Assembly: GCA_047975285.1 (NCBI GenBank) | Contig: JBKEDG010000091.1 | Span: 18 to 64,017 of the forward strand | Length of the DNA: 64,000 bases | DNA from: Bacilli bacterium | Lineage (GTDB): Bacteria > Bacillota_I > Bacilli_A > JBKEDG01 | Reading direction: 5' to 3' | Made by a program: the position numbers and the translations under genes | Shown: in pieces, positions 1-64,000 of the stretch | How the letters are laid out: the number at the start of each line of letters is the position of its first letter | Position numbering within the stretch: the first letter of the stretch is position 1 | The notes under the pieces: generated by a model | What the model was told of the DNA's origin: nothing | What the model saw: the letters and a program-made list of their open reading frames with translations, nothing else | Database searches by the model: none

Positions 1-1
1 A

Positions 2-808
2 ACTAAAAGAAATAATTACATCCTAAAATTCAATGGTAAATATGATTGCAACAAAATTATTATTATAGAAAGTGATAAAATTGAAATTTCTGAATATAAA
101 TATTATAATTTAGATTCAAGTCATGTAAATTTTTCTGTTATTGAAGGTAATGTAACATACGATTATTCTAAAGCAAAACGTTTTGAAATTGGTACATTAG
201 ATAATGATAAACAATTATCTGAATATAGAATTGCAAATATAAAAGATTCATACTCAACAGTCATTAATAAAAAACGTCGTCTTAGTTCTGATTATATTCC
301 CAAAGATCTTACTCAAATTACAGTAAAGTCTATTCACAGTGGAAACAACAATCTAATTAGATCAGATATCTTACCAAAGATTGAACAAATGTTTAAAGAT
401 GCCAGTAATAATGGGATTAATCTTGTAGTAAATTATGCATATCGCAGTTACGATTATCAAGAAAAATTATTTAATGAATACGTATCACAATACGGTTATG
501 AAACAACAATAAAAATGGCTGCCTTTGCTGGTGCAAGTGAACACCAAACAGGTCTTGTTTTAGATATTGGATCAATCGAAAGTACGAGTGCAAATTTATC
601 AGTTGAGTTTGGTTCTACAAAAGCTAGTGCTTGGTTAAAAGACAATGCTCATAATTATGGCTTTATATTACGTTTTCCAAAAGGTAAAGAAGAAATTACA
701 ACATATATTTATGAGCCTTGGCATTATAGATATGTAGGTAATGACCTTGCTAAATATATTTATGAAAATAACATTACATTAGAAGAGCTTTTTGATTTGA
801 CAAATTGA
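2..808 (+). CDS. M15B (VanY-like) D-Ala-D-Ala carboxypeptidase, 5'-truncated by the window edge
   Basis: Frame is open from nt 2 to TGA at 806-808, so the gene is longer than the ORF-track call at 389. Motifs AYRSYDYQ, SEHQTGLVLD (SxHxxGxxxD) and YEPWHYRYVG are present. Confidence 0.9.
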   Translation, partial: TKRNNYILKFNGKYDCNKIIIIESDKIEISEYKYYNLDSSHVNFSVIEGNVTYDYSKAKRFEIGTLDNDKQLSEYRIANIKDSYSTVINKKRRLSSDYIPKDLTQITVKSIHSGNNNLIRSDILPKIEQMFKDASNNGINLVVNYAYRSYDYQEKLFNEYVSQYGYETTIKMAAFAGASEHQTGLVLDIGSIESTSANLSVEFGSTKASAWLKDNAHNYGFILRFPKGKEEITTYIYEPWHYRYVGNDLAKYIYENNITLEELFDLTN

Positions 809-825
809 GAAAAATATAAAATATA

Positions 826-869
826 GCACTTTTATAGACTAAAAATTTAGTTTTAAAAGTGGTTTTTTC
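826..869 (+). terminator. Probable intrinsic terminator of the carboxypeptidase gene
   Basis: Imperfect hairpin CACTTTTA...TAAAAGTG followed by GTTTTTT. Confidence 0.6.
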
Positions 870-874
870 AAGAC

Positions 875-902
875 AAAAAAGCCATAGTTTATACTATGAC
901 TT
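875..902 (-). terminator. Intrinsic terminator after cstA and the small UGA-containing gene
   Basis: Minus strand reads AGTCATAGT-ATAA-ACTATGGCT then TTTTT, starting at the TAA at 901-903. Confidence 0.8.
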
Positions 903-1194
903 AATACATATTTACACCTTTAACATCCAAACTTTTAAAGAATAAAAACTCACTTAAATCTACGGTTACTACACCATCTTTTGTATCTAAATGTTTATAG
1001 TAGTATATATCAATATCAGACAAACAAACAAATCCGTAAAGAGATTCATTTCCCTTATCTAACTGTTTTCCCAAATAAACTTCTGGGGTCCCTGCACCAA
1101 GTCAACACCCCGTATCTTTAATATCAATTGTTATTATATCAAATCTTTTCTTTTCAATATACTCTTTTGCTTTAGGTGTTAATACAATCTCCAT
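901..1194 (-). CDS. 97-aa candidate selenoprotein with a G-C-U motif (in-frame TGA at 1102-1104); resembles HesB-like CC/Se-motif proteins
   Basis: ATG lies 2 nt after the cstA stop. Translation: MEIVLTPKAKEYIEKKRFDIITIDIKDTGC-[TGA]-LGAGTPEVYLGK...FKSLDVKGVNMY-TAA. 66 sense codons follow the TGA and end at the terminator. Confidence 0.75.
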
Positions 1195-1196
1195 AT

Positions 1197-2816
1197 TTAT
1201 GCCTTTTTAGAATTAAATAGTGCACCATATGCATACTTTATAAATATTAATGCAAGAATGAATAATCCAGTACTTAGTACAACTAAAATCATTCCTCCAC
1301 TTTCAATTCCATTGCTCATCATGGTAATAAGATTAGATTTTACTAAAAGCACAAGTGCAAACATTGTAACTAATACCATAAATACCATTGGAATAATAAT
1401 CATCTTATTATCTCTACCTGTTTGTTTTAACCATACAGCAAGAACAAGTAAAGCAAGTGCAGCTAATAATTGATTTGCAGACCCAAATATTGGCCAAACT
1501 TTTTGCCAACCAGCAACACATAGCAATCCTCCTGCTAATACTGTAATTGTAGTTGCAACATATTTATTAGATAACATTGAATCTTTATTATCAGCACCTT
1601 TTTTATTTTCAAAAAACTCTTGGAATATAAATCTTCCTAAACGTGTTGCAGTATCTAATGACGTAAGAGCAAATGCTGAAACAGAAAGTGAAATAAATGT
1701 TACACCAAATTCTTTTGGAATTCCAATTTTAGTCATAAATTCACCAACACCATCAGCAAAAATTACAGTTGGAGCAGTCCCAGTTGCAAAAGTTCCCTTA
1801 GCAACATATGAAACAGTAATCAAAGCAATAACAGCAAGTACACCCTCAATTAACATAGCACCGTATCCTACTAATTTTGCATCCTTTTCACTATTTAATT
1901 GTTTTGCAGTTGTTCCTGAACCTACTAGTGAATGGAATCCACTAATTGCCCCACATGCAACTGTTACAAATAGAATAGGGAATAAATAATTTCCATTAAT
2001 ATTAAATCCAGTATATGCTGGCAATTCAATGTCAGGTCTATAGAAAAGTAGTCCTATAATTGCTCCTGCTAACATTGCATATAATAAAAATGAATTTAAA
2101 TAATCTCTTGGTTGTAATAAAATCCAAACAGGAGTTACAGAAGCTATAAAAATATACGCTAATATAATAATTGTCCAAGTTGTTGTAGATAAATTAATAC
2201 CAAAACGTGTACCAATATAAATACTTGCAGCAACCCCAACTAAACCAATAATTGTTGCTATTAAAGAATTTACATTCAATCTATTAGTTAAATAACCAAA
2301 GATAACTGCAACAATAATAAATAGCATTGAAGTAGTAGCAACTGCTGGAATATCAATAAAAGTTCCAACAACTATAGAAATAAATGCAGCTTCAACTAAT
2401 AGAAGTGTTAACCAAGCAAAAATTGAAAATAATCTTTTCCCAGATTCACCCATTGTTGTTGAAATAATTTGTCCTATTGATTTACCATCATGTCTAAGTG
2501 AAGCAAATAACGAACCAAAATCGTGTACACCACCAAAAAAGATACTACCTACAATTATCCATAAATAAACTGGTAACCATCCAAACATCGCAGCGATAAT
2601 TGGACCAGTAATTGGACCAGCACCAGCAATTGATGCGAAGTGATGCCCTAAAACAACTCCAGCAGATGCTGGCACATAATCCACACCATCACTCTTATAA
2701 TGAGCAGGAGTTTCTCTACTTGGATCTACTCCCCACTTCTTACAAAGCCACGCTCCGTAGCTAACATATGCAACAACAAATGCTACAATTGAACCTAAAA
2801 CTAAAACTAATGACAT
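1197..2816 (-). CDS. cstA: Carbon starvation protein A (CstA family peptide/pyruvate transporter)
   Basis: Motifs TPAH..DGVDYVP, GHHFASIAGAGPITGP, LLQPRDY and ACGAISGFHSL; polytopic membrane protein; AGGAGG SD. Confidence 0.95.
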   Translation of the reverse strand: MSLVLVLGSIVAFVVAYVSYGAWLCKKWGVDPSRETPAHYKSDGVDYVPASAGVVLGHHFASIAGAGPITGPIIAAMFGWLPVYLWIIVGSIFFGGVHDFGSLFASLRHDGKSIGQIISTTMGESGKRLFSIFAWLTLLLVEAAFISIVVGTFIDIPAVATTSMLFIIVAVIFGYLTNRLNVNSLIATIIGLVGVAASIYIGTRFGINLSTTTWTIIILAYIFIASVTPVWILLQPRDYLNSFLLYAMLAGAIIGLLFYRPDIELPAYTGFNINGNYLFPILFVTVACGAISGFHSLVGSGTTAKQLNSEKDAKLVGYGAMLIEGVLAVIALITVSYVAKGTFATGTAPTVIFADGVGEFMTKIGIPKEFGVTFISLSVSAFALTSLDTATRLGRFIFQEFFENKKGADNKDSMLSNKYVATTITVLAGGLLCVAGWQKVWPIFGSANQLLAALALLVLAVWLKQTGRDNKMIIIPMVFMVLVTMFALVLLVKSNLITMMSNGIESGGMILVVLSTGLFILALIFIKYAYGALFNSKKA

Positions 2817-2840
2817 ATTATTTTCCTCCTAAATACTTTA

Positions 2841-3332
2841 CTACGACTTAAAAGCCTTTGCAATCCTTTTTGCATCCTTATTATTAATAACAGTATTATT
2901 ATTTAATGAAATCAAAATAATACCTATTGAACTCCAACCATTTAATCCAAAACTATACGATTTTTGCTTACGATACTTTTTTACAAACTTAATCGTTTCA
3001 TTATCAATTGTTGTATCACTTACAAAAACAAATGTATAATGAGTGGACATATGATTATCATCATCTCGACTTTGATTTAATAAAATCTCAACGTTCTTAT
3101 CTAATACTTCAACGATTGAATCTATTGTTATAACTTTCTCTTTTTTTATATAGATGTAACTATTATTGTTGTACGCATATACGACAACTTTTTTAGACCC
3201 CATGTATTTTGAATTTTGAACATTTGAAACAGCATACAAATCAAAAAATGTATTATTAATAATTTGATCAGATTTTATATCATAGTAGAATGACAACCTC
3301 TCTGAAACATCATCAATATAACTCACTTTCAC
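2841..3332 (-). CDS. Hypothetical protein (~163 aa)
   Basis: Long ORF; likely GTG start at 3332, 7 nt after AGGAG. No function recognised. Confidence 0.7.
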   Translation of the reverse strand: MKVSYIDDVSERLSFYYDIKSDQIINNTFFDLYAVSNVQNSKYMGSKKVVVYAYNNNSYIYIKKEKVITIDSIVEVLDKNVEILLNQSRDDDNHMSTHYTFVFVSDTTIDNETIKFVKKYRKQKSYSFGLNGWSSIGIILISLNNNTVINNKDAKRIAKAFKS

Positions 3333-3415
3333 ACACCATCTCCTTTTAATATATAATATTATAACATAAAAAGCACAAAAATGACACAAAAAAAATATTA
3401 AAGTAAAATTTCAGT

Positions 3416-3441
3416 AAAAAAAGTGCTCAATTTGAGCACTT
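3416..3441 (-). terminator. Intrinsic terminator of the dnaK operon
   Basis: AAGTGCTCA-AAT-TGAGCACTT followed by a T run, directly at the dnaJ stop. Confidence 0.85.
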
Positions 3442-4525
3442 AATTAAACATCTCTTTAAATTTTCCGAGTATACCCTGTGATGATAAGTCTGTATCACGC
3501 AATTTTTCAAACAATTTTGTTTGCTCTTTATTTAGTGCAGTTGGAGTAACTACATTAGCAATTATATACATATCTCCATAATGTGAATTATTAACATTTT
3601 TTACACCTTTATTTTTCAATTTAAACTTTGTACCACTTTGAGTTCCTTTAGGAACTTTAAGATCAACTTTACCATTAAGCGTTGGAACTTCCATTACAGT
3701 TCCAAGAGTTGCATCAGCTATATTAATTGGTAACTCCAAAAATATATCATCATTATTTCTATTAAACTTTTTACTAGGTGCAACATTAAACACTAAATAT
3801 AAATCGCCAGATGGTCCATTGTTAATACCTTCTTCACCTTTACCACTCATTCGCATCTGCGTCCCATTATCAACACCTGCTGGAATTGTTACCGTGATAG
3901 TTTTGTTCTTTCTCACTCTACCCTTGCCATGACATTTACTACAACGTTTTTCAAAAGTTTTACCTTTTCCATTACATGCTTTACAAGTTGTCTTTTGAAC
4001 AAAATTACCAAACGGAGTTCTTTGTTCAACCGTAACTTGCCCACTTCCATGACAACTGGTACATCGCTTGGAAGAAAAACCACCCTCACCATGACACTCT
4101 TCACAATTACTTTCTACAGCAATAGTCATATCTTTCTTACAACCAAATACTGCTTCTTCAAAAGTTAAATTGACTCTTTTTTCTAAATCTCTACCTTTTT
4201 GCCTAGCATTTGGGTTATGTCTACCCCCAAATCCTCCACCAAAAATATCTCCAAAAATATCTCCAAAATCAAAGTTTCCAAAATCAAATCCTCCACCTTG
4301 ATTTCCTTCAAATGCGGAATGTCCAAATTGATCATACTGGGATCTTTTTTGCGAGTCACTCAAAACAGAGTAAGCTTCTTGAGCTTCTTTAAACTTTTCT
4401 TCGGCATTATCTTCTTTGCTTACATCTGGATGATATTTTTTTGCTAACTTTCTAAAAGCACTTTTTATTTCTTTTTCATCACTAGATTTGGATACACCTA
4501 AGACTTCATAGTAATCTTTTTTCAT
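3440..4525 (-). CDS. dnaJ: Chaperone DnaJ
   Basis: J-domain with HPD, G/F-rich region and four CxxCxGxG zinc motifs. Confidence 0.98.
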
Positions 4526-4540
4526 TATTGATATACCCTT

Positions 4541-6355
<1,815 letters not shown>

Positions 6356-6367
6356 TTATTTTATAAT

Positions 6368-6889
6368 TTATTCATTCACTTTTACCATTGCTGGTCTCAA
6401 TATTTTATCTTTTATTTTGTAACCCTTTTGAAACTCTTCAATAACCGCTCCAGACTCATAATTATCATCTTTTCCAGTCATTACTGCTTGATGAAAATTA
6501 GGATCAAACTCTTCACCAACTGACGCTACTAATTCAACACCATTTTTTTCTGTAATATCAACAATTTGTTTATAAATTAATTTGAATCCATCCAAGGCAT
6601 TATTATTAATTTCACTATTACAAGATTCAATTGCACGATCAAAATTATCAATAACTGTAATTAAATCAGTCATTATTTCACCTGTAGCGTATCTCATAAA
6701 ATTCTGTTTTTCTTCATTTGTTCTTCGTTTGAAATTCTCAAGTTCTGCTGCATTCCTAAGAACCTTATCTTTTAAAGAATGAACCTCTTTTTTTAAAACT
6801 TCCATGTCATCATTAACATTTTCAGTTTCTTCATGAATTTCTTCCTTTTCAACTTCTTCAGTCATAATTTCTTTTTCACTCATCATCAT
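6368..6889 (-). CDS. grpE: Nucleotide exchange factor GrpE
   Basis: AELENFKRR, FDPNFHQA and LRPAMVKV motifs; lies between hrcA and dnaK. Confidence 0.97.
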   Translation of the reverse strand: MMMSEKEIMTEEVEKEEIHEETENVNDDMEVLKKEVHSLKDKVLRNAAELENFKRRTNEEKQNFMRYATGEIMTDLITVIDNFDRAIESCNSEINNNALDGFKLIYKQIVDITEKNGVELVASVGEEFDPNFHQAVMTGKDDNYESGAVIEEFQKGYKIKDKILRPAMVKVNE

Positions 6890-7883
6890 TCTCCTTATTT
6901 ATTCTGTCTAGGTTGTCTTTAATTTCTTGTAGTAAGTTCACTACTTTATTATAATCCATCCTAGTTGGTCCAATAACTGCAACACTCGCTTCTTCTTTTC
7001 CGGTACGATATTTTGTTGTAATAACACTTAAGTCGTTAGAAATAACATTATCTTCTCCAATTCTAACATCAATATCATCTGAGTAATTTAATAACGATAA
7101 AATTGTCTCATCACTGATTTCTTTAATAAACTTTCTAATCATACCAATATCATCAAATTCTGGTTGATTAATAAGTTTCTCATAATCTTTAAATTTAATG
7201 TCTTCATTATTATTCTTTGAAATTGCAACAATACTTTCAATAAACATTTCATATAAAGTATTATGCTGATCAATAAATGTCTTAATAACTGGCTTTACTT
7301 CTAATTCAAGTTTATTTACAACTTCATTCATTGGAGTATCAGTAAGTAAATCGCTTATAGTAACGACTGTTTCCCTTAATTCCTCTAAATCAATTTCTTC
7401 ATCAATGCTAACTAATCGATTAAACACTCTTCCTGTATTAGTAACAATTATCGAAACCACACTATGATTATCAACACCAACAATCTTTACTTCTTTTAAT
7501 TTTTCAAACTCTGATAAACTCCCAAGCATAACCACAGAATAATCAGTTAAATCAGAAATTAATTTTATGCTTTCATAGACTGCGTCTTTTAACACAAGAC
7601 TATTGCTAGCAAAAAGATTTCTAACCTTACCACGATCATTATCAGCATCCTCCATTAAATTATTAACATAATATTTGTAACCTAATTCTGTTGGTTTCCT
7701 ACCACTAGCAAAATGAGTTTTAGCAATAAGGCCGTGTTTTTCTAACACCGCCATCTCATTCCTTACTGTTGCACTACTAACATCAAATACCTCACAAACA
7801 TCACTAGAACTAATTGGTTCAACTGTTTTAATATAAAATTCCGTGATAAACTTCAAAATGTTTTTTTGGCGTATACTTAACAC
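6876..7883 (-). CDS. hrcA: Heat-inducible transcription repressor HrcA
   Basis: SSATVRNEM..LE..G and VIGPTRMDY motifs; GTG start after GAGG; CIRCE elements upstream. Confidence 0.96.
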   Translation of the reverse strand: MLSIRQKNILKFITEFYIKTVEPISSSDVCEVFDVSSATVRNEMAVLEKHGLIAKTHFASGRKPTELGYKYYVNNLMEDADNDRGKVRNLFASNSLVLKDAVYESIKLISDLTDYSVVMLGSLSEFEKLKEVKIVGVDNHSVVSIIVTNTGRVFNRLVSIDEEIDLEELRETVVTISDLLTDTPMNEVVNKLELEVKPVIKTFIDQHNTLYEMFIESIVAISKNNNEDIKFKDYEKLINQPEFDDIGMIRKFIKEISDETILSLLNYSDDIDVRIGEDNVISNDLSVITTKYRTGKEEASVAVIGPTRMDYNKVVNLLQEIKDNLDRINKENDDE

Positions 7884-7895
7884 ATTATCACCTCA

Positions 7896-7922
7896 TTAGC
7901 AATCTTATTATCTAATTGCTAA
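7896..7922. promoter_or_regulatory. CIRCE element 1 (HrcA operator, variant)
   Basis: TTAGCAATC-N9-AATTGCTAA versus consensus TTAGCACTC-N9-GAGTGCTAA; lies between the -10 box and the SD. Confidence 0.85.
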
Positions 7923-7926
7923 AATA

Positions 7927-7955
7927 ATTATACACCCTATTTTTAGCAATGTCAA
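7927..7955 (-). promoter_or_regulatory. SigA promoter of the hrcA operon
   Basis: Perfect TTGACA (7950-7955), 17-nt spacer, TATAAT (7927-7932). Confidence 0.9.
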
Positions 7956-7969
7956 CACTTAATTGCTAA
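7943..7969. promoter_or_regulatory. CIRCE element 2 (variant) overlapping the -35 box
   Basis: TTAGCAATG-N9-AATTGCTAA. Confidence 0.8.
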
Positions 7970-8007
7970 AATATAATAAAAGTTCCTTCATTATACTTTA
8001 GCATATC

Positions 8008-8045
8008 AAAACACCCCTTTGTTGATTATCCAACTTTTGGGGTGC
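8008..8045 (-). terminator. Intrinsic terminator of the LRR surface-protein gene
   Basis: GCACCCC...GGGGTG followed by TTTT, with an inner GTTG/CAAC stem. Confidence 0.7.
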
Positions 8046-8074
8046 CTCAAACTTTTATGCGTTTATTTCAATAT

Positions 8075-10798
8075 TTATTTTAATTTTGAAAGCAATTTAA
8101 TAACTAATGTTCCAGCTAATAATAGTACAACACCTAAATTATTTCTCATTCCTGTTTTAGGTAAAGGCTTTTCTACTGGTTTTTCTACTGGTTTCTCTAT
8201 TGGTTTTTCTTTTTCATTTACATTTATAGTAATGTTTTTAGAAACACTGCTTCTAGAAGTTCTTAAATCAGCATTAGCAACACTTATATTATATGATCCT
8301 TTCTTATTTGTATACACAGGATCAGCGTATGATAAAGAAATATTTGAATCTATCTCCTCGCCATTTAATTTATCATAAACTTTTATATTCCCAAGTTCTT
8401 TAACCTGATCATCCTTTTTTTCAAGATTAACATCTTTTGCATTAATACTAAAATCTTCCGCTCTTAATATATAGGAAACTTCATCATTTGTAATATAACT
8501 TCCCCCATTAACCAAGACTATTTTTATTCCAGAAGTAGCATTTCCATCGCTATCTGTTACAGTATATGTAACTTTATAAATTCCTTCTGCAGTAGAACTT
8601 GTAATATTAGTATCTACTATAATTTCTAAATTTGAATCTTCAACATCACTTACAGTCACTCCATCCATTTCACTATAGTCTTCTTCTAATCCTATTTCAA
8701 CAAATGGTGTATCAATTGTTAGTTTAGGTGCATTCCCTAAAGTTACAGTTGCTGCAATATCATCATCTATGTCAGTTCCTACAGCCACATTAATAAAGTA
8801 TACACCTTCCTTATTTGTATAAACAGGGTCATAATAAGTAATCGTAGCAGGTTCATCTGATACCTCACCAGTGTTTTTATCAAACACCTCTACTTCAGCT
8901 AATTTTTTCACCTGTGAATCTTTATCTATAGTATTAACTTCACCTGTTCTTAATTCAAAACTATTTGATTTTAATATAAAGTTTTCTCCAACTGAATAAG
9001 TACCATCATCAACAAGTATAACTCTTGTACCCGTTACTGTATTACCATCATTATCGGATGCAGTGTACGTAACTTTATATACATCTGCTGGTGTAGTAGC
9101 TGTAATTTCAGTATCTGCTACAACAGTTAAAGGTCCATCTTCATAATCAGTAGCACTTACACCAGTTAAAACATCATACTCTTCCCCAAAAAGTGTTTCC
9201 TCAAAACTAGAATTAATAGTAAGTTCTGGCATATTACCACCAGTCTTAGTTAAATTTAGTGTAAGTTTATTTTCAGTCATAGCATTATCACTATGCTGAG
9301 GAGTTATACCGTCTCTACTGATTGTAACATTTGCATAAACAGTACCATTCTTAATTATATTACCATCAGCATCAACATAATCATTAACGTCAACAGCATT
9401 ATCATTTTTGTCAACATAGTTTGTTAAAACAAATTTATGCTCATTTGACAATACTCTTCTACTTTCTAATTTAACATAATCATATAAAATTTCATCATTT
9501 ACATCACTTTTATCATTAACAGCAATCTCAGTAGAAACATCTTTTAGTAATAATTGATCTTGGTCTGAATTTTCTATTATTTTTGTAGTTGGAAGAACCG
9601 AACTTAAATTATCTTCAATATTTGTATGTAATAAATTTTTTCCAATATAGATAGAATCAAGCGAATCGTCTAACTTACTAACACCTTCACCAATATCAAC
9701 AAATTGATTACCACGTGCCATAATCACATCTAAATTAGGTAATTCTGCAACTTCTTCAGGTAATTTTATAATCTCATTATTACTAATAAGTAATATTCTT
9801 AACTTAGTCATACTACCCATTTCTTCAGGTAAAACCTCTACTCTATTGTTAGTTATATCTAGCCTATCTAGATTAGTAAGGTTACATATTTCAGTAGGTA
9901 ATAAAGTTAAATCATTATTAAATATAGCTAACTCTGTTAATTCACTAAGTTTACCTATTTCACTTGGAAGTTCTTTTAAATCATCATTATGGGCAATTTG
10001 TAAAAAATTAAGATTACTTAAATTTCCAATAGTAGTTGGAACACTTTTTAAATCATTATCAGCAAGACTTAATATTTTCAAATTATGTAGTCTATCGATA
10101 TCACTTGGAAGTTCTTTTATAAGACTATCACCAATTGACAAATTATCTATTGTAGTCACATCCAAAATTTCCCTAGGAAAATCTTTAAGAACTTTTGATG
10201 AAATACTCAAATTAGTTAAACTTTCAAGATTTGAAAAACTACTAGGTAATTCGCTGATTTTTGTTTCATTCAGTTTAAGTAAAACTAATTTATCTAAATT
10301 TCCAATTGTATTTGGTAACTCTGTGATTTCATTCCTAAATAATGTTAAATACTCTAAATTACTTAAATTTGTAATACTATCTGGTAATTTCGTAATTTTA
10401 TTATTGTATAAATTTAGAACTTTTAATTTAGTAAGTTTATCTATTTCTTCAGGAATAACCTCTATGTAATTATTCTGAAAATAAAGTCTTTCAAGATTAG
10501 TAAAAACCTCTATTCCACTTAAATCTGTAACTTCTATTTTAGGCTTTCCTTGAATTACAACTTGACTTAAATCCAAGTAAGTTGTTATGTCAATCGTTCT
10601 TTGTGTTATAACAGTGCTAATATCACCTCTACCAATTTTATTGGCAATAATTTGCTGTAACCCTTTATCTGGAAATTGCTCTGCTATTGTATTTCCTACT
10701 CCATTTTCATTTGTAACAGCAAAAACACCTTTAACTGGTGAAAACAAAAATGTTAATATAAATCCAATTGCTATTAATTTTGATATTTTTCTATACAT
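8075..10798 (-). CDS. Internalin-like LRR surface protein with Ig-like repeats and an LPXTG anchor
   Basis: Likely ATG at 10798 after GGAGG. Signal peptide, cap-like IAEQFPDKGL, about a dozen ~23-aa LRRs, two duplicated units ending DPVYTNKxG, EKPV repeats, then LPKTG with a hydrophobic segment and basic tail. Confidence 0.9.
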   Translation of the reverse strand: MYRKISKLIAIGFILTFLFSPVKGVFAVTNENGVGNTIAEQFPDKGLQQIIANKIGRGDISTVITQRTIDITTYLDLSQVVIQGKPKIEVTDLSGIEVFTNLERLYFQNNYIEVIPEEIDKLTKLKVLNLYNNKITKLPDSITNLSNLEYLTLFRNEITELPNTIGNLDKLVLLKLNETKISELPSSFSNLESLTNLSISSKVLKDFPREILDVTTIDNLSIGDSLIKELPSDIDRLHNLKILSLADNDLKSVPTTIGNLSNLNFLQIAHNDDLKELPSEIGKLSELTELAIFNNDLTLLPTEICNLTNLDRLDITNNRVEVLPEEMGSMTKLRILLISNNEIIKLPEEVAELPNLDVIMARGNQFVDIGEGVSKLDDSLDSIYIGKNLLHTNIEDNLSSVLPTTKIIENSDQDQLLLKDVSTEIAVNDKSDVNDEILYDYVKLESRRVLSNEHKFVLTNYVDKNDNAVDVNDYVDADGNIIKNGTVYANVTISRDGITPQHSDNAMTENKLTLNLTKTGGNMPELTINSSFEETLFGEEYDVLTGVSATDYEDGPLTVVADTEITATTPADVYKVTYTASDNDGNTVTGTRVILVDDGTYSVGENFILKSNSFELRTGEVNTIDKDSQVKKLAEVEVFDKNTGEVSDEPATITYYDPVYTNKEGVYFINVAVGTDIDDDIAATVTLGNAPKLTIDTPFVEIGLEEDYSEMDGVTVSDVEDSNLEIIVDTNITSSTAEGIYKVTYTVTDSDGNATSGIKIVLVNGGSYITNDEVSYILRAEDFSINAKDVNLEKKDDQVKELGNIKVYDKLNGEEIDSNISLSYADPVYTNKKGSYNISVANADLRTSRSSVSKNITINVNEKEKPIEKPVEKPVEKPLPKTGMRNNLGVVLLLAGTLVIKLLSKLK
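8169..8204. repeat. 12-bp tandem repeat (three copies) encoding the K-P-I/V-E linker
   Basis: TTTTCTACTGGT twice plus TTCTCTATTGGT. Confidence 0.85.
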
Positions 10799-10852
10799 AA
10801 TTCCCTCCATACTTTTATTTTGTAATTTGAAATAATAATTGTACTGCAATTC

Positions 10853-10984
10853 CATTTTAAAACTATTAAGCCATATATTGTACTTACAATTATTTCAACA
10901 TACATTAATATCTTTTTAAAATACTCAAGTTTTTATAATGGTCTATTCACTCATTTTATAAAACACTAAGCCATAAATTGTACT
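10853..10984 (-). repeat. Duplicated motif in the 5' leader of the LRR gene
   Basis: Minus-strand AGTACAAT(T/A)TATGGCTTA at 10967-10984 and 10867-10884, each followed by ..TTTT(AT)AAAATG. A third AGTACAATT core lies near 10837-10845. Confidence 0.8.
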
Positions 10985-10992
10985 CGTTGTTT

Positions 10993-11021
10993 ATTATATG
11001 TTAATTTTGTTAAGATGTCAA
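10993..11021 (-). promoter_or_regulatory. SigA promoter of the LRR gene
   Basis: Perfect TTGACA-17-TATAAT, implying a leader of ~190 nt. Confidence 0.85.
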
Positions 11022-11042
11022 TACAATAGTGTAAATATATAT

Positions 11043-11089
11043 AAAAAAAGTTGCAACTATTAACAAAATTAATAATTACAACTTTTTTT
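11043..11089 (-). terminator. Terminator after gloA
   Basis: Inverted repeat AAAAAAAGTTG...CAACTTTTTTT with an inner ATTAA/TTAAT stem. Confidence 0.65.
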
Positions 11090-11098
11090 ATATATATA

Positions 11099-11479
11099 TT
11101 ATTTATTTTTAATTATCTCTATTAAATATCCATCTGGATCTTTTATAAAGAAAAATTTGCTAGATTCCTTTGTCAAACCTTTTATTGCACTAACTTCGTG
11201 CCCCATATCTTTAAAGTGTTGATGATTTTCTTCTAAATCATCAACTCCAAGTGCAAGATGACTATAACCATTTCCAATAACGTACGACTCAGCACCAACA
11301 TTGTACGTAAGTTCAAGTTCAAATGATTTAAGACTATCAGATAAATACACTAATTTAAATCCTTCATTTAAGTGATCTTTTTCTCTTGTTATTTCTAACC
11401 CTAAAGTATCTTTATAAAATTTAATTGATTTTTCTAAATCCACAACTCTAATACAAGTGTGTAACATTTTCACGTTCAT
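11099..11479 (-). CDS. gloA: Lactoylglutathione lyase (glyoxalase I, VOC family)
   Basis: MLHTCIRV, ELELTYN, GYSHLA and DPDGYLIE motifs. Confidence 0.88.
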   Translation of the reverse strand: MNVKMLHTCIRVVDLEKSIKFYKDTLGLEITREKDHLNEGFKLVYLSDSLKSFELELTYNVGAESYVIGNGYSHLALGVDDLEENHQHFKDMGHEVSAIKGLTKESSKFFFIKDPDGYLIEIIKNK

Positions 11480-11487
11480 AACTCCTC

Positions 11488-12270
11488 CTAAAATTGTTTA
11501 ACTATTGGTTTATAGTTATAACTGCACCATTTCACATCAATATTTTTTAAAACATTATTTTCAAAAACTTTTTCCATATCATGTCCCATATCAACTAAAC
11601 ATCCATCACCTTTTTGTACAAGCACATCATGGAATGTGGAATAATCAATATCACCAGTAATATACAAATCTATTTCACTGTTTACAAAATACTTAGTAAA
11701 TGACTTTCCACTTCCACCTATGATTAATGCCGTTTTAATCAACTTTTCTTCATTCCCAATATAGTTAAGTACCCTATTGCACTTTTTCTTAAGTTTACTT
11801 AAAGTATCAGCAAAGTTTTGATTAATTTCTACAACAATACCTAATACTTTATCATCTACAACCATTTCAGAGAGAGTTTTGTAACCAAAATATTTGCCAA
11901 TCCATCTAGAGATACTGGCGTTTTCAAAATCCACATTAGTATGTAAGCATATAACGTTCAAATTGTTTTTAATAATATAATTAAGTAATTTACCTTTATA
12001 AGTTTCCTTAATTATTCCATTTTTTGATATAAACTTATTATCGTTATTATATATGTCAGCGAATAATATATTGGGATGATGAGAAATTATCACGTTACAT
12101 CCTTTTTCTACTGCACAATTACATACATCTAAATTAAGATTAAGACATGTCATAACTTGCTGCACTTCAGCTGACAGTGAGCCAATTATTAACCCAACAT
12201 CATCAAAGTCTTCAGCTAATTTAAAATTATATTCATTATTAAGTTTAAATAATAATTCTTGTACTTTCAT
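11488..12270 (-). CDS. Nif3-like dinuclear metal centre protein
   Basis: D.VGL.IG, IISHHP, LHTNVD, YITGD and DMGH motifs; usual position after trmK. Confidence 0.9.
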   Translation of the reverse strand: MKVQELLFKLNNEYNFKLAEDFDDVGLIIGSLSAEVQQVMTCLNLNLDVCNCAVEKGCNVIISHHPNILFADIYNNDNKFISKNGIIKETYKGKLLNYIIKNNLNVICLHTNVDFENASISRWIGKYFGYKTLSEMVVDDKVLGIVVEINQNFADTLSKLKKKCNRVLNYIGNEEKLIKTALIIGGSGKSFTKYFVNSEIDLYITGDIDYSTFHDVLVQKGDGCLVDMGHDMEKVFENNVLKNIDVKWCSYNYKPIVKQF

Positions 12271-12271
12271 A

Positions 12272-12955
12272 TTATTTCCTATCCTTTTTCATAAGCACTT
12301 CTTCTATAATCATTATTTCATGATTAAATTTTTTGATGCGTTCTTGGTACTTAGTTGGAATAGCTTTTCTAATTTTGATTAGATTTTCAAGTTCTTTACT
12401 ATACTTACTTATAAATTCATTGCAATTATAATCAATATGCTTTCCAAATCTAATTTCTTTATCAGTTAAAATACTCTTCCCATTAGAAACGCAAAATGTT
12501 TCATAAAACACTCCATTATCTTCAATTAACGATTCTTTATTAATCACAAAAGAATTATCACTCAACCATAATCTTAGTAGTTCTTCTCCAGAAGTTGGTT
12601 GAAGTACAAATTTTTTAAAACTTTTTGTTTTTTTTATATCCCTAGATAAAATCTCCACAATAGTCTTAGCACCCATTCCAGTAATAATAACAGTATCAAC
12701 TTCATAAGATTCAATCGGACAAAGCCCATCACCTAATCTAAACTCTACTTTTTTAGGGTCAATTTCATACTGCCTTGTGTTATTAATAGCACTCTTTAAA
12801 GGTTCAGATAGAATATCTGAAAATATTACTAAATCAATTTCATGTTCTAAAATTAAACTAATCCCAACCAAACCATGATCACAACCTATATCGCATACTT
12901 TACTACTATCTTTACTATAGTTAATAATTTCTTGCATACGATTAGTTGTATTCAC
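12272..12955 (-). CDS. trmK: tRNA (adenine22-N1)-methyltransferase
   Basis: DIGCDHG, RLGDGL, ITGMG and LQP motifs; follows rpoD. Confidence 0.92.
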   Translation of the reverse strand: MNTTNRMQEIINYSKDSSKVCDIGCDHGLVGISLILEHEIDLVIFSDILSEPLKSAINNTRQYEIDPKKVEFRLGDGLCPIESYEVDTVIITGMGAKTIVEILSRDIKKTKSFKKFVLQPTSGEELLRLWLSDNSFVINKESLIEDNGVFYETFCVSNGKSILTDKEIRFGKHIDYNCNEFISKYSKELENLIKIRKAIPTKYQERIKKFNHEIMIIEEVLMKKDRK

Positions 12956-14040
12956 TATTTTACCTCCATAAAATCTTTTAATTTTTTAGAGCGAGCTGGC
13001 TTTCTAAGTTTTCTAAGTGCTTTAGCCTCAATTTGTCTTATACGTTCTCTGGTAACTCCAAACTCTTTTCCAACTTCTTCCAGTGTTCGAGGTCGGCTAT
13101 TAATTAGACCAAATCTCATTCTAAGAACTCTTTCTTCACGATCAGTTAATTCCAATAAAACATCATCTAATACTTCTTTTAGCATTTCATTAGATGTATA
13201 TTCAGCAGGACTTATCGCATGTTTATCTTCAATAAAATCTCCTAGATGTGAATCATCTTCTTCACCAATTGGAGTTTCAAGTGAAACAGGCTCTTGTGCT
13301 ACTTTTTGAATTTCTCTTACTTTGTCTACACTCACTTCCATTCTTAAAGCAATCTGTTCATCACTTGGCTCTTGACCTAATTCCTGAACTAATTGTCTTT
13401 GAATTCTAGTAAGTTTATTAATTGTCTCAACCATATGAACTGGAATTCTAATTGTTCTTGCCTGATCAGCTATTGCTCTAGTAATTGCTTGTCTTATCCA
13501 CCAAGTGGCGTAAGTTGAAAACTTAAAACCTTTATCATAATCAAATTTTTCAACCGCTTTCATCAACCCAATGTTTCCTTCTTGAATAAGATCTAAAAAT
13601 AACATTCCTCTTCCCACATAACGCTTAGCAATTGAAACAACAAGTCGTAAATTAGCCTCAGCCAATTTTTGCTTAGCAATTTCATCTCCTTCAACAATAC
13701 GCATTGCAAGTTCAATTTCTTCCTCAGCATCTAACAGGTCAATTTTACCTATTTCTTTAAGGTACATTCTAACTGGATCATTCATTTTAACCTGTTTTGT
13801 AGCATCACTTTCAACATATGAATCAATTTCTATAGTTTCTTCTTCCTCTTCATCGTCTTCACGAACAACTATGATTGATTTTTTTTCAAGTTCTTCAAAT
13901 ACATTTTCAAGTGTTTCATCATCTAAGTCAAGATCCTCAAACTCTTTAAATATTCGATCTTCTGTAATTTTATTAGAATTCTCAACACCATGTTCAATTA
14001 ATACTTTAATTCTTTCTTCTACTGTCATTATATGCGCCAT
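12955..14040 (-). CDS. rpoD: Primary sigma factor SigA/RpoD
   Basis: [36 protein letters not shown] and TRERIRQIE. Start chosen at ATG 14040, 6 nt after GAGG. Confidence 0.98.
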
Positions 14041-14073
14041 CATTTCCCTCACTTTTTAATAATATTTATTTAT

Positions 14074-15783
14074 CTAATTTTGATCTAGGTTTTTTTTAGA
14101 TAATTTACCCAACTTTTCTAATAATTTCATTCTTTTATCTTTGTCTGTTTCCATTGCAATTTTTTGGGGTAGTGAAACCATTGTTTTATTATTGGTTTGT
14201 GATTTTAAACAAACTACATAATCGTTAATTGTAGCAATATCACTTTCTAGTTCTATGGTTAAAATCTTTTTGACTTTTTGAATAATAATTTCTTGTTTAG
14301 TTTCATTATAATTGTTAGATATTTTTATCCACTCAATAATATCTTCAAATTCGTTTTGTTTATAAAATTCCTGTATAAGCATCGCAATTTCATCATTTTC
14401 CTTTTTACTCAAACATATCAATATATTACTATATATATCTATGGCTTCTCTATTGTTTAACATCAAATATAAAAATTCTTGTTCAGTTTTATCAATTAAA
14501 TTTTCATCATAAATTAAATTTTCACTACAATCTAACAAAGTATGCTCACTTCTACTTTTAATAGACGTAGCTTGCATTTTAGAGCTTTTCCCACCTACTG
14601 AAACACCAATTTTATCTTCAACATAATTTACTAATAACTGCTTAACAGTATTATTTGGGATTGTAGTAATAAATCCTTTTACATCATCAAGAATTTTGGC
14701 TTTATTTGAAATATTCATTTCACTATATCCGTATATGATTTTATCAACAAAATACTCTTCAAATATTTTTGCACTTTTATATTTAATTGTAAAACTATTT
14801 ATCCCATATTGTAAAATATATTCATCAACATCTAATCCTTCCAACTCAATAAATCTAATTTTATTAGAAGAGTTTTTTAGACTATTATAAATGTTTTTTG
14901 AAGCCATAATTCCGGCACTATCACTATCCATACACAAATATATATTATCCGTTAAGGAATTAATTAACTTTCTATGCGAAACAGTAAATGCTGTTCCCAT
15001 TGTTGCTACAACATGCTTATAACCATTAGAATAAAGTCTCATTACATCAAAAAATCCTTCTGTTATTATTAAAGCATTTCGTTTAACTATTTCACTATTA
15101 GCAAGGTTTATATTATATAATATATCACTTTTTTTAAAATACTTAGTTTCTGGTGTATTTAAATATTTAGGTGCCGATTCATTAATTACTCTTCCTGAAT
15201 ATCCAATAATATTCCCATGAATATCGGCAATAGGAAATAATATTCTAGATTTAAAAATCAACTTGTTGTTACTATTTATTAATCCTGTTTTAATTATTTC
15301 TTCATGTTTATACTTTGAGTTAAGAAGCTCTACAATTTCATTGTTACTACACCCTATTGAAAAAATTTCAATATCTTCGATATTAAATTTACGATTTAAT
15401 AAATAATTTAAATATTCTCTACCCATTTTAGAATGTAATAATGTAAATGTAAAGAAGCGGTTGCTATCTAAGTATATACTATAATATAAATCTTTAACCT
15501 CATTAAAACTCTTCACTTCTATACCAACAGTTTTCCCCAGTTTAACCAATGCTTGATTAAAAGAAATATTTTCAATATTTTTAACAAAGTTAATCGCATC
15601 TCCCCCCGCACCACAAGAAAAGCATTTATATAACTGTTTTTGTGGAGAAACACTCATGCTTGGATTAGTATCGTCATGAAATGGACAAACTCCAAAGTAA
15701 TTTTTACCCTTACGTTCTAAGGTGATGTATTCACTTACAACATCAACAATATCAATGTTATCTAAAACATTGTCTTTATCCAT
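14074..15783 (-). CDS. dnaG: DNA primase
   Basis: CHC2 zinc finger CPFH..CFSC, PKYLNTPET and TOPRIM motifs EGFFDV/DSDSAG; likely ATG at 15783. Confidence 0.97.
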   Translation of the reverse strand: MDKDNVLDNIDIVDVVSEYITLERKGKNYFGVCPFHDDTNPSMSVSPQKQLYKCFSCGAGGDAINFVKNIENISFNQALVKLGKTVGIEVKSFNEVKDLYYSIYLDSNRFFTFTLLHSKMGREYLNYLLNRKFNIEDIEIFSIGCSNNEIVELLNSKYKHEEIIKTGLINSNNKLIFKSRILFPIADIHGNIIGYSGRVINESAPKYLNTPETKYFKKSDILYNINLANSEIVKRNALIITEGFFDVMRLYSNGYKHVVATMGTAFTVSHRKLINSLTDNIYLCMDSDSAGIMASKNIYNSLKNSSNKIRFIELEGLDVDEYILQYGINSFTIKYKSAKIFEEYFVDKIIYGYSEMNISNKAKILDDVKGFITTIPNNTVKQLLVNYVEDKIGVSVGGKSSKMQATSIKSRSEHTLLDCSENLIYDENLIDKTEQEFLYLMLNNREAIDIYSNILICLSKKENDEIAMLIQEFYKQNEFEDIIEWIKISNNYNETKQEIIIQKVKKILTIELESDIATINDYVVCLKSQTNNKTMVSLPQKIAMETDKDKRMKLLEKLGKLSKKNLDQN

Positions 15784-15799
15784 TTTACCACCACTCAAT

Positions 15800-16678
15800 C
15801 TAGTCTTTTATTTTAAATTTATCCACATACGGCTCAATGTGAAAATTAAAATGAAAATTATAATTATATTTTTCTTTAACTTTTTTTTCTATATTGTTAC
15901 AAATCTCATGTGCATTATAAACACTCATTTTTGCATCAAACATCAAATGTGCCTCAACATAAACATTAACTTCATTTCCTCTTGTTTTTAAAAAGTGGAC
16001 TTCTTTTACATCATTTATCTTTTCAATAAATTCTTCTAATTCTACCTGATCAATTATTGAAGAATCAATTAAAACACTTACCGATTTGAAAAATATTTCA
16101 AGCCCTGCTTTAATTATGATAACACCTATAAAAATTGAAATGATTAAGTCAATTAGTCCCGGTGCTCCTAATTTTATCATAATCATATTTATTAATACTC
16201 CAAGCGTAATATAAATATCGCTCAAAGTATGTTTTGCATCACTTACTAAAAAACTACTTTTTAATTTTTTCCCTTTCCTTGTTTCATATATTACAACAAT
16301 TATATTAATTATAAGTGTTGATGCAATTATTAAAATCGATCCTAATGATATTGTAACTGTAGAAGTAGAGTTAATGCTTGTAACAAAATTGTAAATTACT
16401 CTACCACCAGTGTACATTAAAACAAACGAGATGATTAAACTAGCAAGGTTTTCAATTTTTTCATGTCCATATAGATGAGTATCATCTGCCGGTTTAAATG
16501 CTAAAAATAATGCAAATATTCCCACAAAATTTGCTAACAAATCACTCAGACTATGAAATGAATCTGCAACAACAGCACTAGAGTTAATATTCAATCCAAC
16601 TAGTAACTTGATTGTAAATGATAATAAATTCAAAATTGAAATTATTATTAAAACTCTAATTACCTTATTATCTTTCAT
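15800..16678 (-). CDS. Cation diffusion facilitator (CDF/FieF-like) transporter
   Basis: ADSFHSLSD, PAD..H.YGH.K.E, SDAKH..SD and C-terminal HIEP. Confidence 0.93.
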   Translation of the reverse strand: MKDNKVIRVLIIISILNLLSFTIKLLVGLNINSSAVVADSFHSLSDLLANFVGIFALFLAFKPADDTHLYGHEKIENLASLIISFVLMYTGGRVIYNFVTSINSTSTVTISLGSILIIASTLIINIIVVIYETRKGKKLKSSFLVSDAKHTLSDIYITLGVLINMIMIKLGAPGLIDLIISIFIGVIIIKAGLEIFFKSVSVLIDSSIIDQVELEEFIEKINDVKEVHFLKTRGNEVNVYVEAHLMFDAKMSVYNAHEICNNIEKKVKEKYNYNFHFNFHIEPYVDKFKIKD

Positions 16679-18030
16679 TACAATTGAATCCTACTTGTTA
16701 TATATTTAACACATTCATCAATTGAAAGTGTAATTTGTTCTGTCGTTTTTAAATCTCTTATTGTTACAGTAGCATCATTTACTGTATTGTCATCAATTGT
16801 TACGCAGAATGGAATCCCAATTGCATCACTTCTTAAATAGCGCTTACCAATTGAACCAGAATCATCATATTCACACATAAAATGTTTACTAAGTTTTTCA
16901 AATACTTCCTCTGCTTTTTCACTGTGATATTTTTTCATTAGTGGTAAAACACTGACCTTTATCGGCGCAAGATAAGGATGAATATCTAAAAACTCTCTTT
17001 CCTCACTTACAGTATAGGCATCAAATAGTATTGCTAAAAATAGTCTATCTACACCTACCGAAGGTTCTATTACAAAAGGTAGGTATTTACTATTATCAAC
17101 TTGATCAAAATATTCAAGATTTTCCTTAGAAACATTCTGATGAGCAGTTAGATCAAAATCTGTTCTAGAAGCAATCCCCCATAGTTCACCCCATCCAAAT
17201 GGAAACTTAAACTCAATATCAGATGTAGCATTAGAATAGTGACTTAACTCTTCGTCATCGTGATCTCTTAACCTTAAATTATTACCATCAATTTTTAAAA
17301 TATTCAAAAAGTTAATACAATACTCTTTCCAATATTTAAACCACTCTAATTCATTACCAGGTTTACAAAAAAACTCTAACTCCATTTGTTCAAACTCCCT
17401 AGTTCTGAAAATAAAATTTCCTGGAGTTATTTCATTTCTAAAACTTTTCCCTATCTGACAAATTCCAAAAGGTATCTTTTTTCTAGTTGTACGAGCAACA
17501 TTCTTAAAGTTAACAAAAATTCCTTGTGCCGTTTCAGGTCTCATATAAATATCATTCCCTTTTCCAGAAACAACACCTTGTTCTGTTTTAAACATCAAAT
17601 TAAACTGCCTAATGTCAGTATAATTATTATTACCACATTCTGGACAATTAATTTCATTATCTACAATATATTTTTTTAATCTTTCTTCATCCCAACCATC
17701 AGCAATACTTCCATCAAAATTTTCTACCAACTTATCAGCCCGAAATCTATTGTTACAACTTTTACAATCAATTAGAGGGTCACTAAAACCACCTACATGT
17801 CCACTTGCAACCCAAACATTTGGGTTCATCAAAATAGCACTATCTAAACCTACATTAAAACGTTGTTGTTTTACAAACTTATCCCACCATGCCTTTTTTA
17901 TATTATTTTTTAATTCAACACCTAGTGGACCATAATCCCAAGTATTTGCAAGACCACCATAAATCTCACTTCCGGAGTACACAAACCCATATTTTTTTGC
18001 GTATTTAACTAAATCATCAAAATTTACCAT
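16678..18030 (-). CDS. glyQS: Glycine--tRNA ligase, single-subunit (alpha2) type
   Basis: SEIYGGL..WDYGPLG, MRPETAQGIF, FRNEITPGNFIFRTREFEQME and VIEPS.G.DR; ATG at 18030 after GGAGG. Confidence 0.96.
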   Translation of the reverse strand: MVNFDDLVKYAKKYGFVYSGSEIYGGLANTWDYGPLGVELKNNIKKAWWDKFVKQQRFNVGLDSAILMNPNVWVASGHVGGFSDPLIDCKSCNNRFRADKLVENFDGSIADGWDEERLKKYIVDNEINCPECGNNNYTDIRQFNLMFKTEQGVVSGKGNDIYMRPETAQGIFVNFKNVARTTRKKIPFGICQIGKSFRNEITPGNFIFRTREFEQMELEFFCKPGNELEWFKYWKEYCINFLNILKIDGNNLRLRDHDDEELSHYSNATSDIEFKFPFGWGELWGIASRTDFDLTAHQNVSKENLEYFDQVDNSKYLPFVIEPSVGVDRLFLAILFDAYTVSEEREFLDIHPYLAPIKVSVLPLMKKYHSEKAEEVFEKLSKHFMCEYDDSGSIGKRYLRSDAIGIPFCVTIDDNTVNDATVTIRDLKTTEQITLSIDECVKYITSRIQL

Positions 18031-18112
18031 TGCATTACCTCCCATATTAATACATATGTATTAATTATAACATTTTTTAGTTATAAATGATATTAATAAG
18101 AGTGTTTTATCC

Positions 18113-19444
18113 TTATATTTTTATTTTTGAATGAAAATGATTTATTGGTGATTTACCGCTTCCTACAACATAATTGTCTACTATACCATCATATATATAT
18201 TTAGTAGCGTTTTTTACAGCAACATTTAAATCCATTCCATTTGCAAGATTAGTCGCAATAGCACTAGATAGACTACATCCTGTACCATGAGTATGAACTG
18301 TGTCAACTCTTTTACTGTAATATTTATAAAATTTACCTTCATAATATAAAACATCAACTAAAACTTCCCCTTTTAAATGCCCGCCTTTTATTAAAACATT
18401 TTTTGCTCCAAGTTGATATAATTCTAAACATGCATCTTCCATTTTCAATTCTGAGTCAACGTCATAATTTAAAATTTGTGACACTTCTTCAATATTAGGT
18501 GTAATAAGATAACAAAGTGGAAACAAAGTATTAACTAACGAATCAATAGAATTTTCACTTAGTAACACACTATTATCTTTGGCCACCATAACTGGATCTA
18601 AAACAATTTTACTTGTCGACTTTAGCGATTTAGCAACCGTTTCAATGATCCTTGCACATGAAAGCATTCCTATTTTTATTGCTTTAACATCTAAGTCATT
18701 CAATACACATTCTATTTGCTTAGAAATAATATCAGAATCTAGTTCCACTACAGCATAAACTCCTGTTGTATTTTGAGCTGTTACTGCGGTTATAACACTA
18801 GCTGCATACCCCCCATTAGCACTAATTGTTTTAATATCTGCACTAATACCTGCACCACCAGAACTATCACTACCTGCAATTGTTAAAACAACATTTTTAC
18901 TATCAGTTGATAGTTGAGAACAAAATAATTTTTCGCAGTCAAATCCTTTTTTAAAAATAAGTGATAATTTAAAAAAATCGTTCGTGAAACCACTAGCATA
19001 TTTTATATACTTATCAACAAACATATCTGAAAAAAAATCTTTTAACTCACCATAATATTCGCCATAATCACTCTCTAAACTTAAGTTTTTTATAAGTTCA
19101 TTTTTACTAATAATGTACGGAACAAACAGCAAAATTATTTCATCGTAATCTAATGTAATCAGCAAATTATCTATCATACAAATATAATCCTTGGTAATAT
19201 GAGTTATATCATCTAAATCTTCATTTAATTTTTTTTTATAATTTATAATGTCTTTAAAAATTATTGTATCTTCATTTTTATATTTCAAAACTATATAATT
19301 ACAAATTTTTTTAAAATGCATCAAACGAATATGCTCTTGTTTAATGTAAGCATTAACTTTATATTCTTCAATGTTTTTATCAAAATTATTTAAACTATTC
19401 TTACAAAGACTGCAAAAGTCATTGATTATATTTTTTTGTGTCAT
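18113..19444 (-). CDS. thiD: Hydroxymethylpyrimidine(-phosphate) kinase ThiD with a degenerate N-terminal TenA-like domain
   Basis: C-terminal LTIAGSDSSGGAG, KIGML, DPVM, ITPN..E and HTHGTGC. The first ~180 aa align by eye with TenA helices. Confidence 0.85.
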   Translation of the reverse strand: MTQKNIINDFCSLCKNSLNNFDKNIEEYKVNAYIKQEHIRLMHFKKICNYIVLKYKNEDTIIFKDIINYKKKLNEDLDDITHITKDYICMIDNLLITLDYDEIILLFVPYIISKNELIKNLSLESDYGEYYGELKDFFSDMFVDKYIKYASGFTNDFFKLSLIFKKGFDCEKLFCSQLSTDSKNVVLTIAGSDSSGGAGISADIKTISANGGYAASVITAVTAQNTTGVYAVVELDSDIISKQIECVLNDLDVKAIKIGMLSCARIIETVAKSLKSTSKIVLDPVMVAKDNSVLLSENSIDSLVNTLFPLCYLITPNIEEVSQILNYDVDSELKMEDACLELYQLGAKNVLIKGGHLKGEVLVDVLYYEGKFYKYYSKRVDTVHTHGTGCSLSSAIATNLANGMDLNVAVKNATKYIYDGIVDNYVVGSGKSPINHFHSKIKI

Positions 19445-19454
19445 TTTCTAACCT

Positions 19455-20771
19455 CTATATTAAATCATCTTCAATCATTTCATCTGCAAGAGTAGCATCA
19501 GGCTTTAAACTTAAGTGTTTATCTGGCAAAACAAGATGTATTCCAATCCCAAAGATTGCTGCTAAACTCATACCCTGAAAAACAAATTGTGTATTGAATA
19601 AATTAAATGCAAAATATCCTCCTCCAAGTCCAACAACTAAAATAACAGCTACTATAATCATATTTCTAGTATGATTAAAATCTATTCTAGCATTCATCAA
19701 AATTCTTACACCATTTTGAGCAATCAAACCAAATAATACTATTGATATTCCACCCATAACTGGTGTTGGAATGGTAGAAATAAAAATTGCGATTGGATTA
19801 ATAAATGCAATCAACATTGCAAAAACACCAGCAAGTTGTATAACTTTTATACTAGCAACTTTTGTTAGAATAATCACTCCTGTATTTTCAGCGTAAGTTG
19901 TATTCACAGGACCACCAATAATTCCTGCACACAATGTTGCAAGTCCATCTCCTAGAATTGTTCTTTTAAGCCCTGGATCTTTTAAAAAATTTCTACCTGT
20001 AATTGCCGAACCTACAGTATGATCACCAATATGTTCTGCAATTGTAACAATAACTAACGGAATAACAGCAAGTAGTATTGATGAGTTAAATTTAAAATTA
20101 CCATCAATTAAAATTATATTGAATTCAGGAACTTTAAAAAATTGAAGATTCTCAAAACTACTTAAATCAACTATACCCAATATAAAAGCAGCAATATATC
20201 CAACAAAAATTCCAATTAAAATTGGAACTGATTTAATAAAACTATTGCCTTTTTCAAGAGCAAACAAAGTTGCAAGCAAGGTTATAAGTGCTACTATTAC
20301 GCTTTTAAAATTAAAATTATCAATACTAAGACCACTATTTGCCATCGCTATTGGTGCAAGCGATAATCCAATAACAATTACAAGTGGCCCCATCACAACA
20401 GCAGGTAATACATAATCAAGCCACTTAACTCCTATCATCATTGTAATAAGGGAAATCAATACATATAAAATTCCTACGCAAATAACTGCAAAAGCAACAC
20501 CAGATCTCCCTTCAGTTTGCATTAGTGCTCCTAAAAGACTAATGTAAGCAAAAGAACTTCCAATAAATACTGGAACTTTTTGTTTTGTAGTGAAACTGTA
20601 AATTAATGTACCCATACCAGCACAAAATATTGCTACACTAACATCAAGACCAATTAAAATTGGAACTAAAATTGTTGAGCCAAACATTGCAAAAACGTGT
20701 TGTACAGAAAGTAATAAATGTTCGCTTTTCTTTTTAGGAACATCTTCAATACCATATTTAAAATTAATCAT
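19455..20771 (-). CDS. uraA: Uracil permease (NCS2 family)
   Basis: QHVFAMFGSTILVP, GSSFAYI, EHIGD, GDGLAT and NTTYAEN; PyrR attenuator upstream; ATG at 20771 after GGAGG. Confidence 0.93.
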   Translation of the reverse strand: MINFKYGIEDVPKKKSEHLLLSVQHVFAMFGSTILVPILIGLDVSVAIFCAGMGTLIYSFTTKQKVPVFIGSSFAYISLLGALMQTEGRSGVAFAVICVGILYVLISLITMMIGVKWLDYVLPAVVMGPLVIVIGLSLAPIAMANSGLSIDNFNFKSVIVALITLLATLFALEKGNSFIKSVPILIGIFVGYIAAFILGIVDLSSFENLQFFKVPEFNIILIDGNFKFNSSILLAVIPLVIVTIAEHIGDHTVGSAITGRNFLKDPGLKRTILGDGLATLCAGIIGGPVNTTYAENTGVIILTKVASIKVIQLAGVFAMLIAFINPIAIFISTIPTPVMGGISIVLFGLIAQNGVRILMNARIDFNHTRNMIIVAVILVVGLGGGYFAFNLFNTQFVFQGMSLAAIFGIGIHLVLPDKHLSLKPDATLADEMIEDDLI

Positions 20772-20789
20772 AAATCCTCCCAATTGCCT

Positions 20790-20815
20790 AAAAAAGTGTA
20801 TGCCGTAGCATACAC
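20790..20815 (-). terminator. Attenuator terminator of the PyrR leader
   Basis: GTGTATGC-TACG-GCATACAC followed by TTTTTT. Confidence 0.9.
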
Positions 20816-20826
20816 AAAAGTAAATA

Positions 20827-20856
20827 CTTTCCCATCTCTCTGGACAAGGTTAAAGG
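20827..20856 (-). promoter_or_regulatory. PyrR-binding RNA stem-loop
   Basis: CCTTTAA-CCTTGTCCAGAGAGATGGGAAAG matches the PyrR consensus (CUUUAA...UCCAGAGAG) and precedes a terminator and uraA. Confidence 0.85.
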
Positions 20857-20928
20857 CACTATAAATATAGTATCATCTAAATATAAATAAATCAAGATAT
20901 TTTAATAGATATTAGTATAGTTTGCACA

Positions 20929-21363
20929 TTATTTAACAAGATTATTAAATTTGATCGGCCTATCTAATCTTTTATTAGCAATATATAATGCAATAAATCC
21001 AAAGATTACTATATTTGAAAGTGAGCAAACTATAAGTTCCTTAGAAAGCATTATTTTTTCACTCCAAACAAAATATAAATCTGTTGTTAAATAATATGTC
21101 GGTACAAGTCTCACAACTTTTCCTAAGTGTGTAGAACTTTCTGCTATATCTCTAAAAGTACCCGATAAAAACATTATAACAAACATTGCTATAAGAGAAA
21201 TATCTTGTACTCCACTATTATTTTTGAAAATTAGTGCAATTGTTAACCAAATAAATGCCATTGATATAAACACTAATATATACTGTAGTATTATTGCTTT
21301 ATAATATTGTATTGAAGGTACTTTTAAATTACATACAATATATGCTATCCCTGTAACTATCAA
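20929..21363 (-). pseudogene. C-terminal fragment of an ABC-2 type permease
   Basis: Hydrophobic ORF with MFLSG.F and P.YY motifs; no SD/ATG and the N-terminal part is missing; abuts an ATPase remnant. Confidence 0.6.
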
Positions 21364-21368
21364 TATTA

Positions 21369-21625
21369 AATTACACTATTTTTTGCGTTAAAATTTGGGA
21401 AAACTTTCTAATGTTAAAAATAAGAAGTATTACTTCTTTTACTTTTTGCAAATTACTAATTATTTCTCCTCCGTAACTCACACGATTTAAAATTATTTTA
21501 ATGAAAGTTATCTTACCTTAGCCATTTTCTCCTATTATTCCAATAATTTTGCCTTTAGGTAAATTCAAATCATCTACACTCAAACAAAAGTTTTTGTACT
21601 TTACTATTAAATTTCTTATTTCCAT
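21369..21625 (-). pseudogene. N-terminal remnant of an ABC transporter ATPase
   Basis: MEIRNL...LPKGKIIGIIGENG-[TAA 21518-21520]-GKITFIK: a nonsense codon inside Walker A, with the rest of the domain absent. Confidence 0.75.
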
Positions 21626-21811
21626 TTATATATTATGTGATTTATGTGATTTTAAATACCATTTTTCATCACACTTCTCCCTTTTCATTAAATTAACTCA
21701 ATAATTAAAAGTAATTGTTGTTACGTAAAATTAAATACACATTTATAATCAAAACTGCTTTCTAACATTTTTTACTGAACTTTCAGCCGGTTATTAGAAT
21801 TAAACGAACAT

Positions 21812-23932
21812 TTATTTTTTTATTAATGATTTAAACTGAAAATTAATCTTTTTTATCCCATGCGGAATGGCAAAAGCAACAGTAATTATGTCTCCATCAA
21901 TCTCAACTACCATTCCATCTCCATACATTTTATGGTTAACCTTATCACTAACTTTTAATGTGCCCTCTTGAATTCTATCTGCATCAAACTCTAGATTATA
22001 TTCCTTTTTGTCAAACCCAACTTTTTTAATTAAAACCTCACCATTTTTCTCTATCAGGTCATTACCAATTTCATCTATAAATCTACTTGCAGATGTAAAA
22101 GTTACTGACCCATATACAGCCCTTCTTTTAGCTCTGGATAAATATAACTTTTTTTTAGTTCTAGTGATTCCAACATAACACAGTCTTCTTTCTTCTTCTA
22201 GTTCATCAAATTTATCAATACTATTTCTGTGTGGGAACAACTCTTCTTCCATCCCAACCATAAACACATAATCATATTCTAATCCTTTGGCAGAATGCAA
22301 TGTCATTAAAGTAAGTTTATTTTCAACATCATCATATTGCTTTATATCTGCAACTAAACTTATTTGGTCTAAAAACTCTTCTAATGTTAAAGTATCATTT
22401 TCACTCTCAAAACTGATTGCAATGTTTAAAAATTCATCTATGTATTCTAGTTTGGTTTGACTTTCAATTGATAAATCATTATATTGTTCTTTATATTTTG
22501 TATCTAATAAAACTTTTTTAATTGTGTCGCTGACAAGATTGTTCTTAGAGTATTTTACAAGATTTCTAATAATTTGATTAAAGTCAAAGAGTTTTTCATT
22601 CATTTTATCGCTAAGACTGTCTAATTTTATTGTTTCCATTAGGCTAAGACTATTTTTATTTGCAACCAACCCAAGTTTTTCTATTGTCATATATCCTATT
22701 CCTCTCTTAGGAGAATTTACAACTCTTCTAAAACTTATATCATCATCAAGATTAGTTATTAACTTTAAATATGCAATCAAGTCTTTTATTTCTTTTCTAG
22801 CATAGAAATAGTAACTACCTACAATGTTATAAGCAATATTTTCTTGTAATAAAACTTCTTCAAATATTCTTGATTGAGCATTAGTACGATATAAAATAGC
22901 GATATCATTTAACAAAACTTTATTACTACAAAGTTTAATAATATTCCCTACAACTTCATTTGCTTCATCTATATCACTTTCATATTCACTATATTCTAAT
23001 AAATCTCCTTTCTCATTATTAGTATATAGGTTTTTATGCTTTCGATTAGTATTATACTTTATCACTTCATTAGCAGCTGCAATAATGCTCTTACTGCTTC
23101 GATAATTTTGTTCAAGTAGAATTACATTGGCATTTGGATAATCTTTTTCAAAATTTAATATATTGCTCATATCAGCTCCACGCCACGAATAAATCGATTG
23201 GTCTCCATCACCTACAACAAATATATTTTTATATTTATCTCCTAGTAACTTTACTAATTTATACTGAACTTGATTAGTATCTTGATATTCATCAACTAGA
23301 ATATATCTATATATATTCTGATATCTATCTAATACTTCCCTAAAATTTTCAAAAAGTTTTAACGGCAAGACTAATAAATCATCAAAGTCTACACAGTTAT
23401 TTATATATAAAGTATCACAATATTGTTTACAAACACTAATAATATTATTGTCATATAAATTTTCTTTTTTTAATTTTTCTATACTCAATTGCTCGTTTTT
23501 CATCTTGGAAACTATGGATAAAATATTTCTACAATTATACTTCTTTGAATCTAAATTCATTTCTTTAATAATTCTCTTTACTATAATAACTTGATCATTA
23601 CTATCTAATATTGTAAAACCATTTTTATACCCTAGCTTAGTGATTTCTCTTCTTAAAATTCTTAATCCAAAACTATGAAATGTAGATATTGTTGCCTCTT
23701 GTGAATTTTCATTTAACATCTCAAAAATCCTAGTTTTCATTTCATTTGCTGCTTTATTTGTAAAAGTTATCGCTAAAATATTGTATGGTCTTACTCCACT
23801 ATTTATTAGATACGCAATTTTATGTGTAAGTACCCTCGTTTTTCCACTACCAGCTCCTGCAACAACTAGTGTAGGCCCATCGCTTTCTAAAATAGCCTCT
23901 TTTTGTTGATCGTTTAACTCATTTATTTTCAT
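21812..23932 (-). CDS. pcrA: ATP-dependent DNA helicase PcrA/UvrD
   Basis: AGAGSGKT, TFTNKAA, VDEYQD, QNYRS, HSAKGLE and EERRLCYV. Confidence 0.96.
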   Translation of the reverse strand: MKINELNDQQKEAILESDGPTLVVAGAGSGKTRVLTHKIAYLINSGVRPYNILAITFTNKAANEMKTRIFEMLNENSQEATISTFHSFGLRILRREITKLGYKNGFTILDSNDQVIIVKRIIKEMNLDSKKYNCRNILSIVSKMKNEQLSIEKLKKENLYDNNIISVCKQYCDTLYINNCVDFDDLLVLPLKLFENFREVLDRYQNIYRYILVDEYQDTNQVQYKLVKLLGDKYKNIFVVGDGDQSIYSWRGADMSNILNFEKDYPNANVILLEQNYRSSKSIIAAANEVIKYNTNRKHKNLYTNNEKGDLLEYSEYESDIDEANEVVGNIIKLCSNKVLLNDIAILYRTNAQSRIFEEVLLQENIAYNIVGSYYFYARKEIKDLIAYLKLITNLDDDISFRRVVNSPKRGIGYMTIEKLGLVANKNSLSLMETIKLDSLSDKMNEKLFDFNQIIRNLVKYSKNNLVSDTIKKVLLDTKYKEQYNDLSIESQTKLEYIDEFLNIAISFESENDTLTLEEFLDQISLVADIKQYDDVENKLTLMTLHSAKGLEYDYVFMVGMEEELFPHRNSIDKFDELEEERRLCYVGITRTKKKLYLSRAKRRAVYGSVTFTSASRFIDEIGNDLIEKNGEVLIKKVGFDKKEYNLEFDADRIQEGTLKVSDKVNHKMYGDGMVVEIDGDIITVAFAIPHGIKKINFQFKSLIKK

Positions 23933-23975
23933 ACCTAAACCTCTTATCTATCATATCGTAAAAATAAGAATGAAA

Positions 23976-24482
23976 TTATTTATCATTCTTACTAAATAAC
24001 TGATTAAATACATCAGTAAAATATTCCTCATTACTATTGCTGTCTTTGCTATCATAAAGTTGTGATGAGTCGTTAAACTCTCCACTCTTTAATGAAATTA
24101 TTGCTGGTACACCTTTAATATCATATTTTTCAAAGTAATGCTCAAATTCATCACTTGTAGTATTAGCATAATATATAATCTTAACTCCGTATTCTTTTGC
24201 AACTGAATCTAATATAGGCGCCGCCTCTATACAATACGGTCAAGTACTTCTTCCAAAAAATATGTATGCATCTTCCTTATTATTAATAACTTCTTCTAAT
24301 TTAATAGCATCTACTTTTACAAAAACATGGTCACTTTTAAGTTTATATCCTTCAAAGTTTATATCCTCTATTTCCTTAGAAGTTTCTTGCGGTTTTTCTT
24401 CCGACTTATCTTCACCTTTAGAACAACCTACTAATGTAAATGTTAATAACACCGCGCTCATTGCTATAATGATTTTTTTCAT
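23976..24482 (-). CDS. 168-aa thioredoxin-fold lipoprotein with a UxxC motif (in-frame TGA at 24240-24242); candidate selenoprotein
   Basis: Lipobox LVG-C20. Sequence IFFGRST-[TGA]-PYCIEAAPIL. 87 sense codons follow the TGA, including the cis-Pro motif GVPAII, to TAA at 23976. ATG is coupled to the buk stop (TAAGATG). Confidence 0.82.
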
Positions 24483-24483
24483 C

Positions 24484-25551
24484 TTAATATACCATCGCTT
24501 TCTCTTCTTCATCTAAAATTCGTAATGTTCCTTCAACTAATGCTTGCAATTCATCTTCACCTGGATAGATTAGCACTTGAGCAATAAATTTTACACGATT
24601 TTTAATCCATCCTGTCAACATATCATTATGAGCAAGACCCCCTGTAATAATAATTGCATCCACTTCTCCATAAAGACTTGCACTTACACTTGCAATTTCC
24701 TTACTTATTTGATAAGCAAGAGCTTCAAAAATAAATTTAGCTTTTTCATCTCCACTTGCAATCATTTTAGAAACTTCAAGTCCATCATTAGTTCCTAAAT
24801 GTGCAACTAACCCACCATTCCCATAGTTTTTTTTCTTTATCTCTTCAAGAGTATATTCATTTGCAAATATTGATTTATATAATTTCCCAAGTGGAACAGT
24901 TCCACTGCGTTCAGGTGACATCGGACCATCTCCATCCAAAGCGTTGTTAACATCAATAACTTCACCTTTACAATGTGCCCCAACACTGATTCCTCCTCCA
25001 AGATGTGCTACAATCAAATTCATATCATTATAATTTTTACCTATTTCTTTTGCATATCGTTTAGCGACAGCTTTTTGATTTAAAGCATGAAATAAACTAT
25101 CTCTTGGAAATTCAGGCATTCCTGTAACTTTTGCAATATCTAACATTTCATCCACTGCAACAGGATCAACAATATATGCTTCTACACCTATAGCATCAGC
25201 AATTTCTCTTGCAATCACACATCCTAAATTAGAAGCGTGTTCACCCCTTGGAGCAACCTTCACATAGTCTAGCATTGTTTTATTAACAATATAAGTACCA
25301 CTAGGAATTGGCTTAAACATACCGCCACGACCAACAATAGCACTAAGTGAGCCCAACTTTATACCTGCTTCATCTAGTTTTTGTAATATAATATTTTTTC
25401 TAAATTCATACTGATCAAATATAGTATCAAATTTTTCTAACTCCTCATTACTATGTCTTAATGTCTGTGTAAAAACACATGTTGTTTCTTCATATACCGC
25501 AATTTTCGTGGATGTTGACCCTGGATTTAAAGCTAAAATTTTTCTTTTCAT
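24484..25551 (-). CDS. buk: Butyrate (branched-chain carboxylate) kinase
   Basis: NPGSTSTK, GRGG, HASNLG, HALNQKA, AHLGGGISV and GP.SPERSG. Confidence 0.95.
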   Translation of the reverse strand: MKRKILALNPGSTSTKIAVYEETTCVFTQTLRHSNEELEKFDTIFDQYEFRKNIILQKLDEAGIKLGSLSAIVGRGGMFKPIPSGTYIVNKTMLDYVKVAPRGEHASNLGCVIAREIADAIGVEAYIVDPVAVDEMLDIAKVTGMPEFPRDSLFHALNQKAVAKRYAKEIGKNYNDMNLIVAHLGGGISVGAHCKGEVIDVNNALDGDGPMSPERSGTVPLGKLYKSIFANEYTLEEIKKKNYGNGGLVAHLGTNDGLEVSKMIASGDEKAKFIFEALAYQISKEIASVSASLYGEVDAIIITGGLAHNDMLTGWIKNRVKFIAQVLIYPGEDELQALVEGTLRILDEEEKAMVY

Positions 25552-25552
25552 A

Positions 25553-26029
25553 TTATCTCTCCTTTTTCATTAATAGTAAAGTGCACATCGAGAAAACTCC
25601 TTCAACTCGTCCAACAAAACCAAGTCCTTCTCCCCTTGTTGCCTTTATATTCACATTATTTGACTTAACTATTTTACCAATATTATCTTTCATTAACAAC
25701 TTATATTCACTTAAATATGGTTTTTCACATACGATTGTTATATCAATATTTCCAATTTCATATGATGATTCCTCCATTAATTTAACAACCTCACTTAATA
25801 AAAGTTTTGAATCAATTCCCTTATATTTGGGATCTTGATCTGAAAAATGTTTTCCAAGATCTCCTAATCCAAGCGCACCTATAATTGCTTCGCAAACACT
25901 ATGAATCACTACATCTGCATCACTATGGCCAAGTAATCCATATTCAAAATCAATTTCAACACCACCCAGCACTAATTTTCTATCTTTTACATATTTATGA
26001 ATGTCAATAGCATTACCAATTCTAATCAT
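25553..26029 (-). CDS. ispF: 2-C-methyl-D-erythritol 2,4-cyclodiphosphate synthase
   Basis: RIG..D.H, GHSDADV..H, GDLG.HF and NIKAT..E.LGF.GR.EG. Confidence 0.96.
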   Translation of the reverse strand: MIRIGNAIDIHKYVKDRKLVLGGVEIDFEYGLLGHSDADVVIHSVCEAIIGALGLGDLGKHFSDQDPKYKGIDSKLLLSEVVKLMEESSYEIGNIDITIVCEKPYLSEYKLLMKDNIGKIVKSNNVNIKATRGEGLGFVGRVEGVFSMCTLLLMKKER

Positions 26030-26465
26030 TTATAAACCCTCGTTCCTCATAAAATTTCTTAAGTTCTAAGTACAACTCTTCACCCTTGTTATAGTTATTA
26101 GCAATTTTTTCTATAGGACAAAGGTCACTGTGAGTGCGATTTAAAATATGTGGAACTATTCTATCATATTTAACTTCACACACATCTTTTAATAGTTTGT
26201 ATGCTGTATTTGTAATAGTTTTGGCAAAAACAAATTTCACATCAAAATCTCTAATTAAAAGGCTAGCACCTTTACCTACAAGTTTATCATAGATATAAAG
26301 TTTACTGCAACTATTTTTTAAATTATAATATTCCTTAACTAAACTAATTACTCCAAAATTATTTTCATCTACGATCAATTTTTGACCATTAACAATTATT
26401 AAAGTAGATTTATTTTCTCTAATATCCTGTATATATTTATTTTGTAGGGTCAATTTTATCAACAT
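26022..26465 (-). CDS. DUF1893-like protein (start uncertain)
   Basis: DKLVGKGA and VP.I.NR...DLCPIE motifs; overlaps both neighbours. Confidence 0.7.
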   Translation of the reverse strand: MLIKLTLQNKYIQDIRENKSTLIIVNGQKLIVDENNFGVISLVKEYYNLKNSCSKLYIYDKLVGKGASLLIRDFDVKFVFAKTITNTAYKLLKDVCEVKYDRIVPHILNRTHSDLCPIEKIANNYNKGEELYLELKKFYEERGFIND

Positions 26466-27558
26466 CCTTTAATAAATTTGGTATTTCTAAATTTTGTGGG
26501 CATAAATTTGTACATATTCCACAATCTACACATTGTGTTGGTAACTGGCTATCACGATATAATAATCCATAAGCCCAATTTAGAAATTTTTCGTTTTCAT
26601 ACATGTTATAATCATTGTAAATAGAAAATGCTTTAGGTATATTAACATTTTGTGGGCAAGGCATACAGTACTTGCACCCAGTACAATTAATTTTTAATCT
26701 GTCGTTAATCATCATTCTTACTTTATCTATTAAAAGCAACTCTTCTTCTGACATTCCTTTAAAATTTGAAACAGTATTAACATTATCTTGCATCTGCTCT
26801 AAACTGCTCATCCCACTTAATATAACTTTTACATTACTAAGATTAGCTAACCAATTTATTGCCCATGAAGAAATTGATCTATTCTTGTCATAATTATAAA
26901 AAACTTGGTTAATCTCTTCATTAAATCCTGATAAGTTCCCTCCTTTAACAGGCTCCATTACAAATACTGGAATATTTCTCTCTTTTAAAATTTCATATCC
27001 TATTATTCCTTGTTGATGATCAATATCCATATAATTAAGTTGTAAAAGTGCAAATTCCCATTCAAAAATATCCACTGTTTCTTTAAAAACTTCTAATGTA
27101 TCATGGAAGGAAAAGCCGATATGTTTAATTTTACCTTCTTTTTTTAAACGCAACAGTTTATCAGCAACATTATACTCATAAAATTTATTAATAACTTTCT
27201 TACTAATTGCATGAACTAGATAAAAATCAATATAATCTGTTTGTAAATTTTCTAATTGTTTTAAAAATAATTCTTCTACATCTTCCTCACTTTCACATAA
27301 CCAAAGTGGCATTTTATCTGCAATATAAAAACTTTCACGTTTATAATCACTAAGTATTTTCCCCATTAGTTTCTCACTTTTATAATCATGGTAAAACAAG
27401 GCATGGTCATAATAAGTCACACCATTATCCATAGCATATTTAATCATTTTTCTAACATGTTCTTCATCAATTTCACCTGAACTATCTAGTGGAAATCTCA
27501 TACTTCCAACACCAAGCAAACTTATTTTTTCAGTAAAATTACTATCTTTATAAATCAT
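26437..27558 (-). CDS. Aldo/keto reductase with a C-terminal 4Fe-4S dicluster domain
   Basis: SLLG.G.MRFP, IGFSFH, VMEPVKGG, CTGCKYCMPCP and CVDCGIC...CPQ; ATG at 27558 after GGAGG. Confidence 0.92.
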   Translation of the reverse strand: MIYKDSNFTEKISLLGVGSMRFPLDSSGEIDEEHVRKMIKYAMDNGVTYYDHALFYHDYKSEKLMGKILSDYKRESFYIADKMPLWLCESEEDVEELFLKQLENLQTDYIDFYLVHAISKKVINKFYEYNVADKLLRLKKEGKIKHIGFSFHDTLEVFKETVDIFEWEFALLQLNYMDIDHQQGIIGYEILKERNIPVFVMEPVKGGNLSGFNEEINQVFYNYDKNRSISSWAINWLANLSNVKVILSGMSSLEQMQDNVNTVSNFKGMSEEELLLIDKVRMMINDRLKINCTGCKYCMPCPQNVNIPKAFSIYNDYNMYENEKFLNWAYGLLYRDSQLPTQCVDCGICTNLCPQNLEIPNLLKDVDKIDPTK

Positions 27559-28168
27559 TGTTACCTCCAAGCTTAAATTTAGCATACTCTAAATCTTCAA
27601 TAGTTGTAATTTTAATATTACTGTAACTTCCATTAACCATGACAACTTCAAAGCCACATTTTTCAATAACTGTTACATCATCACTACATTCTTTATCAAT
27701 ACAGGATAAATAAACACTTCTTTTTACTCCTTGTGGTGTTTGAGCAATATATATATTGCTTCTATCAATATTCTTTCCGTTTTGATCTTTTATTGAATCT
27801 TTAACTACTACAGAAGGCAAAACTGCCACCACATCAGTTAAAGCATTTTCAACTCTTAAAATTGTATCGGTATCAACAAATATACGTGCACCATCATGGA
27901 TCAAAATATTTTCACTCTCACAGATTAACATAGCCTTATAAACTGATTCTTGACGAGTTTTTCCACCTAAAACTATTTTATAGTTTGGAAATTTTTTTAC
28001 AAATAACTCATAATCAACAGCGCTAACTGTAATAATAATATCATAACCTTTAAACTTCTCTAGTGTGTATTCAATCAACATTTTATTTGAAATTTTGTAT
28101 AGTAACTTATTATATCCTAAATTACAACGACTCCCTGATCCAGCCGCTAAAATTATAACTGTTTTCAT
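27548..28168 (-). CDS. ispD: 2-C-methyl-D-erythritol 4-phosphate cytidylyltransferase
   Basis: LAAGSGSR, GG.TRQESV, IHDGAR, QTPQ and NIKITT.ED. Confidence 0.93.
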   Translation of the reverse strand: MKTVIILAAGSGSRCNLGYNKLLYKISNKMLIEYTLEKFKGYDIIITVSAVDYELFVKKFPNYKIVLGGKTRQESVYKAMLICESENILIHDGARIFVDTDTILRVENALTDVVAVLPSVVVKDSIKDQNGKNIDRSNIYIAQTPQGVKRSVYLSCIDKECSDDVTVIEKCGFEVVMVNGSYSNIKITTIEDLEYAKFKLGGNNDL

Positions 28169-28178
28169 AGTCATTCAC

Positions 28179-28733
28179 CTAAAACACTAATGCGTTTATC
28201 TCAGTAATAAAAGCATTGTACGCTGAATTGTATCTTAATACTTCACTCTGATCAACATCTTTACCAATAACTTCATAAGTAAAATCTACCAAATTATATT
28301 TTACAAATTTAACATCTTTAGAACTTATAAGCTGGAGATAGGAATATTTCCCTTCACTATCTAAATAATAAATCATATTGTATCCATCATTATTAAAATC
28401 AACTTTTATTTCTCTTTCATATATATTTAAGCAACTATCACTAATCATATATTTAACACGATTATCATCGATATTAACTTTTTCGCATAAATATTTATTA
28501 TATGCTCGTTCATAAAGTGTATTACCTATATTATGAAAGCCCATTTTTTCTAAATCATTACCAAAATAATCAAGGCTAACATATATGTCATTTACTTGAT
28601 TAATATTATGTATGTACCCGAAATCTTTATTATACATTGAATCATTAAAGGTTGTTTCATAAATTTTTAAAGATAACAACATTATTACAGATATTATTAT
28701 AGCAATTAGTCCATTCTTCTTACAGTATTTCAT
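28179..28733 (-). CDS. Hypothetical membrane-anchored or exported protein
   Basis: One N-terminal hydrophobic helix after basic residues; GAGGTG SD. Confidence 0.7.
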   Translation of the reverse strand: MKYCKKNGLIAIIISVIMLLSLKIYETTFNDSMYNKDFGYIHNINQVNDIYVSLDYFGNDLEKMGFHNIGNTLYERAYNKYLCEKVNIDDNRVKYMISDSCLNIYEREIKVDFNNDGYNMIYYLDSEGKYSYLQLISSKDVKFVKYNLVDFTYEVIGKDVDQSEVLRYNSAYNAFITEINALVF

Positions 28734-28799
28734 ATCAGCACCTCATATCTATTCTACCATATATTGAATAATTTTTACAGAGTTTTTTGTTTATTATGA

Positions 28800-28828
28800 T
28801 TTACTATGTTAGGTTTCTATGTTATAAT
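28800..28828 (+). promoter_or_regulatory. SigA promoter of rubrerythrin
   Basis: TTTACT-17-TATAAT with an extended -10 (TGtTATAAT). Confidence 0.65.
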
Positions 28829-28854
28829 TATACCATACAAATTTAAGGAGGAAA

Positions 28855-29442
28855 ATGATGAAAAATACAAAAACATTTCAAAATTTAATGAATTCTTTTG
28901 CTGGAGAATCACAAGCAAGAAACCGCTACAGATTATTCGCTTCTGTTGCAAAGAAAGAAGGTTGGAGTAATATTTCAGCAATTTTTGAAGAAACAGCGGA
29001 AAATGAATTTTATCATGCTAAAGAATTTTACAATTTACTTATAGAATTAGTTGGAGAGGAAAACATTCCAGAAACTATGCAAGTAAACGGAACTTATCCT
29101 ATTGCAAAGAAATCTACATACGATAATCTTATGTATTCAGCTAATGGTGAAAGTGAAGAAGTTGTAGATTATGCTAAATTTGCTGAAGAAGCAAAAGAAG
29201 AAGGATTTAACAAAATTGCTTCAAAATTCAAATTAGTTGGTGCAGTGGAAGCTCATCATGCTAACCGATATGAAAAAGTTGCAAAACTTTTACAAGCTGA
29301 AGAATTTGTAAATAAAAGTGAGTCAACTTCTTGGAAGTGTATGAAATGCGGACATATTCATACAGGAAATAACGCACCTGGGCTTTGTCCAATTTGTTCT
29401 CATGGAACTGGATATTTTGAAAAATTTGAATTAAACGTATAA
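28855..29442 (+). CDS. rbr: Rubrerythrin
   Basis: FAGESQARNRY, ExxH di-iron motifs and a C-terminal CxxC...CPxC rubredoxin-like domain. Confidence 0.95.
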   Translation: MMKNTKTFQNLMNSFAGESQARNRYRLFASVAKKEGWSNISAIFEETAENEFYHAKEFYNLLIELVGEENIPETMQVNGTYPIAKKSTYDNLMYSANGESEEVVDYAKFAEEAKEEGFNKIASKFKLVGAVEAHHANRYEKVAKLLQAEEFVNKSESTSWKCMKCGHIHTGNNAPGLCPICSHGTGYFEKFELNV

Positions 29443-29516
29443 TTTAGCTTTAAAACTATTAACATTGTTAGTAGTTTTTTGTTGTCTAAGTAATATTTTA
29501 AAAAACGGAGGCTAAT

Positions 29517-30479
29517 ATGGATTATTATTTAGGAATTGATGGTGGTGGAACAAAAACACATGCAGTAGTAATTGATAGTAATTTTCAAATTATTTATGAG
29601 AAAAAGTTTGAAGGCACTTATATTATAACTGCTGGAGAAGCGGCATTTACAAATACAATGCAATCTATATACAATGATGTAATAAACATTACAAATGATA
29701 ATTTAAAATATATTTTTTGTGCCCTTGCTGGTTATGGTGAATTTAAAAGCGATAATTTAAAAATTGAGACCATCCTAAATAAAATATTTTTTAAAACAAG
29801 TTATACTGTGCTTAATGACTCTATTGGTGGATGGGCAGGAGGATTACTTTGTAAAGATGGTATTGGTGTAATAGCAGGTACTGGATCTTGTTGTTGTGGT
29901 GTAGTTAATAATAATTATTACCGTGTTGGTGGATGGGGATATCTCGCTGGAGATGAGGCAAGTGCATATTGGATTGCATTAAAAGTTGTTAACAGTTATG
30001 TCAAAATGCTAGATGGAAGGCTAGAACCTACACTTATCAAAGATGTAATCGATAAAGAATTCAATTTAGATAATGACTATAATATTTTAAACTTAATATA
30101 TAGAGAAATGGACTGTAAAAGACCAGAAATAGCAAAAATCGCCAAATGCTGTAGCAAGGCTGCAGAAAGTGGCTGTAATATCTCTAAACAAATTCTTGAA
30201 GATGCAGCAAATGAACTGTTTATGCACATTAATTCAATTGCCAAAAAATTCCCCAAGAACAAAAAAATACCTATAACATATACAGGAGGAGTTTTTAATA
30301 GTTTAATTTTTAAAAAAAGTTTAAATAATTTTATAACAAATTCATATTTTAATCTTTATTTGCAAGATCCCATAACTGATGCTGGGAGAGGAAGTGCGTT
30401 ATATGCATATATTCTTAGCGGAAATCATTTAACATCAAGTGATAGACTAAAATTGAAAAATATATATAAAATAGTATAG
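29517..30479 (+). CDS. BadF/BadG/BcrA/BcrD-family sugar kinase (GlcNAc/MurNAc kinase-like)
   Basis: GIDGGGTKT, VIAGTGS and RVGGWG...GDE.SAYWI. Confidence 0.88.
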   Translation: MDYYLGIDGGGTKTHAVVIDSNFQIIYEKKFEGTYIITAGEAAFTNTMQSIYNDVINITNDNLKYIFCALAGYGEFKSDNLKIETILNKIFFKTSYTVLNDSIGGWAGGLLCKDGIGVIAGTGSCCCGVVNNNYYRVGGWGYLAGDEASAYWIALKVVNSYVKMLDGRLEPTLIKDVIDKEFNLDNDYNILNLIYREMDCKRPEIAKIAKCCSKAAESGCNISKQILEDAANELFMHINSIAKKFPKNKKIPITYTGGVFNSLIFKKSLNNFITNSYFNLYLQDPITDAGRGSALYAYILSGNHLTSSDRLKLKNIYKIV

Positions 30480-30496
30480 AATACTCTATACTATTT

Positions 30497-31297
30497 TTAT
30501 ACAATAATTAGGCTTAGTGCCATTATAAACATTCCTGTAACAAGACCATAAATTGAATAGTGATGTTTACCATATTTTTCAGCTGTAGGTAGCAATTCAT
30601 CTAAAGAAACAAAGACCATCATTCCAGCAACTCCTGCAAATACTATTGCAAAAATAGTGTCATTCATAAATGGCATTAAAAATAAAAATCCGACTATCGC
30701 ACCCAGCGGCTCAGCAAGACCAGATAGAAATGAATAAGTAAACGCTTTATTACGATTATTTGTTGCATAAAAAATTGGAACTGCAACAGCTATACCCTCA
30801 GGAATATTATGAATAGCCACTGCTACTGCGACACTAATTCCTAAATTAGGATCTTTTAGGGCACTTGCAAATGTAGCAAATCCTTCTGGAAAGTTATGTA
30901 ATGCAAGAGCAAAAGCTGTAACTACACCAGTCCTAAGTAAGTTCTTATTTTTTAACTCATTTTTATTAACTTCATTTATTTCATGTGGGTTTTTATCGTT
31001 TGGGATTATTTTATCAATTAGCGCAGTAATTAAAATTCCACAAAAAAAACTTGCTGTGACTATAATATTTGCAGTACTTATTGAATAAATTTTTACTAAC
31101 GACTCCTTGGCGACAAAGAATAACTCAACAAACGAAACATATATCATAACTCCTGCTGAAAATCCTAATATAAATGATAAAAATTGAGTATTAAGTTTAT
31201 GTTTTCTAAGCGTTATTATACTTCCTATTCCTGTAGCTAGTCCAGCAAGTAAAGTAAGTAAGAATGCTAACAAAATTGTATTTAAGGAAAAATCCAT
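30497..31297 (-). CDS. zupT: ZIP-family zinc transporter
   Basis: GFSAGVMIYVS, HNFPEG, HNIPEG and SLDELLP. Confidence 0.94.
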   Translation of the reverse strand: MDFSLNTILLAFLLTLLAGLATGIGSIITLRKHKLNTQFLSFILGFSAGVMIYVSFVELFFVAKESLVKIYSISTANIIVTASFFCGILITALIDKIIPNDKNPHEINEVNKNELKNKNLLRTGVVTAFALALHNFPEGFATFASALKDPNLGISVAVAVAIHNIPEGIAVAVPIFYATNNRNKAFTYSFLSGLAEPLGAIVGFLFLMPFMNDTIFAIVFAGVAGMMVFVSLDELLPTAEKYGKHHYSIYGLVTGMFIMALSLIIV

Positions 31298-31301
31298 TTA
31301 A

Positions 31302-32513
31302 TCACTCCTTTAAAATTCTATAAATTGATTCAAGCGCACATTGACATGACCTTTTTCTAATTATACTTCTGTCTCCATCTAAATGCAATTCTTTTACACT
31401 TGTTTTTCCACGATAGTATATTCCAATATATACTAGTCCTACTGGTTTACTATTTGGAACGTAACTAGCCATTCCTGTAATTGATACTCCTAAATTAGCT
31501 CCCGTTGTTTTTACAATATTTAATGCCATTTCTTTAGCTACTTCAACGCTTACCGCATCATATTTTAAAATTGTCTCTTCATCAATTCCTAATCTTAAAT
31601 GCTTTGATAAATTAGTATAAGTTACTAACCCTTCATTTAGTACATCACTAACTCCAGCAATATCTACAAACATCGATGTCAACATCCCACCAGTGCACGA
31701 CTCACAGATTGCCAGAGTTTCACCCCGATTTCTCAATATATCTACAATTACTTGCATAATTGAATCTTTTGTGGAGTAAACGTACTTACCAAGTTTTTTT
31801 ATAATTTTTGTCCTATATCCATTTAGAATATTTAAGTTCTCATTTTGATTACAACCATATGCAGTAAGTTTAATATCTACAAATTGTTTATCAGCAAAAA
31901 TCCCAAAAACTACATCATCACTAATCAAATCAATTATTTCTGACTCTAATTTACTTTCTCCTATCCCTACAAATTTAATTATAATAGTATTTATATGATT
32001 ATTAGTGATAAAATTATACTTAATCTTATTAAACAAATACTCCAGTTCATCTGGAGGTCCTGGCAAAATTATAATTTCAGTTTCATTAACATTTAGATAA
32101 CTTCCAACTGCAGTACCTTTTTTATTTTCAATAATATTACTATTTTCAATTCTATACGCTTGCTTAAAATTATTCTTTGTCATAATTCTGTTTCGCTTTG
32201 AAAATTTATCTTCTATATCTTTTAAAATTGTTTCATCAAAAATTAAGTTTCTATTTAAACTCTTTGCTATACATTCGATAGTTATATCATCAATAGTAGG
32301 TCCAAGTCCACCTGTAATTATAATGAAATCACAATATTCCAATGTATATAAAAAGGCATTATTTATATTCTTAAAATCATCTCCAACTGAGATGATAATA
32401 TCAGTTTTATATCCGATATCTTTTAAACTTTCGCTTAAAAATCTACTATTTGTATCTACAATATCTCCAGATATAATTTCATTTCCAATTGTAATAATTC
32501 CTGCCTTTTTCAT
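31302..32513 (-). CDS. cinA: Competence/damage-inducible protein CinA (MCF domain plus NMN deamidase)
   Basis: IGNEI..G.IVDTN, GGLGPT.DD.T, LPGPP.E and ESCTGG. Confidence 0.92.
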   Translation of the reverse strand: MKKAGIITIGNEIISGDIVDTNSRFLSESLKDIGYKTDIIISVGDDFKNINNAFLYTLEYCDFIIITGGLGPTIDDITIECIAKSLNRNLIFDETILKDIEDKFSKRNRIMTKNNFKQAYRIENSNIIENKKGTAVGSYLNVNETEIIILPGPPDELEYLFNKIKYNFITNNHINTIIIKFVGIGESKLESEIIDLISDDVVFGIFADKQFVDIKLTAYGCNQNENLNILNGYRTKIIKKLGKYVYSTKDSIMQVIVDILRNRGETLAICESCTGGMLTSMFVDIAGVSDVLNEGLVTYTNLSKHLRLGIDEETILKYDAVSVEVAKEMALNIVKTTGANLGVSITGMASYVPNSKPVGLVYIGIYYRGKTSVKELHLDGDRSIIRKRSCQCALESIYRILKE

Positions 32514-33061
32514 TTTCTTACTCCGCAGTCGATTAAATGATCATTTATTACTCCAATAGATTGTAGATAGGAATATATAATTATAGGTCCAACAAATTTA
32601 AACCCTCTCCTCTTCAAATCTTTGCTCACTATCATACTTAATTTAGAAGCATTAGGGATATCTTTTGGACAATTTGGTTTATTATCTATAACTGCAAAGT
32701 CAGTAAAACTCCAAATATAATTATAAAATGATTTAAACTCATTTCTAATTTTAATAAATGCAATAGCATTATTTCTAACACTATATACTTTTAACTTATT
32801 TCTTACAACATTAGAAGTTTTAAGTATATTTTCAAGTTCCTCATCACTTACATTAGCAAGTTTATTGTAATCAAAATCGCAAAATGCGTTTCTATATTCT
32901 TCTCTTTTTTGTAAAATAGTATTCCAACTAAGTCCTGATTGAGCACCTTCTAGTATAATCAATTCAAATAACTTAGTATCATCGTTGGTAATAACTCCCC
33001 ATTCCTCATCATGATATTTTATTAATAATTCATTAGTTGCCCACTTACACCTATTCATCAA
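32510..33061 (-). CDS. tag: DNA-3-methyladenine glycosylase I
   Basis: RCKW, YHDEEWG, LEGAQSGLSW, GFKFVG and NDH..C. Confidence 0.95.
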   Translation of the reverse strand: MMNRCKWATNELLIKYHDEEWGVITNDDTKLFELIILEGAQSGLSWNTILQKREEYRNAFCDFDYNKLANVSDEELENILKTSNVVRNKLKVYSVRNNAIAFIKIRNEFKSFYNYIWSFTDFAVIDNKPNCPKDIPNASKLSMIVSKDLKRRGFKFVGPIIIYSYLQSIGVINDHLIDCGVRK

Positions 33062-34346
33062 TAACCACTCCTAAACAGTTGTCTTTTCCTACTCTAGATA
33101 TAGATATATTTAATAATTGTCCAATGACATATCCATTATCAATAACCTTTACGTTAATATAATTACCAGTTTTACCAAATGCGTACCCATCTTTAATAGT
33201 TTCTACAATTATTAAATCTTGATTGCTAATGTTTTCCATATAATATTTTTGTTTCAATTCCTTTGATAACTTCATTAATTTTTCACTACGATCTTTTTTT
33301 ATTTGATCATTAGTTTGCTTAAGTTTTGCTGCTATCGTCCCATTTCTTTTAGAATAAGGAAAAACATGTAATTCACTAAACCCAATTTTTACACAAGTAT
33401 TGTATGATTCTTCAAAATTATCAGCAGATTCAGTTGGATATCCCACAATAATGTCAGTAGTAATTGAAACACCTTTTATAATAGATTTTATTTTAGCAAT
33501 CTTATTTGTAAATTTTTTAGTATCATAATTTCTCTTCATTGATAGTAAAATTTCATCACAACCACTTTGAATTGGAATATGTAAGTGCTTTGCCATCCTA
33601 TGATTATCATTTATTAAATTGATTAATTTATCACTTAGCTGATTAATCTCAATTGAAGAAATTCTAAGCCTTTGCAAATCAGTTTTATCTAAAATATCTA
33701 CAATTAAATCAGTTATGTTATAATTATCAAAATCAACTCCATATCCACCAGTATGAATACCTGTTAATACAACTTCTTTATAACCATTTTTAACTAATGT
33801 ATTAATCTCATTTATAACTTGAATACTTGGTTTAGAGCGCATTAAACCTCTAGCAAAAGGGATAATACAAAAAGAACAGAAATTATTACAGCCATCCTGA
33901 ATTTTTAAAAAAGCTCGCGTATTCTCATAAAAAGTATCAGTACCAAGATCGCTCATAACTTTACTTCTCATAATATCAGAAACTACAATAAGCTGTTTAT
34001 TCTGATTCTTATATGATTCTATAATATCATAGATTTTGTTTTTATCATCATTACCTAAAATAATATCTACTCCATCAATTGTGCTTATTTCATCTTTAGC
34101 CAATTGGGCATAGCACCCCATCACAACGATAATTGCATCGGGATTAGTTCTAATTGCATTACGAATAACTTTTCTACTTTTGCTATCGCTTTTGTTAGTT
34201 ACAGTACAAGTGTTAATTATATATACATCTGCTACTTCATCATCAAACACACGTTTATATCCATGTTTATCTAAAACATTTGAAACGCTTTCACTTTCAA
34301 AAATATTTACTTTACAACCAAGAGTACTAATATTATATTTCATCAA
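33051..34346 (-). CDS. mtaB: tRNA ms2t6A37 methylthiotransferase
   Basis: TLGCKVN..ES, INTCTVT..SD.KSR, GCYAQ, CNNFCSFC and a TRAM domain; near rsmE. Confidence 0.93.
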   Translation of the reverse strand: MMKYNISTLGCKVNIFESESVSNVLDKHGYKRVFDDEVADVYIINTCTVTNKSDSKSRKVIRNAIRTNPDAIIVVMGCYAQLAKDEISTIDGVDIILGNDDKNKIYDIIESYKNQNKQLIVVSDIMRSKVMSDLGTDTFYENTRAFLKIQDGCNNFCSFCIIPFARGLMRSKPSIQVINEINTLVKNGYKEVVLTGIHTGGYGVDFDNYNITDLIVDILDKTDLQRLRISSIEINQLSDKLINLINDNHRMAKHLHIPIQSGCDEILLSMKRNYDTKKFTNKIAKIKSIIKGVSITTDIIVGYPTESADNFEESYNTCVKIGFSELHVFPYSKRNGTIAAKLKQTNDQIKKDRSEKLMKLSKELKQKYYMENISNQDLIIVETIKDGYAFGKTGNYINVKVIDNGYVIGQLLNISISRVGKDNCLGVVIDE

Positions 34347-34392
34347 AACACCACCTTAATAAAATAGGTCAATTAATGACCTATTCTACTTA

Positions 34393-36624
34393 TTACTTTA
34401 TTAAAGATTTTAGTATATCTAAAAACTCTTCTTCATGTTCTATATTTTCATTGTTAATTTTATCATTTATCATTTTAACAAAATCGTTTACATCATCTGA
34501 TACTGTGTCATCATCTAAATTAAATTCATCTTTAGGTTCTACATCGTTCTCACTAGATAATTCTTCCATAACTTCGTTACTAGATTCTAACTCTTTCACT
34601 TTAGAAACCTCAGCAAATTCATCTTTTCCTCCATAAATTGGAGAAATTACATTACTAAAGTTTGTATGCTTAGCGTAAACAGTATCTTCAACTTTCTCTT
34701 CATTTAAATTTTGTAAAACTTGAGTAGATAATTGTAATAATTCGTCATCAATTTTAAATACACTATTTATATCATCTACTACTTCTATCTCTTCCTCTTT
34801 TTCGATAACTTCTACAACCTCTTTAGTTTCATCAAGAGTTTTTGAAAGAACTTTTAAATGCCCATCAATATCATCTACAATATTATACTCTAAGCCTACA
34901 TTATCAAAATTTACATTTACATGCTTTGGATCAATCGCATCATCTAGCAATGCAAACTGATAAACATATTTAAAGTACTCATCATCTTCTGATTCAACAA
35001 AATCATCTAAGAACATATCTTCAACAATTTCTTCCATTACATTTATAGAATTAAAATTATAATTATAATCTTTTTCAGCAAAATCAAATTCTTCAAGCAA
35101 ATTCATTTCATAACTACCTAACTTATCTAATTGACTGCTAATATCGATCACAAGCTCTTCTTGCTTTAAATCTTCAATTTCAATTGAAGGATTTGTTTTT
35201 TTCTCTTCAATAATTATTCCATCATAAACATCATTAGTAGGATCTACTTCTAAAATTTCTTCTTCAAGATCGATACTGTCTAAATTAGTAACATAATCTG
35301 CAACAATAAGTTCTTCATTAACCACTACTGCTTTTTTTACATTAGAGTCAACAAGATCCATTAATTCTACATCACTAATATTATTATCAAAAATCTGAGA
35401 AATTTTATCTTCATAGTAAGTATAATTTTCTGTACTAAACAAACCAAACACAACTTTACCATCAGCAACATTTGCTATTGATTCTTGTGATGATAAACTA
35501 AAGTCAAAAATCACCATACCATCATCAAATTCAATATTATCTTCATTACTAAAATTTTCACCAAATACAAAAGAGTTAACATAAACACTTTGATCTAGAA
35601 CATCAACAAATTCAATATTTTCTAGTTTATTTAATTCTTCCACGCTTGATGAAATTGACTCCACATCAAGAAACTTAGTTGTAGTATCATTAACTATATC
35701 ATTTTCATCAAATTCAACAAACCCAAGATCGAAATCTTTTGCAAAAATTCCCTCTTCTATTGCCAAAAGTCTACGATTAATCTCATCATCAATATTATCA
35801 TTTCCTTCTAAATCATTAACTTCTGCAATAAAATCTTCATCCCAAATATCAGCATCATCTGAGAAGTCTAAATTAATTCCACTAAATACATTGGTATTTT
35901 CTTCAAAATTTTCAACTTCAGTTTCTCCTACTACATCACTTGTTTCAACAACATTAATAACAGGATCATCCGCATCATATTCTTCTAAATCATTTAGCAC
36001 AATTTTTTCTTCTTTAAGATTAAAATTATCAAATGGTTTTTCAATTTCCAAATTGTTTATAGGAAAATTTTCCTCATTAAAGATTTCATCAGTAATCAAA
36101 TCTTCATTTTTGTTTACAATTAGACTACTTTCAACATTTTCAGGGCTAGGAATCTCAGGTTTTAACTGTATACCATCATTACTTTCAACACTTACAATAT
36201 CAGACCTAGGTTCTAAGCTATTTTTTAATCCCTTGTTGTCCGCTTTTTTTTCTAATTTTTCATCTTGTAATAATTTTCTTCGTACACTTTCTAAATTTAA
36301 CTCTCTTGTTTTTTCATCAACTTTATTTTTTTTTGAAACAATTGTCTTTTCTAAATCGTTAGATTTTATACTATTAACCAGTGGTTTTTCAAGTTCTGTT
36401 TTAATTGCATCTCTTGAAATAGTTTGTGTCAGTTCCATTCTTTTTTTAGACGCTTTTTCAAACTCTTCTTTATGAAGTATACGAGTGTTATCAAGTTCTG
36501 CCTTCTTTTTTCTACTAGACAAATTAGCAATTATAATTACCACAATTAAAATTCCAATTAGAATCATTATTGCTAAAATAATCTTAGCCATATCTTGCTG
36601 TAATAATTGTTCAATTTCATTCAT
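34393..36624 (-). CDS. Very acidic membrane-anchored hypothetical protein (743 aa)
   Basis: One N-terminal TM helix, a basic segment, then ~600 aa of D/E/N/V/I-rich low-complexity sequence. Confidence 0.8.
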   Translation of the reverse strand: MNEIEQLLQQDMAKIILAIMILIGILIVVIIIANLSSRKKKAELDNTRILHKEEFEKASKKRMELTQTISRDAIKTELEKPLVNSIKSNDLEKTIVSKKNKVDEKTRELNLESVRRKLLQDEKLEKKADNKGLKNSLEPRSDIVSVESNDGIQLKPEIPSPENVESSLIVNKNEDLITDEIFNEENFPINNLEIEKPFDNFNLKEEKIVLNDLEEYDADDPVINVVETSDVVGETEVENFEENTNVFSGINLDFSDDADIWDEDFIAEVNDLEGNDNIDDEINRRLLAIEEGIFAKDFDLGFVEFDENDIVNDTTTKFLDVESISSSVEELNKLENIEFVDVLDQSVYVNSFVFGENFSNEDNIEFDDGMVIFDFSLSSQESIANVADGKVVFGLFSTENYTYYEDKISQIFDNNISDVELMDLVDSNVKKAVVVNEELIVADYVTNLDSIDLEEEILEVDPTNDVYDGIIIEEKKTNPSIEIEDLKQEELVIDISSQLDKLGSYEMNLLEEFDFAEKDYNYNFNSINVMEEIVEDMFLDDFVESEDDEYFKYVYQFALLDDAIDPKHVNVNFDNVGLEYNIVDDIDGHLKVLSKTLDETKEVVEVIEKEEEIEVVDDINSVFKIDDELLQLSTQVLQNLNEEKVEDTVYAKHTNFSNVISPIYGGKDEFAEVSKVKELESSNEVMEELSSENDVEPKDEFNLDDDTVSDDVNDFVKMINDKINNENIEHEEEFLDILKSLIK

Positions 36625-36631
36625 TCTCTAA

Positions 36632-37357
36632 CTAACCTCCTATACTCTCCATATTCGCAGCAATAATATTACAAGCACTTATTGCAGCAGTCTCTGCTCT
36701 TAAAATTCTCTTACCCAGACTAACTGGTATAAATATTTCATAATTAACTTCTTCTGTACTAAAACCACCTTCAGGTCCAATTATAATCATTATATCTGAA
36801 TCGATTTTCTTACAAAAATTTATTAAATGATGATTAGAAACATCATTAATTCCTTCATAAGCAATCAATTTGTATTTACAATCAAATTTCTTTAAATCAT
36901 CTAAGCTATAAAAGCACAAAAAACTTGGTACACAATTTCTTTTTGACTGTTGTGCTGCTTCTAAAATAATCTTTTTGAATCTATCTATTTTACTTGAACT
37001 AAAATTTGATGAATTTATGACAGTTCTTTTTGACTCAAAAGCAACAATTTCGCTAACACCTAACTCAACTGCTTTTTGTAAAACTAATTCAAAATTATTA
37101 TTTTTTAAAAGACTAACAGCAAGAATCAGGCGAAAAGGCAATTCATTATTTTCAGATATTCTTATTATTTTAAAAAATGAAATTTCAACACTATTAATAT
37201 AAATAATTTTATAAACAAAGCACTCTCCATCGCTGTTACACAATTCAACTTCATCGTTTATTTTAGCACGTAAAACTTTTGTAAGATGGTAATAGATGTC
37301 ATTTTTTTTATCCAGTTTAACAATACTATCACAGTTATCAATAAAATATCGTTGCAT
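36632..37357 (-). CDS. rsmE: 16S rRNA m3U1498 methyltransferase
   Basis: H..KVLR, QKAVELGV, EAAQQS.R, IGPEGGF and LG.RILRAETA; ATG at 37357 after GGAGG. Confidence 0.95.
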   Translation of the reverse strand: MQRYFIDNCDSIVKLDKKNDIYYHLTKVLRAKINDEVELCNSDGECFVYKIIYINSVEISFFKIIRISENNELPFRLILAVSLLKNNNFELVLQKAVELGVSEIVAFESKRTVINSSNFSSSKIDRFKKIILEAAQQSKRNCVPSFLCFYSLDDLKKFDCKYKLIAYEGINDVSNHHLINFCKKIDSDIMIIIGPEGGFSTEEVNYEIFIPVSLGKRILRAETAAISACNIIAANMESIGG

Positions 37358-37621
37358 AAATCCCTCCATATCTATTGAGTATTATAACATATTTTTAATA
37401 TAAAATCACTGTTTTTTAAATTATGAAGTGATACTAACACTAATTTTATTACATTAACCTTACATTTATTGACTATAGTTTACATTTAATTAACGAAACA
37501 AAAATCAACACAAGTCAATTAAATGTAATCTTGCTGATTTCAAATTTATCTTTTTTATTTATACATTTTCTTTTAACGCTAAATATGATAAGATTATATT
37601 GTAATATTTAGGAGGAGTATA

Positions 37622-38560
37622 ATGAAAAAATGGCAAGCAAATTTAGGGTTATTATTAGTTGCAATGATTTGGGGTGGCTCTTTCTTAGCAACCGACAACC
37701 TACTTAATTATTTTGATCCACTTAATTTACAAGTAATTAGAAATTTTATAGGTTGTATTTTATTAATAATCATTTTTTTTAAGAAATTTATTCGTGTATC
37801 TAAAAAAACTGTTCTTATTGGTTTTTTATTTGGACTTTTGTTTTTACTAGCCAACACAGTGCAATCAATTGGATTGCAATACACAACAGTAAGCAAAAAT
37901 GCTTTTTTAACCGCAAATTATGTTCTTTTTATACCTCTAGTTTCATTAATATTTTTTAAAGAAATCCCGACAAAATATATTCTAGTGGGTTTATGCTTTA
38001 TGCTACTTGGATATTTTCTTATCATTTTTGAAATAAATGTATTCTCAATAAGTTCTTACCAAAATTTAAAGGAAGAGATGCACTTTAATATTGGTGATTT
38101 TCTCACAGTAGTATCAGCTTTACTTTTTGCACTTCATATTATTGCAGTCAATCACCTTATTAAAGACCAAGACCCTATTCAAGTATTAATTTTTCAATTA
38201 CTTGCAGCCTCATTATTAGGGGCAATTTATATGTTAATATTTAATGTTGATTTCCAATTATCAAAGTTTAGTGCCATTAGTGAATTCGGTTTTTCTTTGT
38301 TCTATATGGTAGTATTATCATCAATTATTTGTTTTGGTGGACAACTAATATTTCAAAAATATACTGATAGCGCTAGTGCAGGAATATTAATGTCTTTAGA
38401 AAGTGCTTTTGCAGCAATGTTTGCAGTGCTATTTAATTACGATGACTTTTATAGTGGATTATTATTTGGTGGAGCATTGGTAATAATTGGAATTATCACC
38501 GCAGAAACAAATTTATCCTTTTTGAAAAAGAAGAAGAGTAAAGAAAAAATTCTCAAATAA
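37622..38560 (+). CDS. DMT/EamA family transporter
   Basis: IWG.SF motif, about ten TM helices in two repeats, GD.L...A...A.HI; AGGAGG SD. Confidence 0.9.
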   Translation: MKKWQANLGLLLVAMIWGGSFLATDNLLNYFDPLNLQVIRNFIGCILLIIIFFKKFIRVSKKTVLIGFLFGLLFLLANTVQSIGLQYTTVSKNAFLTANYVLFIPLVSLIFFKEIPTKYILVGLCFMLLGYFLIIFEINVFSISSYQNLKEEMHFNIGDFLTVVSALLFALHIIAVNHLIKDQDPIQVLIFQLLAASLLGAIYMLIFNVDFQLSKFSAISEFGFSLFYMVVLSSIICFGGQLIFQKYTDSASAGILMSLESAFAAMFAVLFNYDDFYSGLLFGGALVIIGIITAETNLSFLKKKKSKEKILK

Positions 38561-38794
38561 GAGAGTTTTTTTATGTTTATAACTTGAATTTAATTAAAAA
38601 TACTTAATATCTATTCACTGTATAATATAAATTTATGATAAACTATAACATTCTTACAATGCCAATTCCTATTTTTTGATAACCACTTAAATTAAAGAGA
38701 TATTTCAAATTATAATTAATATTTGTACAAGCGTTTTCAATAAATTATTTCCCATTATACCTTAAAATAATGAATCTTATATTATAAATTGAAA

Positions 38795-40399
38795 TTAGTA
38801 TACCAGTCTATTTTCAAAATAAGCAACAAATTTGATTTCACCATTGTACAAATCTTTAATTACATAAGTATAGCCATTAAGATAAAGTTTTTCAACTATA
38901 ACATACTTATACAAGTAATTAATTGATTTAGTACCATCTACAAGTCTTAAAAATAAATTATTCAACTCTTTACGATCAAGTTTAGGATAAAATCTCTTAG
39001 GTTTACAATTGATTTTATTAAGATAATCCAATATAACATAGTCACATATTTTACTATTATATTTACCTAAAAACAAGTAAAACATCTTATATATATCATA
39101 CAATTGGTAATTAATAAGTCGATAATTGTTTTTTTTTATATAATTTGAAAAATCAAGTAACACATTAAAAACATCTAGGTACTCATTTACTATAATACGA
39201 AACGTATTTTTAAAATTACCCTTATTATAGAAACGATCAACAATATTCTCAACTTCATTAATAGTATCACAATCATGCTTACTTAAATAGTTATTGTAAC
39301 TAAATTGATATGGTGCTACATTATCATAAATAATTCCATGTTCATCTACTTGACTTTTCATTTTTGTTCCATTAAGAACCTTTAAAATCCCTAGCTGATA
39401 TTCATCAGGTAATAATCTAAAAGTCTGATTAAATGAATCTACAAATTTATCATAAGTTTCATATGGTAATCCTGCAATTAAATCAAAATGAGTAATAATA
39501 TTTGTTTTATCACACAGGTCAGCCAAAATATCTTTATAGTTTTCAAAACTATGATACCTGTCAACTGCATTAATAGTTAAATCATTTACAGATTGTATAC
39601 CAACCTCAAATCTAAAACAAGTAATATCAATTGACTTTAAGTACTCTAAAAATTTTTTTGTAATAATTTCGGGTGCTATCTCAAATTGAAATGACTGAAA
39701 ATCTTTATGTTTATTCTTAATATATTCCATTATTTTAAAACACCTTTTTTCATCAATGTTAAAAGTGCGATCTAAAAACTTTACCACTTTTACATCACTA
39801 TTTATTACCAAGTCAATTAAATGATAAACATTTTCCAATTCTAAATTTACAACCTTATTTTCAAGTGAACTCATACAATAACTACACTTGTATGGACAAC
39901 CCTTAGATGTCTCTACATAAACAATCTGATTTTTATCCATGGTTATTTTATCAAAGTAAGTAATGTTATGCACGAAATTATTGTAATTACAGATAGATTT
40001 TTTATAATTATTATAAACAATGTGCTTGCTAGTTATCTCTCCAATAATAATTTCATTAACACTTTCATTAACTTCTCCTCTAAAAATATAATCAACAATT
40101 TCTAATAAATAAGCACTATCATAGCTAACCTCTGGTCCACCTGCAATAACCTTGCAGTTTGGTAATAATATTTTCAATCGTGGAATGATTTGCTTGTATA
40201 ACTCAATATTCCAAATATAAATACTAAAAAAGTAAAAAGAAGCATCTTTTTGAACTAAATCATCTAAAATATATTCAACACCTTGTTTAATATTATAAGT
40301 AACAACTTTACTTTGATTATTTAAGTACATTTGAATTATATATACTGAATTATTTATATGTATATATTTAGAATTTATTGTTGAAACTATTATTTTCAT
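38795..40399 (-). CDS. Radical SAM protein with an N-terminal B12-binding-like domain
   Basis: SIYIWN, GGPEVS, ETSKGCPYKCSYC (CxxxCxxC), EVGIQS and DLIAGLP.E; likely ATG at 40399. Confidence 0.9.
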   Translation of the reverse strand: MKIIVSTINSKYIHINNSVYIIQMYLNNQSKVVTYNIKQGVEYILDDLVQKDASFYFFSIYIWNIELYKQIIPRLKILLPNCKVIAGGPEVSYDSAYLLEIVDYIFRGEVNESVNEIIIGEITSKHIVYNNYKKSICNYNNFVHNITYFDKITMDKNQIVYVETSKGCPYKCSYCMSSLENKVVNLELENVYHLIDLVINSDVKVVKFLDRTFNIDEKRCFKIMEYIKNKHKDFQSFQFEIAPEIITKKFLEYLKSIDITCFRFEVGIQSVNDLTINAVDRYHSFENYKDILADLCDKTNIITHFDLIAGLPYETYDKFVDSFNQTFRLLPDEYQLGILKVLNGTKMKSQVDEHGIIYDNVAPYQFSYNNYLSKHDCDTINEVENIVDRFYNKGNFKNTFRIIVNEYLDVFNVLLDFSNYIKKNNYRLINYQLYDIYKMFYLFLGKYNSKICDYVILDYLNKINCKPKRFYPKLDRKELNNLFLRLVDGTKSINYLYKYVIVEKLYLNGYTYVIKDLYNGEIKFVAYFENRLVY

Positions 40400-40422
40400 T
40401 ATATCACCACGTATATTATAAC

Positions 40423-40453
40423 AAAAAAAAGGACTAATAACCACATTAGTCCT
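40423..40453 (-). terminator. Intrinsic terminator after the BMP lipoprotein gene
   Basis: AGGACTAAT-GTGGTT-ATTAGTCCT followed by a T run. Confidence 0.88.
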
Positions 40454-40461
40454 CAAATAAA

Positions 40462-41526
40462 TTATTTTAAACTTTCAGGAATAACTAAGCCTTCTTCTAA
40501 AACTGCTTTCTTTGCATCTTTAACAGCTTTAATGATTTCAGAACTTAGATTTGGATTTTCTTCTGGAATTCCAACACCATCATTTTCAAGATTAAATAAA
40601 AGGATTTCTCCTCCAGGGAACTTCCCATCCAAAGTTGCTTTAGAAACATCATACGAAGCAACATCTACTTTTTTAAGCATTGAAGTTAAAACAACAGAAT
40701 GAGAATCTTTATCATCTTTATCAATTAAACCTTCATCATATTGATTTCTATCAACTCCAATAACCCAAACTGGATTTTTTGAATCTGCACTATATCTATC
40801 AACTGCCTCACTAATAACACCATTACCACTTCCACCTGCTGCATGATAAATTATATATGCACCTTTGTCATATAATTTTTGAGCTTCAAGCTTTCCTGCA
40901 GCTGCATCAGTAAATGAGCCAGTGAATGTTACTTCAATTTTCATATTAGGATCAATTGACTTAACACCTTCTACATATCCAGCGGCAAATTTATTAATCA
41001 AATCACTGTCTTCTCCACCAACAAAACCAACTGTATCTTTACCATCTTCTTTAGCCTTCATTGCTGCTGCAACACCAACTAAATAAGACCCCTCATGTTC
41101 AGCAAATACCGCACTAGCAACATTATCTAACTGCTTTCCAGTATCTTTATTAGCAACAACCATGTCAATTAATAAAAAGTTTTGATCTGGACGTTCACTA
41201 GCAATTTCTAACATAGACTCTCCAAATTTAAACCCTGCAGCTACAATTAATTCTGGTTTTTCTTCTGCAGCATTGTTTAAATTAGGTGCATAATCTGCTT
41301 CATTAGTAGACTCAATTACCTTTGAACATACTCCCTCTTCTTCATCAACAATCTTTAAAACACCTTCATACGAACCCTGATTGAATGATGCATCTTCAAC
41401 ACCACCAGTATCCGTAACCATAATTACATTTCCATTTGAGCAATCTTTTGCTTCTTTTTTAGAAGAACAGCCTGCAAAAGAAACAACAAGTACAAGTGAA
41501 AATAAAATAACTACTATTTTTTTCAT
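40462..41526 (-). CDS. BMP-family (nucleoside-binding) ABC substrate-binding lipoprotein
   Basis: Lipobox FAG-C, TD.GG..D.SFNQ, F.EHEGSYLVG.AA and IGVDR.Q. Confidence 0.92.
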   Translation of the reverse strand: MKKIVVILFSLVLVVSFAGCSSKKEAKDCSNGNVIMVTDTGGVEDASFNQGSYEGVLKIVDEEEGVCSKVIESTNEADYAPNLNNAAEEKPELIVAAGFKFGESMLEIASERPDQNFLLIDMVVANKDTGKQLDNVASAVFAEHEGSYLVGVAAAMKAKEDGKDTVGFVGGEDSDLINKFAAGYVEGVKSIDPNMKIEVTFTGSFTDAAAGKLEAQKLYDKGAYIIYHAAGGSGNGVISEAVDRYSADSKNPVWVIGVDRNQYDEGLIDKDDKDSHSVVLTSMLKKVDVASYDVSKATLDGKFPGGEILLFNLENDGVGIPEENPNLSSEIIKAVKDAKKAVLEEGLVIPESLK

Positions 41527-41594
41527 ATATTACCTCCATATTTATATTACAATTATATCATATATATATACTGATGCAACAATTTTAATAAAAA

Positions 41595-44000
41595 TCATTT
41601 TATTACTATATTTACTAGTTTGTTGGGAACATATATTTCTTTAACGGTTTCAAAATCATCTGTATATTTTTTTACATCATCATGCAATTTAGCACATTTA
41701 ATAATTTCAGCTTTTGACATATCAACACTAACCTCAAGTTTTGCACGTAATTTACCATTAACTTGTACAACTATTGTCATCAAATCTTTTTCTAAAATAC
41801 TTTCATCATATATTGGAAATTTACTATGTGCTAAACTATCATCACTTAACTTATACATTTGATTTATTTCTTCACTAATGTGTGGTGCAATTGGAAAAAG
41901 ACATTGTAAAAATCCAAACGCATGATTCTTTGAAATAATTTTTTCTTTATACACTGAATTAGTAAAAGTCATCAACGATGATATTACAATGTTAAACTTA
42001 ATATTATCATAATCATCACTAACATTTTTCACTAATAAATTATACTCATAATCTAAATTATCATTATTCTCCAAACTAGCAACAGATTCAAACATACGCC
42101 AAACTCTTTCTAAATATTTTCTAATCCCACTAACTGCATTACTATTCCATGGTTTGGTAGCTTCAAGTGGACCCATAAACATTTCGTACATCCTTAAAGT
42201 ATCCGCTCCACATTTTTCAACGATATCATCAGGACTTACTACATTACCTAGAGATTTACTCATTTTCTCATTGTTTTCTCCAAGAATCATTCCTTGATTA
42301 AATAATTTCATAAAAGGTTCTTTTGTATCAACAACACCTATATCATAAAGTACTTTATGCCAAAACCTTGCATATAATAAATGTAAAACTGCATGTTCAG
42401 TCCCGCCAATATAAAAATCAACCGGTAACCAATTTGATAAAATTTCCCTTGCCTCTTGTGTATCAAGAGCTATTAGTGTTCCGTTCTGTCTTTTTAATAA
42501 GTAACCAATATAATACCAGCAGCTACCTGCCCATTGTGGCATTGTATTTGAATCTCTTTTCCCATTAACTCCATCTGCTCTAGTAACATTAATCCAATCT
42601 GTTGCATGTACTAGTGGTGATTCTCCAGTACCACTTGGTTTAAATTTGTCTAAATGTGGCAAAGTTATTGGTAAATCTTCATCAATTGTCATAGTGCCAT
42701 CTTCCCAATGAATAATGGGAAACGGTTCTCCCCAGTATCTTTGTCTTGCAAAAATCCAATCTCTAAGTTTGAAATTAATTTTTTGTTCTCCAAAATTATT
42801 TTTTTCGAGCCATTTGATCATTTTAATTATTGCTTCCTCGTTATTTAATCCATTTAAGAATTCGGAATTAATAATTTTCCCTTTTATCACTGGTCCAAAC
42901 GAAACGTCTCCTTCAATTACTTGAATAATTTCTAAATCAAATTTATTTGCAAATTCAAAGTCTCTTTCATCATGAGCAGGAACAGCCATAACAATACCTG
43001 TACCATAGCTTGCAAGTACGTAGTTTGATATCCAAATAGGGATTTTTTTTTCATTAACAGGATTAATTGCATAACTTCCGGTAAAAACTCCTGTTTTATC
43101 CTTATTTAATTCAGTACGCTCTAAGTCACTCTTAGCAATTGTTTCATTTATATATTGTTCAACTTCAGATTGATTATCTTTAGTAGTAAGATCCTTTACA
43201 TAATCATGCTCAGGCGCAATAACTATGTAACTACATCCAAATAGTGTATCTGGTCTTGTGGTAAATATTTCTAAACTTTCACTGAAATTTTCAACTGTAA
43301 ATTTAACACTAGCTCCTTCACTTCTGCCAATCCAATTTGCCTGCATATTTTTAATGTTTTGAGGCCAATCTAATAGTTCTAAATCGTCTAAAAGCCTTTG
43401 CGCATACTCTGTTATTTTTAAAATCCATTGTTGCATTTTCTTTTTCACAACAGGGTAGTTACCACGTTCACTAACCATCTTACCATCAATATTTAGAACT
43501 TCTTCATTACTTAATACTGTACCAAGTTCACTACACCAATTTACTTCAACATCTTTAACTTCTGCTAAGTTCTTTTTATATAATTGTAAAAAAATCCATT
43601 GAGTCCACTTAAAATATTCTGGATCAGTAGTATTTACTTCGCGATCCCAATCATAGACAAATCCCATTTTTTTTAATTGTTTTTTAAATGTTAAAATATT
43701 TTCATTAGTAAACTCTCGAGGATCATTTCCCGTTGATATTGCATATTGTTCTGCTGGCAAACCAAATGCATCCCATCCCATTGGATGTAAAACATTATAA
43801 CCTTTCATAGTTTTATAACGTGTTAAAATATCACTTCCACTATACCCTTCAGTGTGACCAACATGCAATCCCGCACCAGATGGATAAGGAAACATGTCTA
43901 AAATAAAATACTTATCTTTGTGATTTTTTACGTCGATATAATAGCTCTTATTTTCATTCCAATAATTTTGCCATTTCGTTTCGTAACTCTTATGATCCAT
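41595..44000 (-). CDS. leuS: Leucine--tRNA ligase
   Basis: MFPYPSG.GLHVGH, editing domain and KMSKS; upstream T-box has a Leu specifier. Confidence 0.98.
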
Positions 44001-44009
44001 AACTTCCTC

Positions 44010-44205
44010 CTATATTTTTTTACAAAAAAATATCTATGCAAGGACGCTTACGCGCGGTACCACCTTGCTTTAGATATATCTACTCTTAAATGTTTAACGC
44101 ACATCAACGATTTTACTCCATGACAAGTTCACAACAAATATTGTTAGTTCACACCGACCACTAACTCTCTGAAAATATTTTTACTTGCTAATACTTCACT
44201 TCCTA
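44010..44205 (-). ncRNA. T-box riboswitch (Leu, CUU specifier) upstream of leuS
   Basis: AGTA box, AGAGA bulge, GGTGTGA loop, GAA-CTT specifier (44125-44127) and T-box AAGGTGGTACCGCG (44053-44066) pairing with CGTCCTT. Confidence 0.93.
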
Positions 44206-44219
44206 GTAAATTTAAATAT

Positions 44220-44248
44220 ATTATATCACATAATAAATCTCGTTGCAA
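44220..44248 (-). promoter_or_regulatory. SigA promoter of the leuS leader
   Basis: TTGCAA-17-TATAAT with a TGn extension. Confidence 0.85.
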
Positions 44249-44251
44249 TAT

Positions 44252-44689
44252 TCAATCTTTCATCTTATTTAGAAAGTTTTTTAACTTTGTTTTAAAAATA
44301 ATGTTTTGATTTTTATCTCTTTTTTTTGGTCCTTTAACTCTAACACCATTTCTTCTAAGTTTTGCATTCATTGCCCTAAAATATAGTAACCTATCAATGT
44401 TTTCAGCAGTTACTTGATTGCCATCAGAATCCATTACATACGTTTTTTTTGCAAGAATTATACTGCTTAAACCATAATCATTAGTAACAACTAAATCGTT
44501 TGCTTTTACTAGTGACACAATTTTTAAATCACTGCTATCTACACCTTTTTCCACAATAATAGTTTTAATATTCTCATATTTTATATTATGAGAATCATCA
44601 CATACTACTACAATATCAAATATATTATTACAAATTTCTATAACTTCTTCAATGACTGGACTTGCATCACCACCAATAAATATTGTCAT
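44252..44689 (-). CDS. YaiI/YqxD (DUF188) family protein
   Basis: DA.PV, DS.D..I, DLVVT.DYGL and GPK motifs. Confidence 0.88.
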   Translation of the reverse strand: MTIFIGGDASPVIEEVIEICNNIFDIVVVCDDSHNIKYENIKTIIVEKGVDSSDLKIVSLVKANDLVVTNDYGLSSIILAKKTYVMDSDGNQVTAENIDRLLYFRAMNAKLRRNGVRVKGPKKRDKNQNIIFKTKLKNFLNKMKD

Positions 44690-44691
44690 AA

Positions 44692-45672
44692 TTAATGCTG
44701 TTCATACTCATAATTAATTAACGTAAAAATTATTAAAGATACCAGACTTATTGTTGTAAATGAGCTATCTAAATCTGGAGACGCTTCTGCAATATCTAAA
44801 CAAATAACTTGATTACTAGATAGAACTTGCTTAAAAAATTCCATGAAATCATCAGGAGAAATCCCTAGTGGCTGTGGAGAACTTACTCCAGGTGCAAATG
44901 CACTTGAAAAAACATCACAACATATTGAAACATATATATTTTTATTTCTTTTTAGAAATTTATCTACAACTTGTGAATTATGATATGAATTAGTCATTTT
45001 AATATCACGAGCTAAAATATATTCTCCTCCTGACTTATTCATTTCATTAAATAAGCTTGTCGTATTTGCACTTTTTTGTATTCCTATGGTTAAATGATTA
45101 TAGGTTCTTTTAGATGTTTTAAAATCATCTCTAATTTGTCTAAACATCGTCCCAGAAGTTGATTGTGTATAGGGACGATTATCAAAGTGAGCATCAAAAT
45201 TTATTATTCCAAAATTGTCTGAATTATCTAAGAAATTATCAATTCCTTTCATACTACCATATGCTACATCATGACCACCACCTACAATAATTGGAAAACA
45301 TTCAACACTCAATACCTTTTCAACTAATTTAGCAAGAGTATTTTGAGCACTTTCTACGTCAACTCCAATACAGACAACACTACCACCATCAAATATATTA
45401 ATGTCTTCTCCAAATGAACAAGGACGATTACTTAAGTGTAATTTCACTAAATCCGGAGCTTTTCTAGCTCCTCTTCTCCCCTGATTTTTTACTATACCTT
45501 CATCTACTTTATAAGAAATTATAACGTAACTTTTGGGTGTAATAGTAAATTGTGCATCTAAATCAACCAACTTAACAATTTGATGCCATCTAAATCCTGA
45601 AAATTCTTTATCATCATCTATTCTGCCATGCCAAAACTCTTTATCTGGCCTTTTATATCCAACTAAATCCAT
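44692..45672 (-). CDS. hutG: Formimidoylglutamase (arginase family)
   Basis: W.GRID, DEGI..N.GR.GA..AP, GGGHD.AY, NFDAHFD.R, SGT.F.QI and APGVS.PQ. Confidence 0.88.
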   Translation of the reverse strand: MDLVGYKRPDKEFWHGRIDDDKEFSGFRWHQIVKLVDLDAQFTITPKSYVIISYKVDEGIVKNQGRRGARKAPDLVKLHLSNRPCSFGEDINIFDGGSVVCIGVDVESAQNTLAKLVEKVLSVECFPIIVGGGHDVAYGSMKGIDNFLDNSDNFGIINFDAHFDNRPYTQSTSGTMFRQIRDDFKTSKRTYNHLTIGIQKSANTTSLFNEMNKSGGEYILARDIKMTNSYHNSQVVDKFLKRNKNIYVSICCDVFSSAFAPGVSSPQPLGISPDDFMEFFKQVLSSNQVICLDIAEASPDLDSSFTTISLVSLIIFTLINYEYEQH

Positions 45673-45929
45673 AAGTACCTCCCATCATAATAATTATACC
45701 ACAATTTAATAATAAATATAATTATCCTATTGCATTAAATTATTTTTTGACAAATATTATATAGTGTTAGTAACATATTTTCATAATGTACATATGTTAC
45801 CTATACGTATATTTAACAAATAAAACACTTTTTTTTAATGATTAATTTTATATAATTACATTATAAATATATTCTTTTCCTAAAATTATCAAATATCTAC
45901 ATCAAATAAAATACGTTTTAACACTTTAA

Positions 45930-46540
45930 TTAAATTATTCTTTACCCTCAATCAACCATTTGAAAATTAATACATTAAAGAGTTTTTAACATATTCAAAA
46001 TTTTCAAACATTGTTGTTTATGAAATTTCATGTAATTTGATATTGTATAATTATTTTTACTACTTTCTTATATCCTTATTAAACTAAAATAATTCTTTGA
46101 TCTCAAACTATTTAAAACATCTTGAACTCCTACTTTTCTTTTATGAAGTAATTTTAAGTTTTTTTTGATATAATATTTCATATCGTTACCTTCATCAATA
46201 CTTTTATAACATTTTACATAACTTTTCAATTCTTTATGTTTACTAAATTTAATAAATTAAGATTTTTAGGTAACATTATATTTAAAATATACCCTTCTCT
46301 TCTTTTACAACCAACTCTAACTTTTTTGTGTAAATCTCGTTGCACTTTTGCAACGATTTGTATGTAAGCCATAACATCTTCTTTCTGATTAGATATATTA
46401 GAACAATATATCCTAGTTCTAAAAGATATAAACGGATTTAAAGTTCTCAAATGTTCAAATTCAATAAAAACGTTTGAAGCTTTGTCAAATAAATAATATT
46501 TATCTCTTTTCTTATTAATATTAATATATTGAAAACCTCC
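45930..46540 (-). pseudogene. Probable decayed gene of unknown function
   Basis: A perfect SD (TAAGGAGGT) has no ATG/GTG/TTG at normal spacing. A 104-codon open frame (46226-46540) is followed by short open stretches in other frames. Very AT-rich; the 3' boundary is approximate. Confidence 0.4.
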
Positions 46541-46578
46541 TTACCTATTTTGGTAGGAGATACTATTTTAAATAATAT

Positions 46579-46604
46579 AAAAAGCCATCCCAATAGGGAT
46601 GACT
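46579..46604 (-). terminator. Intrinsic terminator ending the tRNA/ncRNA transcript
   Basis: AGTCATCCC-TATT-GGGATGGCT followed by TTTT. Confidence 0.85.
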
Positions 46605-46745
46605 GATGTCATATCATCAATATATTAAAAAATTATTGTACAAAACTCGTATCTAGCCTACCTACCTTTTGGCAGGGAAGTCTTGATTTACTGGCGCGTC
46701 ATTAATTATTAGCTCTAGTTTCCACAAACATTACTACCGACATCA
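46604..46745 (-). ncRNA. Candidate structured ncRNA (~142 nt), possibly a shortened 6S-like RNA
   Basis: Ends pair (TGATGTC/GACATCA); nested helix TTGTGGAAACT/AGTTTTGTACAA; inner hairpin CCTGCC-AAAA-GGTAGG; GC content higher than the flanks; ends exactly at a terminator. Confidence 0.55.
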
Positions 46746-46796
46746 CCTTTATTATTGCTTGACGAACTATCAAGTTACTATTCATCATAATTCTAA

Positions 46797-46872
46797 TGGT
46801 GGCTCCAGACGGACTTGAACCGCCGACACGTGGATTTTCAATCCACTGCTCTACCAACTGAGCTATGGAGCC
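46797..46872 (-). tRNA. tRNA-Phe (GAA)
   Basis: 76-nt cloverleaf; anticodon arm GTGGA-TTGAAAA-TCCAC; encoded CCA. Confidence 0.97.
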
Positions 46873-46881
46873 ATAAAAAAA

Positions 46882-46957
46882 TGGCGGTCCAGACGGGACT
46901 CGAACCCGCGATCTCCTGAGTGACAGTCAGGAATGTTAACCACTACACTACTGGACC
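46882..46957 (-). tRNA. tRNA-Asp (GTC)
   Basis: 76 nt; CCTGA-CTGTCAC-TCAGG; G73 discriminator; CCA. Confidence 0.97.
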
Positions 46958-46958
46958 A

Positions 46959-47035
<77 letters not shown>

Positions 47036-47062
47036 ATAATAAAATATTACAATAAATTTTAA

Positions 47063-47155
47063 TGGCGGAGGAAAAGGGATTCGAACCCTTGCGCCGTTCT
47101 CACGACCTGCCGGTTTTCAAGACCGGTCCCTTCAACCAGGCTTGGGTATTCCTCC
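47063..47155 (-). tRNA. tRNA-Ser (anticodon TGA)
   Basis: 93 nt; long variable arm; CCGGT-CTTGAAA-ACCGG; G73; CCA. Confidence 0.97.
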
Positions 47156-47166
47156 AATGCTTTACT

Positions 47167-47195
47167 ATAATATCATATTTTTTCTACTGTTGCAA
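47167..47195 (-). promoter_or_regulatory. Promoter of the tRNA cluster
   Basis: TTGCAA-17-TATTAT with a TGn extension, 11 nt before tRNA-Ser. Confidence 0.75.
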
Positions 47196-47231
47196 TACTT
47201 TTTTTAAAAAACCTCAATTATTTATGATTTG

Positions 47232-48965
47232 TCAATTTAAATTTATTGAATTTACCAAATTATAATAACTTCCCTTCAAGTCAATTAATTCTCGGTGCGT
47301 ACCTTGTTCAATAATTTTCCCAGATTTAAGATATAAAATTCTATCACATTGTTCAATTGTACTTAATCTATGCGCTATAATTATCATTGTACGATTTTTC
47401 ATCATTTTATATATAACTTGTTGAATTAATTCTTCACTCTCATAGTCAATTGAAGATGTAGCTTCATCCAAAATTATAATCTGCGGATTATTTATTAAAG
47501 CTCTTGCAAATGATATTAACTGCTTTTCCCCCACACTTAATTTCGACCCACCTTCTCCAACTTTTGTATTTAAACCTCGCTCCAATTTATCAAAAACATT
47601 TGTTATTCCAAGATCATCACAAATCTTAAAAACTTGTTCATTAGAAACATCACTATTATATTTTATATTATCCATCACACTACCATTAAATAGAAATGGG
47701 TGTTGTAATACATGCCCAATATTTTTGTGCAGCAAATTATTCTTCAGCGTCTTTACATCATGATTGTTTATGCTTAAAGTTCCTGATTGTACTTCATAAA
47801 ATCTTGAAATTAAATTTACCATAGTAGTTTTCCCACTACCAGTTGATCCAACCAACGCAACACTTTTCCCTTTTTCTAACGTTATATTTAAATGGTCAAA
47901 AATAATTTCACCATTTTTATACTTAAAGCAAACATCTTTAAATACTATATCTCCTTTTAAATCAATACTCTTCACAACGTTATTAGCATTACTGTTATAA
48001 TCATCAATTTCAATTTCTGTGTCTAATAACCCATATACCCTTTCAGCATTTGCTTGTGCATTTTGTAGTTGGGATAAAATATTTGTTATTTCTGTTGTCA
48101 CTTCTAGTAATATATATGTATAACTCATTATTGCTGAAACTTCCCCAATAGTTAAATTGCCCACAACGAAACTATCTACACTAAATCCAACTATTGCTCC
48201 AAACATTGCATACCCCATAATTATAATAGTCGGTCCAAATAATCCAGATAAAATAATTTGTGTTTTAGAATATCTTCTTAATCTGTTTGATTCAATTTTA
48301 AATTCTTCAAAATTCTTTTCTTCTATAGCCATTGTTTTAATAGTCAAAATTCCACTTATAAATTCATTAAATTTACTAACAATTACTGAGTTTTGTGCCC
48401 TAACTTTTCTAAATTGTTTTAAAACAAAAGTTTTAATTATAAATAGTACAAAAATTATTAATGGATACATTATTACGACTACAACACCTGCTTTAATGCT
48501 GTATGATATTATAGAAATTATTGACAAAATTATAATAAGAATGAAGTAAAAACTATCAACAAATTGCCAGCTCATAACTTCACTTAACTTACTAATATCA
48601 CTTGTCATTCTAGCAATAATCCATCCATCATCATTATCATTAAAATACTGTAAATGTAGTTCCTGCACTTTTTTAAATACACGATTTCTTAAATCTCTCG
48701 AAAAACTAAGTTCCAAGCTACCAATTATTCTAATCCATACAAAAGTTAACGTCCCTATGATTACAACTATAAAAGCATATAATATTATAAAATAAGGGAA
48801 TAATTCCATATTTTGTTTTACAATCAAGTTATCAATGGCCCATGATTGAAATCTTGGTGGAAGTAAATCAACTACCCCTGATAAAAAAACTAAAATGACT
48901 CCAATTATAAATAGCTTTTGGTATTTTACTATTCCTTTCACCATTCTTCTAAAAGTACTATTCAT
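47232..48965 (-). CDS. ABC exporter half-transporter (TMD+NBD), subunit B
   Basis: GSTGSGKTT, LSVGEKQ, ILDEATS and IAHRLST; likely ATG at 48965. Confidence 0.93.
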   Translation of the reverse strand: MNSTFRRMVKGIVKYQKLFIIGVILVFLSGVVDLLPPRFQSWAIDNLIVKQNMELFPYFIILYAFIVVIIGTLTFVWIRIIGSLELSFSRDLRNRVFKKVQELHLQYFNDNDDGWIIARMTSDISKLSEVMSWQFVDSFYFILIIILSIISIISYSIKAGVVVVIMYPLIIFVLFIIKTFVLKQFRKVRAQNSVIVSKFNEFISGILTIKTMAIEEKNFEEFKIESNRLRRYSKTQIILSGLFGPTIIIMGYAMFGAIVGFSVDSFVVGNLTIGEVSAIMSYTYILLEVTTEITNILSQLQNAQANAERVYGLLDTEIEIDDYNSNANNVVKSIDLKGDIVFKDVCFKYKNGEIIFDHLNITLEKGKSVALVGSTGSGKTTMVNLISRFYEVQSGTLSINNHDVKTLKNNLLHKNIGHVLQHPFLFNGSVMDNIKYNSDVSNEQVFKICDDLGITNVFDKLERGLNTKVGEGGSKLSVGEKQLISFARALINNPQIIILDEATSSIDYESEELIQQVIYKMMKNRTMIIIAHRLSTIEQCDRILYLKSGKIIEQGTHRELIDLKGSYYNLVNSINLN

Positions 48966-50727
48966 TATAATCACCTACTTGTTTTTGATACATCGAAGCA
49001 AAATAACCATCCTGACTTTTCAAAGTCTCAATAGTACCTTGTTCTACAATTTGTCCATCGTCGAGCACTATTACAAGGTCACTATCCAAAATTGATGTTA
49101 TTCTATGAGTAACTGTAATCGTTGTTACACCGTCTATATTGGAAAGTGATTTTCTAATTGAAATGTCTGTTTCATTATCAACAGCACTTAAAGAGTCATC
49201 AAAAATTAGAATATTATACTGATTTATTAGCATTCTGGCAATAGCAACTCGTTGCTTTTGACCTCCACTAAGTGTAGCTCCTCTTTCACCTACTTCTGTT
49301 TCATACCCTTTCTCAAATTGATTAATATCATTATGAATATTAGCAATTTTTGCGTAGTGTATGATGTTGTTCATCTCATTTTCATCAGTTTTAATTCCTA
49401 TATTACTTCTCACTTTTCTTGAAAATAAATATGGTTCTTGGACAACATACCCAATATTATTTCTCAAATATGTTTTATTAACCATTGATATATCATTATT
49501 ATTAATTAATATCCTACCTATTTGTGGTTCAAAAAGCCGAGCAATAAGATATGCAATAGTACTTTTACCACTTCCTGTTTTCCCAATTATTGCGACCTTA
49601 TCCCCAGAATTAATTTTAAAAGAAATATTTTTAAGGACTGCCACATTTGAATCAGGGTATGAAAATGAAACATTGTCAAACTCTATATTACCATCTATTC
49701 TAGGCTTGTTTTCCTCAATAGTTTCTATTTTTTGCTCAAAAATTTCATTAATACGATCAATTGCAACATAATTTTTCCCTAATTTAGTAATTAATCTAGC
49801 TAGCATATTTATTGGATAAGTTAATAATTTTGTATACGAAAGAAATAGCACTAAAGTCCCCACTGAAATATAATTACTATTGACAAAAAACACTCCAAAA
49901 ATCATGATTACAAACGTTTGTAAAGCAGTCAGTAAAGATGTAGTTCCATATAGTTTTGAAAGTGTTTTAAACAATTCATGTAATTGCAGATAATACTTAT
50001 TTGATTTGTTGTCATACTTTTTAAATTCAAAATCTTGACCACCAAAAGCTTTGACAACTTGTATACCAGTAACATTTTCTTTTATAACATCAATCATTTC
50101 TCCTTCATATTCATCAATCTTATTAAACTGAATATACAGTTTCTTGAAGAAAAATATTGAAACCATAAGAATTATTGGAAATAAAAAAAGTGAAATCATT
50201 GAAAAAACTAAATTAATTTTTACCATTTGGTAAGTAGTAGCAAAAATAATGGCAATAATCCAAACTAATTGAATAAACTCATCTCCTAAGAATGTTTTTA
50301 TGACGTCCATATCTGTAGTGCATCTTTGAATAATATCACCAGAATTTCTAGTCTTAAAAAAACTAAATGGTAATTTTTGTAGATGTAAATATAAACTGTT
50401 TCTTATATTTCTTGAAGTATTCTCACTTGCAAAAGAATAAAAAAATCGGCTAAAAAACATTACGACTGCACGTATTATTTGAAAAGATACAAGGGCAATA
50501 GCAAGCAAAATAACTTGTTTCATGATAGTAGATCCAGACTGGATGAATTTATCAAAAATCTTAGGAAGTATAGAAGGACTATCCCCAATTATAGAATCTA
50601 TAACATACGCACCAAATTGTGGAACTAGTGTTCTTGTCATCGCAAGAAAAATTATCATTATAAGTACTATTAGATAAAAAAAACTATTTCTACCTATCCA
50701 TTTTATCATGCTCTTAATTTGTTGCAT
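48958..50727 (-). CDS. ABC exporter half-transporter (TMD+NBD), subunit A
   Basis: GKTGSGKST, LSGGQ and a degenerate Walker B (IFDDS), as expected in a heterodimeric exporter. Confidence 0.93.
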   Translation of the reverse strand: MQQIKSMIKWIGRNSFFYLIVLIMIIFLAMTRTLVPQFGAYVIDSIIGDSPSILPKIFDKFIQSGSTIMKQVILLAIALVSFQIIRAVVMFFSRFFYSFASENTSRNIRNSLYLHLQKLPFSFFKTRNSGDIIQRCTTDMDVIKTFLGDEFIQLVWIIAIIFATTYQMVKINLVFSMISLFLFPIILMVSIFFFKKLYIQFNKIDEYEGEMIDVIKENVTGIQVVKAFGGQDFEFKKYDNKSNKYYLQLHELFKTLSKLYGTTSLLTALQTFVIMIFGVFFVNSNYISVGTLVLFLSYTKLLTYPINMLARLITKLGKNYVAIDRINEIFEQKIETIEENKPRIDGNIEFDNVSFSYPDSNVAVLKNISFKINSGDKVAIIGKTGSGKSTIAYLIARLFEPQIGRILINNNDISMVNKTYLRNNIGYVVQEPYLFSRKVRSNIGIKTDENEMNNIIHYAKIANIHNDINQFEKGYETEVGERGATLSGGQKQRVAIARMLINQYNILIFDDSLSAVDNETDISIRKSLSNIDGVTTITVTHRITSILDSDLVIVLDDGQIVEQGTIETLKSQDGYFASMYQKQVGDYNE

Positions 50728-50737
50728 TATATCACCC

Positions 50738-51517
50738 CTATTTTAATATAGACTTTACTGCTTTATATACTCCATCATTATCAATATGGTCACAAACATT
50801 TTTTGCATACGACTTAACTTCTTCACAAGCATTTCCTAAAACATAGCTATTTGTATAAAATTCTTGAAACATCTTTATATCATTATAGTTATCTCCAAAT
50901 ACATAAACTGATTTTTTATCAATCCCATTTATATCAATATACCTATAAATCCCAGATGCTTTAGAACAATTTATATCCATAAGCTCAAAGCCACCTTCTT
51001 CATACATAGTTACAGATGTTTCTTCGTAGTCTTTTATTTTTTCATTAGTAAAAAAAGAAATTGAATTATATAAATTATTAAAGTCAAAACTCTTTATATT
51101 ATGCTTTGTTCCTTCATACATTGGGTCTATGAAACTTCTTATTTGCTTTACAAAAAAATCTCTATCTACTACATCATCATATATATAGATATCGTGCGAA
51201 TCCATTGCTAAAGTTGGAATATGTTTTTCTTTAATTTCTTCAAATATTTGCTTTTGTACATTTTCATTAATTGGCTTATCATAGATAACATTATGATCTA
51301 TAATAACTGTACTTCCATTGGCTACTACTGCATCCTTAATATCAAAAAGTTCCATTAAGTGTCTTGTTGTATTATAAGTTCTTCCAGTAGCAATTAAACA
51401 CTTATTTCCACTTTTCTTTATTAAATCAATCGCTAAAAATGCAGTGTCTGGAATAGTTAATTTATTTTTTGAATGGCTAACAAGCGTATTATCAATATCA
51501 AATACAAATAATTTCAT
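50738..51517 (-). CDS. Cof-type HAD hydrolase (subfamily IIB)
   Basis: FDIDNTL, IATGR, SKASG and FGDNYND..M. Confidence 0.92.
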   Translation of the reverse strand: MKLFVFDIDNTLVSHSKNKLTIPDTAFLAIDLIKKSGNKCLIATGRTYNTTRHLMELFDIKDAVVANGSTVIIDHNVIYDKPINENVQKQIFEEIKEKHIPTLAMDSHDIYIYDDVVDRDFFVKQIRSFIDPMYEGTKHNIKSFDFNNLYNSISFFTNEKIKDYEETSVTMYEEGGFELMDINCSKASGIYRYIDINGIDKKSVYVFGDNYNDIKMFQEFYTNSYVLGNACEEVKSYAKNVCDHIDNDGVYKAVKSILK

Positions 51518-51591
51518 TAAATCACCTCACTTATAATTGTACAATATATCATTTATTTGTCAATTGCATTCAATAATTTCATCTATTTTTA

Positions 51592-51620
51592 TTGACTAAT
51601 TTAGATATATATGATAAAAT
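51592..51620 (+). promoter_or_regulatory. SigA promoter of rpmB
   Basis: TTGACT-17-TAAAAT with a TGn extension. Confidence 0.75.
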
Positions 51621-51660
51621 ATTAAAGTATTATGGCAACTGTTAAGTAAGGAGGCAGATT

Positions 51661-51852
51661 ATGGCAAAACAATGTTATCAAACAAAAAAGGACTTTATGT
51701 CTGGAAATAATAGATCTCATGCAATGAATTCATCTCGTAGAAGATGGAAAGCTAATCTACAAAAAGTAAAGATAGTTGATGAAAATGGTAAAGTTAAAAC
51801 TGTGCATATGTCAGCTAGAGCTATTAAAAAACTAAAGTTTGAGCGTGCTTAA
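51661..51852 (+). CDS. rpmB: 50S ribosomal protein L28
   Basis: [18 protein letters not shown]; TAAGGAGG SD. Confidence 0.97.
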
Positions 51853-51882
51853 AAAAGAATGGTCTATTAACCATTCTTTTTT
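51851..51882. terminator. Bidirectional terminator between rpmB and purD
   Basis: AAAAAAGAATGGT-CTATTA-ACCATTCTTTTTT. Confidence 0.8.
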
Positions 51883-53102
51883 CTTTGTCCTATATCATTT
51901 CTATAAATTAGATTATCACAATCAATTTTATTAACATTATCATAGGCATTTTTTATTGCCTCTTCAAGGCTGCTTGCTCTACCATTAACCATTAAAACTC
52001 TACCACCATTAGTATAGTAATCATTATCATACTTTGTTCCCATATGAAAAGCATTTTTTAAATCACCTTTGATAAGAATATTAGTATCATAAGAAGCAGG
52101 ATATCCATTTGATGCCATTACCACACCAACAACATAATCTGTAGACCATTTTAATTTTGGACTATTATTATCTAGTACATCTAAAATATTTACAACAAAA
52201 TCACTTTCTATCCTTGGTAAAACAACTTCTGCCTCTGGATCACCAAATCTAGCATTGAATTCTATAACTTTAACTCCTGACTTTGTTAAAATAAGTCCTC
52301 CATATAAAAATCCACAAAAAGGGCAATTTTCCTTTACCATCGCTTTAGCAATCGGTTTCATTATATTATCCATAGAGTACTCTATATCATGGTTTTTTAT
52401 AATATCAACTGGACTAAAAGCACCCATCCCTCCTGTATTTGGACCTTTATCTCCATCTAATAGCTGTTTATGATCTTGACTTATTTCAAGATTATAAACA
52501 TTTTCATTTTTTACCATTGCCATAAGTGAAAATTCAATTCCATCAAGAAATTCTTCAATAACTACTTTGTCATCACCATATACTTTCTTGTTCAACATTA
52601 AATCTAGTGTTACTTTTGCTTCTTCCATAGTGTTTACAATGACAACACCTTTCCCTGCAGCAAGACCATCGTATTTTATTACAATTGGTAGCCCACTTTT
52701 TGCTATATAATCAATTGCTGAATCATAATTATCAAAAACTTCATATTCTGCAGTAGGAATCTTATATTTTTTCATTAAATTCTTTGCAAATTCTTTGCTA
52801 CTCTCTATTCTTGTTGCACTTTTAGTAGGTCCAAATATTTTTAAGCCATATTTTTCAAATTCATCTACGATTCCACTACTTAAACTTACTTCTGGTCCAA
52901 CAATTGTAAGGCAAATACTATTTTGTATACTAAATTTACGTAATTTTTCTACATCTTGCTCATTTATATCTACAGTTGAAAATTCATTTTTTATTCCACC
53001 ATTACCTGGAGATACGATAACATCACTAACTAATTTTGAATTAGAACATACCCTTGCAAGCGCATGTTCTCTACCACCGCGTCCAACAATTAATACTTTC
53101 AT
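51867..53102 (-). CDS. purD: Phosphoribosylamine--glycine ligase
   Basis: GGREHA, DGLAAGKGV, QDHK...GD.GPNTGGMG and EFNARFGDPE. Confidence 0.97.
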   Translation of the reverse strand: MKVLIVGRGGREHALARVCSNSKLVSDVIVSPGNGGIKNEFSTVDINEQDVEKLRKFSIQNSICLTIVGPEVSLSSGIVDEFEKYGLKIFGPTKSATRIESSKEFAKNLMKKYKIPTAEYEVFDNYDSAIDYIAKSGLPIVIKYDGLAAGKGVVIVNTMEEAKVTLDLMLNKKVYGDDKVVIEEFLDGIEFSLMAMVKNENVYNLEISQDHKQLLDGDKGPNTGGMGAFSPVDIIKNHDIEYSMDNIMKPIAKAMVKENCPFCGFLYGGLILTKSGVKVIEFNARFGDPEAEVVLPRIESDFVVNILDVLDNNSPKLKWSTDYVVGVVMASNGYPASYDTNILIKGDLKNAFHMGTKYDNDYYTNGGRVLMVNGRASSLEEAIKNAYDNVNKIDCDNLIYRNDIGQRKKNG

Positions 53103-53111
53103 ATATACCTC

Positions 53112-54614
53112 CTAATGTTTAAAGTTTCTTATGCCAGTAAAAATCAATGTTATTCCATATTCATTACACTTTTTGATTACTTTATCATCATTAACGCTTC
53201 CACCTGTTGATATAATAGTTTTTACCCCATATTTATTTGCAAGCACTATAGCATCATCAAAAGGAAAAAATGCATCACTAGCTAGTATTAAATTATCTAC
53301 AAAACCTTTTTTTCTGGCTGATTCAAGAGCAATCTCACAAGAAGCAATTCTACTTGTTTGTCCAACACCAATACCAACACTCATATTATTTGATGTTACA
53401 ACAATTCCATTTGATTTAATATGTTTACATATTTTCCAAGCGAATAAAACCTCATCTTCATTGTAAACTTTATTGTTACTAACACACTTAATTGTATCAA
53501 GCTTGCTATCATCTACATCTTGTATTAAAATGCCTCCATTAACACTGGTAATATTTTTATTATCTATATACTCATCATTCATTTTAACTTTGAGTATTCT
53601 TATATTCTTTTTCTTTGTTAAAACTTCCAAAGCATTATCACTAAAATCTGGTGCTATTATTATTTCCAAAAATAAGTCGGCTAATTTTAAAGCCACCTCC
53701 TTATCTAATCTACGATTAAAAGTAACTATTCCCCCAAAAATACTTATAGGATCACTTTTAAATGCTTTATCAAAAGCTAACGAAATATTATTAGAACTAC
53801 CTACTCCGCACGGATTTAAATGCTTAATTGCTACACATGTAGGTTCACTATATTCCTTTAATAAGTTTAATCCAGCATTAGCATCTTGTATATTATTATA
53901 ACTTAATTCTTTACCATGTAACTTTTCAGCACTTGTAATTGAGTAGTCTAAATCATTTGATGATTTATAAAACATTGCGCTTTGATGTGGGTTTTCTCCA
54001 TACCTTAAATTGTTAATCAAACTAAAGTTTAAACTTAAGTAACAATCATCTAAATAGGAAGCAATTAAAGCATCGTATTGTGCTGTTAATTTAAACACTT
54101 TTGCCGCCAAATTATACCTTGTTTGCCTTGAAATAATTCCATTATCTTCCAATTCCCTACTTATCAAATCGTAATCATTTACATCACAAACAACTGTTAC
54201 ATGTTCAAAATTTTTAGCAGCACTTCTTAGCATCGTTGGTCCCCCAATATCAATATTTTCAATAGCAACATCAAATTCGCAATTATTATCGATTACTTTT
54301 TTAAATGGATATAAATTTACTACTACTAAATCAATAAATTCTATGTTATTTTTAACTAACTGATCCATGTGACTTTGTTCATCTTTTTTAGCTAAAATTC
54401 CACCATGGATATTAGGATGTAATGTTTTTACCCTTCCATCCAAAATTTCTTCAAATCCTGTTATTTCACTGACAGCTGTTACTTTTATATCATTTTCTTG
54501 TAAAAGTTTAAGCGTTCCTCCAGTAGAAATAATTTCATAATCATTTGTTAATAAATTTTGAGCGAACTGCACAACATTAGTTTTATCACTTACAGATATT
54601 AAAGCTCTTTTCAT
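53112..54614 (-). CDS. purH: Bifunctional AICAR transformylase/IMP cyclohydrolase
   Basis: RALISVSDK, GRVKTLHP, IDIGGP, LRYGENPHQ and ASDAFFPF. Confidence 0.98.
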   Translation of the reverse strand: MKRALISVSDKTNVVQFAQNLLTNDYEIISTGGTLKLLQENDIKVTAVSEITGFEEILDGRVKTLHPNIHGGILAKKDEQSHMDQLVKNNIEFIDLVVVNLYPFKKVIDNNCEFDVAIENIDIGGPTMLRSAAKNFEHVTVVCDVNDYDLISRELEDNGIISRQTRYNLAAKVFKLTAQYDALIASYLDDCYLSLNFSLINNLRYGENPHQSAMFYKSSNDLDYSITSAEKLHGKELSYNNIQDANAGLNLLKEYSEPTCVAIKHLNPCGVGSSNNISLAFDKAFKSDPISIFGGIVTFNRRLDKEVALKLADLFLEIIIAPDFSDNALEVLTKKKNIRILKVKMNDEYIDNKNITSVNGGILIQDVDDSKLDTIKCVSNNKVYNEDEVLFAWKICKHIKSNGIVVTSNNMSVGIGVGQTSRIASCEIALESARKKGFVDNLILASDAFFPFDDAIVLANKYGVKTIISTGGSVNDDKVIKKCNEYGITLIFTGIRNFKH

Positions 54615-55156
54615 AAAATCCTCCTCAATACTTTTGGATACAAAGAATGTTCTAAGTCATGAATTTTTTTGAACACATCTTCTAATGTATCATCATCAGA
54701 TACATTGATACATTCGCATGCAATTACATTTCCAGTATCAACTCCAGAATCTACGAAATGGACACTAACACCAATTTCCTTATCATTATTTGAAAACGCT
54801 CTTTCAACAGCATTTAGACCACGATAATTAGGCAATTTGGAAGGATGTATATTAATAATTTTATTAGAATATTTATCAACAAAATCAGATGAAAATATCT
54901 TCATATATCCAGCAAGAATGATTAATTCAATTTCATATGCTTGTAAAAGTTCTATTATTTTTTTTTCATAATCTTTTTTTGAGTAATTCTCACTTTCCAC
55001 TATCTCATATTTGATACCTATCTTCTGTGCTCTTTTTATTACATATGCATCTTTTTTATTACATATCAAAACTCTAATATTGCAATTTAAATTAGCACAA
55101 GCAAGTGCTTCAAAATTACTTCCGTTTCCTGACGCAAAAATAGCAAGATTTTTCAT
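54611..55156 (-). CDS. purN: Phosphoribosylglycinamide formyltransferase
   Basis: FASGNGSNF, LAGYM, INIHPS.LP and VHFVD.GVDTG. Confidence 0.96.
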   Translation of the reverse strand: MKNLAIFASGNGSNFEALACANLNCNIRVLICNKKDAYVIKRAQKIGIKYEIVESENYSKKDYEKKIIELLQAYEIELIILAGYMKIFSSDFVDKYSNKIINIHPSKLPNYRGLNAVERAFSNNDKEIGVSVHFVDSGVDTGNVIACECINVSDDDTLEDVFKKIHDLEHSLYPKVLRRIL

Positions 55157-56169
55157 ATAAAGTTTACACCTTTTTTATTAATCACTTCTCCCATAATATA
55201 CGCTTCTTCCCCAATATTTTGTAAAAACTCTACTACTTTATTGGCTAACTCATCATTAACAATAAGAATCATTCCAACTCCCATATTAAAAACTTTAAAC
55301 ATTTCATCTAAATTAATGTTTCCAATATTTTGCAAAAATTTAAATATATCTGGAGTCTTAATTTTATCTATAAAAATATTTACTCCTAAATTATCACTAA
55401 GAGCTCTTGGAATATTCTCATAAAAACCTCCCCCTGTCACATGTACCATACCGTTTATTTTATAGTTATCTAAGACACTTAAAACTTGTTTAACATATAT
55501 CTTCGTTGGAGTTAAAAGCACTTCTCCTAATGTTTTTTCAAATGGCTTATAAATTTTTTTTAGATCATAGTTATTATCTTTTAGTAAAATCTTTCTTACT
55601 AGTGAAAATCCATTAGAATGTAACCCGCTAGATGGAATTGCAATCAATTTATTGCCAACTTTTACATTCTCTCCAGTAATAAGGTTGGGTTTTTCAGCGC
55701 ATCCAACACTAAACCCTGCTAAATCATATTGATTATCTTGATATAAATCTGGCATTTCAGCAGTTTCTCCACCTATTAAATTACAGTCAGCTTCTACACA
55801 ACCATCCGCTATTCCCTTCACAATTTGTTCAATTTTATTAGGTACATTTTTTGAAACAGCTATGTAATCTAGAAAGTAGAGTGGTTTTGCACCTTGAACT
55901 ATTATATCATTTACACACATTGCGACCAAATCAATACCAATTGTATTATGCCTATCAATTTTAAAAGCAAGATCAAGTTTAGTTCCAACTCCGTCTGTAC
56001 CACTTACAAGAACTGGCTCTTTATAATTATGAGTAGATAAATCAAATATCCCACCAAAACTTCCAATCATATTTTTTGTTCCTGTTCTGCTAACATGTTT
56101 CTTTATCAGTTCAACACTTTTATAACCTGCATCTAAATCTACTCCAGATTCCTTATATTTATTTGACAT
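55153..56169 (-). CDS. purM: AIR synthase
   Basis: DGVGTK, DLVAMCVND, GGETAEMP, SSGLHSNGFS and HVTGGG. Confidence 0.97.
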   Translation of the reverse strand: MSNKYKESGVDLDAGYKSVELIKKHVSRTGTKNMIGSFGGIFDLSTHNYKEPVLVSGTDGVGTKLDLAFKIDRHNTIGIDLVAMCVNDIIVQGAKPLYFLDYIAVSKNVPNKIEQIVKGIADGCVEADCNLIGGETAEMPDLYQDNQYDLAGFSVGCAEKPNLITGENVKVGNKLIAIPSSGLHSNGFSLVRKILLKDNNYDLKKIYKPFEKTLGEVLLTPTKIYVKQVLSVLDNYKINGMVHVTGGGFYENIPRALSDNLGVNIFIDKIKTPDIFKFLQNIGNINLDEMFKVFNMGVGMILIVNDELANKVVEFLQNIGEEAYIMGEVINKKGVNFI

Positions 56170-56182
56170 ACATTCACCTCAT

Positions 56183-57583
56183 TCATTTTTTAATATTTGT
56201 AAAAATTTCTGTTGGATAATTTTCGTTAAAACAGGCCATACAAAGTCCACATTTATGAAGATTATCTCCTCTAATTGCTTCTTTAATCTCGTCACATTCT
56301 AAAAATTCAAGTGATGTTGCACCAATTTTCTCTCTTAATTGATCTTGTGTAACAGTAGTTGCAATAAGTTCTTCATATGACGATGTATCAACCCCATAAA
56401 AACAAGGGGCAATTATCTTAGGAGATGCTATTCTAACGTGCACTTCCTTAGCACCAGCTGATTTTAACATTTGTACAATTTTTTTTGAAGTGGTTCCTCT
56501 AACTATAGAATCATCTACCATTACTACACGCTTATTAGCAACTAAACTTTTAACTGCAGATAGTTTTAATTTAACACCTAATTCTCGTAAATCTTGCGAT
56601 GGTTGTATGAAAGTCCTACCAACATATTTATTTTTTATTATTCCCATTTCATACGGAATATTGCTTTCTTCAGCATATCCAATTGCTGCGGAAATAGAGG
56701 AATCTGGTACCCCCACTACAATATCTGCTTCGACACCATACTTTTTTGCAAGAATTTTACCAGCATTTTTTCTTGTAGCATGAACATTAATTTCTTCGAT
56801 ATCAGTGTCAGGTCTAGAAAAATATATAAACTCCATAGCACATAAATGCATGTCTGAATTGGCATACATTTCGGACTTAATTCCGCTTTCTGAAATCTCA
56901 ATAATTTCCCCTGGTACTAAATCTCTTATAAATTCTGCACCTACAACATCAAAAGCACACGTTTCACTACTCAAGATATAACCACCTTTTAATTTCCCAA
57001 GAGAAAGCGGTCTAAGTCCCCATTTATCTCTCATTGCATAAACCTTATCTTTAGTTATTAGCAAAAATGCAAATGCACCTTTTAGTTTAGTAAGCGATTT
57101 TTTCAAATCCGTAAATAAATCTCTTGACTTTTCCCTTCTAATCAAATGTGCAATAATCTCAGAATCAGAACTGGAGTGAAAAATACTTCCAAGATCCTCT
57201 AATTTGATTTTTAATTTTTCTGCATTCACAATATTTCCGTTGTGACAAAGTGCAAAAGAATTATTTGTGTTTGTAAAAACAAAAGGCTGCGTATTATCAA
57301 GATTGTTTCCACCAGCAGTTGAATATCTTACATGACCAATAGCAGAATCTCCTACAAGTTTATCTAGTTTTGAATTATCAAAAATCTCTTGTACAAGCCC
57401 TAACCCCTTATGATAGTGAATATTACCATTATCATAGCTAACAATTCCACCACCTTCTTGACCACGATGTTGCAGCGCATGTAGTCCATAATAAGTTAAA
57501 CTACTAGCATTTTCAACATTATAAACACCAAAAACTCCACATTCTTCATGAAATTTATCATCATCGTAATCTAATTTTATCAT
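56183..57583 (-). CDS. purF: Amidophosphoribosyltransferase
   Basis: Propeptide then [30 protein letters not shown] and Fe-S cysteines. Confidence 0.98.
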
Positions 57584-58281
57584 AACTGCTCCAATCTTCT
57601 TAAAATTTCTTCATAAACTTCCTCAACATCTCCAAGGTCTCGTCTAAAGCGATCCTTATCCATTTTTTTATTTGTATTTTGATCCCATAATCTACATGTA
57701 TCTGGACTAATTTCATCAGCTAAAAGCACTTTGCCAGACTCATCTTTCCCAAATTCAAATTTCATATCAACCAATTTAATTCCAATTTTACCAAACAGTT
57801 TCTTTAACAAATCATTTACTTTACTTGCAATGTCATATATTTCGCCTAAATCTTCTTTAGTACATAATTCCATAGCAATTACATGGCTATCATTTATTAG
57901 TGGATCATTTAAATCATCATTTTTATAGCTAAGTTCCATTACAGGGAAACTTAAATCTCTACCTTCAGCAAGACCGTATCTTTTAGCCATTGATCCAGCA
58001 ACAGTATTTCTAACAATTATTTCAAGTGGAATTATATCAACTCGTTTACATAGCTGTTCACGTTCATTAATTTTTTCAATATAATGTGTAGAAATACCAT
58101 TTTTATTTAAGTATTCATATATAATTGATGTAATACTATTGTTTAGTATTCCTTTATTATTAATCTCGCTATGTTTTTCCCCATTAAATGCAGTGGCATC
58201 ATCTTTAAAATGTACCCTAATATTCGTACCACTTTTATATATAATCTTTGCTTTCCCTTCGTATAAAAAATTATTGTCCAT
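57580..58281 (-). CDS. purC: SAICAR synthase
   Basis: LYEGKAK, K.D.L.DP, LVD.K.EFG and [13 protein letters not shown]; ATG at 58281 after GGAGG. Confidence 0.97.
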
Positions 58282-61200
58282 TTTTATTTCCTCCATTAAA
58301 ATAGTGCCTTGCGTTCTTCGCTAATGTCTGTTTACATACGTTTGCAATATTTTTATATAGCATTTCATCTACCCTTTCACTATGGGCCATCTTCCCTAAG
58401 ATTTGTCCACACGGTGAAATAATACCTTCGATTGAATAACTAGAATCATTAGGGTTGTCTAAACTTTTTCCAGTAATATTTCCATTTTCATCACAATAAC
58501 AGAATGCCACTTGTCCATTATCAAATAACTTTTTTGCAAGTTCATCGCTTACAACAAATTGACCTTCACCATGACTAATAGGTAATTTATGAGTATCTCC
58601 TATTTCAAACCCATTTAACCAAGGAGAATTAACTGAAACAACTTTTGTAGTAACAAATTGCGATAAATGCCTAGAAATTTTATTTTTAAATAAAGTCGGA
58701 CTAGAACAGTCTACACTATCAAACTTTCCATATGGTAATAAACCACATTTTACAAGAGCTTGAAAACCATTACAAATTCCAATAATTAGTCCACCTCTAT
58801 CAATTAAATTTTCAATAGCTTCTCTGACTTTAGGACTTTTAAGAATTGAGGCAATATACTTACCACTCCCATCTGGTTCATCTGCTGCTGAAAATCCCCC
58901 TGATAATATTAAAATGGTACTGTTATTAATATGGTTTTCCATTTCAATAATAGAATTTTTTATTGCTTGTGTTGATTGATTATTAAAAACAAATATTTCA
59001 GATGGTATATCTTCTTCTAAAAATGCTGCTTGCATATCATATTCACAGTTTGTTCCTGGAAAAACAGGAATAAATGCTTTAGGACTAGCATCATTTGTTT
59101 TTTTAAATTTTTGTCCATACATTTTATTACAAACATTTAAATTATTACTGTTTCTTATTTTATAAAGAACACTGAACTTTTCAGACCAAATATCTTTCAA
59201 GGTTTGTAAATTAAATTCTAAAGTATTAACTTTAAATAATGAACTAGTTTTTCCTAGTAATATTGCGTTAGAATCATTAATTTCTGATGTACTTTCAACT
59301 ACAATTGATCCATAATCAAGATTAAACATATCCTGATTTGTTTCAATATTTACTCCAATATCGTTACCAAAACTCATTTTAATCAGGGCTTCAATTAATC
59401 CATATTCAATACTATAAGCACTCAAAATAGTTTTAGCTTTAATATTTTTTTCCACATCAGCATAAATTTTCTTTAATTGAGTGAAATCTGGAAGCCCATC
59501 ATCAGAAATGTTATGTTTATAAAGATATATGTAATTATCAATATTTTTAAATTCAGGTGAAATAATTTGATCAGTTTTACTTGGACAAAGTGCAAATGAT
59601 ATAAGTGTAGGAATAACATCTAAATTTTGAAAAGTCCCACTCATACTATCTTTTCCACCAATAGCACTAATATTAAGTTCATCTTGAGCATATATACCAC
59701 CAAGCAATGCTTGGAATGGTTTGCCCCATTTTTTTGGATTATCACCTAATTTTTCAAAATATTCTTGAAAGGACAAACGTATATCTTTTAAACTCCCTCC
59801 AGCACTTACAATTTTAGTTACTGAATCTATAACTGCATATATGGCACTATGAAAAGCAGATTTTGATGCTATGCGTGGATTAAAACCATATGATAATATA
59901 CTGCACGTTGTCGTAGATTTAGATAGTACTGGAACTTTTTGAACACTAACCTGTGTTTTTGTTAGATAATTCTTCCCACCATATGGCATAAGTACCGTTG
60001 TTCTACCAATTGTAGAATCAAACATCTCATCTAGCCCCTTCTGACAAGCAACATTATCCTCACGTAATAAACTATACACATTCTCCTTACTTAATTCTTT
60101 TTTTATTTTTAAAATATTTTCAGTGTTAATATTCTCAACGTATACATCATTACTTTTTCTAATACCATTTGTATTAATAAAATCTCTTGAAATATCAACA
60201 ATATAATCATTATTCCACTTGATCTTTAGTCTTCCATTATCAGTTACAAAAGCAACAATATTAGCACTTAAATTTTCATTTTCAGATAACTTTATAAATT
60301 CTTTCGCATCTTCTTTTTTTACTACAACACTCATTCTCTCTTGTGATTCAGATAAAGTAATTTCAGTTCCATTTAATCCTTGATACTTTAAAGGCACAGC
60401 GTTTAAATCGATTTCAATACTATCAGCAATCTCACCAATACTAACAGCTACCCCACCAGCACCAAAATCATTACATCTCTTTATCATCTTAGTCACTTTA
60501 GGATTTCTAAAAAGCCTTTGAATTTTTCTTTCTTCTATGGCATTACCTTTTTGAACTTGTGCACCTAATTTCTCAAGAGATTTTTCGTCATGCGACTTTG
60601 ATGATCCCGTTGCTCCACCTATTCCATCTCTTCCAGTTTTCCCACCAAGTAAAATTATAACATCACCTAGTGTAGGTGTTTCTCTTTTTATATTATCTGC
60701 TTTAATTGCACCTACTACTGCACCTACCTCCAAATGTTTAGCAGTATAACTTTTATCAATAATTTCTCTTACGTAGGTTGTAGGAATACCAATCTGATTA
60801 CCGTAAGAACTATTTCCAAGTGCAGAAAGTTTACTTATTGTTCTTTGAGGCAATTTATATTTTAAAGTATCACTTACTTTTTGAAGTGGATTTCCACTAC
60901 CACTAATCCTCATTGCTTGATAAACATAACTCCTTCCCGATAAAGGGTCTCTTATCGCACCTCCGATGCATGTAGACGCCCCTCCATAGGGTTCTATTTC
61001 AGTAGGATGATTATGAGTCTCATTTTTTAACATCAATAACCATTTTTCAATTTCCCCATCAACATCTACATTAACAAATATACTACTAGCATTTATTTCT
61101 TCACTAACTTCAAGATTATCTAATATTCCAAGTTTTCTTTGGTATTTACTACATATTGTTGCCATATCCATTAAAGTAATGGGATTATTACTTCGACCAA

Positions 61201-61966
61201 GTTCTAATCTAATATCTAAATATCTATTAAAAATTTCTTGAAATTTATACTTGATGTTTCCATTTTCAAATGTAATATTAGTTAATGATGTTTCAAATGT
61301 TGTATGCCTACAATGATCAGACCAATACGTATCTAATAATTTTAATTCTGTCTCAGTTATATCTCTTGATTCACTAACAAAGTATTCCTGTATATATTTA
61401 AGGTCATTTAAATCCATTGCTAATTCATATTGACTTAGTAAATTTTTCAAATTTTCTTCACACATTTTATTAAAACCATTAATTGTCTTAACAACATCAA
61501 CTTCTACATCTAAATCTATTCCAATAACAGATAAATCCTTTTCTCTGCTTTCAACAGGATTTACAAGATAACCTTTTATTCTGTTTAAATCAAAATCATT
61601 AATTCCTTCAAAGATAAATAATTTCCCTACACTAATATCGCCATCAAATTCATCATCAATAAGTTTGATACACTCCATAGCACTTTGGCTACATTGACAA
61701 AATTGCCCTGGTAAAAATTCTGTTGCCAAATATTTACTATCTTTTAAGTCAATTTTATCAAAATAAATATCAGTAACAGGTTCAGTTAAAACTTCATTTA
61801 TATACATATTTATTTTATTGTTATTAACATCAATTAAATCATAAATATTTATTACTCTTATACTTTTCACATGTATTCCTAAATTATCTTCTATATCACT
61901 AATTAACACTTTAGATTCCAAATCAAAATCAGATTTTTTTTCAACAAAAATTCTTTTAGATACCAT
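58271..61966 (-). CDS. purL: Single-chain (large) FGAM synthase
   Basis: [19 protein letters not shown] and a fused glutaminase domain (FPGTNC, GICNGFQ, HSER). Confidence 0.96.
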
Positions 61967-63038
61967 AAATTCCCTCCAAATATTCCTTTGTCTTTTTTTC
62001 TAGTTTTTCTTTACAATTAGCTACAAAAGTTATATGTCCCATTTTCCTACCACTTTTAACTTCAGTTTTCCCATAATTATGGAATACCCCATCATACTTT
62101 TCAAAATTAGAGTATATTTCACTACCTATTATATTATACATCAAACTATAATATAATAGGTTTGGAGTGACTAATGGTTTATTCGTAATAGCATTAACAT
62201 GATTATCATACTGGCTAACATTACAACTTTCTATTGTGTGATGTCCTGAATTATGTGGTCTCGGTGCCATCTCGTTGAAAATTAATCTATCATTTTTAAC
62301 AAAGAATTCAAGTGCAATAGTCCCACAAACATTTAATTTATCTGCAATTAATTTTACATATTTTCTTGCCTGATTATCTAAATTATTATCAATAACTTTA
62401 CTTGCATACGTAGAAAACAGTATACCTTTTTTATGAGTATTAATAACAAGTGGAAAGTAAACTATGTCTCCACCACGACTTCTTGTTGCTATTATACTTG
62501 TTTCATAATCATATTCTATAAATTCTTCTAGAATACACTCGTATTTAGATGCAAGTTCAAGAGAATCATTACAAAGTTTATCTTTTATTAATACTTGACC
62601 TTTACTATCATATCCACCACTTACTGTTTTCAAGATACATTTATTGCCTTTAAAACATTCTATTAAATCTTGCTCACTTCTAATAATATTATATTTTGTA
62701 GTTGGGATGGATAAGTCAGTAACAAAACTCTTTTCTCTATAGCGATTTTGGCTATAATAAAGTAAATTTGATGCTGGAAATATATCATATTTTTTTTCGA
62801 GTTCGGAAATTATATTATAATTAATATTTTCAAATTCATATGTTACAACATCTACATTAGAGCACATATCTTCAATACATCTTTTATCATTTAATTCACA
62901 TTGATAGTGCTTAGAAGAATATTTAATTATTGGACAATCAGAACTAGGATCTAAACTATATATATTATGATTTTTACTTATAGCAGCTTGCCCCATCATC
63001 ATTCCTAATTGCCCTCCGCCTATTACGCCAATTTTCAT
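61956..63038 (-). CDS. purK: N5-CAIR synthetase
   Basis: GGGQLG.M, TYEFEN, GYD.KGQ, NE.APRPHNSGH and RKMGH. Confidence 0.96.
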   Translation of the reverse strand: MKIGVIGGGQLGMMMGQAAISKNHNIYSLDPSSDCPIIKYSSKHYQCELNDKRCIEDMCSNVDVVTYEFENINYNIISELEKKYDIFPASNLLYYSQNRYREKSFVTDLSIPTTKYNIIRSEQDLIECFKGNKCILKTVSGGYDSKGQVLIKDKLCNDSLELASKYECILEEFIEYDYETSIIATRSRGGDIVYFPLVINTHKKGILFSTYASKVIDNNLDNQARKYVKLIADKLNVCGTIALEFFVKNDRLIFNEMAPRPHNSGHHTIESCNVSQYDNHVNAITNKPLVTPNLLYYSLMYNIIGSEIYSNFEKYDGVFHNYGKTEVKSGRKMGHITFVANCKEKLEKKTKEYLEGIYGI

Positions 63039-63039
63039 A

Positions 63040-63501
63040 CTAAATCACACTCTTTAAAACTGTATCACGCATTGTATTACGATACTTAGTTAATTTAGAT
63101 TTCAAAACCGTATCATTGATGGATAGAATGGAAATAGCAAGTAACCCTGCATTAGCTGCTTGATTAATTGCAACTGTTGCAACCGGTACTCCTTTTGGCA
63201 TTTGAACAATTGACAAAAGTGAATCGATCCCAGATAAAGAACTTGATTTAATTGGAACTCCAATAACAGGAATTACAGTTAATGCAGCAATCATTCCTGG
63301 AAGATGAGCAGCTCCACCAGCACCAGCAATAAGCAAATCGCATTCACATTTTTTTGCATAATCATACATAAAATTTGGTGTCCTGTGTGCACTCACAACT
63401 TTAAATTCACAGTCCACTTCAAAAAATCGGAGCACATCAACACAATCTTTCATAACTTCCCAATCATTTTTCGATCCCATAACTACTGCAACTTTTGCCA
63501 T
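63040..63501 (-). CDS. purE: N5-CAIR mutase
   Basis: MGS..D, SAHRTP, AG.AAHLPG and QMP.GVPVATV; true ATG at 63501 after AGGAGG. Confidence 0.97.
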
Positions 63502-63511
63502 AATTCCTCCT

Positions 63512-63554
63512 AAAATTAAAAGCATACTTGTCCCCCTACAAAAACAAGTATGCT
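63512..63554 (-). terminator. Riboswitch-controlled terminator of the pur leader
   Basis: AGCATACTTGT...ACAAGTATGCT followed by TTTAATTTT. Its loop-side TTTTGTAG is complementary to the 3' P1 strand CTACAAAA, giving an antiterminator. Confidence 0.88.
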
Positions 63555-63572
63555 AAAATTACCATGCTAATC

Positions 63573-63641
63573 TTTTGTAGTCCTAAAATTTACGGTTTTA
63601 AGGTAGATACGCGTCTTCCATATCAAGACAATTATACAAAA
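63573..63641 (-). ncRNA. Purine (guanine-sensing) riboswitch
   Basis: P1 TTTTGTA/TACAAAA; L2 GATATGG; J2/3 GTATCTAC; L3 CCGTAAA; GAC-TAC with C at the discriminator position. Confidence 0.95.
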
Positions 63642-63873
63642 TATTTACATTAATATTATATCATACTATTTACAATTTCTCTACAGTTTCCATTGTCATG
63701 AGATTATTTTAATATAATTTTATCACAAGCGAAGGCTAAAAATGTTGTAAAAAACCAACGACTATTAACATATGTATACAGAACTTGATCTAAAAACTTC
63801 ACCTAAATTTTTCAATTGATTTTTACTATAAAATAAACATTTGGCAATATATTAAAAAAGAGCAAAAAAAAAG

Positions 63874-63981
63874 ACCGGCAATGTCTAAGTCTCGCACAAA
63901 CGTACTACAATTAGCGCTAAAGTGCTTAACTTCTGTGTTCGAGATGGGAACAGGTGTATCCACTTTGCTTTACTCACCGTT
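63874..63981 (-). rRNA. rrf: 5S rRNA (short, ~108 nt), probably the 3' end of an rrn operon
   Basis: CACCTGTTCCCATCTCGAACACAGAAGTTAAGC core; terminal helix CGGTGA/TTGCCG; ends approximate. Confidence 0.93.
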
Positions 63982-64000
63982 TCTTTTGAAACATCTTGTA

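What the first reader, a model, noticed from the sequence alone, without database searches (positions are those of the whole stretch)
901..24482. Two unlinked genes share an in-frame UGA at a redox-cysteine position: hidden UGA recoding in a standard-code genome
Seen: two genes 23 kb apart (901-1194 and 23976-24482) each contain one TGA in an otherwise intact frame, both at Cys-type motif positions (G-C-U and U-P-Y-C). Both are followed by C and by a hairpin whose loop starts 17-20 nt downstream. TGA is a true stop elsewhere (hrcA, leuS, purF, purC, cinA) and Trp is TGG, so code 4 does not explain it. Known: bacterial Sec insertion needs SelA, SelB, SelD, tRNA-Sec and a SECIS just 3' of the UGA; rare Cys-inserting UCA-anticodon tRNAs also exist. 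Inference: this organism recodes UGA, which I would not expect in this Mollicutes/Erysipelotrichia-like lineage. If sel genes are absent genome-wide, an unconventional readthrough mechanism is implied. No sel gene is in this window.
Basis: partly seen in the sequence, partly recalled or inferred. Interest (0 to 1): 0.9.

Follow-up and report, generated by a model that had tools for sequence, protein, structure and literature searches.

The report
Two ordinary selenocysteine UGA codons
Both in-frame TGA codons are normal bacterial selenocysteine codons, served by a complete selenocysteine machinery encoded elsewhere in the same genome, so no hidden or unconventional recoding is needed.

Summary
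Two minus-strand genes, 901-1194 and 23976-24482, each carry one in-frame TGA followed by C. One sits in a C-U motif, the other in a U-P-Y-C motif. Each is followed by a small hairpin whose loop starts 20 or 17 nt after the codon.

The same genome has a selD-selA-selB-yedF cluster, a tRNA-Sec with anticodon UCA, and RF2. TGA ends about a fifth of the window's genes.

Gene 1 belongs, marginally by score, to the catalogued CC/Se motif selenoprotein family. It has a predicted IscA/SufA-like fold. Fourteen of 17 full-length relatives have Cys at the TGA column.

Gene 2 is a thioredoxin-fold protein, probably a lipoprotein. Its TGA, downstream sequence and hairpin are conserved in the only two other species of its order, which also have selA and tRNA-Sec.

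At least six more selenoprotein genes occur in the genome. This is canonical selenocysteine decoding in a lineage where the trait is uncommon (selA in 16 of 399 sampled class genomes).

A more interesting side lead: two TGA=Trp, RF2-less genomes of the same class have a tRNA-Sec with anticodon CCG, and CGG at the Sec positions of PrdB and PrdC.

The parts
901..1194 (-). Gene 1: a 97-residue CC/Se motif family selenoprotein with a predicted IscA/SufA-like fold. It starts 2 nt after the stop of a CstA-family gene (1197-2816).
   Evidence: Translation. NCBIfam NF041239 scores 42.1 bits against a cut-off of 40 with C at the TGA, and 36.3 bits with the stop read through. AF2 model pLDDT 91.1. Foldseek top hits are IscA and SufA, TM 0.58-0.65. 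CstA neighbour.
1102..1104 (-). UGA codon 31 of gene 1, read as selenocysteine (C-U motif), followed by C.
   Evidence: At this alignment column, 14 of 17 full-length relatives have Cys, 2 have Gly and 1 has Trp.
1070..1087 (-). SECIS-like hairpin of gene 1: 6 bp, loop AGUUUA, 20 nt after the UGA.
   Evidence: -5.5 kcal/mol; 2.4% of 3000 control TGAs reach -5.
23976..24482 (-). Gene 2: a 168-residue thioredoxin-fold protein with an N-terminal signal-peptide-like stretch ending LVGCS (probable lipoprotein) and a U-P-Y-C redox motif. It starts 1 nt after the stop of an acetokinase-family gene (24484-25551).
   Evidence: Translation. Pfam PF00085 scores 28.8 bits against a cut-off of 23.5. Homologues with the same TGA occur in G002 (42% identity) and G001 (30%). 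Neighbour.
24240..24242 (-). UGA codon 81 of gene 2, read as selenocysteine (UxxC motif), followed by C.
   Evidence: TGA stands at the aligned position in all 3 genomes of the order.
24212..24230 (-). SECIS-like hairpin of gene 2: 7 bp with one mismatch, loop GGC, 17 nt after the UGA.
   Evidence: -3.4 kcal/mol. Across the three species the helix has 8 pairs, 91.7% of 24 cells paired, and 3 pairs changed on both sides. Fifteen of 500 shuffles reach this, and slid controls give 25-58% paired.

Best explanation
Both TGAs are canonical bacterial selenocysteine codons.

The inferred pathway, from the established bacterial mechanism, is as follows. SelD makes selenophosphate; SelD is itself a selenoprotein in this genome. 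SelA converts Ser-tRNA-Sec(UCA) to Sec-tRNA-Sec. SelB binds that tRNA together with the small hairpin 17-20 nt downstream of the UGA. It delivers the tRNA to the ribosome in competition with RF2.

Gene 1 then yields a 97-residue protein with an IscA/SufA-like fold and a Cys-Sec pair in the loop after its second strand. Its likely role is thiol/selenol-based binding or transfer of a metal, sulfur or selenium species, possibly linked to the upstream CstA transporter. That role is inferred only.

Gene 2 yields a membrane-anchored extracytoplasmic thioredoxin-like oxidoreductase, in which Sec replaces the attacking Cys of the CxxC motif.

What is shown: the codons, the hairpins, the machinery genes, the family membership and the conservation. 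What is inferred: actual Sec insertion and the biochemical roles.
For: 1. Machinery in the same genome:
- selD, 322.5 bits (cut-off 125), with one in-frame TGA.
- selA, 549.7 bits (cut-off 267.9).
- selB, 344.8 bits (cut-off 242.25).
- These three are adjacent on C8 and are followed by yedF (TIGR03527, 152.8 bits against 110).
- tRNA-Sec with anticodon UCA, found by ARAGORN and by Rfam RF01852 (69.4 bits against 47).
- RF2 is present, split over two contig ends.

2. Both TGAs sit at Cys positions of known selenoprotein families. Gene 1 matches NF041239, 'CC/Se motif family (seleno)protein', and 14 of 17 full-length relatives have Cys at that column. Gene 2 is Pfam Thioredoxin with UxxC.

3. 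Gene 2's TGA is kept in G002 and G001. The protein is conserved after it, with invariant P82, Y83, C84, A87, P89, Y104, Y105, V125, P126 and G134. The hairpin is kept through compensatory changes. Both genomes have selA and tRNA-Sec.

4. The hairpins fit the published bSECIS model better than most random TGAs. The same scan gives -5.5, -6.1, -6.3, -2.9 and -3.7 kcal/mol for the SelD, GrdB, Grx-like, ArsC-like and Ogt Sec sites. Six TGAs at non-Cys positions give 0 to -3.7.

5. Two database relatives of gene 1 are fragments that start just after the TGA (P0003, which is the window's own, and P0007). The closest full-length relative (61% identity) shows W there, as a code-4 gene call of a TGA would (the last point is inference).
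Against: - There is no biochemical or read-level evidence of Sec insertion.
- Whole-region folds are not better than shuffles. Gene 2's hairpin energy is reached by about 7% of random TGAs.
- Gene 1 has no counterpart in G001 or G002, nor in any of the 399 other scored class genomes. Its TGA therefore has no comparative DNA support.
- Gene 1's family score is marginal: 42.1 bits against 40, and 36.3 with the stop unread.
- The draft assembly contains in-frame stops in conserved genes at non-Cys positions. Examples are TGA in tyrS and galE, and TAA or TAG in lepA-like and ABC-ATPase-like genes. A lone TGA in this assembly is thus not automatically meaningful.
- Only 34 tRNAs were found in the 103-contig draft, so a missed tRNA cannot be excluded.
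Confidence: 0.93

Rival explanations
1. One of the TGAs, realistically only gene 1's, is a nonsense mutation or an assembly error. In that case gene 1 is a pseudogene or really carries TGT/TGC.
For: The same draft genome has in-frame stops in otherwise intact conserved genes:
- TGA in tyrS, aligned to Phe of 2ts1.
- TGA in galE, aligned to Leu of 2c20.
- TGA in citE-like, amidohydrolase, Na:Ala symporter and HD-domain genes.
- TAA or TAG in lepA-like, hydrolase-like and ABC-ATPase-like genes.
Gene 1 was not found in the sister genomes.
Against: - The TGA falls exactly on the second Cys of the family's CC motif (14 of 17 relatives).
- It is followed by a model-conforming hairpin that only 2.4% of control TGAs match.
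- It lies in a genome with complete Sec machinery.
- The family is curated as a (seleno)protein family (review table).
- For gene 2 this rival is excluded, because the TGA is conserved in three species.
Confidence: 0.04
2. The UGAs are read through without selenocysteine. A near-cognate tRNA-Trp, or a UCA-anticodon tRNA charged with Cys, would give a Trp or Cys protein.
For: UGA followed by C is recalled to be a leaky termination context (not tested here).
Against: - The only UCA-anticodon tRNA found is a 97-nt tRNA-Sec scoring 69.4 bits on RF01852.
- selA, selB and selD are intact and clustered.
- RF2 is present.
- TGA ends 10 of 48 window ORFs.
- The SECIS-like hairpins have no role in this model, yet they are conserved.
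Confidence: 0.02

Closest known systems
Canonical bacterial selenocysteine insertion (SelA, SelB, SelC, SelD plus an in-frame SECIS, as in E. coli fdhF)
   Same: All four machinery genes are present. The UGA is in frame. A hairpin with G in the first two loop bases lies 17-20 nt downstream, inside the coding region.
   Different: Nothing mechanistic differs. The hairpins are short (6-7 bp), as in many non-E. coli SECIS elements. The host belongs to a small-genome, low-GC class in which only 16 of 399 sampled genomes have selA.
CC/Se motif family (seleno)protein, NCBIfam NF041239. [quoted passage not shown]
   Same: Same length class (91-position model). The full-length match is just over the cut-off. 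The CC/CU dipeptide stands at the same column.
   Different: The score is marginal. Gene 1 is the only match among 400 scored class genomes. Here it sits directly downstream of a cstA gene. Its fold is predicted to be IscA/SufA-like, which I did not see stated for the family.
Thioredoxin and thiol:disulfide-interchange selenoproteins with a UxxC motif (Pfam PF00085 and PF13098 rows of the review table)
   Same: Thioredoxin fold by HMM, and Sec at the N-terminal position of the CxxC motif.
   Different: Gene 2 has a lipoprotein-type N-terminus. Close relatives were found only in the two sister genomes, and word-index searches of 5.8 billion proteins found nothing. No curated equivalog matches above its cut-off.
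HesB-like selenoprotein (TIGR01911, UxGP motif) and IscA/SufA A-type carriers
   Same: Gene 1's predicted fold matches IscA and SufA structures (TM 0.58-0.65). The Cys-Sec pair lies in the loop between strands 2 and 3, where I recall the first cluster-ligand Cys of IscA to be.
   Different: No TIGR01911 or Pfam Fe-S biosynthesis hit at E <= 0.01. The motif is C-U-L-G rather than UxGP. There is no C-terminal Cys pair.
Natural selenocysteine recoding at codons other than UGA (Mukai et al. 2016, known to me only through review PMC10778597). This is relevant to the side lead only.
   Same: In G184 and G282 the tRNA-Sec homologue has a changed anticodon, and the selenoprotein genes carry the matching codon at the Sec site.
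   Different: The hosts read TGA as sense and lack RF2. The codon is CGG. I could not see whether this case is among the ten sense codons of that paper, because the paper is not held.

Membership tests
Bacterial Sec-decoding trait | selA (selenocysteine synthase) present | tested here: met
   TIGR00474 scores 549.7 bits against a cut-off of 267.9, at C8:11381-12721.
Bacterial Sec-decoding trait | selB (Sec-specific elongation factor) present | tested here: met
   TIGR00475 scores 344.8 bits against 242.25, at C8:12732-14570.
Bacterial Sec-decoding trait | selD (selenophosphate synthetase) present | tested here: met
   TIGR00476 scores 322.5 bits against 125, and 328.7 bits with U read as C. 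It has its own in-frame TGA in the motif GG-U-QAK.
Bacterial Sec-decoding trait | tRNA-Sec with anticodon UCA | tested here: met
   ARAGORN finds tRNA-SeC(tca) at C55 c[1478,1574]. Rfam RF01852 scores 69.4 bits against 47.
Bacterial Sec-decoding trait | SECIS hairpin just 3' of the UGA (loop 3-9 nt, stem of at least 4 bp, G in the first two loop bases, spacing 16-37 nt) | tested here: met
   Gene 1: spacing 20, -5.5 kcal/mol. Gene 2: spacing 17, -3.4 kcal/mol. Controls reach -5 in 2.4% and -3 in 7.2% of cases. Covariation for gene 2. Whole-region folds are not significant.
Bacterial Sec-decoding trait | Selenium actually incorporated at the UGA | not testable with these tools
   This needs 75Se labelling or mass spectrometry.
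CC/Se motif family (NF041239) | Full-length HMM match over the curated cut-off | tested here: inconclusive
   42.1 bits against 40 with C at the TGA. 36.3 bits, below the cut-off, when the stop is only read through.
CC/Se motif family (NF041239) | CC or CU dipeptide at the conserved column | tested here: met
   At the first column, 11 of 17 full-length relatives have Cys. At the U column, 14 of 17 have Cys.
Thioredoxin-fold UxxC selenoprotein | Thioredoxin domain and Sec at the first position of CxxC | tested here: met
   PF00085 scores 28.8 bits against 23.5. The U-P-Y-C motif is invariant in three species.
Bacterial lipoprotein | Signal peptide with a lipobox Cys | not tested
   The sequence shows MKKIIIAMSAVLLTFTLVGCS, and relatives show ITGCS and LTSCN. 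The lipobox pattern is recalled. No predictor was run.
HesB-like selenoprotein (TIGR01911) | HMM match and UxGP motif | tested here: not met
   No such hit at E <= 0.01. The motif is CULG. Only the fold resembles it.
Genetic code 4 (TGA = Trp) | No RF2, TGA inside conserved genes at Trp positions, and tRNA-Trp(UCA) | tested here: not met
   RF2 is present. TGA ends 10 of 48 window ORFs. The only tRNA-Trp has anticodon CCA. By contrast, G184 and G282 have 18-20 TGAs inside leuS.

The most novel reading that the evidence does not exclude
The novel element lies in the window's class relatives, not in the window.

The window's order (G000, G001, G002) uses UGA for Sec and has RF2. Two complete genomes of another family of the same class, G184 and G282, differ in four ways:
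- They read TGA as sense (18 and 20 TGAs inside leuS).
- They lack RF2.
- They keep selA, selB and selD next to a 97-nt tRNA-Sec homologue whose anticodon is CCG.
- They carry CGG exactly where G002 has TGA in PrdB (..LTAG-x-GTCHR..) and PrdC (..TCE[DS]-x-[ST]NTV..).
CGG is otherwise almost unused in the sampled loci.

My reading is that these TGA=Trp bacteria kept selenoproteins by moving Sec from UGA to the near-vacant codon CGG. I found no report of this in four paper searches. The key paper on natural Sec recoding (Mukai 2016) could not be read, so priority is uncertain.
Probability: 0.65. Interest if true: 0.75.

Novelty: new member of a known kind. Interest (0 to 1): 0.2.

Why it matters
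For the finding itself, the main consequence is annotation. Gene callers cut both genes at the TGA; the protein database holds only the 57-residue tail of gene 1. The genome's selenoproteome of at least nine genes would therefore be missed.

The result also documents the Sec trait in a small, little-known order of a class where it is uncommon. Surveys from 2006 and 2016 reported no SelD in Mollicutes (passages).

The side lead matters more. If CGG encodes Sec in TGA=Trp genomes, it shows how a lineage can lose UGA as a stop without giving up selenoproteins. It would also be a natural example of a sense codon captured for Sec.

Tried and rejected
**Code 4 or general TGA readthrough.** Rejected. 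RF2 is present, TGA is used as a stop, and there is no tRNA-Trp(UCA).

**TGA = Gly (a code 25-like reading).** I considered this because several non-Cys TGAs seemed to fall on Gly positions (recalled). I rejected it for three reasons:
- The aligned residues differ: Phe in TyrS and Leu in GalE.
- TAA and TAG also interrupt conserved genes.
- No other UCA-anticodon tRNA exists.
These cases look like pseudogenes or draft-assembly errors.

**Word-index homologue searches.** Almost nothing came back. P0001 returned only its own fragment, and P0002 returned none.

**The search for related loci in genome contigs.** It gave one weak Eubacteriaceae MAG match (27% identity) and one spurious signal-peptide match. 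Neither was used further.

**A3 profile against PDB sequences.** No credible hit.

**GrdA (PF04723).** Not found in G000. The control rang in no genome, so this says little. A recalled GrdA motif also found nothing credible.

**Sequencing runs.** None was listed for window:1-10000, and no RNA holder was listed.

**dN/dS.** Not computed. At 42% and 30% protein identity, synonymous sites are saturated. I used protein conservation after the TGA instead.

**Supplements.** They are closed. The supplementary tables of PMC5029168 and PMC13462651 may list which genomes carry Sec genes.
Full report
**Observation**

Both genes are on the minus strand. Window 901-1194 translates, with TGA read through, to a 97-residue protein with a single TGA at codon 31 (1104..1102) in the motif DTG-C-U-LGAG. 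Window 23976-24482 gives a 168-residue protein with a single TGA at codon 81 (24242..24240) in the motif RST-U-P-Y-C.

Under table 11, each gene is split into two short ORFs. Both TGAs are followed by C.

TGA is otherwise a normal stop:
- Ten of the window's 48 ORFs of at least 150 aa end in TGA. These include the leuS-like ORF and four pur-cluster ORFs.
- Genome-wide, 56 of 563 long ORFs end in TGA.
- The one tRNA-Trp found has anticodon CCA.

**Machinery**

The whole genome is held as G000: 1.53 Mb, 103 contigs, 28.6% GC, with the window at C75:18-64017. It contains the following:
- selD, 322.5 bits, at C8:10375-11274.
- selA, 549.7 bits, at C8:11381-12721.
- selB, 344.8 bits, at C8:12732-14570.
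- All three are over their curated cut-offs.
- They are directly followed by a YedF-type selenium metabolism gene (152.8 bits against 110).
- selD has an in-frame TGA of its own, in the motif GG-U-QAK.
- A 97-nt tRNA-Sec with anticodon UCA lies on C55 (ARAGORN; Rfam RF01852, 69.4 bits against 47).
- RF2 is present, cut by a contig break.

**SECIS**

A recent review gives the bacterial SECIS model (PMC13188914; I read passages of section 5). The loop has 3-9 nt and the stem 4-16 bp. [quoted passage not shown] The loop lies 16-37 nt from the UGA.

I scripted exactly these constraints.
- Gene 1: a 6-bp stem, loop AGUUUA, spacing 20, -5.5 kcal/mol.
- Gene 2: a 7-bp stem, loop GGC, spacing 17, -3.4 kcal/mol.
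- Of 3000 random TGAs from the genome, 7.2% reach -3 and 2.4% reach -5.

The other Cys-position TGAs found in the genome give:
- -5.5 (SelD)
- -6.1 (GrdB)
- -6.3 (Grx-like)
- -2.9 (ArsC-like)
- -3.7 (Ogt)
- -0.8 (AhpD-like)

Six TGAs at non-Cys positions give -2.5, -0.9, 0, 0, -3.7 and -0.4. Against this, minimum-free-energy folds of the full 65 nt after each UGA are not better than shuffles.

**Gene 2 in relatives**

The GTDB family and order of G000 hold only three genomes. All three have selA over the cut-off and tRNA-Sec (67.6-71.5 bits).

The gene 2 homologues of G002 (42% identity) and G001 (30%) each contain one TGA at the same U-P-Y-C position. The alignment stays conserved after it. 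Invariant residues there include P82, Y83, C84, A87, P89, Y104, Y105, V125, P126 and G134.

The hairpin is kept:
- It has 8 pairs, with 91.7% of 24 cells paired.
- Three pairs changed on both sides.
- Fifteen of 500 shuffles reach this, and slid registers give 25-58% paired.
- Three sequences and a coding region make this supportive, not decisive.

All three proteins begin with a hydrophobic stretch ending in a Cys: LVGCS, ITGCS and LTSCN. I read this as a lipoprotein signal. That pattern is recalled, and no predictor was run.

Pfam Thioredoxin scores 28.8 bits against 23.5. No NCBIfam equivalog passes its cut-off.

The gene starts 1 nt after an acetokinase-family gene and lies upstream of a UvrD-family helicase gene.

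**Gene 1**

- NCBIfam NF041239, 'CC/Se motif family (seleno)protein', matches end to end. The score is 42.1 bits against a cut-off of 40 with C at the TGA, and 36.3 bits when the stop is only read through.
- There is no Pfam hit.
- An exhaustive phmmer search of 1.84 billion representatives found 20 proteins at E <= 0.001.
- I aligned 18 of those 20 with the query. I left out P0012, a 1181-residue protein that matches only 31 residues. P0003, the window's own tail, was also left out.
- At the TGA column, the 17 full-length relatives have Cys 14 times, Gly twice and Trp once.
- The Trp is in the closest relative (61% identity). It is what a code-4 gene call would print for a TGA; this is my inference.
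- P0003 and P0007 start just after the TGA column, as truncated Sec forms would.
- With this alignment, AlphaFold2 gives pLDDT 91.1 and pTM 0.81.
- Foldseek against the PDB returns IscA, SufA or 'Fe-S biosynthesis protein' entries as 7 of the top 10, with TM 0.42-0.65. I recall two more of the ten, 2apn and 1nwb, as HesB-like.
- The C-U pair lies between strands 2 and 3.
- The family is listed as a predicted selenoprotein family in the review's table.
- A preprint by Haft and Gwadz (passages) calls the CU motif relatively rare and links CC/CU motifs to metal binding.
- Gene 1 starts 2 nt after a CstA-family transporter gene (556 bits).
- It was not found in G001 or G002. Nor was it found in any of the 399 other scored class genomes at E <= 1e-5.

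**Other selenoprotein genes of the genome**

A script listed all in-frame TGAs flanked by open frame that are not covered by longer ORFs. HMM scans then supported these:
- GrdB (TIGR01917, 710.7 bits against 602.2), motif ST-U-GTCTRC.
- A glutaredoxin-like protein, motif F-U-GGC.
- An ArsC/Spx-related protein, motif R-U-STC (75.5 bits against 75.05).
- An AhpD/peroxidase-related protein, motif C-DY-U (62 bits, below the cut-off of 81.8).
- An Ogt/MGMT protein, with U in the P-U-H motif (TIGR00589, 82.9 bits against 46.4).

All these families appear in the review's table. With SelD and the two genes of the finding, that makes at least eight; a ninth candidate, radical-SAM-like, is unclear.

**Distribution**

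In a sample of the GTDB class, 401 genomes were drawn and 399 scored. selA passes its cut-off in 16:
- 3 of 3 in the window's family.
- 4 in family f3.
- 6 in f5.
- 1 in f14.
- 2 in f12.

One more genome, G389, has selA in two pieces. Surveys from 2006 and 2016 reported no SelD in Mollicutes (passages). I have no names for these genomes.

**Interrupted genes**

The same scan found TGA inside otherwise intact genes:
- tyrS, aligned to Phe of 2ts1 with conservation continuing after it.
- galE, aligned to Leu of 2c20.
- citE-like, amidohydrolase, Na:Ala symporter and HD-domain genes.

A control with all three stop codons found TAA or TAG inside lepA-like, hydrolase-like and ABC-ATPase-like genes (these three names come from my reading of the printed context). 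So the draft contains pseudogenes or base errors. This is the main reason I keep a 4% rival for gene 1.

**Side lead**

G184 and G282 are complete 1.3-1.4 Mb genomes of family f12.
- Their leuS contains 18 and 20 in-frame TGAs.
- They have no RF2 at E <= 1e-90.
- selA, selB and selD are over their cut-offs and lie clustered.
- Next to these genes is an RF01852 match of 51.9 bits in G184 and 54.6 bits in G282.
- ARAGORN calls that gene tRNA-Arg(CCG).
- It is 97 nt long and aligns end to end with the tRNA-Sec genes of G000, G001 and G002. The anticodon loop reads CU-CCG-AA instead of CU-UCA-AA.

In both genomes CGG occupies the Sec positions:
- PrdB (TIGR04483, 393-395 bits by genome search, 406 bits with CGG read as U) has CGG where G002's PrdB has TGA. 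The motif is LTAG-x-GTCHRTAVIVQRAIE.
- The TGAs in those PrdB genes sit where G002 has Trp.
- PrdC (TIGR04481, 508 bits in G184) has CGG where G002's PrdC has TGA.

CGG is otherwise scarce in the sampled loci:
- None in 5337 codons of long ORFs in one 17-kb G282 locus.
- One in L036, at the PrdB site.
- Five in 7084 codons in the G184 locus. These include PrdB, PrdC, selA codon 51 and antisense ORFs.

Against this reading, my strict SECIS scan finds little after these CGGs (-0.4, none and none, against -2.9 for G002 PrdB).

What the literature shows:
- Review PMC10778597 (passages) says that natural tRNA-Sec variants read UAG, UAA and ten sense codons, citing Mukai 2016. I could not read that paper.
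- Parks et al. 2026 (Table 2 passage) list Mycoplasmatales as 'tRNA-SeC No; selB 2 of 220'.
- A 2015 Spiroplasma genome paper mentions selA as a horizontally acquired gene and never mentions CGG.
- Paper searches turned up no report of Sec at CGG in Mollicutes.

**Verdict**

The finding is real and correctly described. Its explanation is the textbook one. Interest is low for the window itself. The CGG lead in class relatives deserves its own follow-up.

Noticed in passing
L035 (G184:C1:222001-241000); L034, L036 and L039 (G282:C1:206001-241000); L038 and L040 (G002:C7): Two TGA=Trp, RF2-less genomes of the same class carry selA, selB and selD plus a tRNA-Sec homologue with anticodon CCG. They have CGG at the Sec positions of PrdB and PrdC, where G002 has TGA. 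This looks like selenocysteine moved from UGA to CGG.
   Followed up: partly
G000 contigs: C103:30672-31955(+), C88:25229-25501(+), C8:29278-29637(-), C93:40521-41057(+), C12:60134-60583(-), C8:10375-11274(+): Further selenoprotein genes of the window's genome: GrdB, a glutaredoxin-like protein (UGGC), an ArsC/Spx-related protein (UxxC), an AhpD/peroxidase-related protein (CxxU), an Ogt/MGMT with TGA at the P-C-H active-site position, and SelD itself.
   Followed up: partly
G000 contigs: C4:46649-47884(-), C69:1-974(-), C63:4837-5655(+), C81:8595-9254(-), C14:2-568(+), C43:82278-83489(-); also C93 near 38232, C43 near 663, C4 near 476: In-frame stops at non-Cys positions inside otherwise intact conserved genes. 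TGA interrupts tyrS, galE, citE-like, amidohydrolase, Na:Ala symporter and HD-domain genes. TAA or TAG interrupts lepA-like, ABC-ATPase-like and hydrolase-like genes. These are probably pseudogenes or draft-assembly base errors, not recoding.
   Followed up: partly
G000:C103:24000-34301, compared with L040 (G002:C7:8001-24000): G000 has grdB with a GrdE-like gene upstream, but no GrdA was found. PF04723 gave no match, although the control rang nowhere, and no motif was found. G002 has grdA (CFV-U-TAAG), grdB, prdB and prdC. PrdB is absent from G000 and G001 by TIGR04483.
   Followed up: partly
window 1197-2816(-) and 901-1194(-): The CC/Se selenoprotein gene starts 2 nt after a CstA-family transporter gene (PF02554, 556 bits) and is probably co-transcribed with it. 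Whether the family is generally linked to cstA was not examined.
   Followed up: no
G000:C99:9992-10207(-): A short ORF with TGA in the motif CAAMTW-U-KKG gives weak radical-SAM maturase hits (29 bits, far below the cut-offs). No SECIS-like hairpin follows it. It is unclear whether this is a selenoprotein.
   Followed up: partly
window 44037-44213(-), 63558-63659(-), 63873-63981(-), 46797-47155(-): A T-box leader lies upstream of the leuS-like gene. A purine riboswitch lies upstream of the pur cluster. There is a 5S rRNA and a four-tRNA cluster (Ser, Met, Asp, Phe). These are ordinary features.
   Followed up: no
G001:C1:62440-63489(-): The prfB (RF2) match of G001 contains one in-frame TAA. 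No stop is counted in those of G002 and G000. I did not examine whether this reflects the usual programmed frameshift site or something else.
   Followed up: no
class sample, G389 (contigs C7 and C1): selA is present as two halves on two contigs (250 and 236 bits, each below the cut-off). This is probably a seventeenth Sec-trait genome in the sample, split by assembly.
   Followed up: no

Follow-up and report, generated by a model that had tools for sequence, protein, structure and literature searches.

The cstA locus and the gene downstream of it

Near the start of the window, by which the whole analyzed stretch of 64,000 nucleotides is meant, the minus strand carries a gene for a short-form CstA-family transporter of 539 amino acids (cstA, 1197-2816, with its TAA at 1197-1199). 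The product, taken from the ORF list, was assigned by Pfam PF02554 (CstA) with an E-value of 1.2e-166, and it scored 271 bits against the NCBIfam model of the pyruvate/proton symporter CstA, far under the equivalog cut-off of 1188. Its closest relatives, 80-85% identical, came from other assemblies (P0022-P0026), and the identity to proteins of Clostridia, Spirochaetes and Negativicutes was 59-65%.

On the same strand, a frame of 97 codons (901-1194) starts with an ATG at 1194, 2 nt after the TAA of cstA, and ends with a TAA at 901-903. A TGT-TGA pair lies within it at 1102-1107 (TGT at 1105-1107, TGA at 1102-1104) and corresponds to Cys30-Sec31. When TGA is translated as U, the product has 97 residues, with the N-terminus MEIVLTPKAKEYIEKK and the C-terminal end ...KSLDVKGVNMY, and C30, U31 and C57 are its only Cys/Sec residues. 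It belongs to the NCBIfam family NF041239 and its predicted fold is IscA/HesB-like, as detailed below. A candidate SECIS-type hairpin, CCCAGA-AGUUUA-UUUGGG, follows at 1070-1087 on the minus strand, with 6 pairs, -5.5 kcal/mol and 20 nt from the UGA to the loop. An intrinsic-terminator-like hairpin with a T run (879-902, minus strand; 10 pairs and a 4-nt loop) stands directly 3' of the TAA of the small gene. Three terminator-like sites were found in the region 700-3500, against 0.9 expected, and none was detected there between cstA and the small frame. To judge from the 2-nt spacer, the lack of an intervening terminator and the terminator after the frame, the small gene would be transcribed together with cstA, and the spacing suggests coupled translation. 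The frame, Cys30-Sec31, the hairpin, the spacing and the terminator had all been correctly given in a preliminary description of this DNA, to which the strand, minus, can now be added.

The gap between the preceding gene, which ends at 808, and cstA is 388 nt, and the protein collection held just a 57-aa C-terminal piece (P0001) as its entry from this contig. The small gene is very probably a genuine selenoprotein gene that was truncated by gene callers.

The neighbor at 2-808, on the plus strand, is convergent with the unit formed by cstA and the small gene and uses TGA as its stop; its product, we presume, resembles a VanY-type D-Ala-D-Ala carboxypeptidase. On the other side, an ORF of 182 aa (2841-3389, minus strand) was observed 24 nt upstream of cstA and downstream of the dnaJ terminator (3441-3421), and it is possibly the first gene of the cstA transcript. 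No NCBIfam match was obtained for this ORF, and Pfam StiP stayed below its threshold (20.8 bits vs 28.7).

The origin of the module was also considered. Searches for cstA and for the family gene were negative in both the same-genus genome (94% complete) and the same-family genome (97% complete), and the 5 kb downstream of dnaJ in these two genomes contained no cstA, small gene, 182-aa ORF or vanY-like gene. The GC content of cstA is 32.6% and its GC3 is 0.13, similar to those of dnaK. A recent transfer of the module was not supported, since GC and GC3 look native.

Selenocysteine decoding and the candidate SECIS hairpin

The assembly comprises 1.53 Mb in 103 contigs, with 28.6% GC. TGA is the stop codon of 121 of the 967 ORFs of at least 200 codons, and therefore the genetic code is table 11. 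The genes selD, selA and selB are adjacent on contig C8, all of them over the curated cut-offs, and a tRNA-Sec was detected with 69.4 bits, where the gathering score is 47. The genome, in which TGA is otherwise a stop, thus has the components expected for a bacterial selenoprotein gene. Moreover, selA was over its cut-off in 9 of 61 related genomes, this genome being counted and the same-genus and same-family genomes being among the nine. Therefore, selenocysteine use is inherited in this family of organisms. In the small gene, UGA31 would be decoded as selenocysteine by SelA, SelB, SelD and tRNA-Sec, with the hairpin 20 nt past the UGA as the guiding signal.

At least five candidate selenoproteins are encoded in this 1.5-Mb genome. 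The candidates were hand-picked, two genome-wide scans for TGA read-through being too noisy to give a selenoproteome. The selD gene itself (C8:10375-11274, plus strand) has one in-frame TGA, which is read through in the motif C-A-N-G-G-U. A read-through gene at C103:30672-31955 (plus strand) carries the motif STUGTCTRCG, from which we take it to be grdB-like, and another at C93:40521-41057 (plus strand) carries C-D-Y-U and is presumably AhpD-like, again named from its motif. Additionally, an in-frame TGA gene was observed in the window at 23979-24512 on the minus strand. It encodes a lipoprotein-like thioredoxin-fold protein of 178 residues (Pfam Thioredoxin, 28.6 bits vs 23.5) with U-P-Y-C at the place of the CxxC. 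No hairpin was found after its UGA in a strict scan; by eye, an AGGC-GGC-GCCU stem with flanking pairs is visible about 18 nt past the UGA.

The hairpin of the small gene was compared with others past a UGA in the same genome, namely those of selD (-5.5 kcal/mol, 16 nt) and of the grdB-like gene (-5.6 kcal/mol, 18 nt), and its own values are -5.5 kcal/mol and 20 nt. Of 5000 out-of-frame TGAs taken from the long ORFs of the genome, 35 (0.7%) were followed by an equally good hairpin at this distance, as was 1 of the 121 true TGA stops. The hairpin lies on the codons (T)P-E-V-Y-L-G, and the GU of the Val codon is in its loop. For the family, a gapless alignment of 31 Sec-containing members over the 48 nt from the UGA yielded a SECIS with a 5-bp hairpin, CCUGC-CGUGUAU-GCAGG, that was 98.7% paired and showed changes on both sides (covariation) at three of the five pairs, while slid controls were 25-41% paired. 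It lies on the codons P-A-V-Y-A-G, so that the hairpins of the Sec forms of the family and of the small gene occupy the same P-x-V-Y-x-G codons, with the same terminal Gly codon. The hairpin of the small gene is 3 nt closer to the UGA, because the protein loop is one residue shorter.

Other searches for an RNA signal were negative. The hairpin site was not recovered with a covariance model of the 31 Clostridial SECIS, which are GC-rich; the best matches of this model in the window lay elsewhere, with E-values of 0.86 or worse, and an Rfam scan of 850-1250 gave no relevant match and two weak irrelevant ones. The minimum free energy of the 71-nt stretch past Cys30 was no better than that of shuffled sequences (z 0.22), and the corresponding fold differs from the hairpin. 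When the same peptide was synonymously recoded, 488 of 5000 recodings (9.8%) had an equal or better hairpin, and codon choice therefore adds little. The stem and its immediate surroundings do contain three rare codons, ACC (4%), TTG (12%) and GGG (13%).

Family, motif and fold of the small protein

With U read as C, the small protein matched NF041239, 'CC/Se motif family (seleno)protein', with 42.1 bits (cut-off 40) over positions 1-91 of the 91 in the profile, and thus the family named in the preliminary description proved to be the right one. In a six-frame search of the genome, in which TGA is unscorable, the locus of the small gene reached 36.3 bits against this model, under the cut-off. 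The small protein and NF041239 (Moor_selen_rel) are alike in length (about 95 aa), in the match over the full profile and in a Gly-rich loop with Cys/Sec. The available text of a 2026 review (PMC13188914) lists the CC/Se family as a selenoprotein with the motif CxxU and names Moorella thermoacetica as the organism of its first prediction.

A HMMER search of 1.84 billion representatives matched 20 proteins. Seventeen of them were full-length and aligned across the UGA, so that homologues do span both of its sides; two were C-terminal pieces starting just past the UGA, one of them from the same contig; and P0010, a protein of 1181 aa, aligned over a short stretch only. The family was also surveyed in 401 Clostridia-phylum genomes, a phylum sample reached via cstA loci, and was present in 102 of them. 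Of its 135 matches over the cut-off, 104 had one in-frame TGA, 30 had none and one had two. The CC/Se family is already known and is mostly Sec-containing. Within the phylum of the host, searches of 60 relatives and of 399 further sampled genomes gave no family member. Tandem paralogues of the family were observed at three Clostridia-phylum loci (L127, L133 and L145), in two cases as a Sec form beside a Cys form. We are highly confident that the gene with Cys30-Sec31 is a true Sec gene of the CC/Se family.

The C-U motif, in the context T-G-C-U-L-G, is part of the Gly-rich loop that joins strands 2 and 3, and homologues have CC, xC, UC, U, CxxU or CU at this column. Among 70 Sec-form genes, the motif was U alone in 20, UC in 17, CxxU in 16, CU in 6, UxxC in 5, UxC in 5 and CxU in 1, and in a second set C-U occurred in 2 of 34 Sec forms. 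The expectation of Cys or Sec at the aligned residue therefore held for the motif of the homologues except in one close relative, P0003, which has no Cys whatever at the motif; this absence argues against an obligatory redox role. Counted from the conserved Pro, U stands at P-7 in most family members, whereas in the small protein P-7 is occupied by C, and U is one residue nearer the Pro, at P-6. The Cys of the cstA-linked Cys forms is also at P-6. The gap placement of MAFFT can shift the motif by one column and decides whether C30 or U31 meets the most conserved column. The closest homologue, P0002 (61% identical), has 'CW' at the place of 'CU', followed by a conserved LGAG-PEVYLGKQ. To judge from the aligned sequences, this W probably stands for a TGA that was translated with table 4, and if so the Sec codon would be conserved in a second species.

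Other readings of the TGA were weighed against decoding as selenocysteine. Under code 4, TGA would be read as tryptophan and the motif would become Cys-Trp; the low GC content, the many genomes of 0.5-1 Mb in the phylum sample and the W of P0002 would suit such a code. It was rejected, since TGA closes the 121 long ORFs counted above, and its probability is practically negligible. Moreover, this reading has to face the presence of selA, selB, selD and tRNA-Sec, the position of the selD TGA in C-A-N-G-G-U, and the fact that in the alignments W occupies this column in P0002 only, P0012 and P0020 having a W one residue past the Cys motif. It is also improbable that the gene is decaying through a recent nonsense mutation from TGT or TGC to TGA in a Cys-Cys form, which would leave a product of 30 residues. 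One base change would be enough for this, Cys is present at this place in all of the cstA-linked relatives examined at the DNA level, the SECIS covariance model and Rfam were negative, and the codon-level test was weak. However, the frame stays open past the TGA for 66 more codons that follow the family profile as far as it goes, the hairpin is correctly spaced, is on a par with those of selD and grdB and shows a null rate of 0.7%, and the genome has the full Sec machinery. In addition, the 'CW' of P0002 falls exactly where a TGA translated under table 4 would give it.

The structure predicted by AlphaFold2 from a 53-row alignment had a pLDDT of 90.6 and a pTM of 0.81, with a loop of lower confidence at about residues 27-35. 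The best match of the model in VIA-align was IscA (1x0g_C; Z 9.0, rmsd 3.0, 88 of 97 residues aligned); the ten best rows were all of IscA/SufA/HesB type (Z 5.4-9.0), and the next row had a Z of 2.7. Similarly, each of the eleven best PDB rows of Foldseek was either of IscA/SufA/HesB type or a protein labelled 'putative Fe-S biosynthesis' (TM 0.59-0.66), the best E-value, 3.2e-3, missing the 0.001 line of the tool. A profile search of PDB sequences gave no match below E 0.43. Against Pfam Fe-S_biosyn (PF01521), the small protein scored 13.2 bits (gathering score 26.3; E 0.11) over residues 1-33, and 7 of 53 family members reached this model at E<=0.01. The HesB/IscA-like character that had been noticed at the N-terminus was therefore recovered in the modelled fold, with a weak signal in Pfam.

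A-type Fe-S carriers have three cluster-binding Cys, including a C-terminal Cys-Gly-Cys. The small protein shares the fold of these IscA/SufA/HesB proteins, but their three-Cys site and the C-terminal C-G-C are absent from it and the Pfam threshold is not reached. As modelled, it is an IscA-fold protein and, by the defining residues, not an Fe-S carrier. It would be a soluble domain of IscA/HesB fold in which the C-terminal Fe-S cysteines were lost and one reactive loop, Gly-Cys-Sec-Leu-Gly, was kept. Nor did it match the HesB-like selenoprotein TIGR01911 in NCBIfam, NF041239 being the only match; the motif of TIGR01911 is given as UxGP in the available text of the review cited above (PMC13188914).

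Linkage to cstA and a possible role beside the transporter

The 80 CstA loci nearest to that of the window were collected from species-representative genomes of Clostridia, Spirochaetes, Negativicutes and Desulfovibrio (45-65% identity), and at least 300 nt of downstream sequence was available at 73 of them. A family gene was found directly downstream and on the same strand at seven of the 80 (L020, L021, L022, L023, L026, L028 and L042), in all seven cases with a single Cys (AC, SC or GC). The reverse search started from the 104 one-TGA and 30 no-TGA family matches of the Clostridia sample, and about 1.5 kb upstream of each, where the contig allowed, was searched with the CstA of the window as query. 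No CstA neighbor was found for any of the 104 Sec-form genes, and one was found for four of the 30 Cys forms over the cut-off (L105, L139, L142 and L144) and for L165, below the cut-off. The CstA beside L105 was 59% identical to that of the window, and those beside L139, L142, L144 and L165 were 34-36% identical. Since none of the 104 sampled Sec forms adjoins cstA, the small gene is the first Sec form found behind this gene.

In a tree of 53 proteins and 97 columns, with many open forks, the small protein paired with P0002 (support 99), and both fell in an 8-row clade (SH-aLRT 84) together with L101, L102, L105, P0003, P0004 and P0015; L101, L102 and L105 are the cstA-linked members of this clade. 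The thioredoxin-linked Sec forms made up a separate 21-row clade (86), and the cstA-linked L104 was placed elsewhere. The small gene would thus come from a subclade found repeatedly directly downstream of cstA. The preliminary description had proposed a two-gene module. Its synteny does recur, at 7 of 80 cstA loci, at 4 of 30 Cys forms and in two distant CstA clades, but it does not extend to the sampled Sec forms (0 of 104), and most of the family stands apart from cstA. The linkage of the family with cstA is real but confined to a clade. It was not found in the accessible papers on CstA and selenoproteins: in its available part, a 2022 preprint (bioRxiv 10.1101/2022.07.06.499078) covers DUF466 only, and the word CstA is absent from the 2026 review (PMC13188914) as available. 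A cstA-linked subclade of a known family, now in Sec form, is what is newly noticed here.

The small protein might be a real CC/Se selenoprotein without any functional tie to CstA, doing the thioredoxin-linked job of its family and merely having its transcript in common with cstA. The lack of cstA beside all 104 Sec-form genes would agree with this, as would the usual neighbors of the family, i.e. thioredoxin (at 11 of 30 loci), DsbD/CcdA, CcmH and a germination protease, and the presence of a family gene at only 7 of the 80 nearest cstA loci. Yet the same order and strand after cstA are repeated in several lineages of the small protein and with two clades of CstA (at about 60% and at about 35% identity), most of the cstA-linked proteins group together in the tree, and the 2-nt spacing points to coupled translation, so that we judge a purely incidental association unlikely. 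A functional link between the small protein and CstA is somewhat favored. Taken as a whole, the reading preferred here, with good though not full confidence, is that of a functional Sec gene of the CC/Se family that is read by the Sec system of its own genome, co-transcribed with cstA, and encodes a Cys-Sec redox accessory of CstA.

According to this preferred reading, Cys30-Sec31 would cycle between a selenol/thiol and a selenenylsulfide form, in parallel to thioredoxin reductase, and the small protein would serve CstA in the cytoplasm as a redox accessory or a regulator, in parallel to YbdD. The evidence for and against such redox cycling appears to us evenly balanced. The redox centre of mammalian thioredoxin reductase is Gly-Cys-Sec-Gly, in which Cys and Sec are likewise adjacent and flanked by Gly, and adjacent Cys-Sec can form an eight-membered selenenylsulfide ring. 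Thioredoxin reductase is, however, an unrelated protein, a flavoenzyme with the motif at its C-terminus, whereas the motif of the small protein is internal and its chemistry is conjectured from this likeness.

The second parallel comes from E. coli, where constitutive pyruvate uptake depends on CstA as well as on YbdD, a small DUF466 protein, and where the cstA/ybdD double mutant shows no stronger defect than either single mutant, according to the available part of the report (PMC5847655). The part available of the 2022 preprint (bioRxiv 10.1101/2022.07.06.499078) describes Cys-Cys C-termini in YbdD and YjiX and Cys-Sec in their Campylobacter relatives, together with the CC/KCU tails of DUF466 proteins and their CstA neighborhood. 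Like the small protein, YbdD/YjiX (DUF466, PF04328) and KCU-star (NF033934) are small and soluble, have a vicinal Cys-Cys or Cys-Sec and are encoded after a CstA-family/BtsT transporter. The motif of DUF466 is C-terminal, whereas that of the small protein is internal, in a loop of an IscA-like fold. At a limit of E<=1, neither Pfam nor NCBIfam matched the small protein to the DUF466 or KCU-star models, a search of this genome for PF04328 was negative, and a search for YbdD-like ORFs with CC tails after the 80 cstA loci gave one spurious match only. The small protein looks like an analogue of YbdD of different descent, the likeness being one of working and not of membership.

As a second, unrelated Cys-Cys/Cys-Sec partner, the small protein would offer a comparative handle on the role of YbdD with CstA, and the cstA linkage would be the first concrete functional lead for the CC/Se family besides its thioredoxin neighbors. 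A more general proposal, which we put forward tentatively and regard as doubtful, is that a small cytoplasmic partner with a dithiol or a selenol-thiol pair is a general requirement of CstA-family transporters, and that unrelated folds (DUF466 and the IscA-like CC/Se proteins) have been recruited for it. If this were true, a thiol/selenol step would be an unrecognized part of the working of CstA, either as redox gating of transport or as the handling of a substrate that reacts with thiols or carries selenium or sulfur, and among the versions of the partner the Sec form behind the cstA of the window would be the most reactive.

The neighborhoods of the Sec forms were also recorded at 30 loci (L107-L136), by scanning 78 of 113 ORFs of at least 110 aa, ORFs that overlapped the family gene or shadowed longer ORFs being left out. 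A thioredoxin-domain neighbor was present at 11 of the 30 loci, in three cases fused to a pyridine-nucleotide disulfide reductase, and DsbD/CcdA and CcmH were other recurring neighbors. Moreover, the germination protease Peptidase_A25 was observed at nine of these loci and a gene with a MoCF_biosynth domain at seven. This conserved neighborhood may point to a role of the Sec forms that is tied to spores or depends on thioredoxin.

What the first reader, a model, noticed from the sequence alone, without database searches (positions are those of the whole stretch)
23976..24482. Exported thioredoxin-fold lipoprotein with a UxxC active site
Seen: the ORF track stops at FFGRST*, but the frame continues TGA-CCG-TAT-TGT (U81-P-Y-C84) for 87 codons, including the cis-Pro motif GVPAII. 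The N-terminus has a lipobox (LVG-C20). Downstream RNA can form UAU(AG)AGGC-[GGC]-GCCUAUA with a G-starting loop 17 nt after the UGA, compatible with the loose bacterial SECIS model. Known: Sec typically replaces the first, nucleophilic Cys of CxxC, and GRxTCPxC is typical of Gram-positive bacteriocin-accessory-type thioredoxins. Inference: a surface-exposed seleno-oxidoreductase, translationally coupled to butyrate kinase.
Basis: partly seen in the sequence, partly recalled or inferred. Interest (0 to 1): 0.85.

Follow-up and report, generated by a model that had tools for sequence, protein, structure and literature searches.

The report
Unannotated selenocysteine thioredoxin-like lipoprotein gene
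The in-frame TGA is almost certainly a selenocysteine codon at the active site of a small lipid-anchored, cell-surface thioredoxin-like enzyme; gene callers cut it in two, but it belongs to an already known kind of bacterial selenoprotein.

Summary
On the minus strand, 24482..23976 encodes a 168-aa protein with a lipoprotein signal (LVG-C20), a thioredoxin fold and one in-frame TGA (24242..24240) at the first Cys of CxxC (U81-P-Y-C84).

The two nearest genomes searched (42% and 30% protein identity) keep TGA at the same column. More distant homologues have Cys there. Four metagenomic relatives appear with 'W' at that column. One of them is also recorded as two fragments that break exactly there, so its codon is TGA.

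A hairpin with a G-first 3-nt loop starts 17 nt after the UGA in all three DNA sequences. Three of its base pairs show compensatory changes. The genome has selD (itself Sec-containing), selA, selB and tRNA-Sec(UCA), plus GrdB and a small glutaredoxin-like UxxC protein.

The fold is confident (pLDDT 90.1). Its best PDB match is the S. pneumoniae bacteriocin transport accessory protein 1ZMA.

Verdict: a real, unannotated UxxC selenoprotein, and a new member of a known kind. Its surface redox function is inferred.

Side observation: two TGA=Trp genomes of the same class appear to encode Sec with CGG, using a tRNA-Sec with anticodon CCG.

The parts
23976..24482 (-). Whole gene: 168-codon thioredoxin-like lipoprotein with one Sec codon (stop TAA at 23978-23976)
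   Evidence: Translation with TGA read through. Pfam PF00085 scores 28.8 bits against a 23.5 cut-off. The AF2 model has pLDDT 90.1.
24423..24482 (-). Lipoprotein signal peptide (residues 1-19) and lipobox Cys20 (L-V-G-C)
   Evidence: Read from the sequence. Cys20 is invariant in all 7 members of the Sec clade. Lgt and LspA are present in the genome.
24240..24242 (-). In-frame TGA, proposed Sec81 (first position of U-P-Y-C)
   Evidence: It aligns with the invariant Cys of CxxC in homologues. TGA is kept in G001 and G002.
24231..24233 (-). Cys84 codon (resolving Cys of UxxC)
   Evidence: Invariant in alignments A1, A2 and A5.
24212..24230 (-). SECIS-like hairpin core AUA.AGGC[GGC]GCCU.UAU; the loop starts 17 nt after the UGA
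   Evidence: The folds of three orthologues place the hairpin at the same position. 22 of 24 cells are paired and 3 pairs show changes on both sides. It uses the rare GCG-GCG Ala codons (GCG is 7.5% of Ala codons).
24105..24107 (-). cis-Pro126 codon of the thioredoxin fold (GVPAII)
   Evidence: Invariant in 76 family members.
24484..25551 (-). Upstream butyrate kinase gene; its TAA is 1 nt from the ATG of the selenoprotein gene
   Evidence: TIGR02707, 524.2 bits. The junction was read. The same order is found in G001, with a TAATG overlap.

Best explanation
The gene encodes a genuine selenoprotein.

Decoding (inferred from the sequence evidence): the mRNA is probably co-transcribed with butyrate kinase. 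Ribosomes reaching UGA81 are met by SelB carrying Sec-tRNA-Sec(UCA), recruited by the short hairpin whose G-first loop lies 17 nt downstream. Selenocysteine is inserted and translation continues to the TAA.

Export (inferred): the precursor leaves through the Sec translocon. It is lipidated at Cys20 by Lgt and cleaved by LspA. A roughly 20-residue flexible linker then tethers it to the outer face of the membrane.

Catalysis (inferred): the thioredoxin domain with U81-P-Y-C84 opposite cis-Pro126 carries out thiol-disulfide exchange on extracytoplasmic substrates. The selenolate attacks, and a selenenylsulfide with Cys84 is the oxidised form.

Shown here: the gene anatomy, the Sec/Cys pairing, conservation of the TGA, the conserved hairpin, the machinery and the fold.

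Not shown: actual selenium insertion, lipidation, the direction of the redox reaction and the substrates.
For: 1. TGA conservation. The closest homologues in 61 related genomes are G001 (42% identity) and G002 (30%). Each has one in-frame TGA at the same column: FFGRST-U-PYC, FFGRSS-U-PYC and IIGSPT-U-PYC.
2. Sec/Cys pairing. All more distant homologues aligned have Cys there. G77, C/U81, C84, Y104, Y105 and P126 are invariant in 11 sequences.
3. Selection downstream of the TGA. In the 7-member Sec clade, 8 of 13 invariant columns lie after the TGA (P82, C84, A87, P89, A95, Y105, V125, P126).
4. Metagenomic relatives. Among the best 150 of 9128 hits in 1.84 billion representatives, four relatives (28-43% identity, all with a lipobox) show 'W' at the Sec column. 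The cluster of one of them also holds a 68-aa piece ending ...GRVT and an 80-aa piece starting just after. Both lie on the same longer contigs, so the codon is a stop under table 11 and W under table 4, which means TGA.
5. Hairpin. It sits at nt 13-31 after the UGA in all three DNAs, with loops GGC, GGC and GUU. 91.7% of cells are paired, 3 pairs have compensatory changes, and 13 of 500 shuffles reach the observed value. GrdB and SelD of the same genome have hairpins of similar geometry, with loops starting at nt 22 and nt 20.
6. Codon choice. The stem uses GCG-GCG for Ala-Ala, and GCG makes up 7.5% of 15,072 Ala codons.
7. Machinery. selD (with its own TGA), selA and selB sit together on contig C8, and tRNA-Sec scores 69.4 bits with anticodon TCA.
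8. Genetic code. The genome uses table 11. PcrA and Buk are intact, there are 1618 TGG codons, and TGA ends 121 of 967 long ORFs.
9. Fold. The model has pLDDT 90.1 and a thioredoxin topology, and its best PDB match is 1ZMA.
10. Lipoprotein pathway. Lgt and LspA are present.
Against: - There is no direct evidence of selenium insertion or expression. No sequencing run could be listed.
- Only three orthologues are available as DNA, so the covariation support is thin. 13 of 500 shuffles reach the observed value, and this control is known to be lenient.
- The G001 hairpin folds at -6.4 kcal/mol in a 48-nt window, which is weaker than the -7.5 of the published bSECIS model.
- Similar hairpins follow about 2% of random TGA triplets.
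- For three of the four 'W' relatives the TGA is inferred rather than seen.
- No DsbD/CcdA, DsbB or VKOR partner was found in this 99.5%-complete genome, so it is unknown how the enzyme would be recycled.
Confidence: 0.88

Rival explanations
1. The TGA is a true stop. The cell makes only an 80-residue lipopeptide, and the downstream 87 codons are a decaying remnant (pseudogene) or a sequencing error of TGT/TGC.
For: Table 11 gene calling stops there. Public protein collections hold no full-length form of the G000, G001 or G002 proteins. There is no expression evidence.
Against: The same TGA is present in three genomes whose proteins are only 30-42% identical. The downstream part is the best conserved part of the protein, including C84 and cis-Pro126. 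An 80-residue product would lack half of the thioredoxin fold. No other frame disruption is present.
Confidence: 0.03
2. UGA is read as tryptophan (table 4) or another standard residue in this organism, giving a W-P-Y-C protein without selenium.
For: Four relatives are stored with W at this column. The same class contains lineages that read TGA as sense: PcrA of family f12 has 3-6 in-frame TGA.
Against: In G000 the 706-aa PcrA and the 355-aa Buk have no in-frame TGA. TGG is used 1618 times in long ORFs, and TGA closes 121 of 967 long frames. The column is the catalytic Cys in every Cys-type homologue. The other in-frame TGAs in the genome sit at the known Sec sites of SelD and GrdB. The 'W' forms are best explained by table-4 gene calling on short contigs.
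Confidence: 0.03
3. The UGA is decoded through the Sec machinery or by near-cognate tRNA but mostly yields Cys (or a mixture). The protein would then be functionally an ordinary CxxC thioredoxin, and the TGA would act mainly as a selenium-dependent expression switch.
For: Cys-type homologues are the norm: 235 of 399 class genomes have family members, and only the three f1 genomes carry the TGA among the 150 matches listed. Four f3 genomes with selA still use Cys.
Against: The TGA and the hairpin are kept across deep divergence (28-43% identity). That argues for selection on Sec itself. No evidence for Cys insertion exists in this system.
Confidence: 0.05

Closest known systems
Sec-containing thioredoxins and thioredoxin-fold UxxC selenoproteins. 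These include Trx PF00085, thiol:disulfide interchange protein PF13098, thiol-disulfide isomerase-like cd02966, and DsbA-/DsbG-like proteins, as listed in Table 1 of PMC13188914 (section 7 read).
   Same: Thioredoxin fold; Sec at the N-terminal nucleophilic position of U-x-x-C; Cys-type homologues; a bSECIS-type hairpin right after the UGA; the PF00085 hit is above its gathering score.
   Different: It is a lipid-anchored extracytoplasmic protein of a low-GC monoderm lineage, and its nearest relatives are PedC/BrcD/Bta-like rather than cytoplasmic TrxA. It matched none of the curated NCBIfam selenoprotein models above cut-off; the best selenoprotein-named model was TIGR02187 at 24.1 bits against a cut-off of 185. 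The words lipoprotein, signal peptide, secreted and periplasm do not occur in that review.
Bacteriocin transport accessory protein of Streptococcus pneumoniae (PDB 1ZMA) and the PedC/BrcD bacteriocin maturation disulfide isomerases (TIGR01295)
   Same: 1ZMA is the best structural match (Foldseek E 2.3e-7, TM 0.62 on the target, 28% identity over 89 columns). It is also among the best profile matches (E 3.8e-11). 60 of 76 family members hit TIGR01295 at E<=1e-5. Both are membrane-tethered extracytoplasmic CxxC thioredoxin domains.
   Different: The window protein scores 24.8 bits against a 120-bit cut-off. It has Sec instead of Cys and a lipid anchor instead of a transmembrane helix. It sits between butyrate kinase and pcrA, with no bacteriocin or ABC exporter genes beside it.
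Exported or lipoprotein selenoproteins of Gram-positive anaerobes, e.g. SaoX, SaoB and SaoC of the SAO system (bioRxiv 10.1101/2022.07.06.499078, passages read)
   Same: These are precedents for signal-peptide or lipoprotein selenoproteins exposed outside the membrane in Clostridia-like bacteria, and they too were found as truncated ORFs.
   Different: They have different folds (ABC substrate-binding proteins, small CC-COOH proteins) and a different gene neighbourhood. The thioredoxin-like SaoT (NF040730) was not among the NCBIfam hits of this protein at E<=0.01.

Membership tests
Bacterial selenoprotein (UGA-Sec decoding) | The in-frame UGA aligns with Cys in homologues (Sec/Cys pair) | tested here: met
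   U81 aligns with the invariant first Cys of CxxC in 8 Cys-type homologues. The column is nearly invariant Cys across the 76-row alignment.
Bacterial selenoprotein (UGA-Sec decoding) | The UGA is conserved in orthologues of other organisms | tested here: met
   G001 and G002 carry TGA at the same column. The P0048 cluster is split exactly there. Three further 'W' relatives are inferred to carry it.
Bacterial selenoprotein (UGA-Sec decoding) | bSECIS as in the Fig. 2 legend of PMC13188914: 3-9 nt loop, 4-16 bp upper stem, G in the first two loop positions, 16-37 nt spacing, MFE <= -7.5 kcal/mol | tested here: met
   G000: loop GGC, 4+3 bp stem, 17-nt spacing, -7.8 kcal/mol for 48 nt. G002: 8 bp stem, loop GUU, -12.5 kcal/mol. 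G001 meets the geometry but folds at -6.4 kcal/mol, which fails the energy limit. No dedicated bSECIS program was available.
Bacterial selenoprotein (UGA-Sec decoding) | The genome encodes selA, selB, selD and tRNA-Sec | tested here: met
   Scores against their cut-offs: selA 549.7 (267.9), selB 344.8 (242.25), selD 322.5 (125), tRNA-Sec 69.4 (47). The tRNA-Sec anticodon is TCA.
Bacterial selenoprotein (UGA-Sec decoding) | Selenium is actually incorporated (75Se labelling or mass spectrometry) | not testable with these tools
   No experiment was possible, and no sequencing run could be listed.
Thioredoxin family (Pfam PF00085) | Score above the gathering threshold; thioredoxin fold with a CxxC-type motif and cis-Pro | tested here: met
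   28.8 bits against 23.5. The AF2 model shows a beta-alpha-beta-alpha-beta-alpha-beta-beta-alpha topology at pLDDT 90.1. PDB matches are thioredoxins. P126 is invariant.
PedC/BrcD bacteriocin maturation disulfide isomerase (TIGR01295) | Score above the curated cut-off (120 bits) | tested here: not met
   24.8 bits, E 1.7e-5.
PedC/BrcD bacteriocin maturation disulfide isomerase (TIGR01295) | Encoded beside bacteriocin and exporter genes | tested here: not met
   The neighbours are ispF, a DUF1893 gene, butyrate kinase and pcrA.
Bacterial lipoprotein | Signal peptide ending in a lipobox [LVI][ASTVI][GAS]C (consensus recalled from memory, not taken from a call) | tested here: met
   MKK + hydrophobic stretch + L-V-G-C20. 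Lipobox-like LVGC, ITGC, LTSC, FTGC, IVGC, LVGC and VTGC occur in the 7 clade members.
Bacterial lipoprotein | Lgt and LspA are present in the genome | tested here: met
   PF01790 244.6 bits and PF01252 125.6 bits.
Bacterial lipoprotein | Lipid modification demonstrated | not testable with these tools
   This needs an experiment.
Thioredoxin-like selenoprotein SaoT (NF040730) and other curated Trx-like selenoprotein models | Match to the NCBIfam model | tested here: not met
   These models are not among the 15 NCBIfam families listed at E<=0.01.

The most novel reading that the evidence does not exclude
The seven-member clade would be a separate selenoprotein family not yet in the published inventory: a Sec-bearing, lipid-anchored branch of the PedC/BrcD/Bta-like extracytoplasmic thioredoxins of small-genome Bacilli-type gut bacteria.

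The organism lacks DsbB, VKOR and CcdA/DsbD. Selenium may therefore let this surface enzyme work without a dedicated membrane redox partner. For example, a selenenylsulfide could be recycled directly by small thiols or by the substrate. That would be a selenium-based solution to extracellular disulfide handling in anaerobic monoderms.
Probability: 0.2. Interest if true: 0.45.

Novelty: new member of a known kind. Interest (0 to 1): 0.3.

Why it matters
The finding corrects an annotation. One real gene is split or truncated in every public protein set searched, or is mistranslated with Trp.

It adds a lipoprotein, PedC/BrcD-like branch to the UxxC thioredoxin-fold selenoproteins. The lineage is one in which Sec use is rare: selA was found in 16 of 399 sampled genomes of the class.

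It also gives a compact, conserved Gram-positive SECIS (7-8 bp stem, 3-nt G-first loop, 17 nt from the UGA) that could be used to screen related genomes.

None of this changes how selenoproteins are understood. The side observation of CGG-encoded Sec in TGA=Trp relatives is potentially more important than the finding itself.

Tried and rejected
- The word-indexed protein search with the read-through protein gave 0 hits at E<=1e-5. It was uninformative because the Sec forms are stored truncated.
With the narrower alignment A3 it returned one Cys-type locus only (L082, CPWC).
- The search for related loci on metagenome contigs found nothing. A degenerate DNA pattern for (U/W)P[YF]Cx E A [AV] P gave 11 stretches, all chance matches in non-coding frames of unrelated GC-rich contigs. 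The DNA behind the 'W' proteins therefore could not be fetched.
- The look-up of sequencing runs listed no run. No RNA holder was listed, so there is nothing on expression.
- The search of earlier findings by place and by sequence returned nothing.
- A naive genome-wide scan for U..C / C..U in TGA-read-through frames gave 184 mostly spurious contexts. It was useful only for picking out GrdB and the Grx-like gene.
- TlpA/ResA/redoxin membership was considered and rejected: there are no PF08534 or PF00578 hits at E<=0.01.
- A functional link to butyrate kinase was considered and rejected, because the adjacency is kept in the same genus only.
- The TGA in the G035 homologue (L038) lies near the C-terminus after an intact CATC motif. 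It is taken as that gene's normal stop, not a Sec codon.

Full report
**Observation**

The feature lies on the minus strand. Translation of 24482..23976 with TGA read through gives 168 residues:

MKKIIIAMSAVLLTFTLVG-C20 ... YIFFGRST-U81-PYC84-IEAAPIL ... KGVP126AII ... NDK

- The TGA is at 24242-24240 and the terminal TAA at 23978-23976.
- Under table 11 the ORF list shows only a 90-aa piece, 24240..24512.
- The start at 24482 is preferred over the ATG at 24512. It gives a canonical lipoprotein signal, and the orthologues begin at the same place.

**Context**

- Upstream on the same strand lie ispF (PF02542), a DUF1893 gene and butyrate kinase (TIGR02707, 524 bits). Downstream lies pcrA.
- The butyrate kinase stop and the start of this gene are separated by one base (TAA-G-ATG).
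- In the same-genus genome G001 the order ispF-buk-this gene-pcrA is kept, and the stop and start overlap (TAATG).
- In G002 the neighbours differ.
- Buk is 86% identical between G000 and G001 and PcrA 64%, but this protein only 42%. It is a fast-evolving protein that nevertheless keeps its TGA.

**Is the TGA a Sec codon?**

1. Machinery.
   - The 1.53-Mb genome (28.6% GC, 99.5% complete) has selD, selA and selB adjacent on contig C8. All score above their curated cut-offs, and selD itself contains a TGA at GG-U-QAK.
   - It also has a tRNA-Sec of 69.4 bits with anticodon TCA.
   - Other selenoprotein genes are present: GrdB (PF07355, 533 bits, U342 in UGTCTRC) and a 90-aa glutaredoxin-like protein with DF-U-GGC.
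2. Genetic code.
   - The genome reads TGA as stop elsewhere. PcrA (706 aa) and Buk (355 aa) have no in-frame TGA.
   - TGA closes 121 of 967 frames of 200 or more codons.
   - TGG occurs 1618 times in long ORFs.
3. Sec/Cys pairing.
   - A search of 61 related genomes found matches in 38.
   - The two best, G001 (42% identity) and G002 (30%), each have one TGA at the same column (FFGRSS-U-PYC, IIGSPT-U-PYC).
   - The next homologues have Cys there: CSYC, CPAC, CPTC, CPWC, CSAC, CGWC and CSHC.
   - One other TGA-containing match (G035) has an intact CATC and a TGA near its C-terminus, taken as its ordinary stop.
4. Breadth.
   - A profile search of 399 genomes of the class found family members in 235 at E<=1e-8.
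   - Among the 150 matches listed, only the three genomes of family f1 carry a TGA. A further 273 weaker matches were not listed.
   - A HMMER profile search of 1.84 billion representatives gave 9128 hits, 2245 of them at E<=1e-10.
   - Among the best 150, four proteins have 'W' at the Sec column: P0009, P0048, P0100 and P0140.
   - These four are 28-43% identical to the window protein, and all have a lipobox.
   - The 90%-identity cluster of P0048 also contains a 68-aa protein ending ...LFGRVT and an 80-aa protein beginning (M)PILNDV.... Both lie on the same two longer contigs.
   - That codon is therefore a stop under table 11 and Trp under table 4, which means TGA. For the other three 'W' proteins this is inferred.
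   - No full-length G000, G001 or G002 protein appears in either collection, as expected for genes truncated by gene callers.
5. Selection downstream of the TGA. 8 of the 13 invariant columns of the seven-member clade lie after the TGA.

**SECIS**

- Folding the 48 nt that begin at the UGA gives a hairpin at nt 13-31 in all three DNAs:
  - G000: AUA.AGGC[GGC]GCCU.UAU, -7.8 kcal/mol.
  - G001: GUA.UGGC[GGC]GCCA.UAU, -6.4 kcal/mol.
  - G002: CAAGAGGC[GUU]GCCUCUUG, -12.5 kcal/mol.
- On the three-row alignment, 22 of 24 cells pair and three pairs change on both sides. 13 of 500 column shuffles reach these values, and slid controls give 25-58% pairing. RNAalifold finds the same helix.
- The published bacterial model asks for a 3-9 nt loop, a 4-16 bp upper stem, G in the first two loop positions, 16-37 nt spacing and MFE <= -7.5 (PMC13188914, Fig. 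2 legend, passage read). G000 and G002 meet all of this. G001 misses the energy limit.
- The stem is built from GCG-GCG Ala codons, and GCG is 7.5% of Ala codons in this genome. The E-to-V change in G001 is matched by a synonymous CCU-to-CCA change opposite it.
- GrdB (CGUUGC[GGU]GCAACG, loop at nt 22) and SelD (UAGGGC[CGGGA]GUCCUA, loop at nt 20) of the same genome have similar geometry.
- Controls:
  - Of 3000 random TGA triplets of the genome, 2.1% pass a loose version of the model, and 1.7% have a G-first hairpin loop 15-19 nt away.
  - Eleven active sites of Cys-type homologues show no conserved hairpin at this position. Two near-identical ones have a hairpin with an AUA loop at nt 11-25.
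- The hairpin alone is weak evidence. Its conservation with covariation is moderate evidence. The argument rests mainly on the Sec/Cys pairing and the conserved TGA.

**What the protein is**

- Family hits. Pfam PF00085 is above threshold (28.8 against 23.5), with weaker TraF, Thioredoxin_3 and Glutaredoxin hits. NCBIfam gives only sub-threshold hits: TrbB, MJ0307-type, TrxA, and PedC/BrcD at 24.8 against 120.
- Structure. An AlphaFold2 model on a 76-row alignment has mean pLDDT 90.1 and pTM 0.76. Residues 1-39 are of low confidence (signal and linker), and residues 40-168 form a thioredoxin fold with an extra N-terminal beta-hairpin and a C-terminal helix.
- PDB matches. Foldseek ranks 1ZMA, the S. 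pneumoniae bacteriocin transport accessory protein, first (E 2.3e-7), followed by classical thioredoxins. A profile search of PDB sequences also finds 1ZMA at 3.8e-11.
- Wider family. 60 of 76 members hit TIGR01295 PedC/BrcD at E<=1e-5. The family is thus a distant relative of the PedC/BrcD/Bta extracytoplasmic disulfide isomerases. The window protein fails that model's cut-off and has no bacteriocin neighbours.
- Lipoprotein pathway. Lgt and LspA are present.
- Membrane redox partners. DsbD/CcdA, VKOR and DsbB were not found in this genome, while the control genomes responded.
- Paralogues. G000 has two membrane-anchored Cys-type paralogues (CSAC and CVVS) and a cytoplasmic WCGPC thioredoxin.

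**Evolution**

- A maximum-likelihood tree of the 76 rows places the seven Sec/'W' rows inside a 12-row group (SH-aLRT 84), together with one well-supported five-row Cys clade.
- The best tree needs two changes of state, and strongly supported branches allow one. None of 500 label shuffles is as clustered. The Sec column itself was not removed from the alignment.
- selA above cut-off occurs in 16 of 399 sampled genomes of the class. These include all three f1 genomes and four of eight f3 genomes whose homologues of this protein use Cys. Having the machinery is therefore not sufficient, and the Sec form is lineage-specific.

**Mechanism**

The proposed mechanism is SelB- and hairpin-dependent insertion of Sec at codon 81, then Sec-translocon export, lipidation at Cys20, and thiol-disulfide exchange at the membrane surface by a U81/C84 selenenylsulfide couple. 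All of these steps are inferred. The direction of the reaction and the substrates are unknown, and the lack of a recognisable recycling partner is unexplained.

**Comparison with what is known**

- The 2026 inventory of 119 prokaryotic selenoprotein families (PMC13188914; section 7 part 1 and passages read; supplements not seen) lists Trx (PF00085, UxxC), thiol:disulfide interchange protein, thiol-disulfide isomerase-like, DsbA-like, DsbG-like, redoxin and SaoT forms. The kind is therefore well established.
- Lipoprotein selenoproteins exposed outside the membrane have precedent in the SAO system (bioRxiv 10.1101/2022.07.06.499078, passages read).
- Two literature searches found no paper describing a Sec-containing PedC/BrcD/Bta-like lipoprotein. 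That is only absence from the held library.
- Earlier notes of this scan report several exported UxxC thioredoxin-fold lipoproteins in other phyla. These are unchecked leads, and they lower the surprise.
- My rating is a new member of a known kind, with interest 0.3.

**Side observation (not part of the finding)**

- In the class-wide selA search, two genomes of family f12 (G184 and G282) have full-length selA.
- f12 genomes read TGA as sense. Their PcrA homologues carry 3-6 in-frame TGA. In 40 kb of G282, long ORFs hold 119 TGA against 9 TGG.
- Both genomes also have selB above cut-off and a Cys-type selD. Beside selA lies a tRNA that matches Rfam tRNA-Sec above gathering (54.6 and 51.9 bits) but has anticodon CCG.
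- Next to this cluster lies a prdC-prdA-prdB operon (TIGR04481 490 bits, TIGR04480 822 bits, TIGR04483 400 bits).
- The known Sec positions of PrdB (LTAG-[CGG]-GTCHR, in both genomes) and PrdC (GTCES-[CGG]) are CGG codons.
- These two are the only CGG codons in ORFs of at least 250 codons in that 40 kb.
- This suggests that Sec is encoded by CGG in a TGA=Trp lineage.
- Natural Sec recoding to UAG, UAA and ten sense codons is reported by Mukai et al. 2016, as cited in PMC10778597 (passage read). The original paper is not held, so I could not check whether CGG or table-4 bacteria are among those cases.
- Three searches found no paper stating it.

Noticed in passing
L101:1497-1593(-) and L102:1497-1593(-) (tRNA); L109:13112-13900(+) PrdB and L109:9665-11026(+) PrdC of genome G282; L108 PrdB of G184: Two genomes of the same class read TGA as Trp: PcrA has 4-6 in-frame TGA, and 40 kb of G282 hold 119 TGA against 9 TGG. 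Both carry selA, selB, a Cys-type selD and a tRNA-Sec-like gene with anticodon CCG. The Sec positions of PrdB (both genomes) and PrdC are CGG codons, and these are the only CGG codons in ORFs of at least 250 codons in that 40 kb. Sec therefore seems to be encoded by CGG there. No paper stating this was found, and Mukai et al. 2016 could not be read.
   Followed up: partly
G000 contig C88, L078:230-502(+): A second unannotated UxxC selenoprotein in the same genome: a 90-aa glutaredoxin-like protein, MDKIIMYGADF-U-GGC... (PF00462, 30.5 bits). A 9-bp hairpin with a GAA loop starts 32 nt after the UGA.
   Followed up: partly
G000 contig C103, L077:173-1456(+); contig C8:10375-14570: GrdB selenoprotein (U342, PF07355, 533 bits) and a selD(Sec)-selA-selB operon. 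The organism probably runs a glycine/betaine-type Stickland reductase.
   Followed up: partly
protein P0010 (303 aa, two thioredoxin-like domains): One domain reads GRSS-G-AWC, with Gly at the column where relatives have Cys, Sec or 'W'. This could be a real loss of the nucleophile or a TGA translated as Gly under table 25.
   Followed up: no
window 44037-44213(-), 63558-63659(-), 63873-63981(-), 46800-47155(-): A T-box leader (104.6 bits), a purine riboswitch (77 bits), 5S rRNA and a cluster of four tRNA genes.
   Followed up: no
G000 contigs C4:23580-23924(-) and C21:29535-29930(-): Two membrane-anchored Cys-type paralogues of the family, with active sites CSAC and CVVS. In the second, the resolving Cys is replaced by Ser.
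   Followed up: no
L021 (genome G019 C34:38111-38995): A Cys-type homologue made of two tandem thioredoxin-like domains in one 323-aa frame (CSYC and CFYC). Multi-domain forms with up to 8 matched stretches also occur among the metagenomic hits.
   Followed up: no
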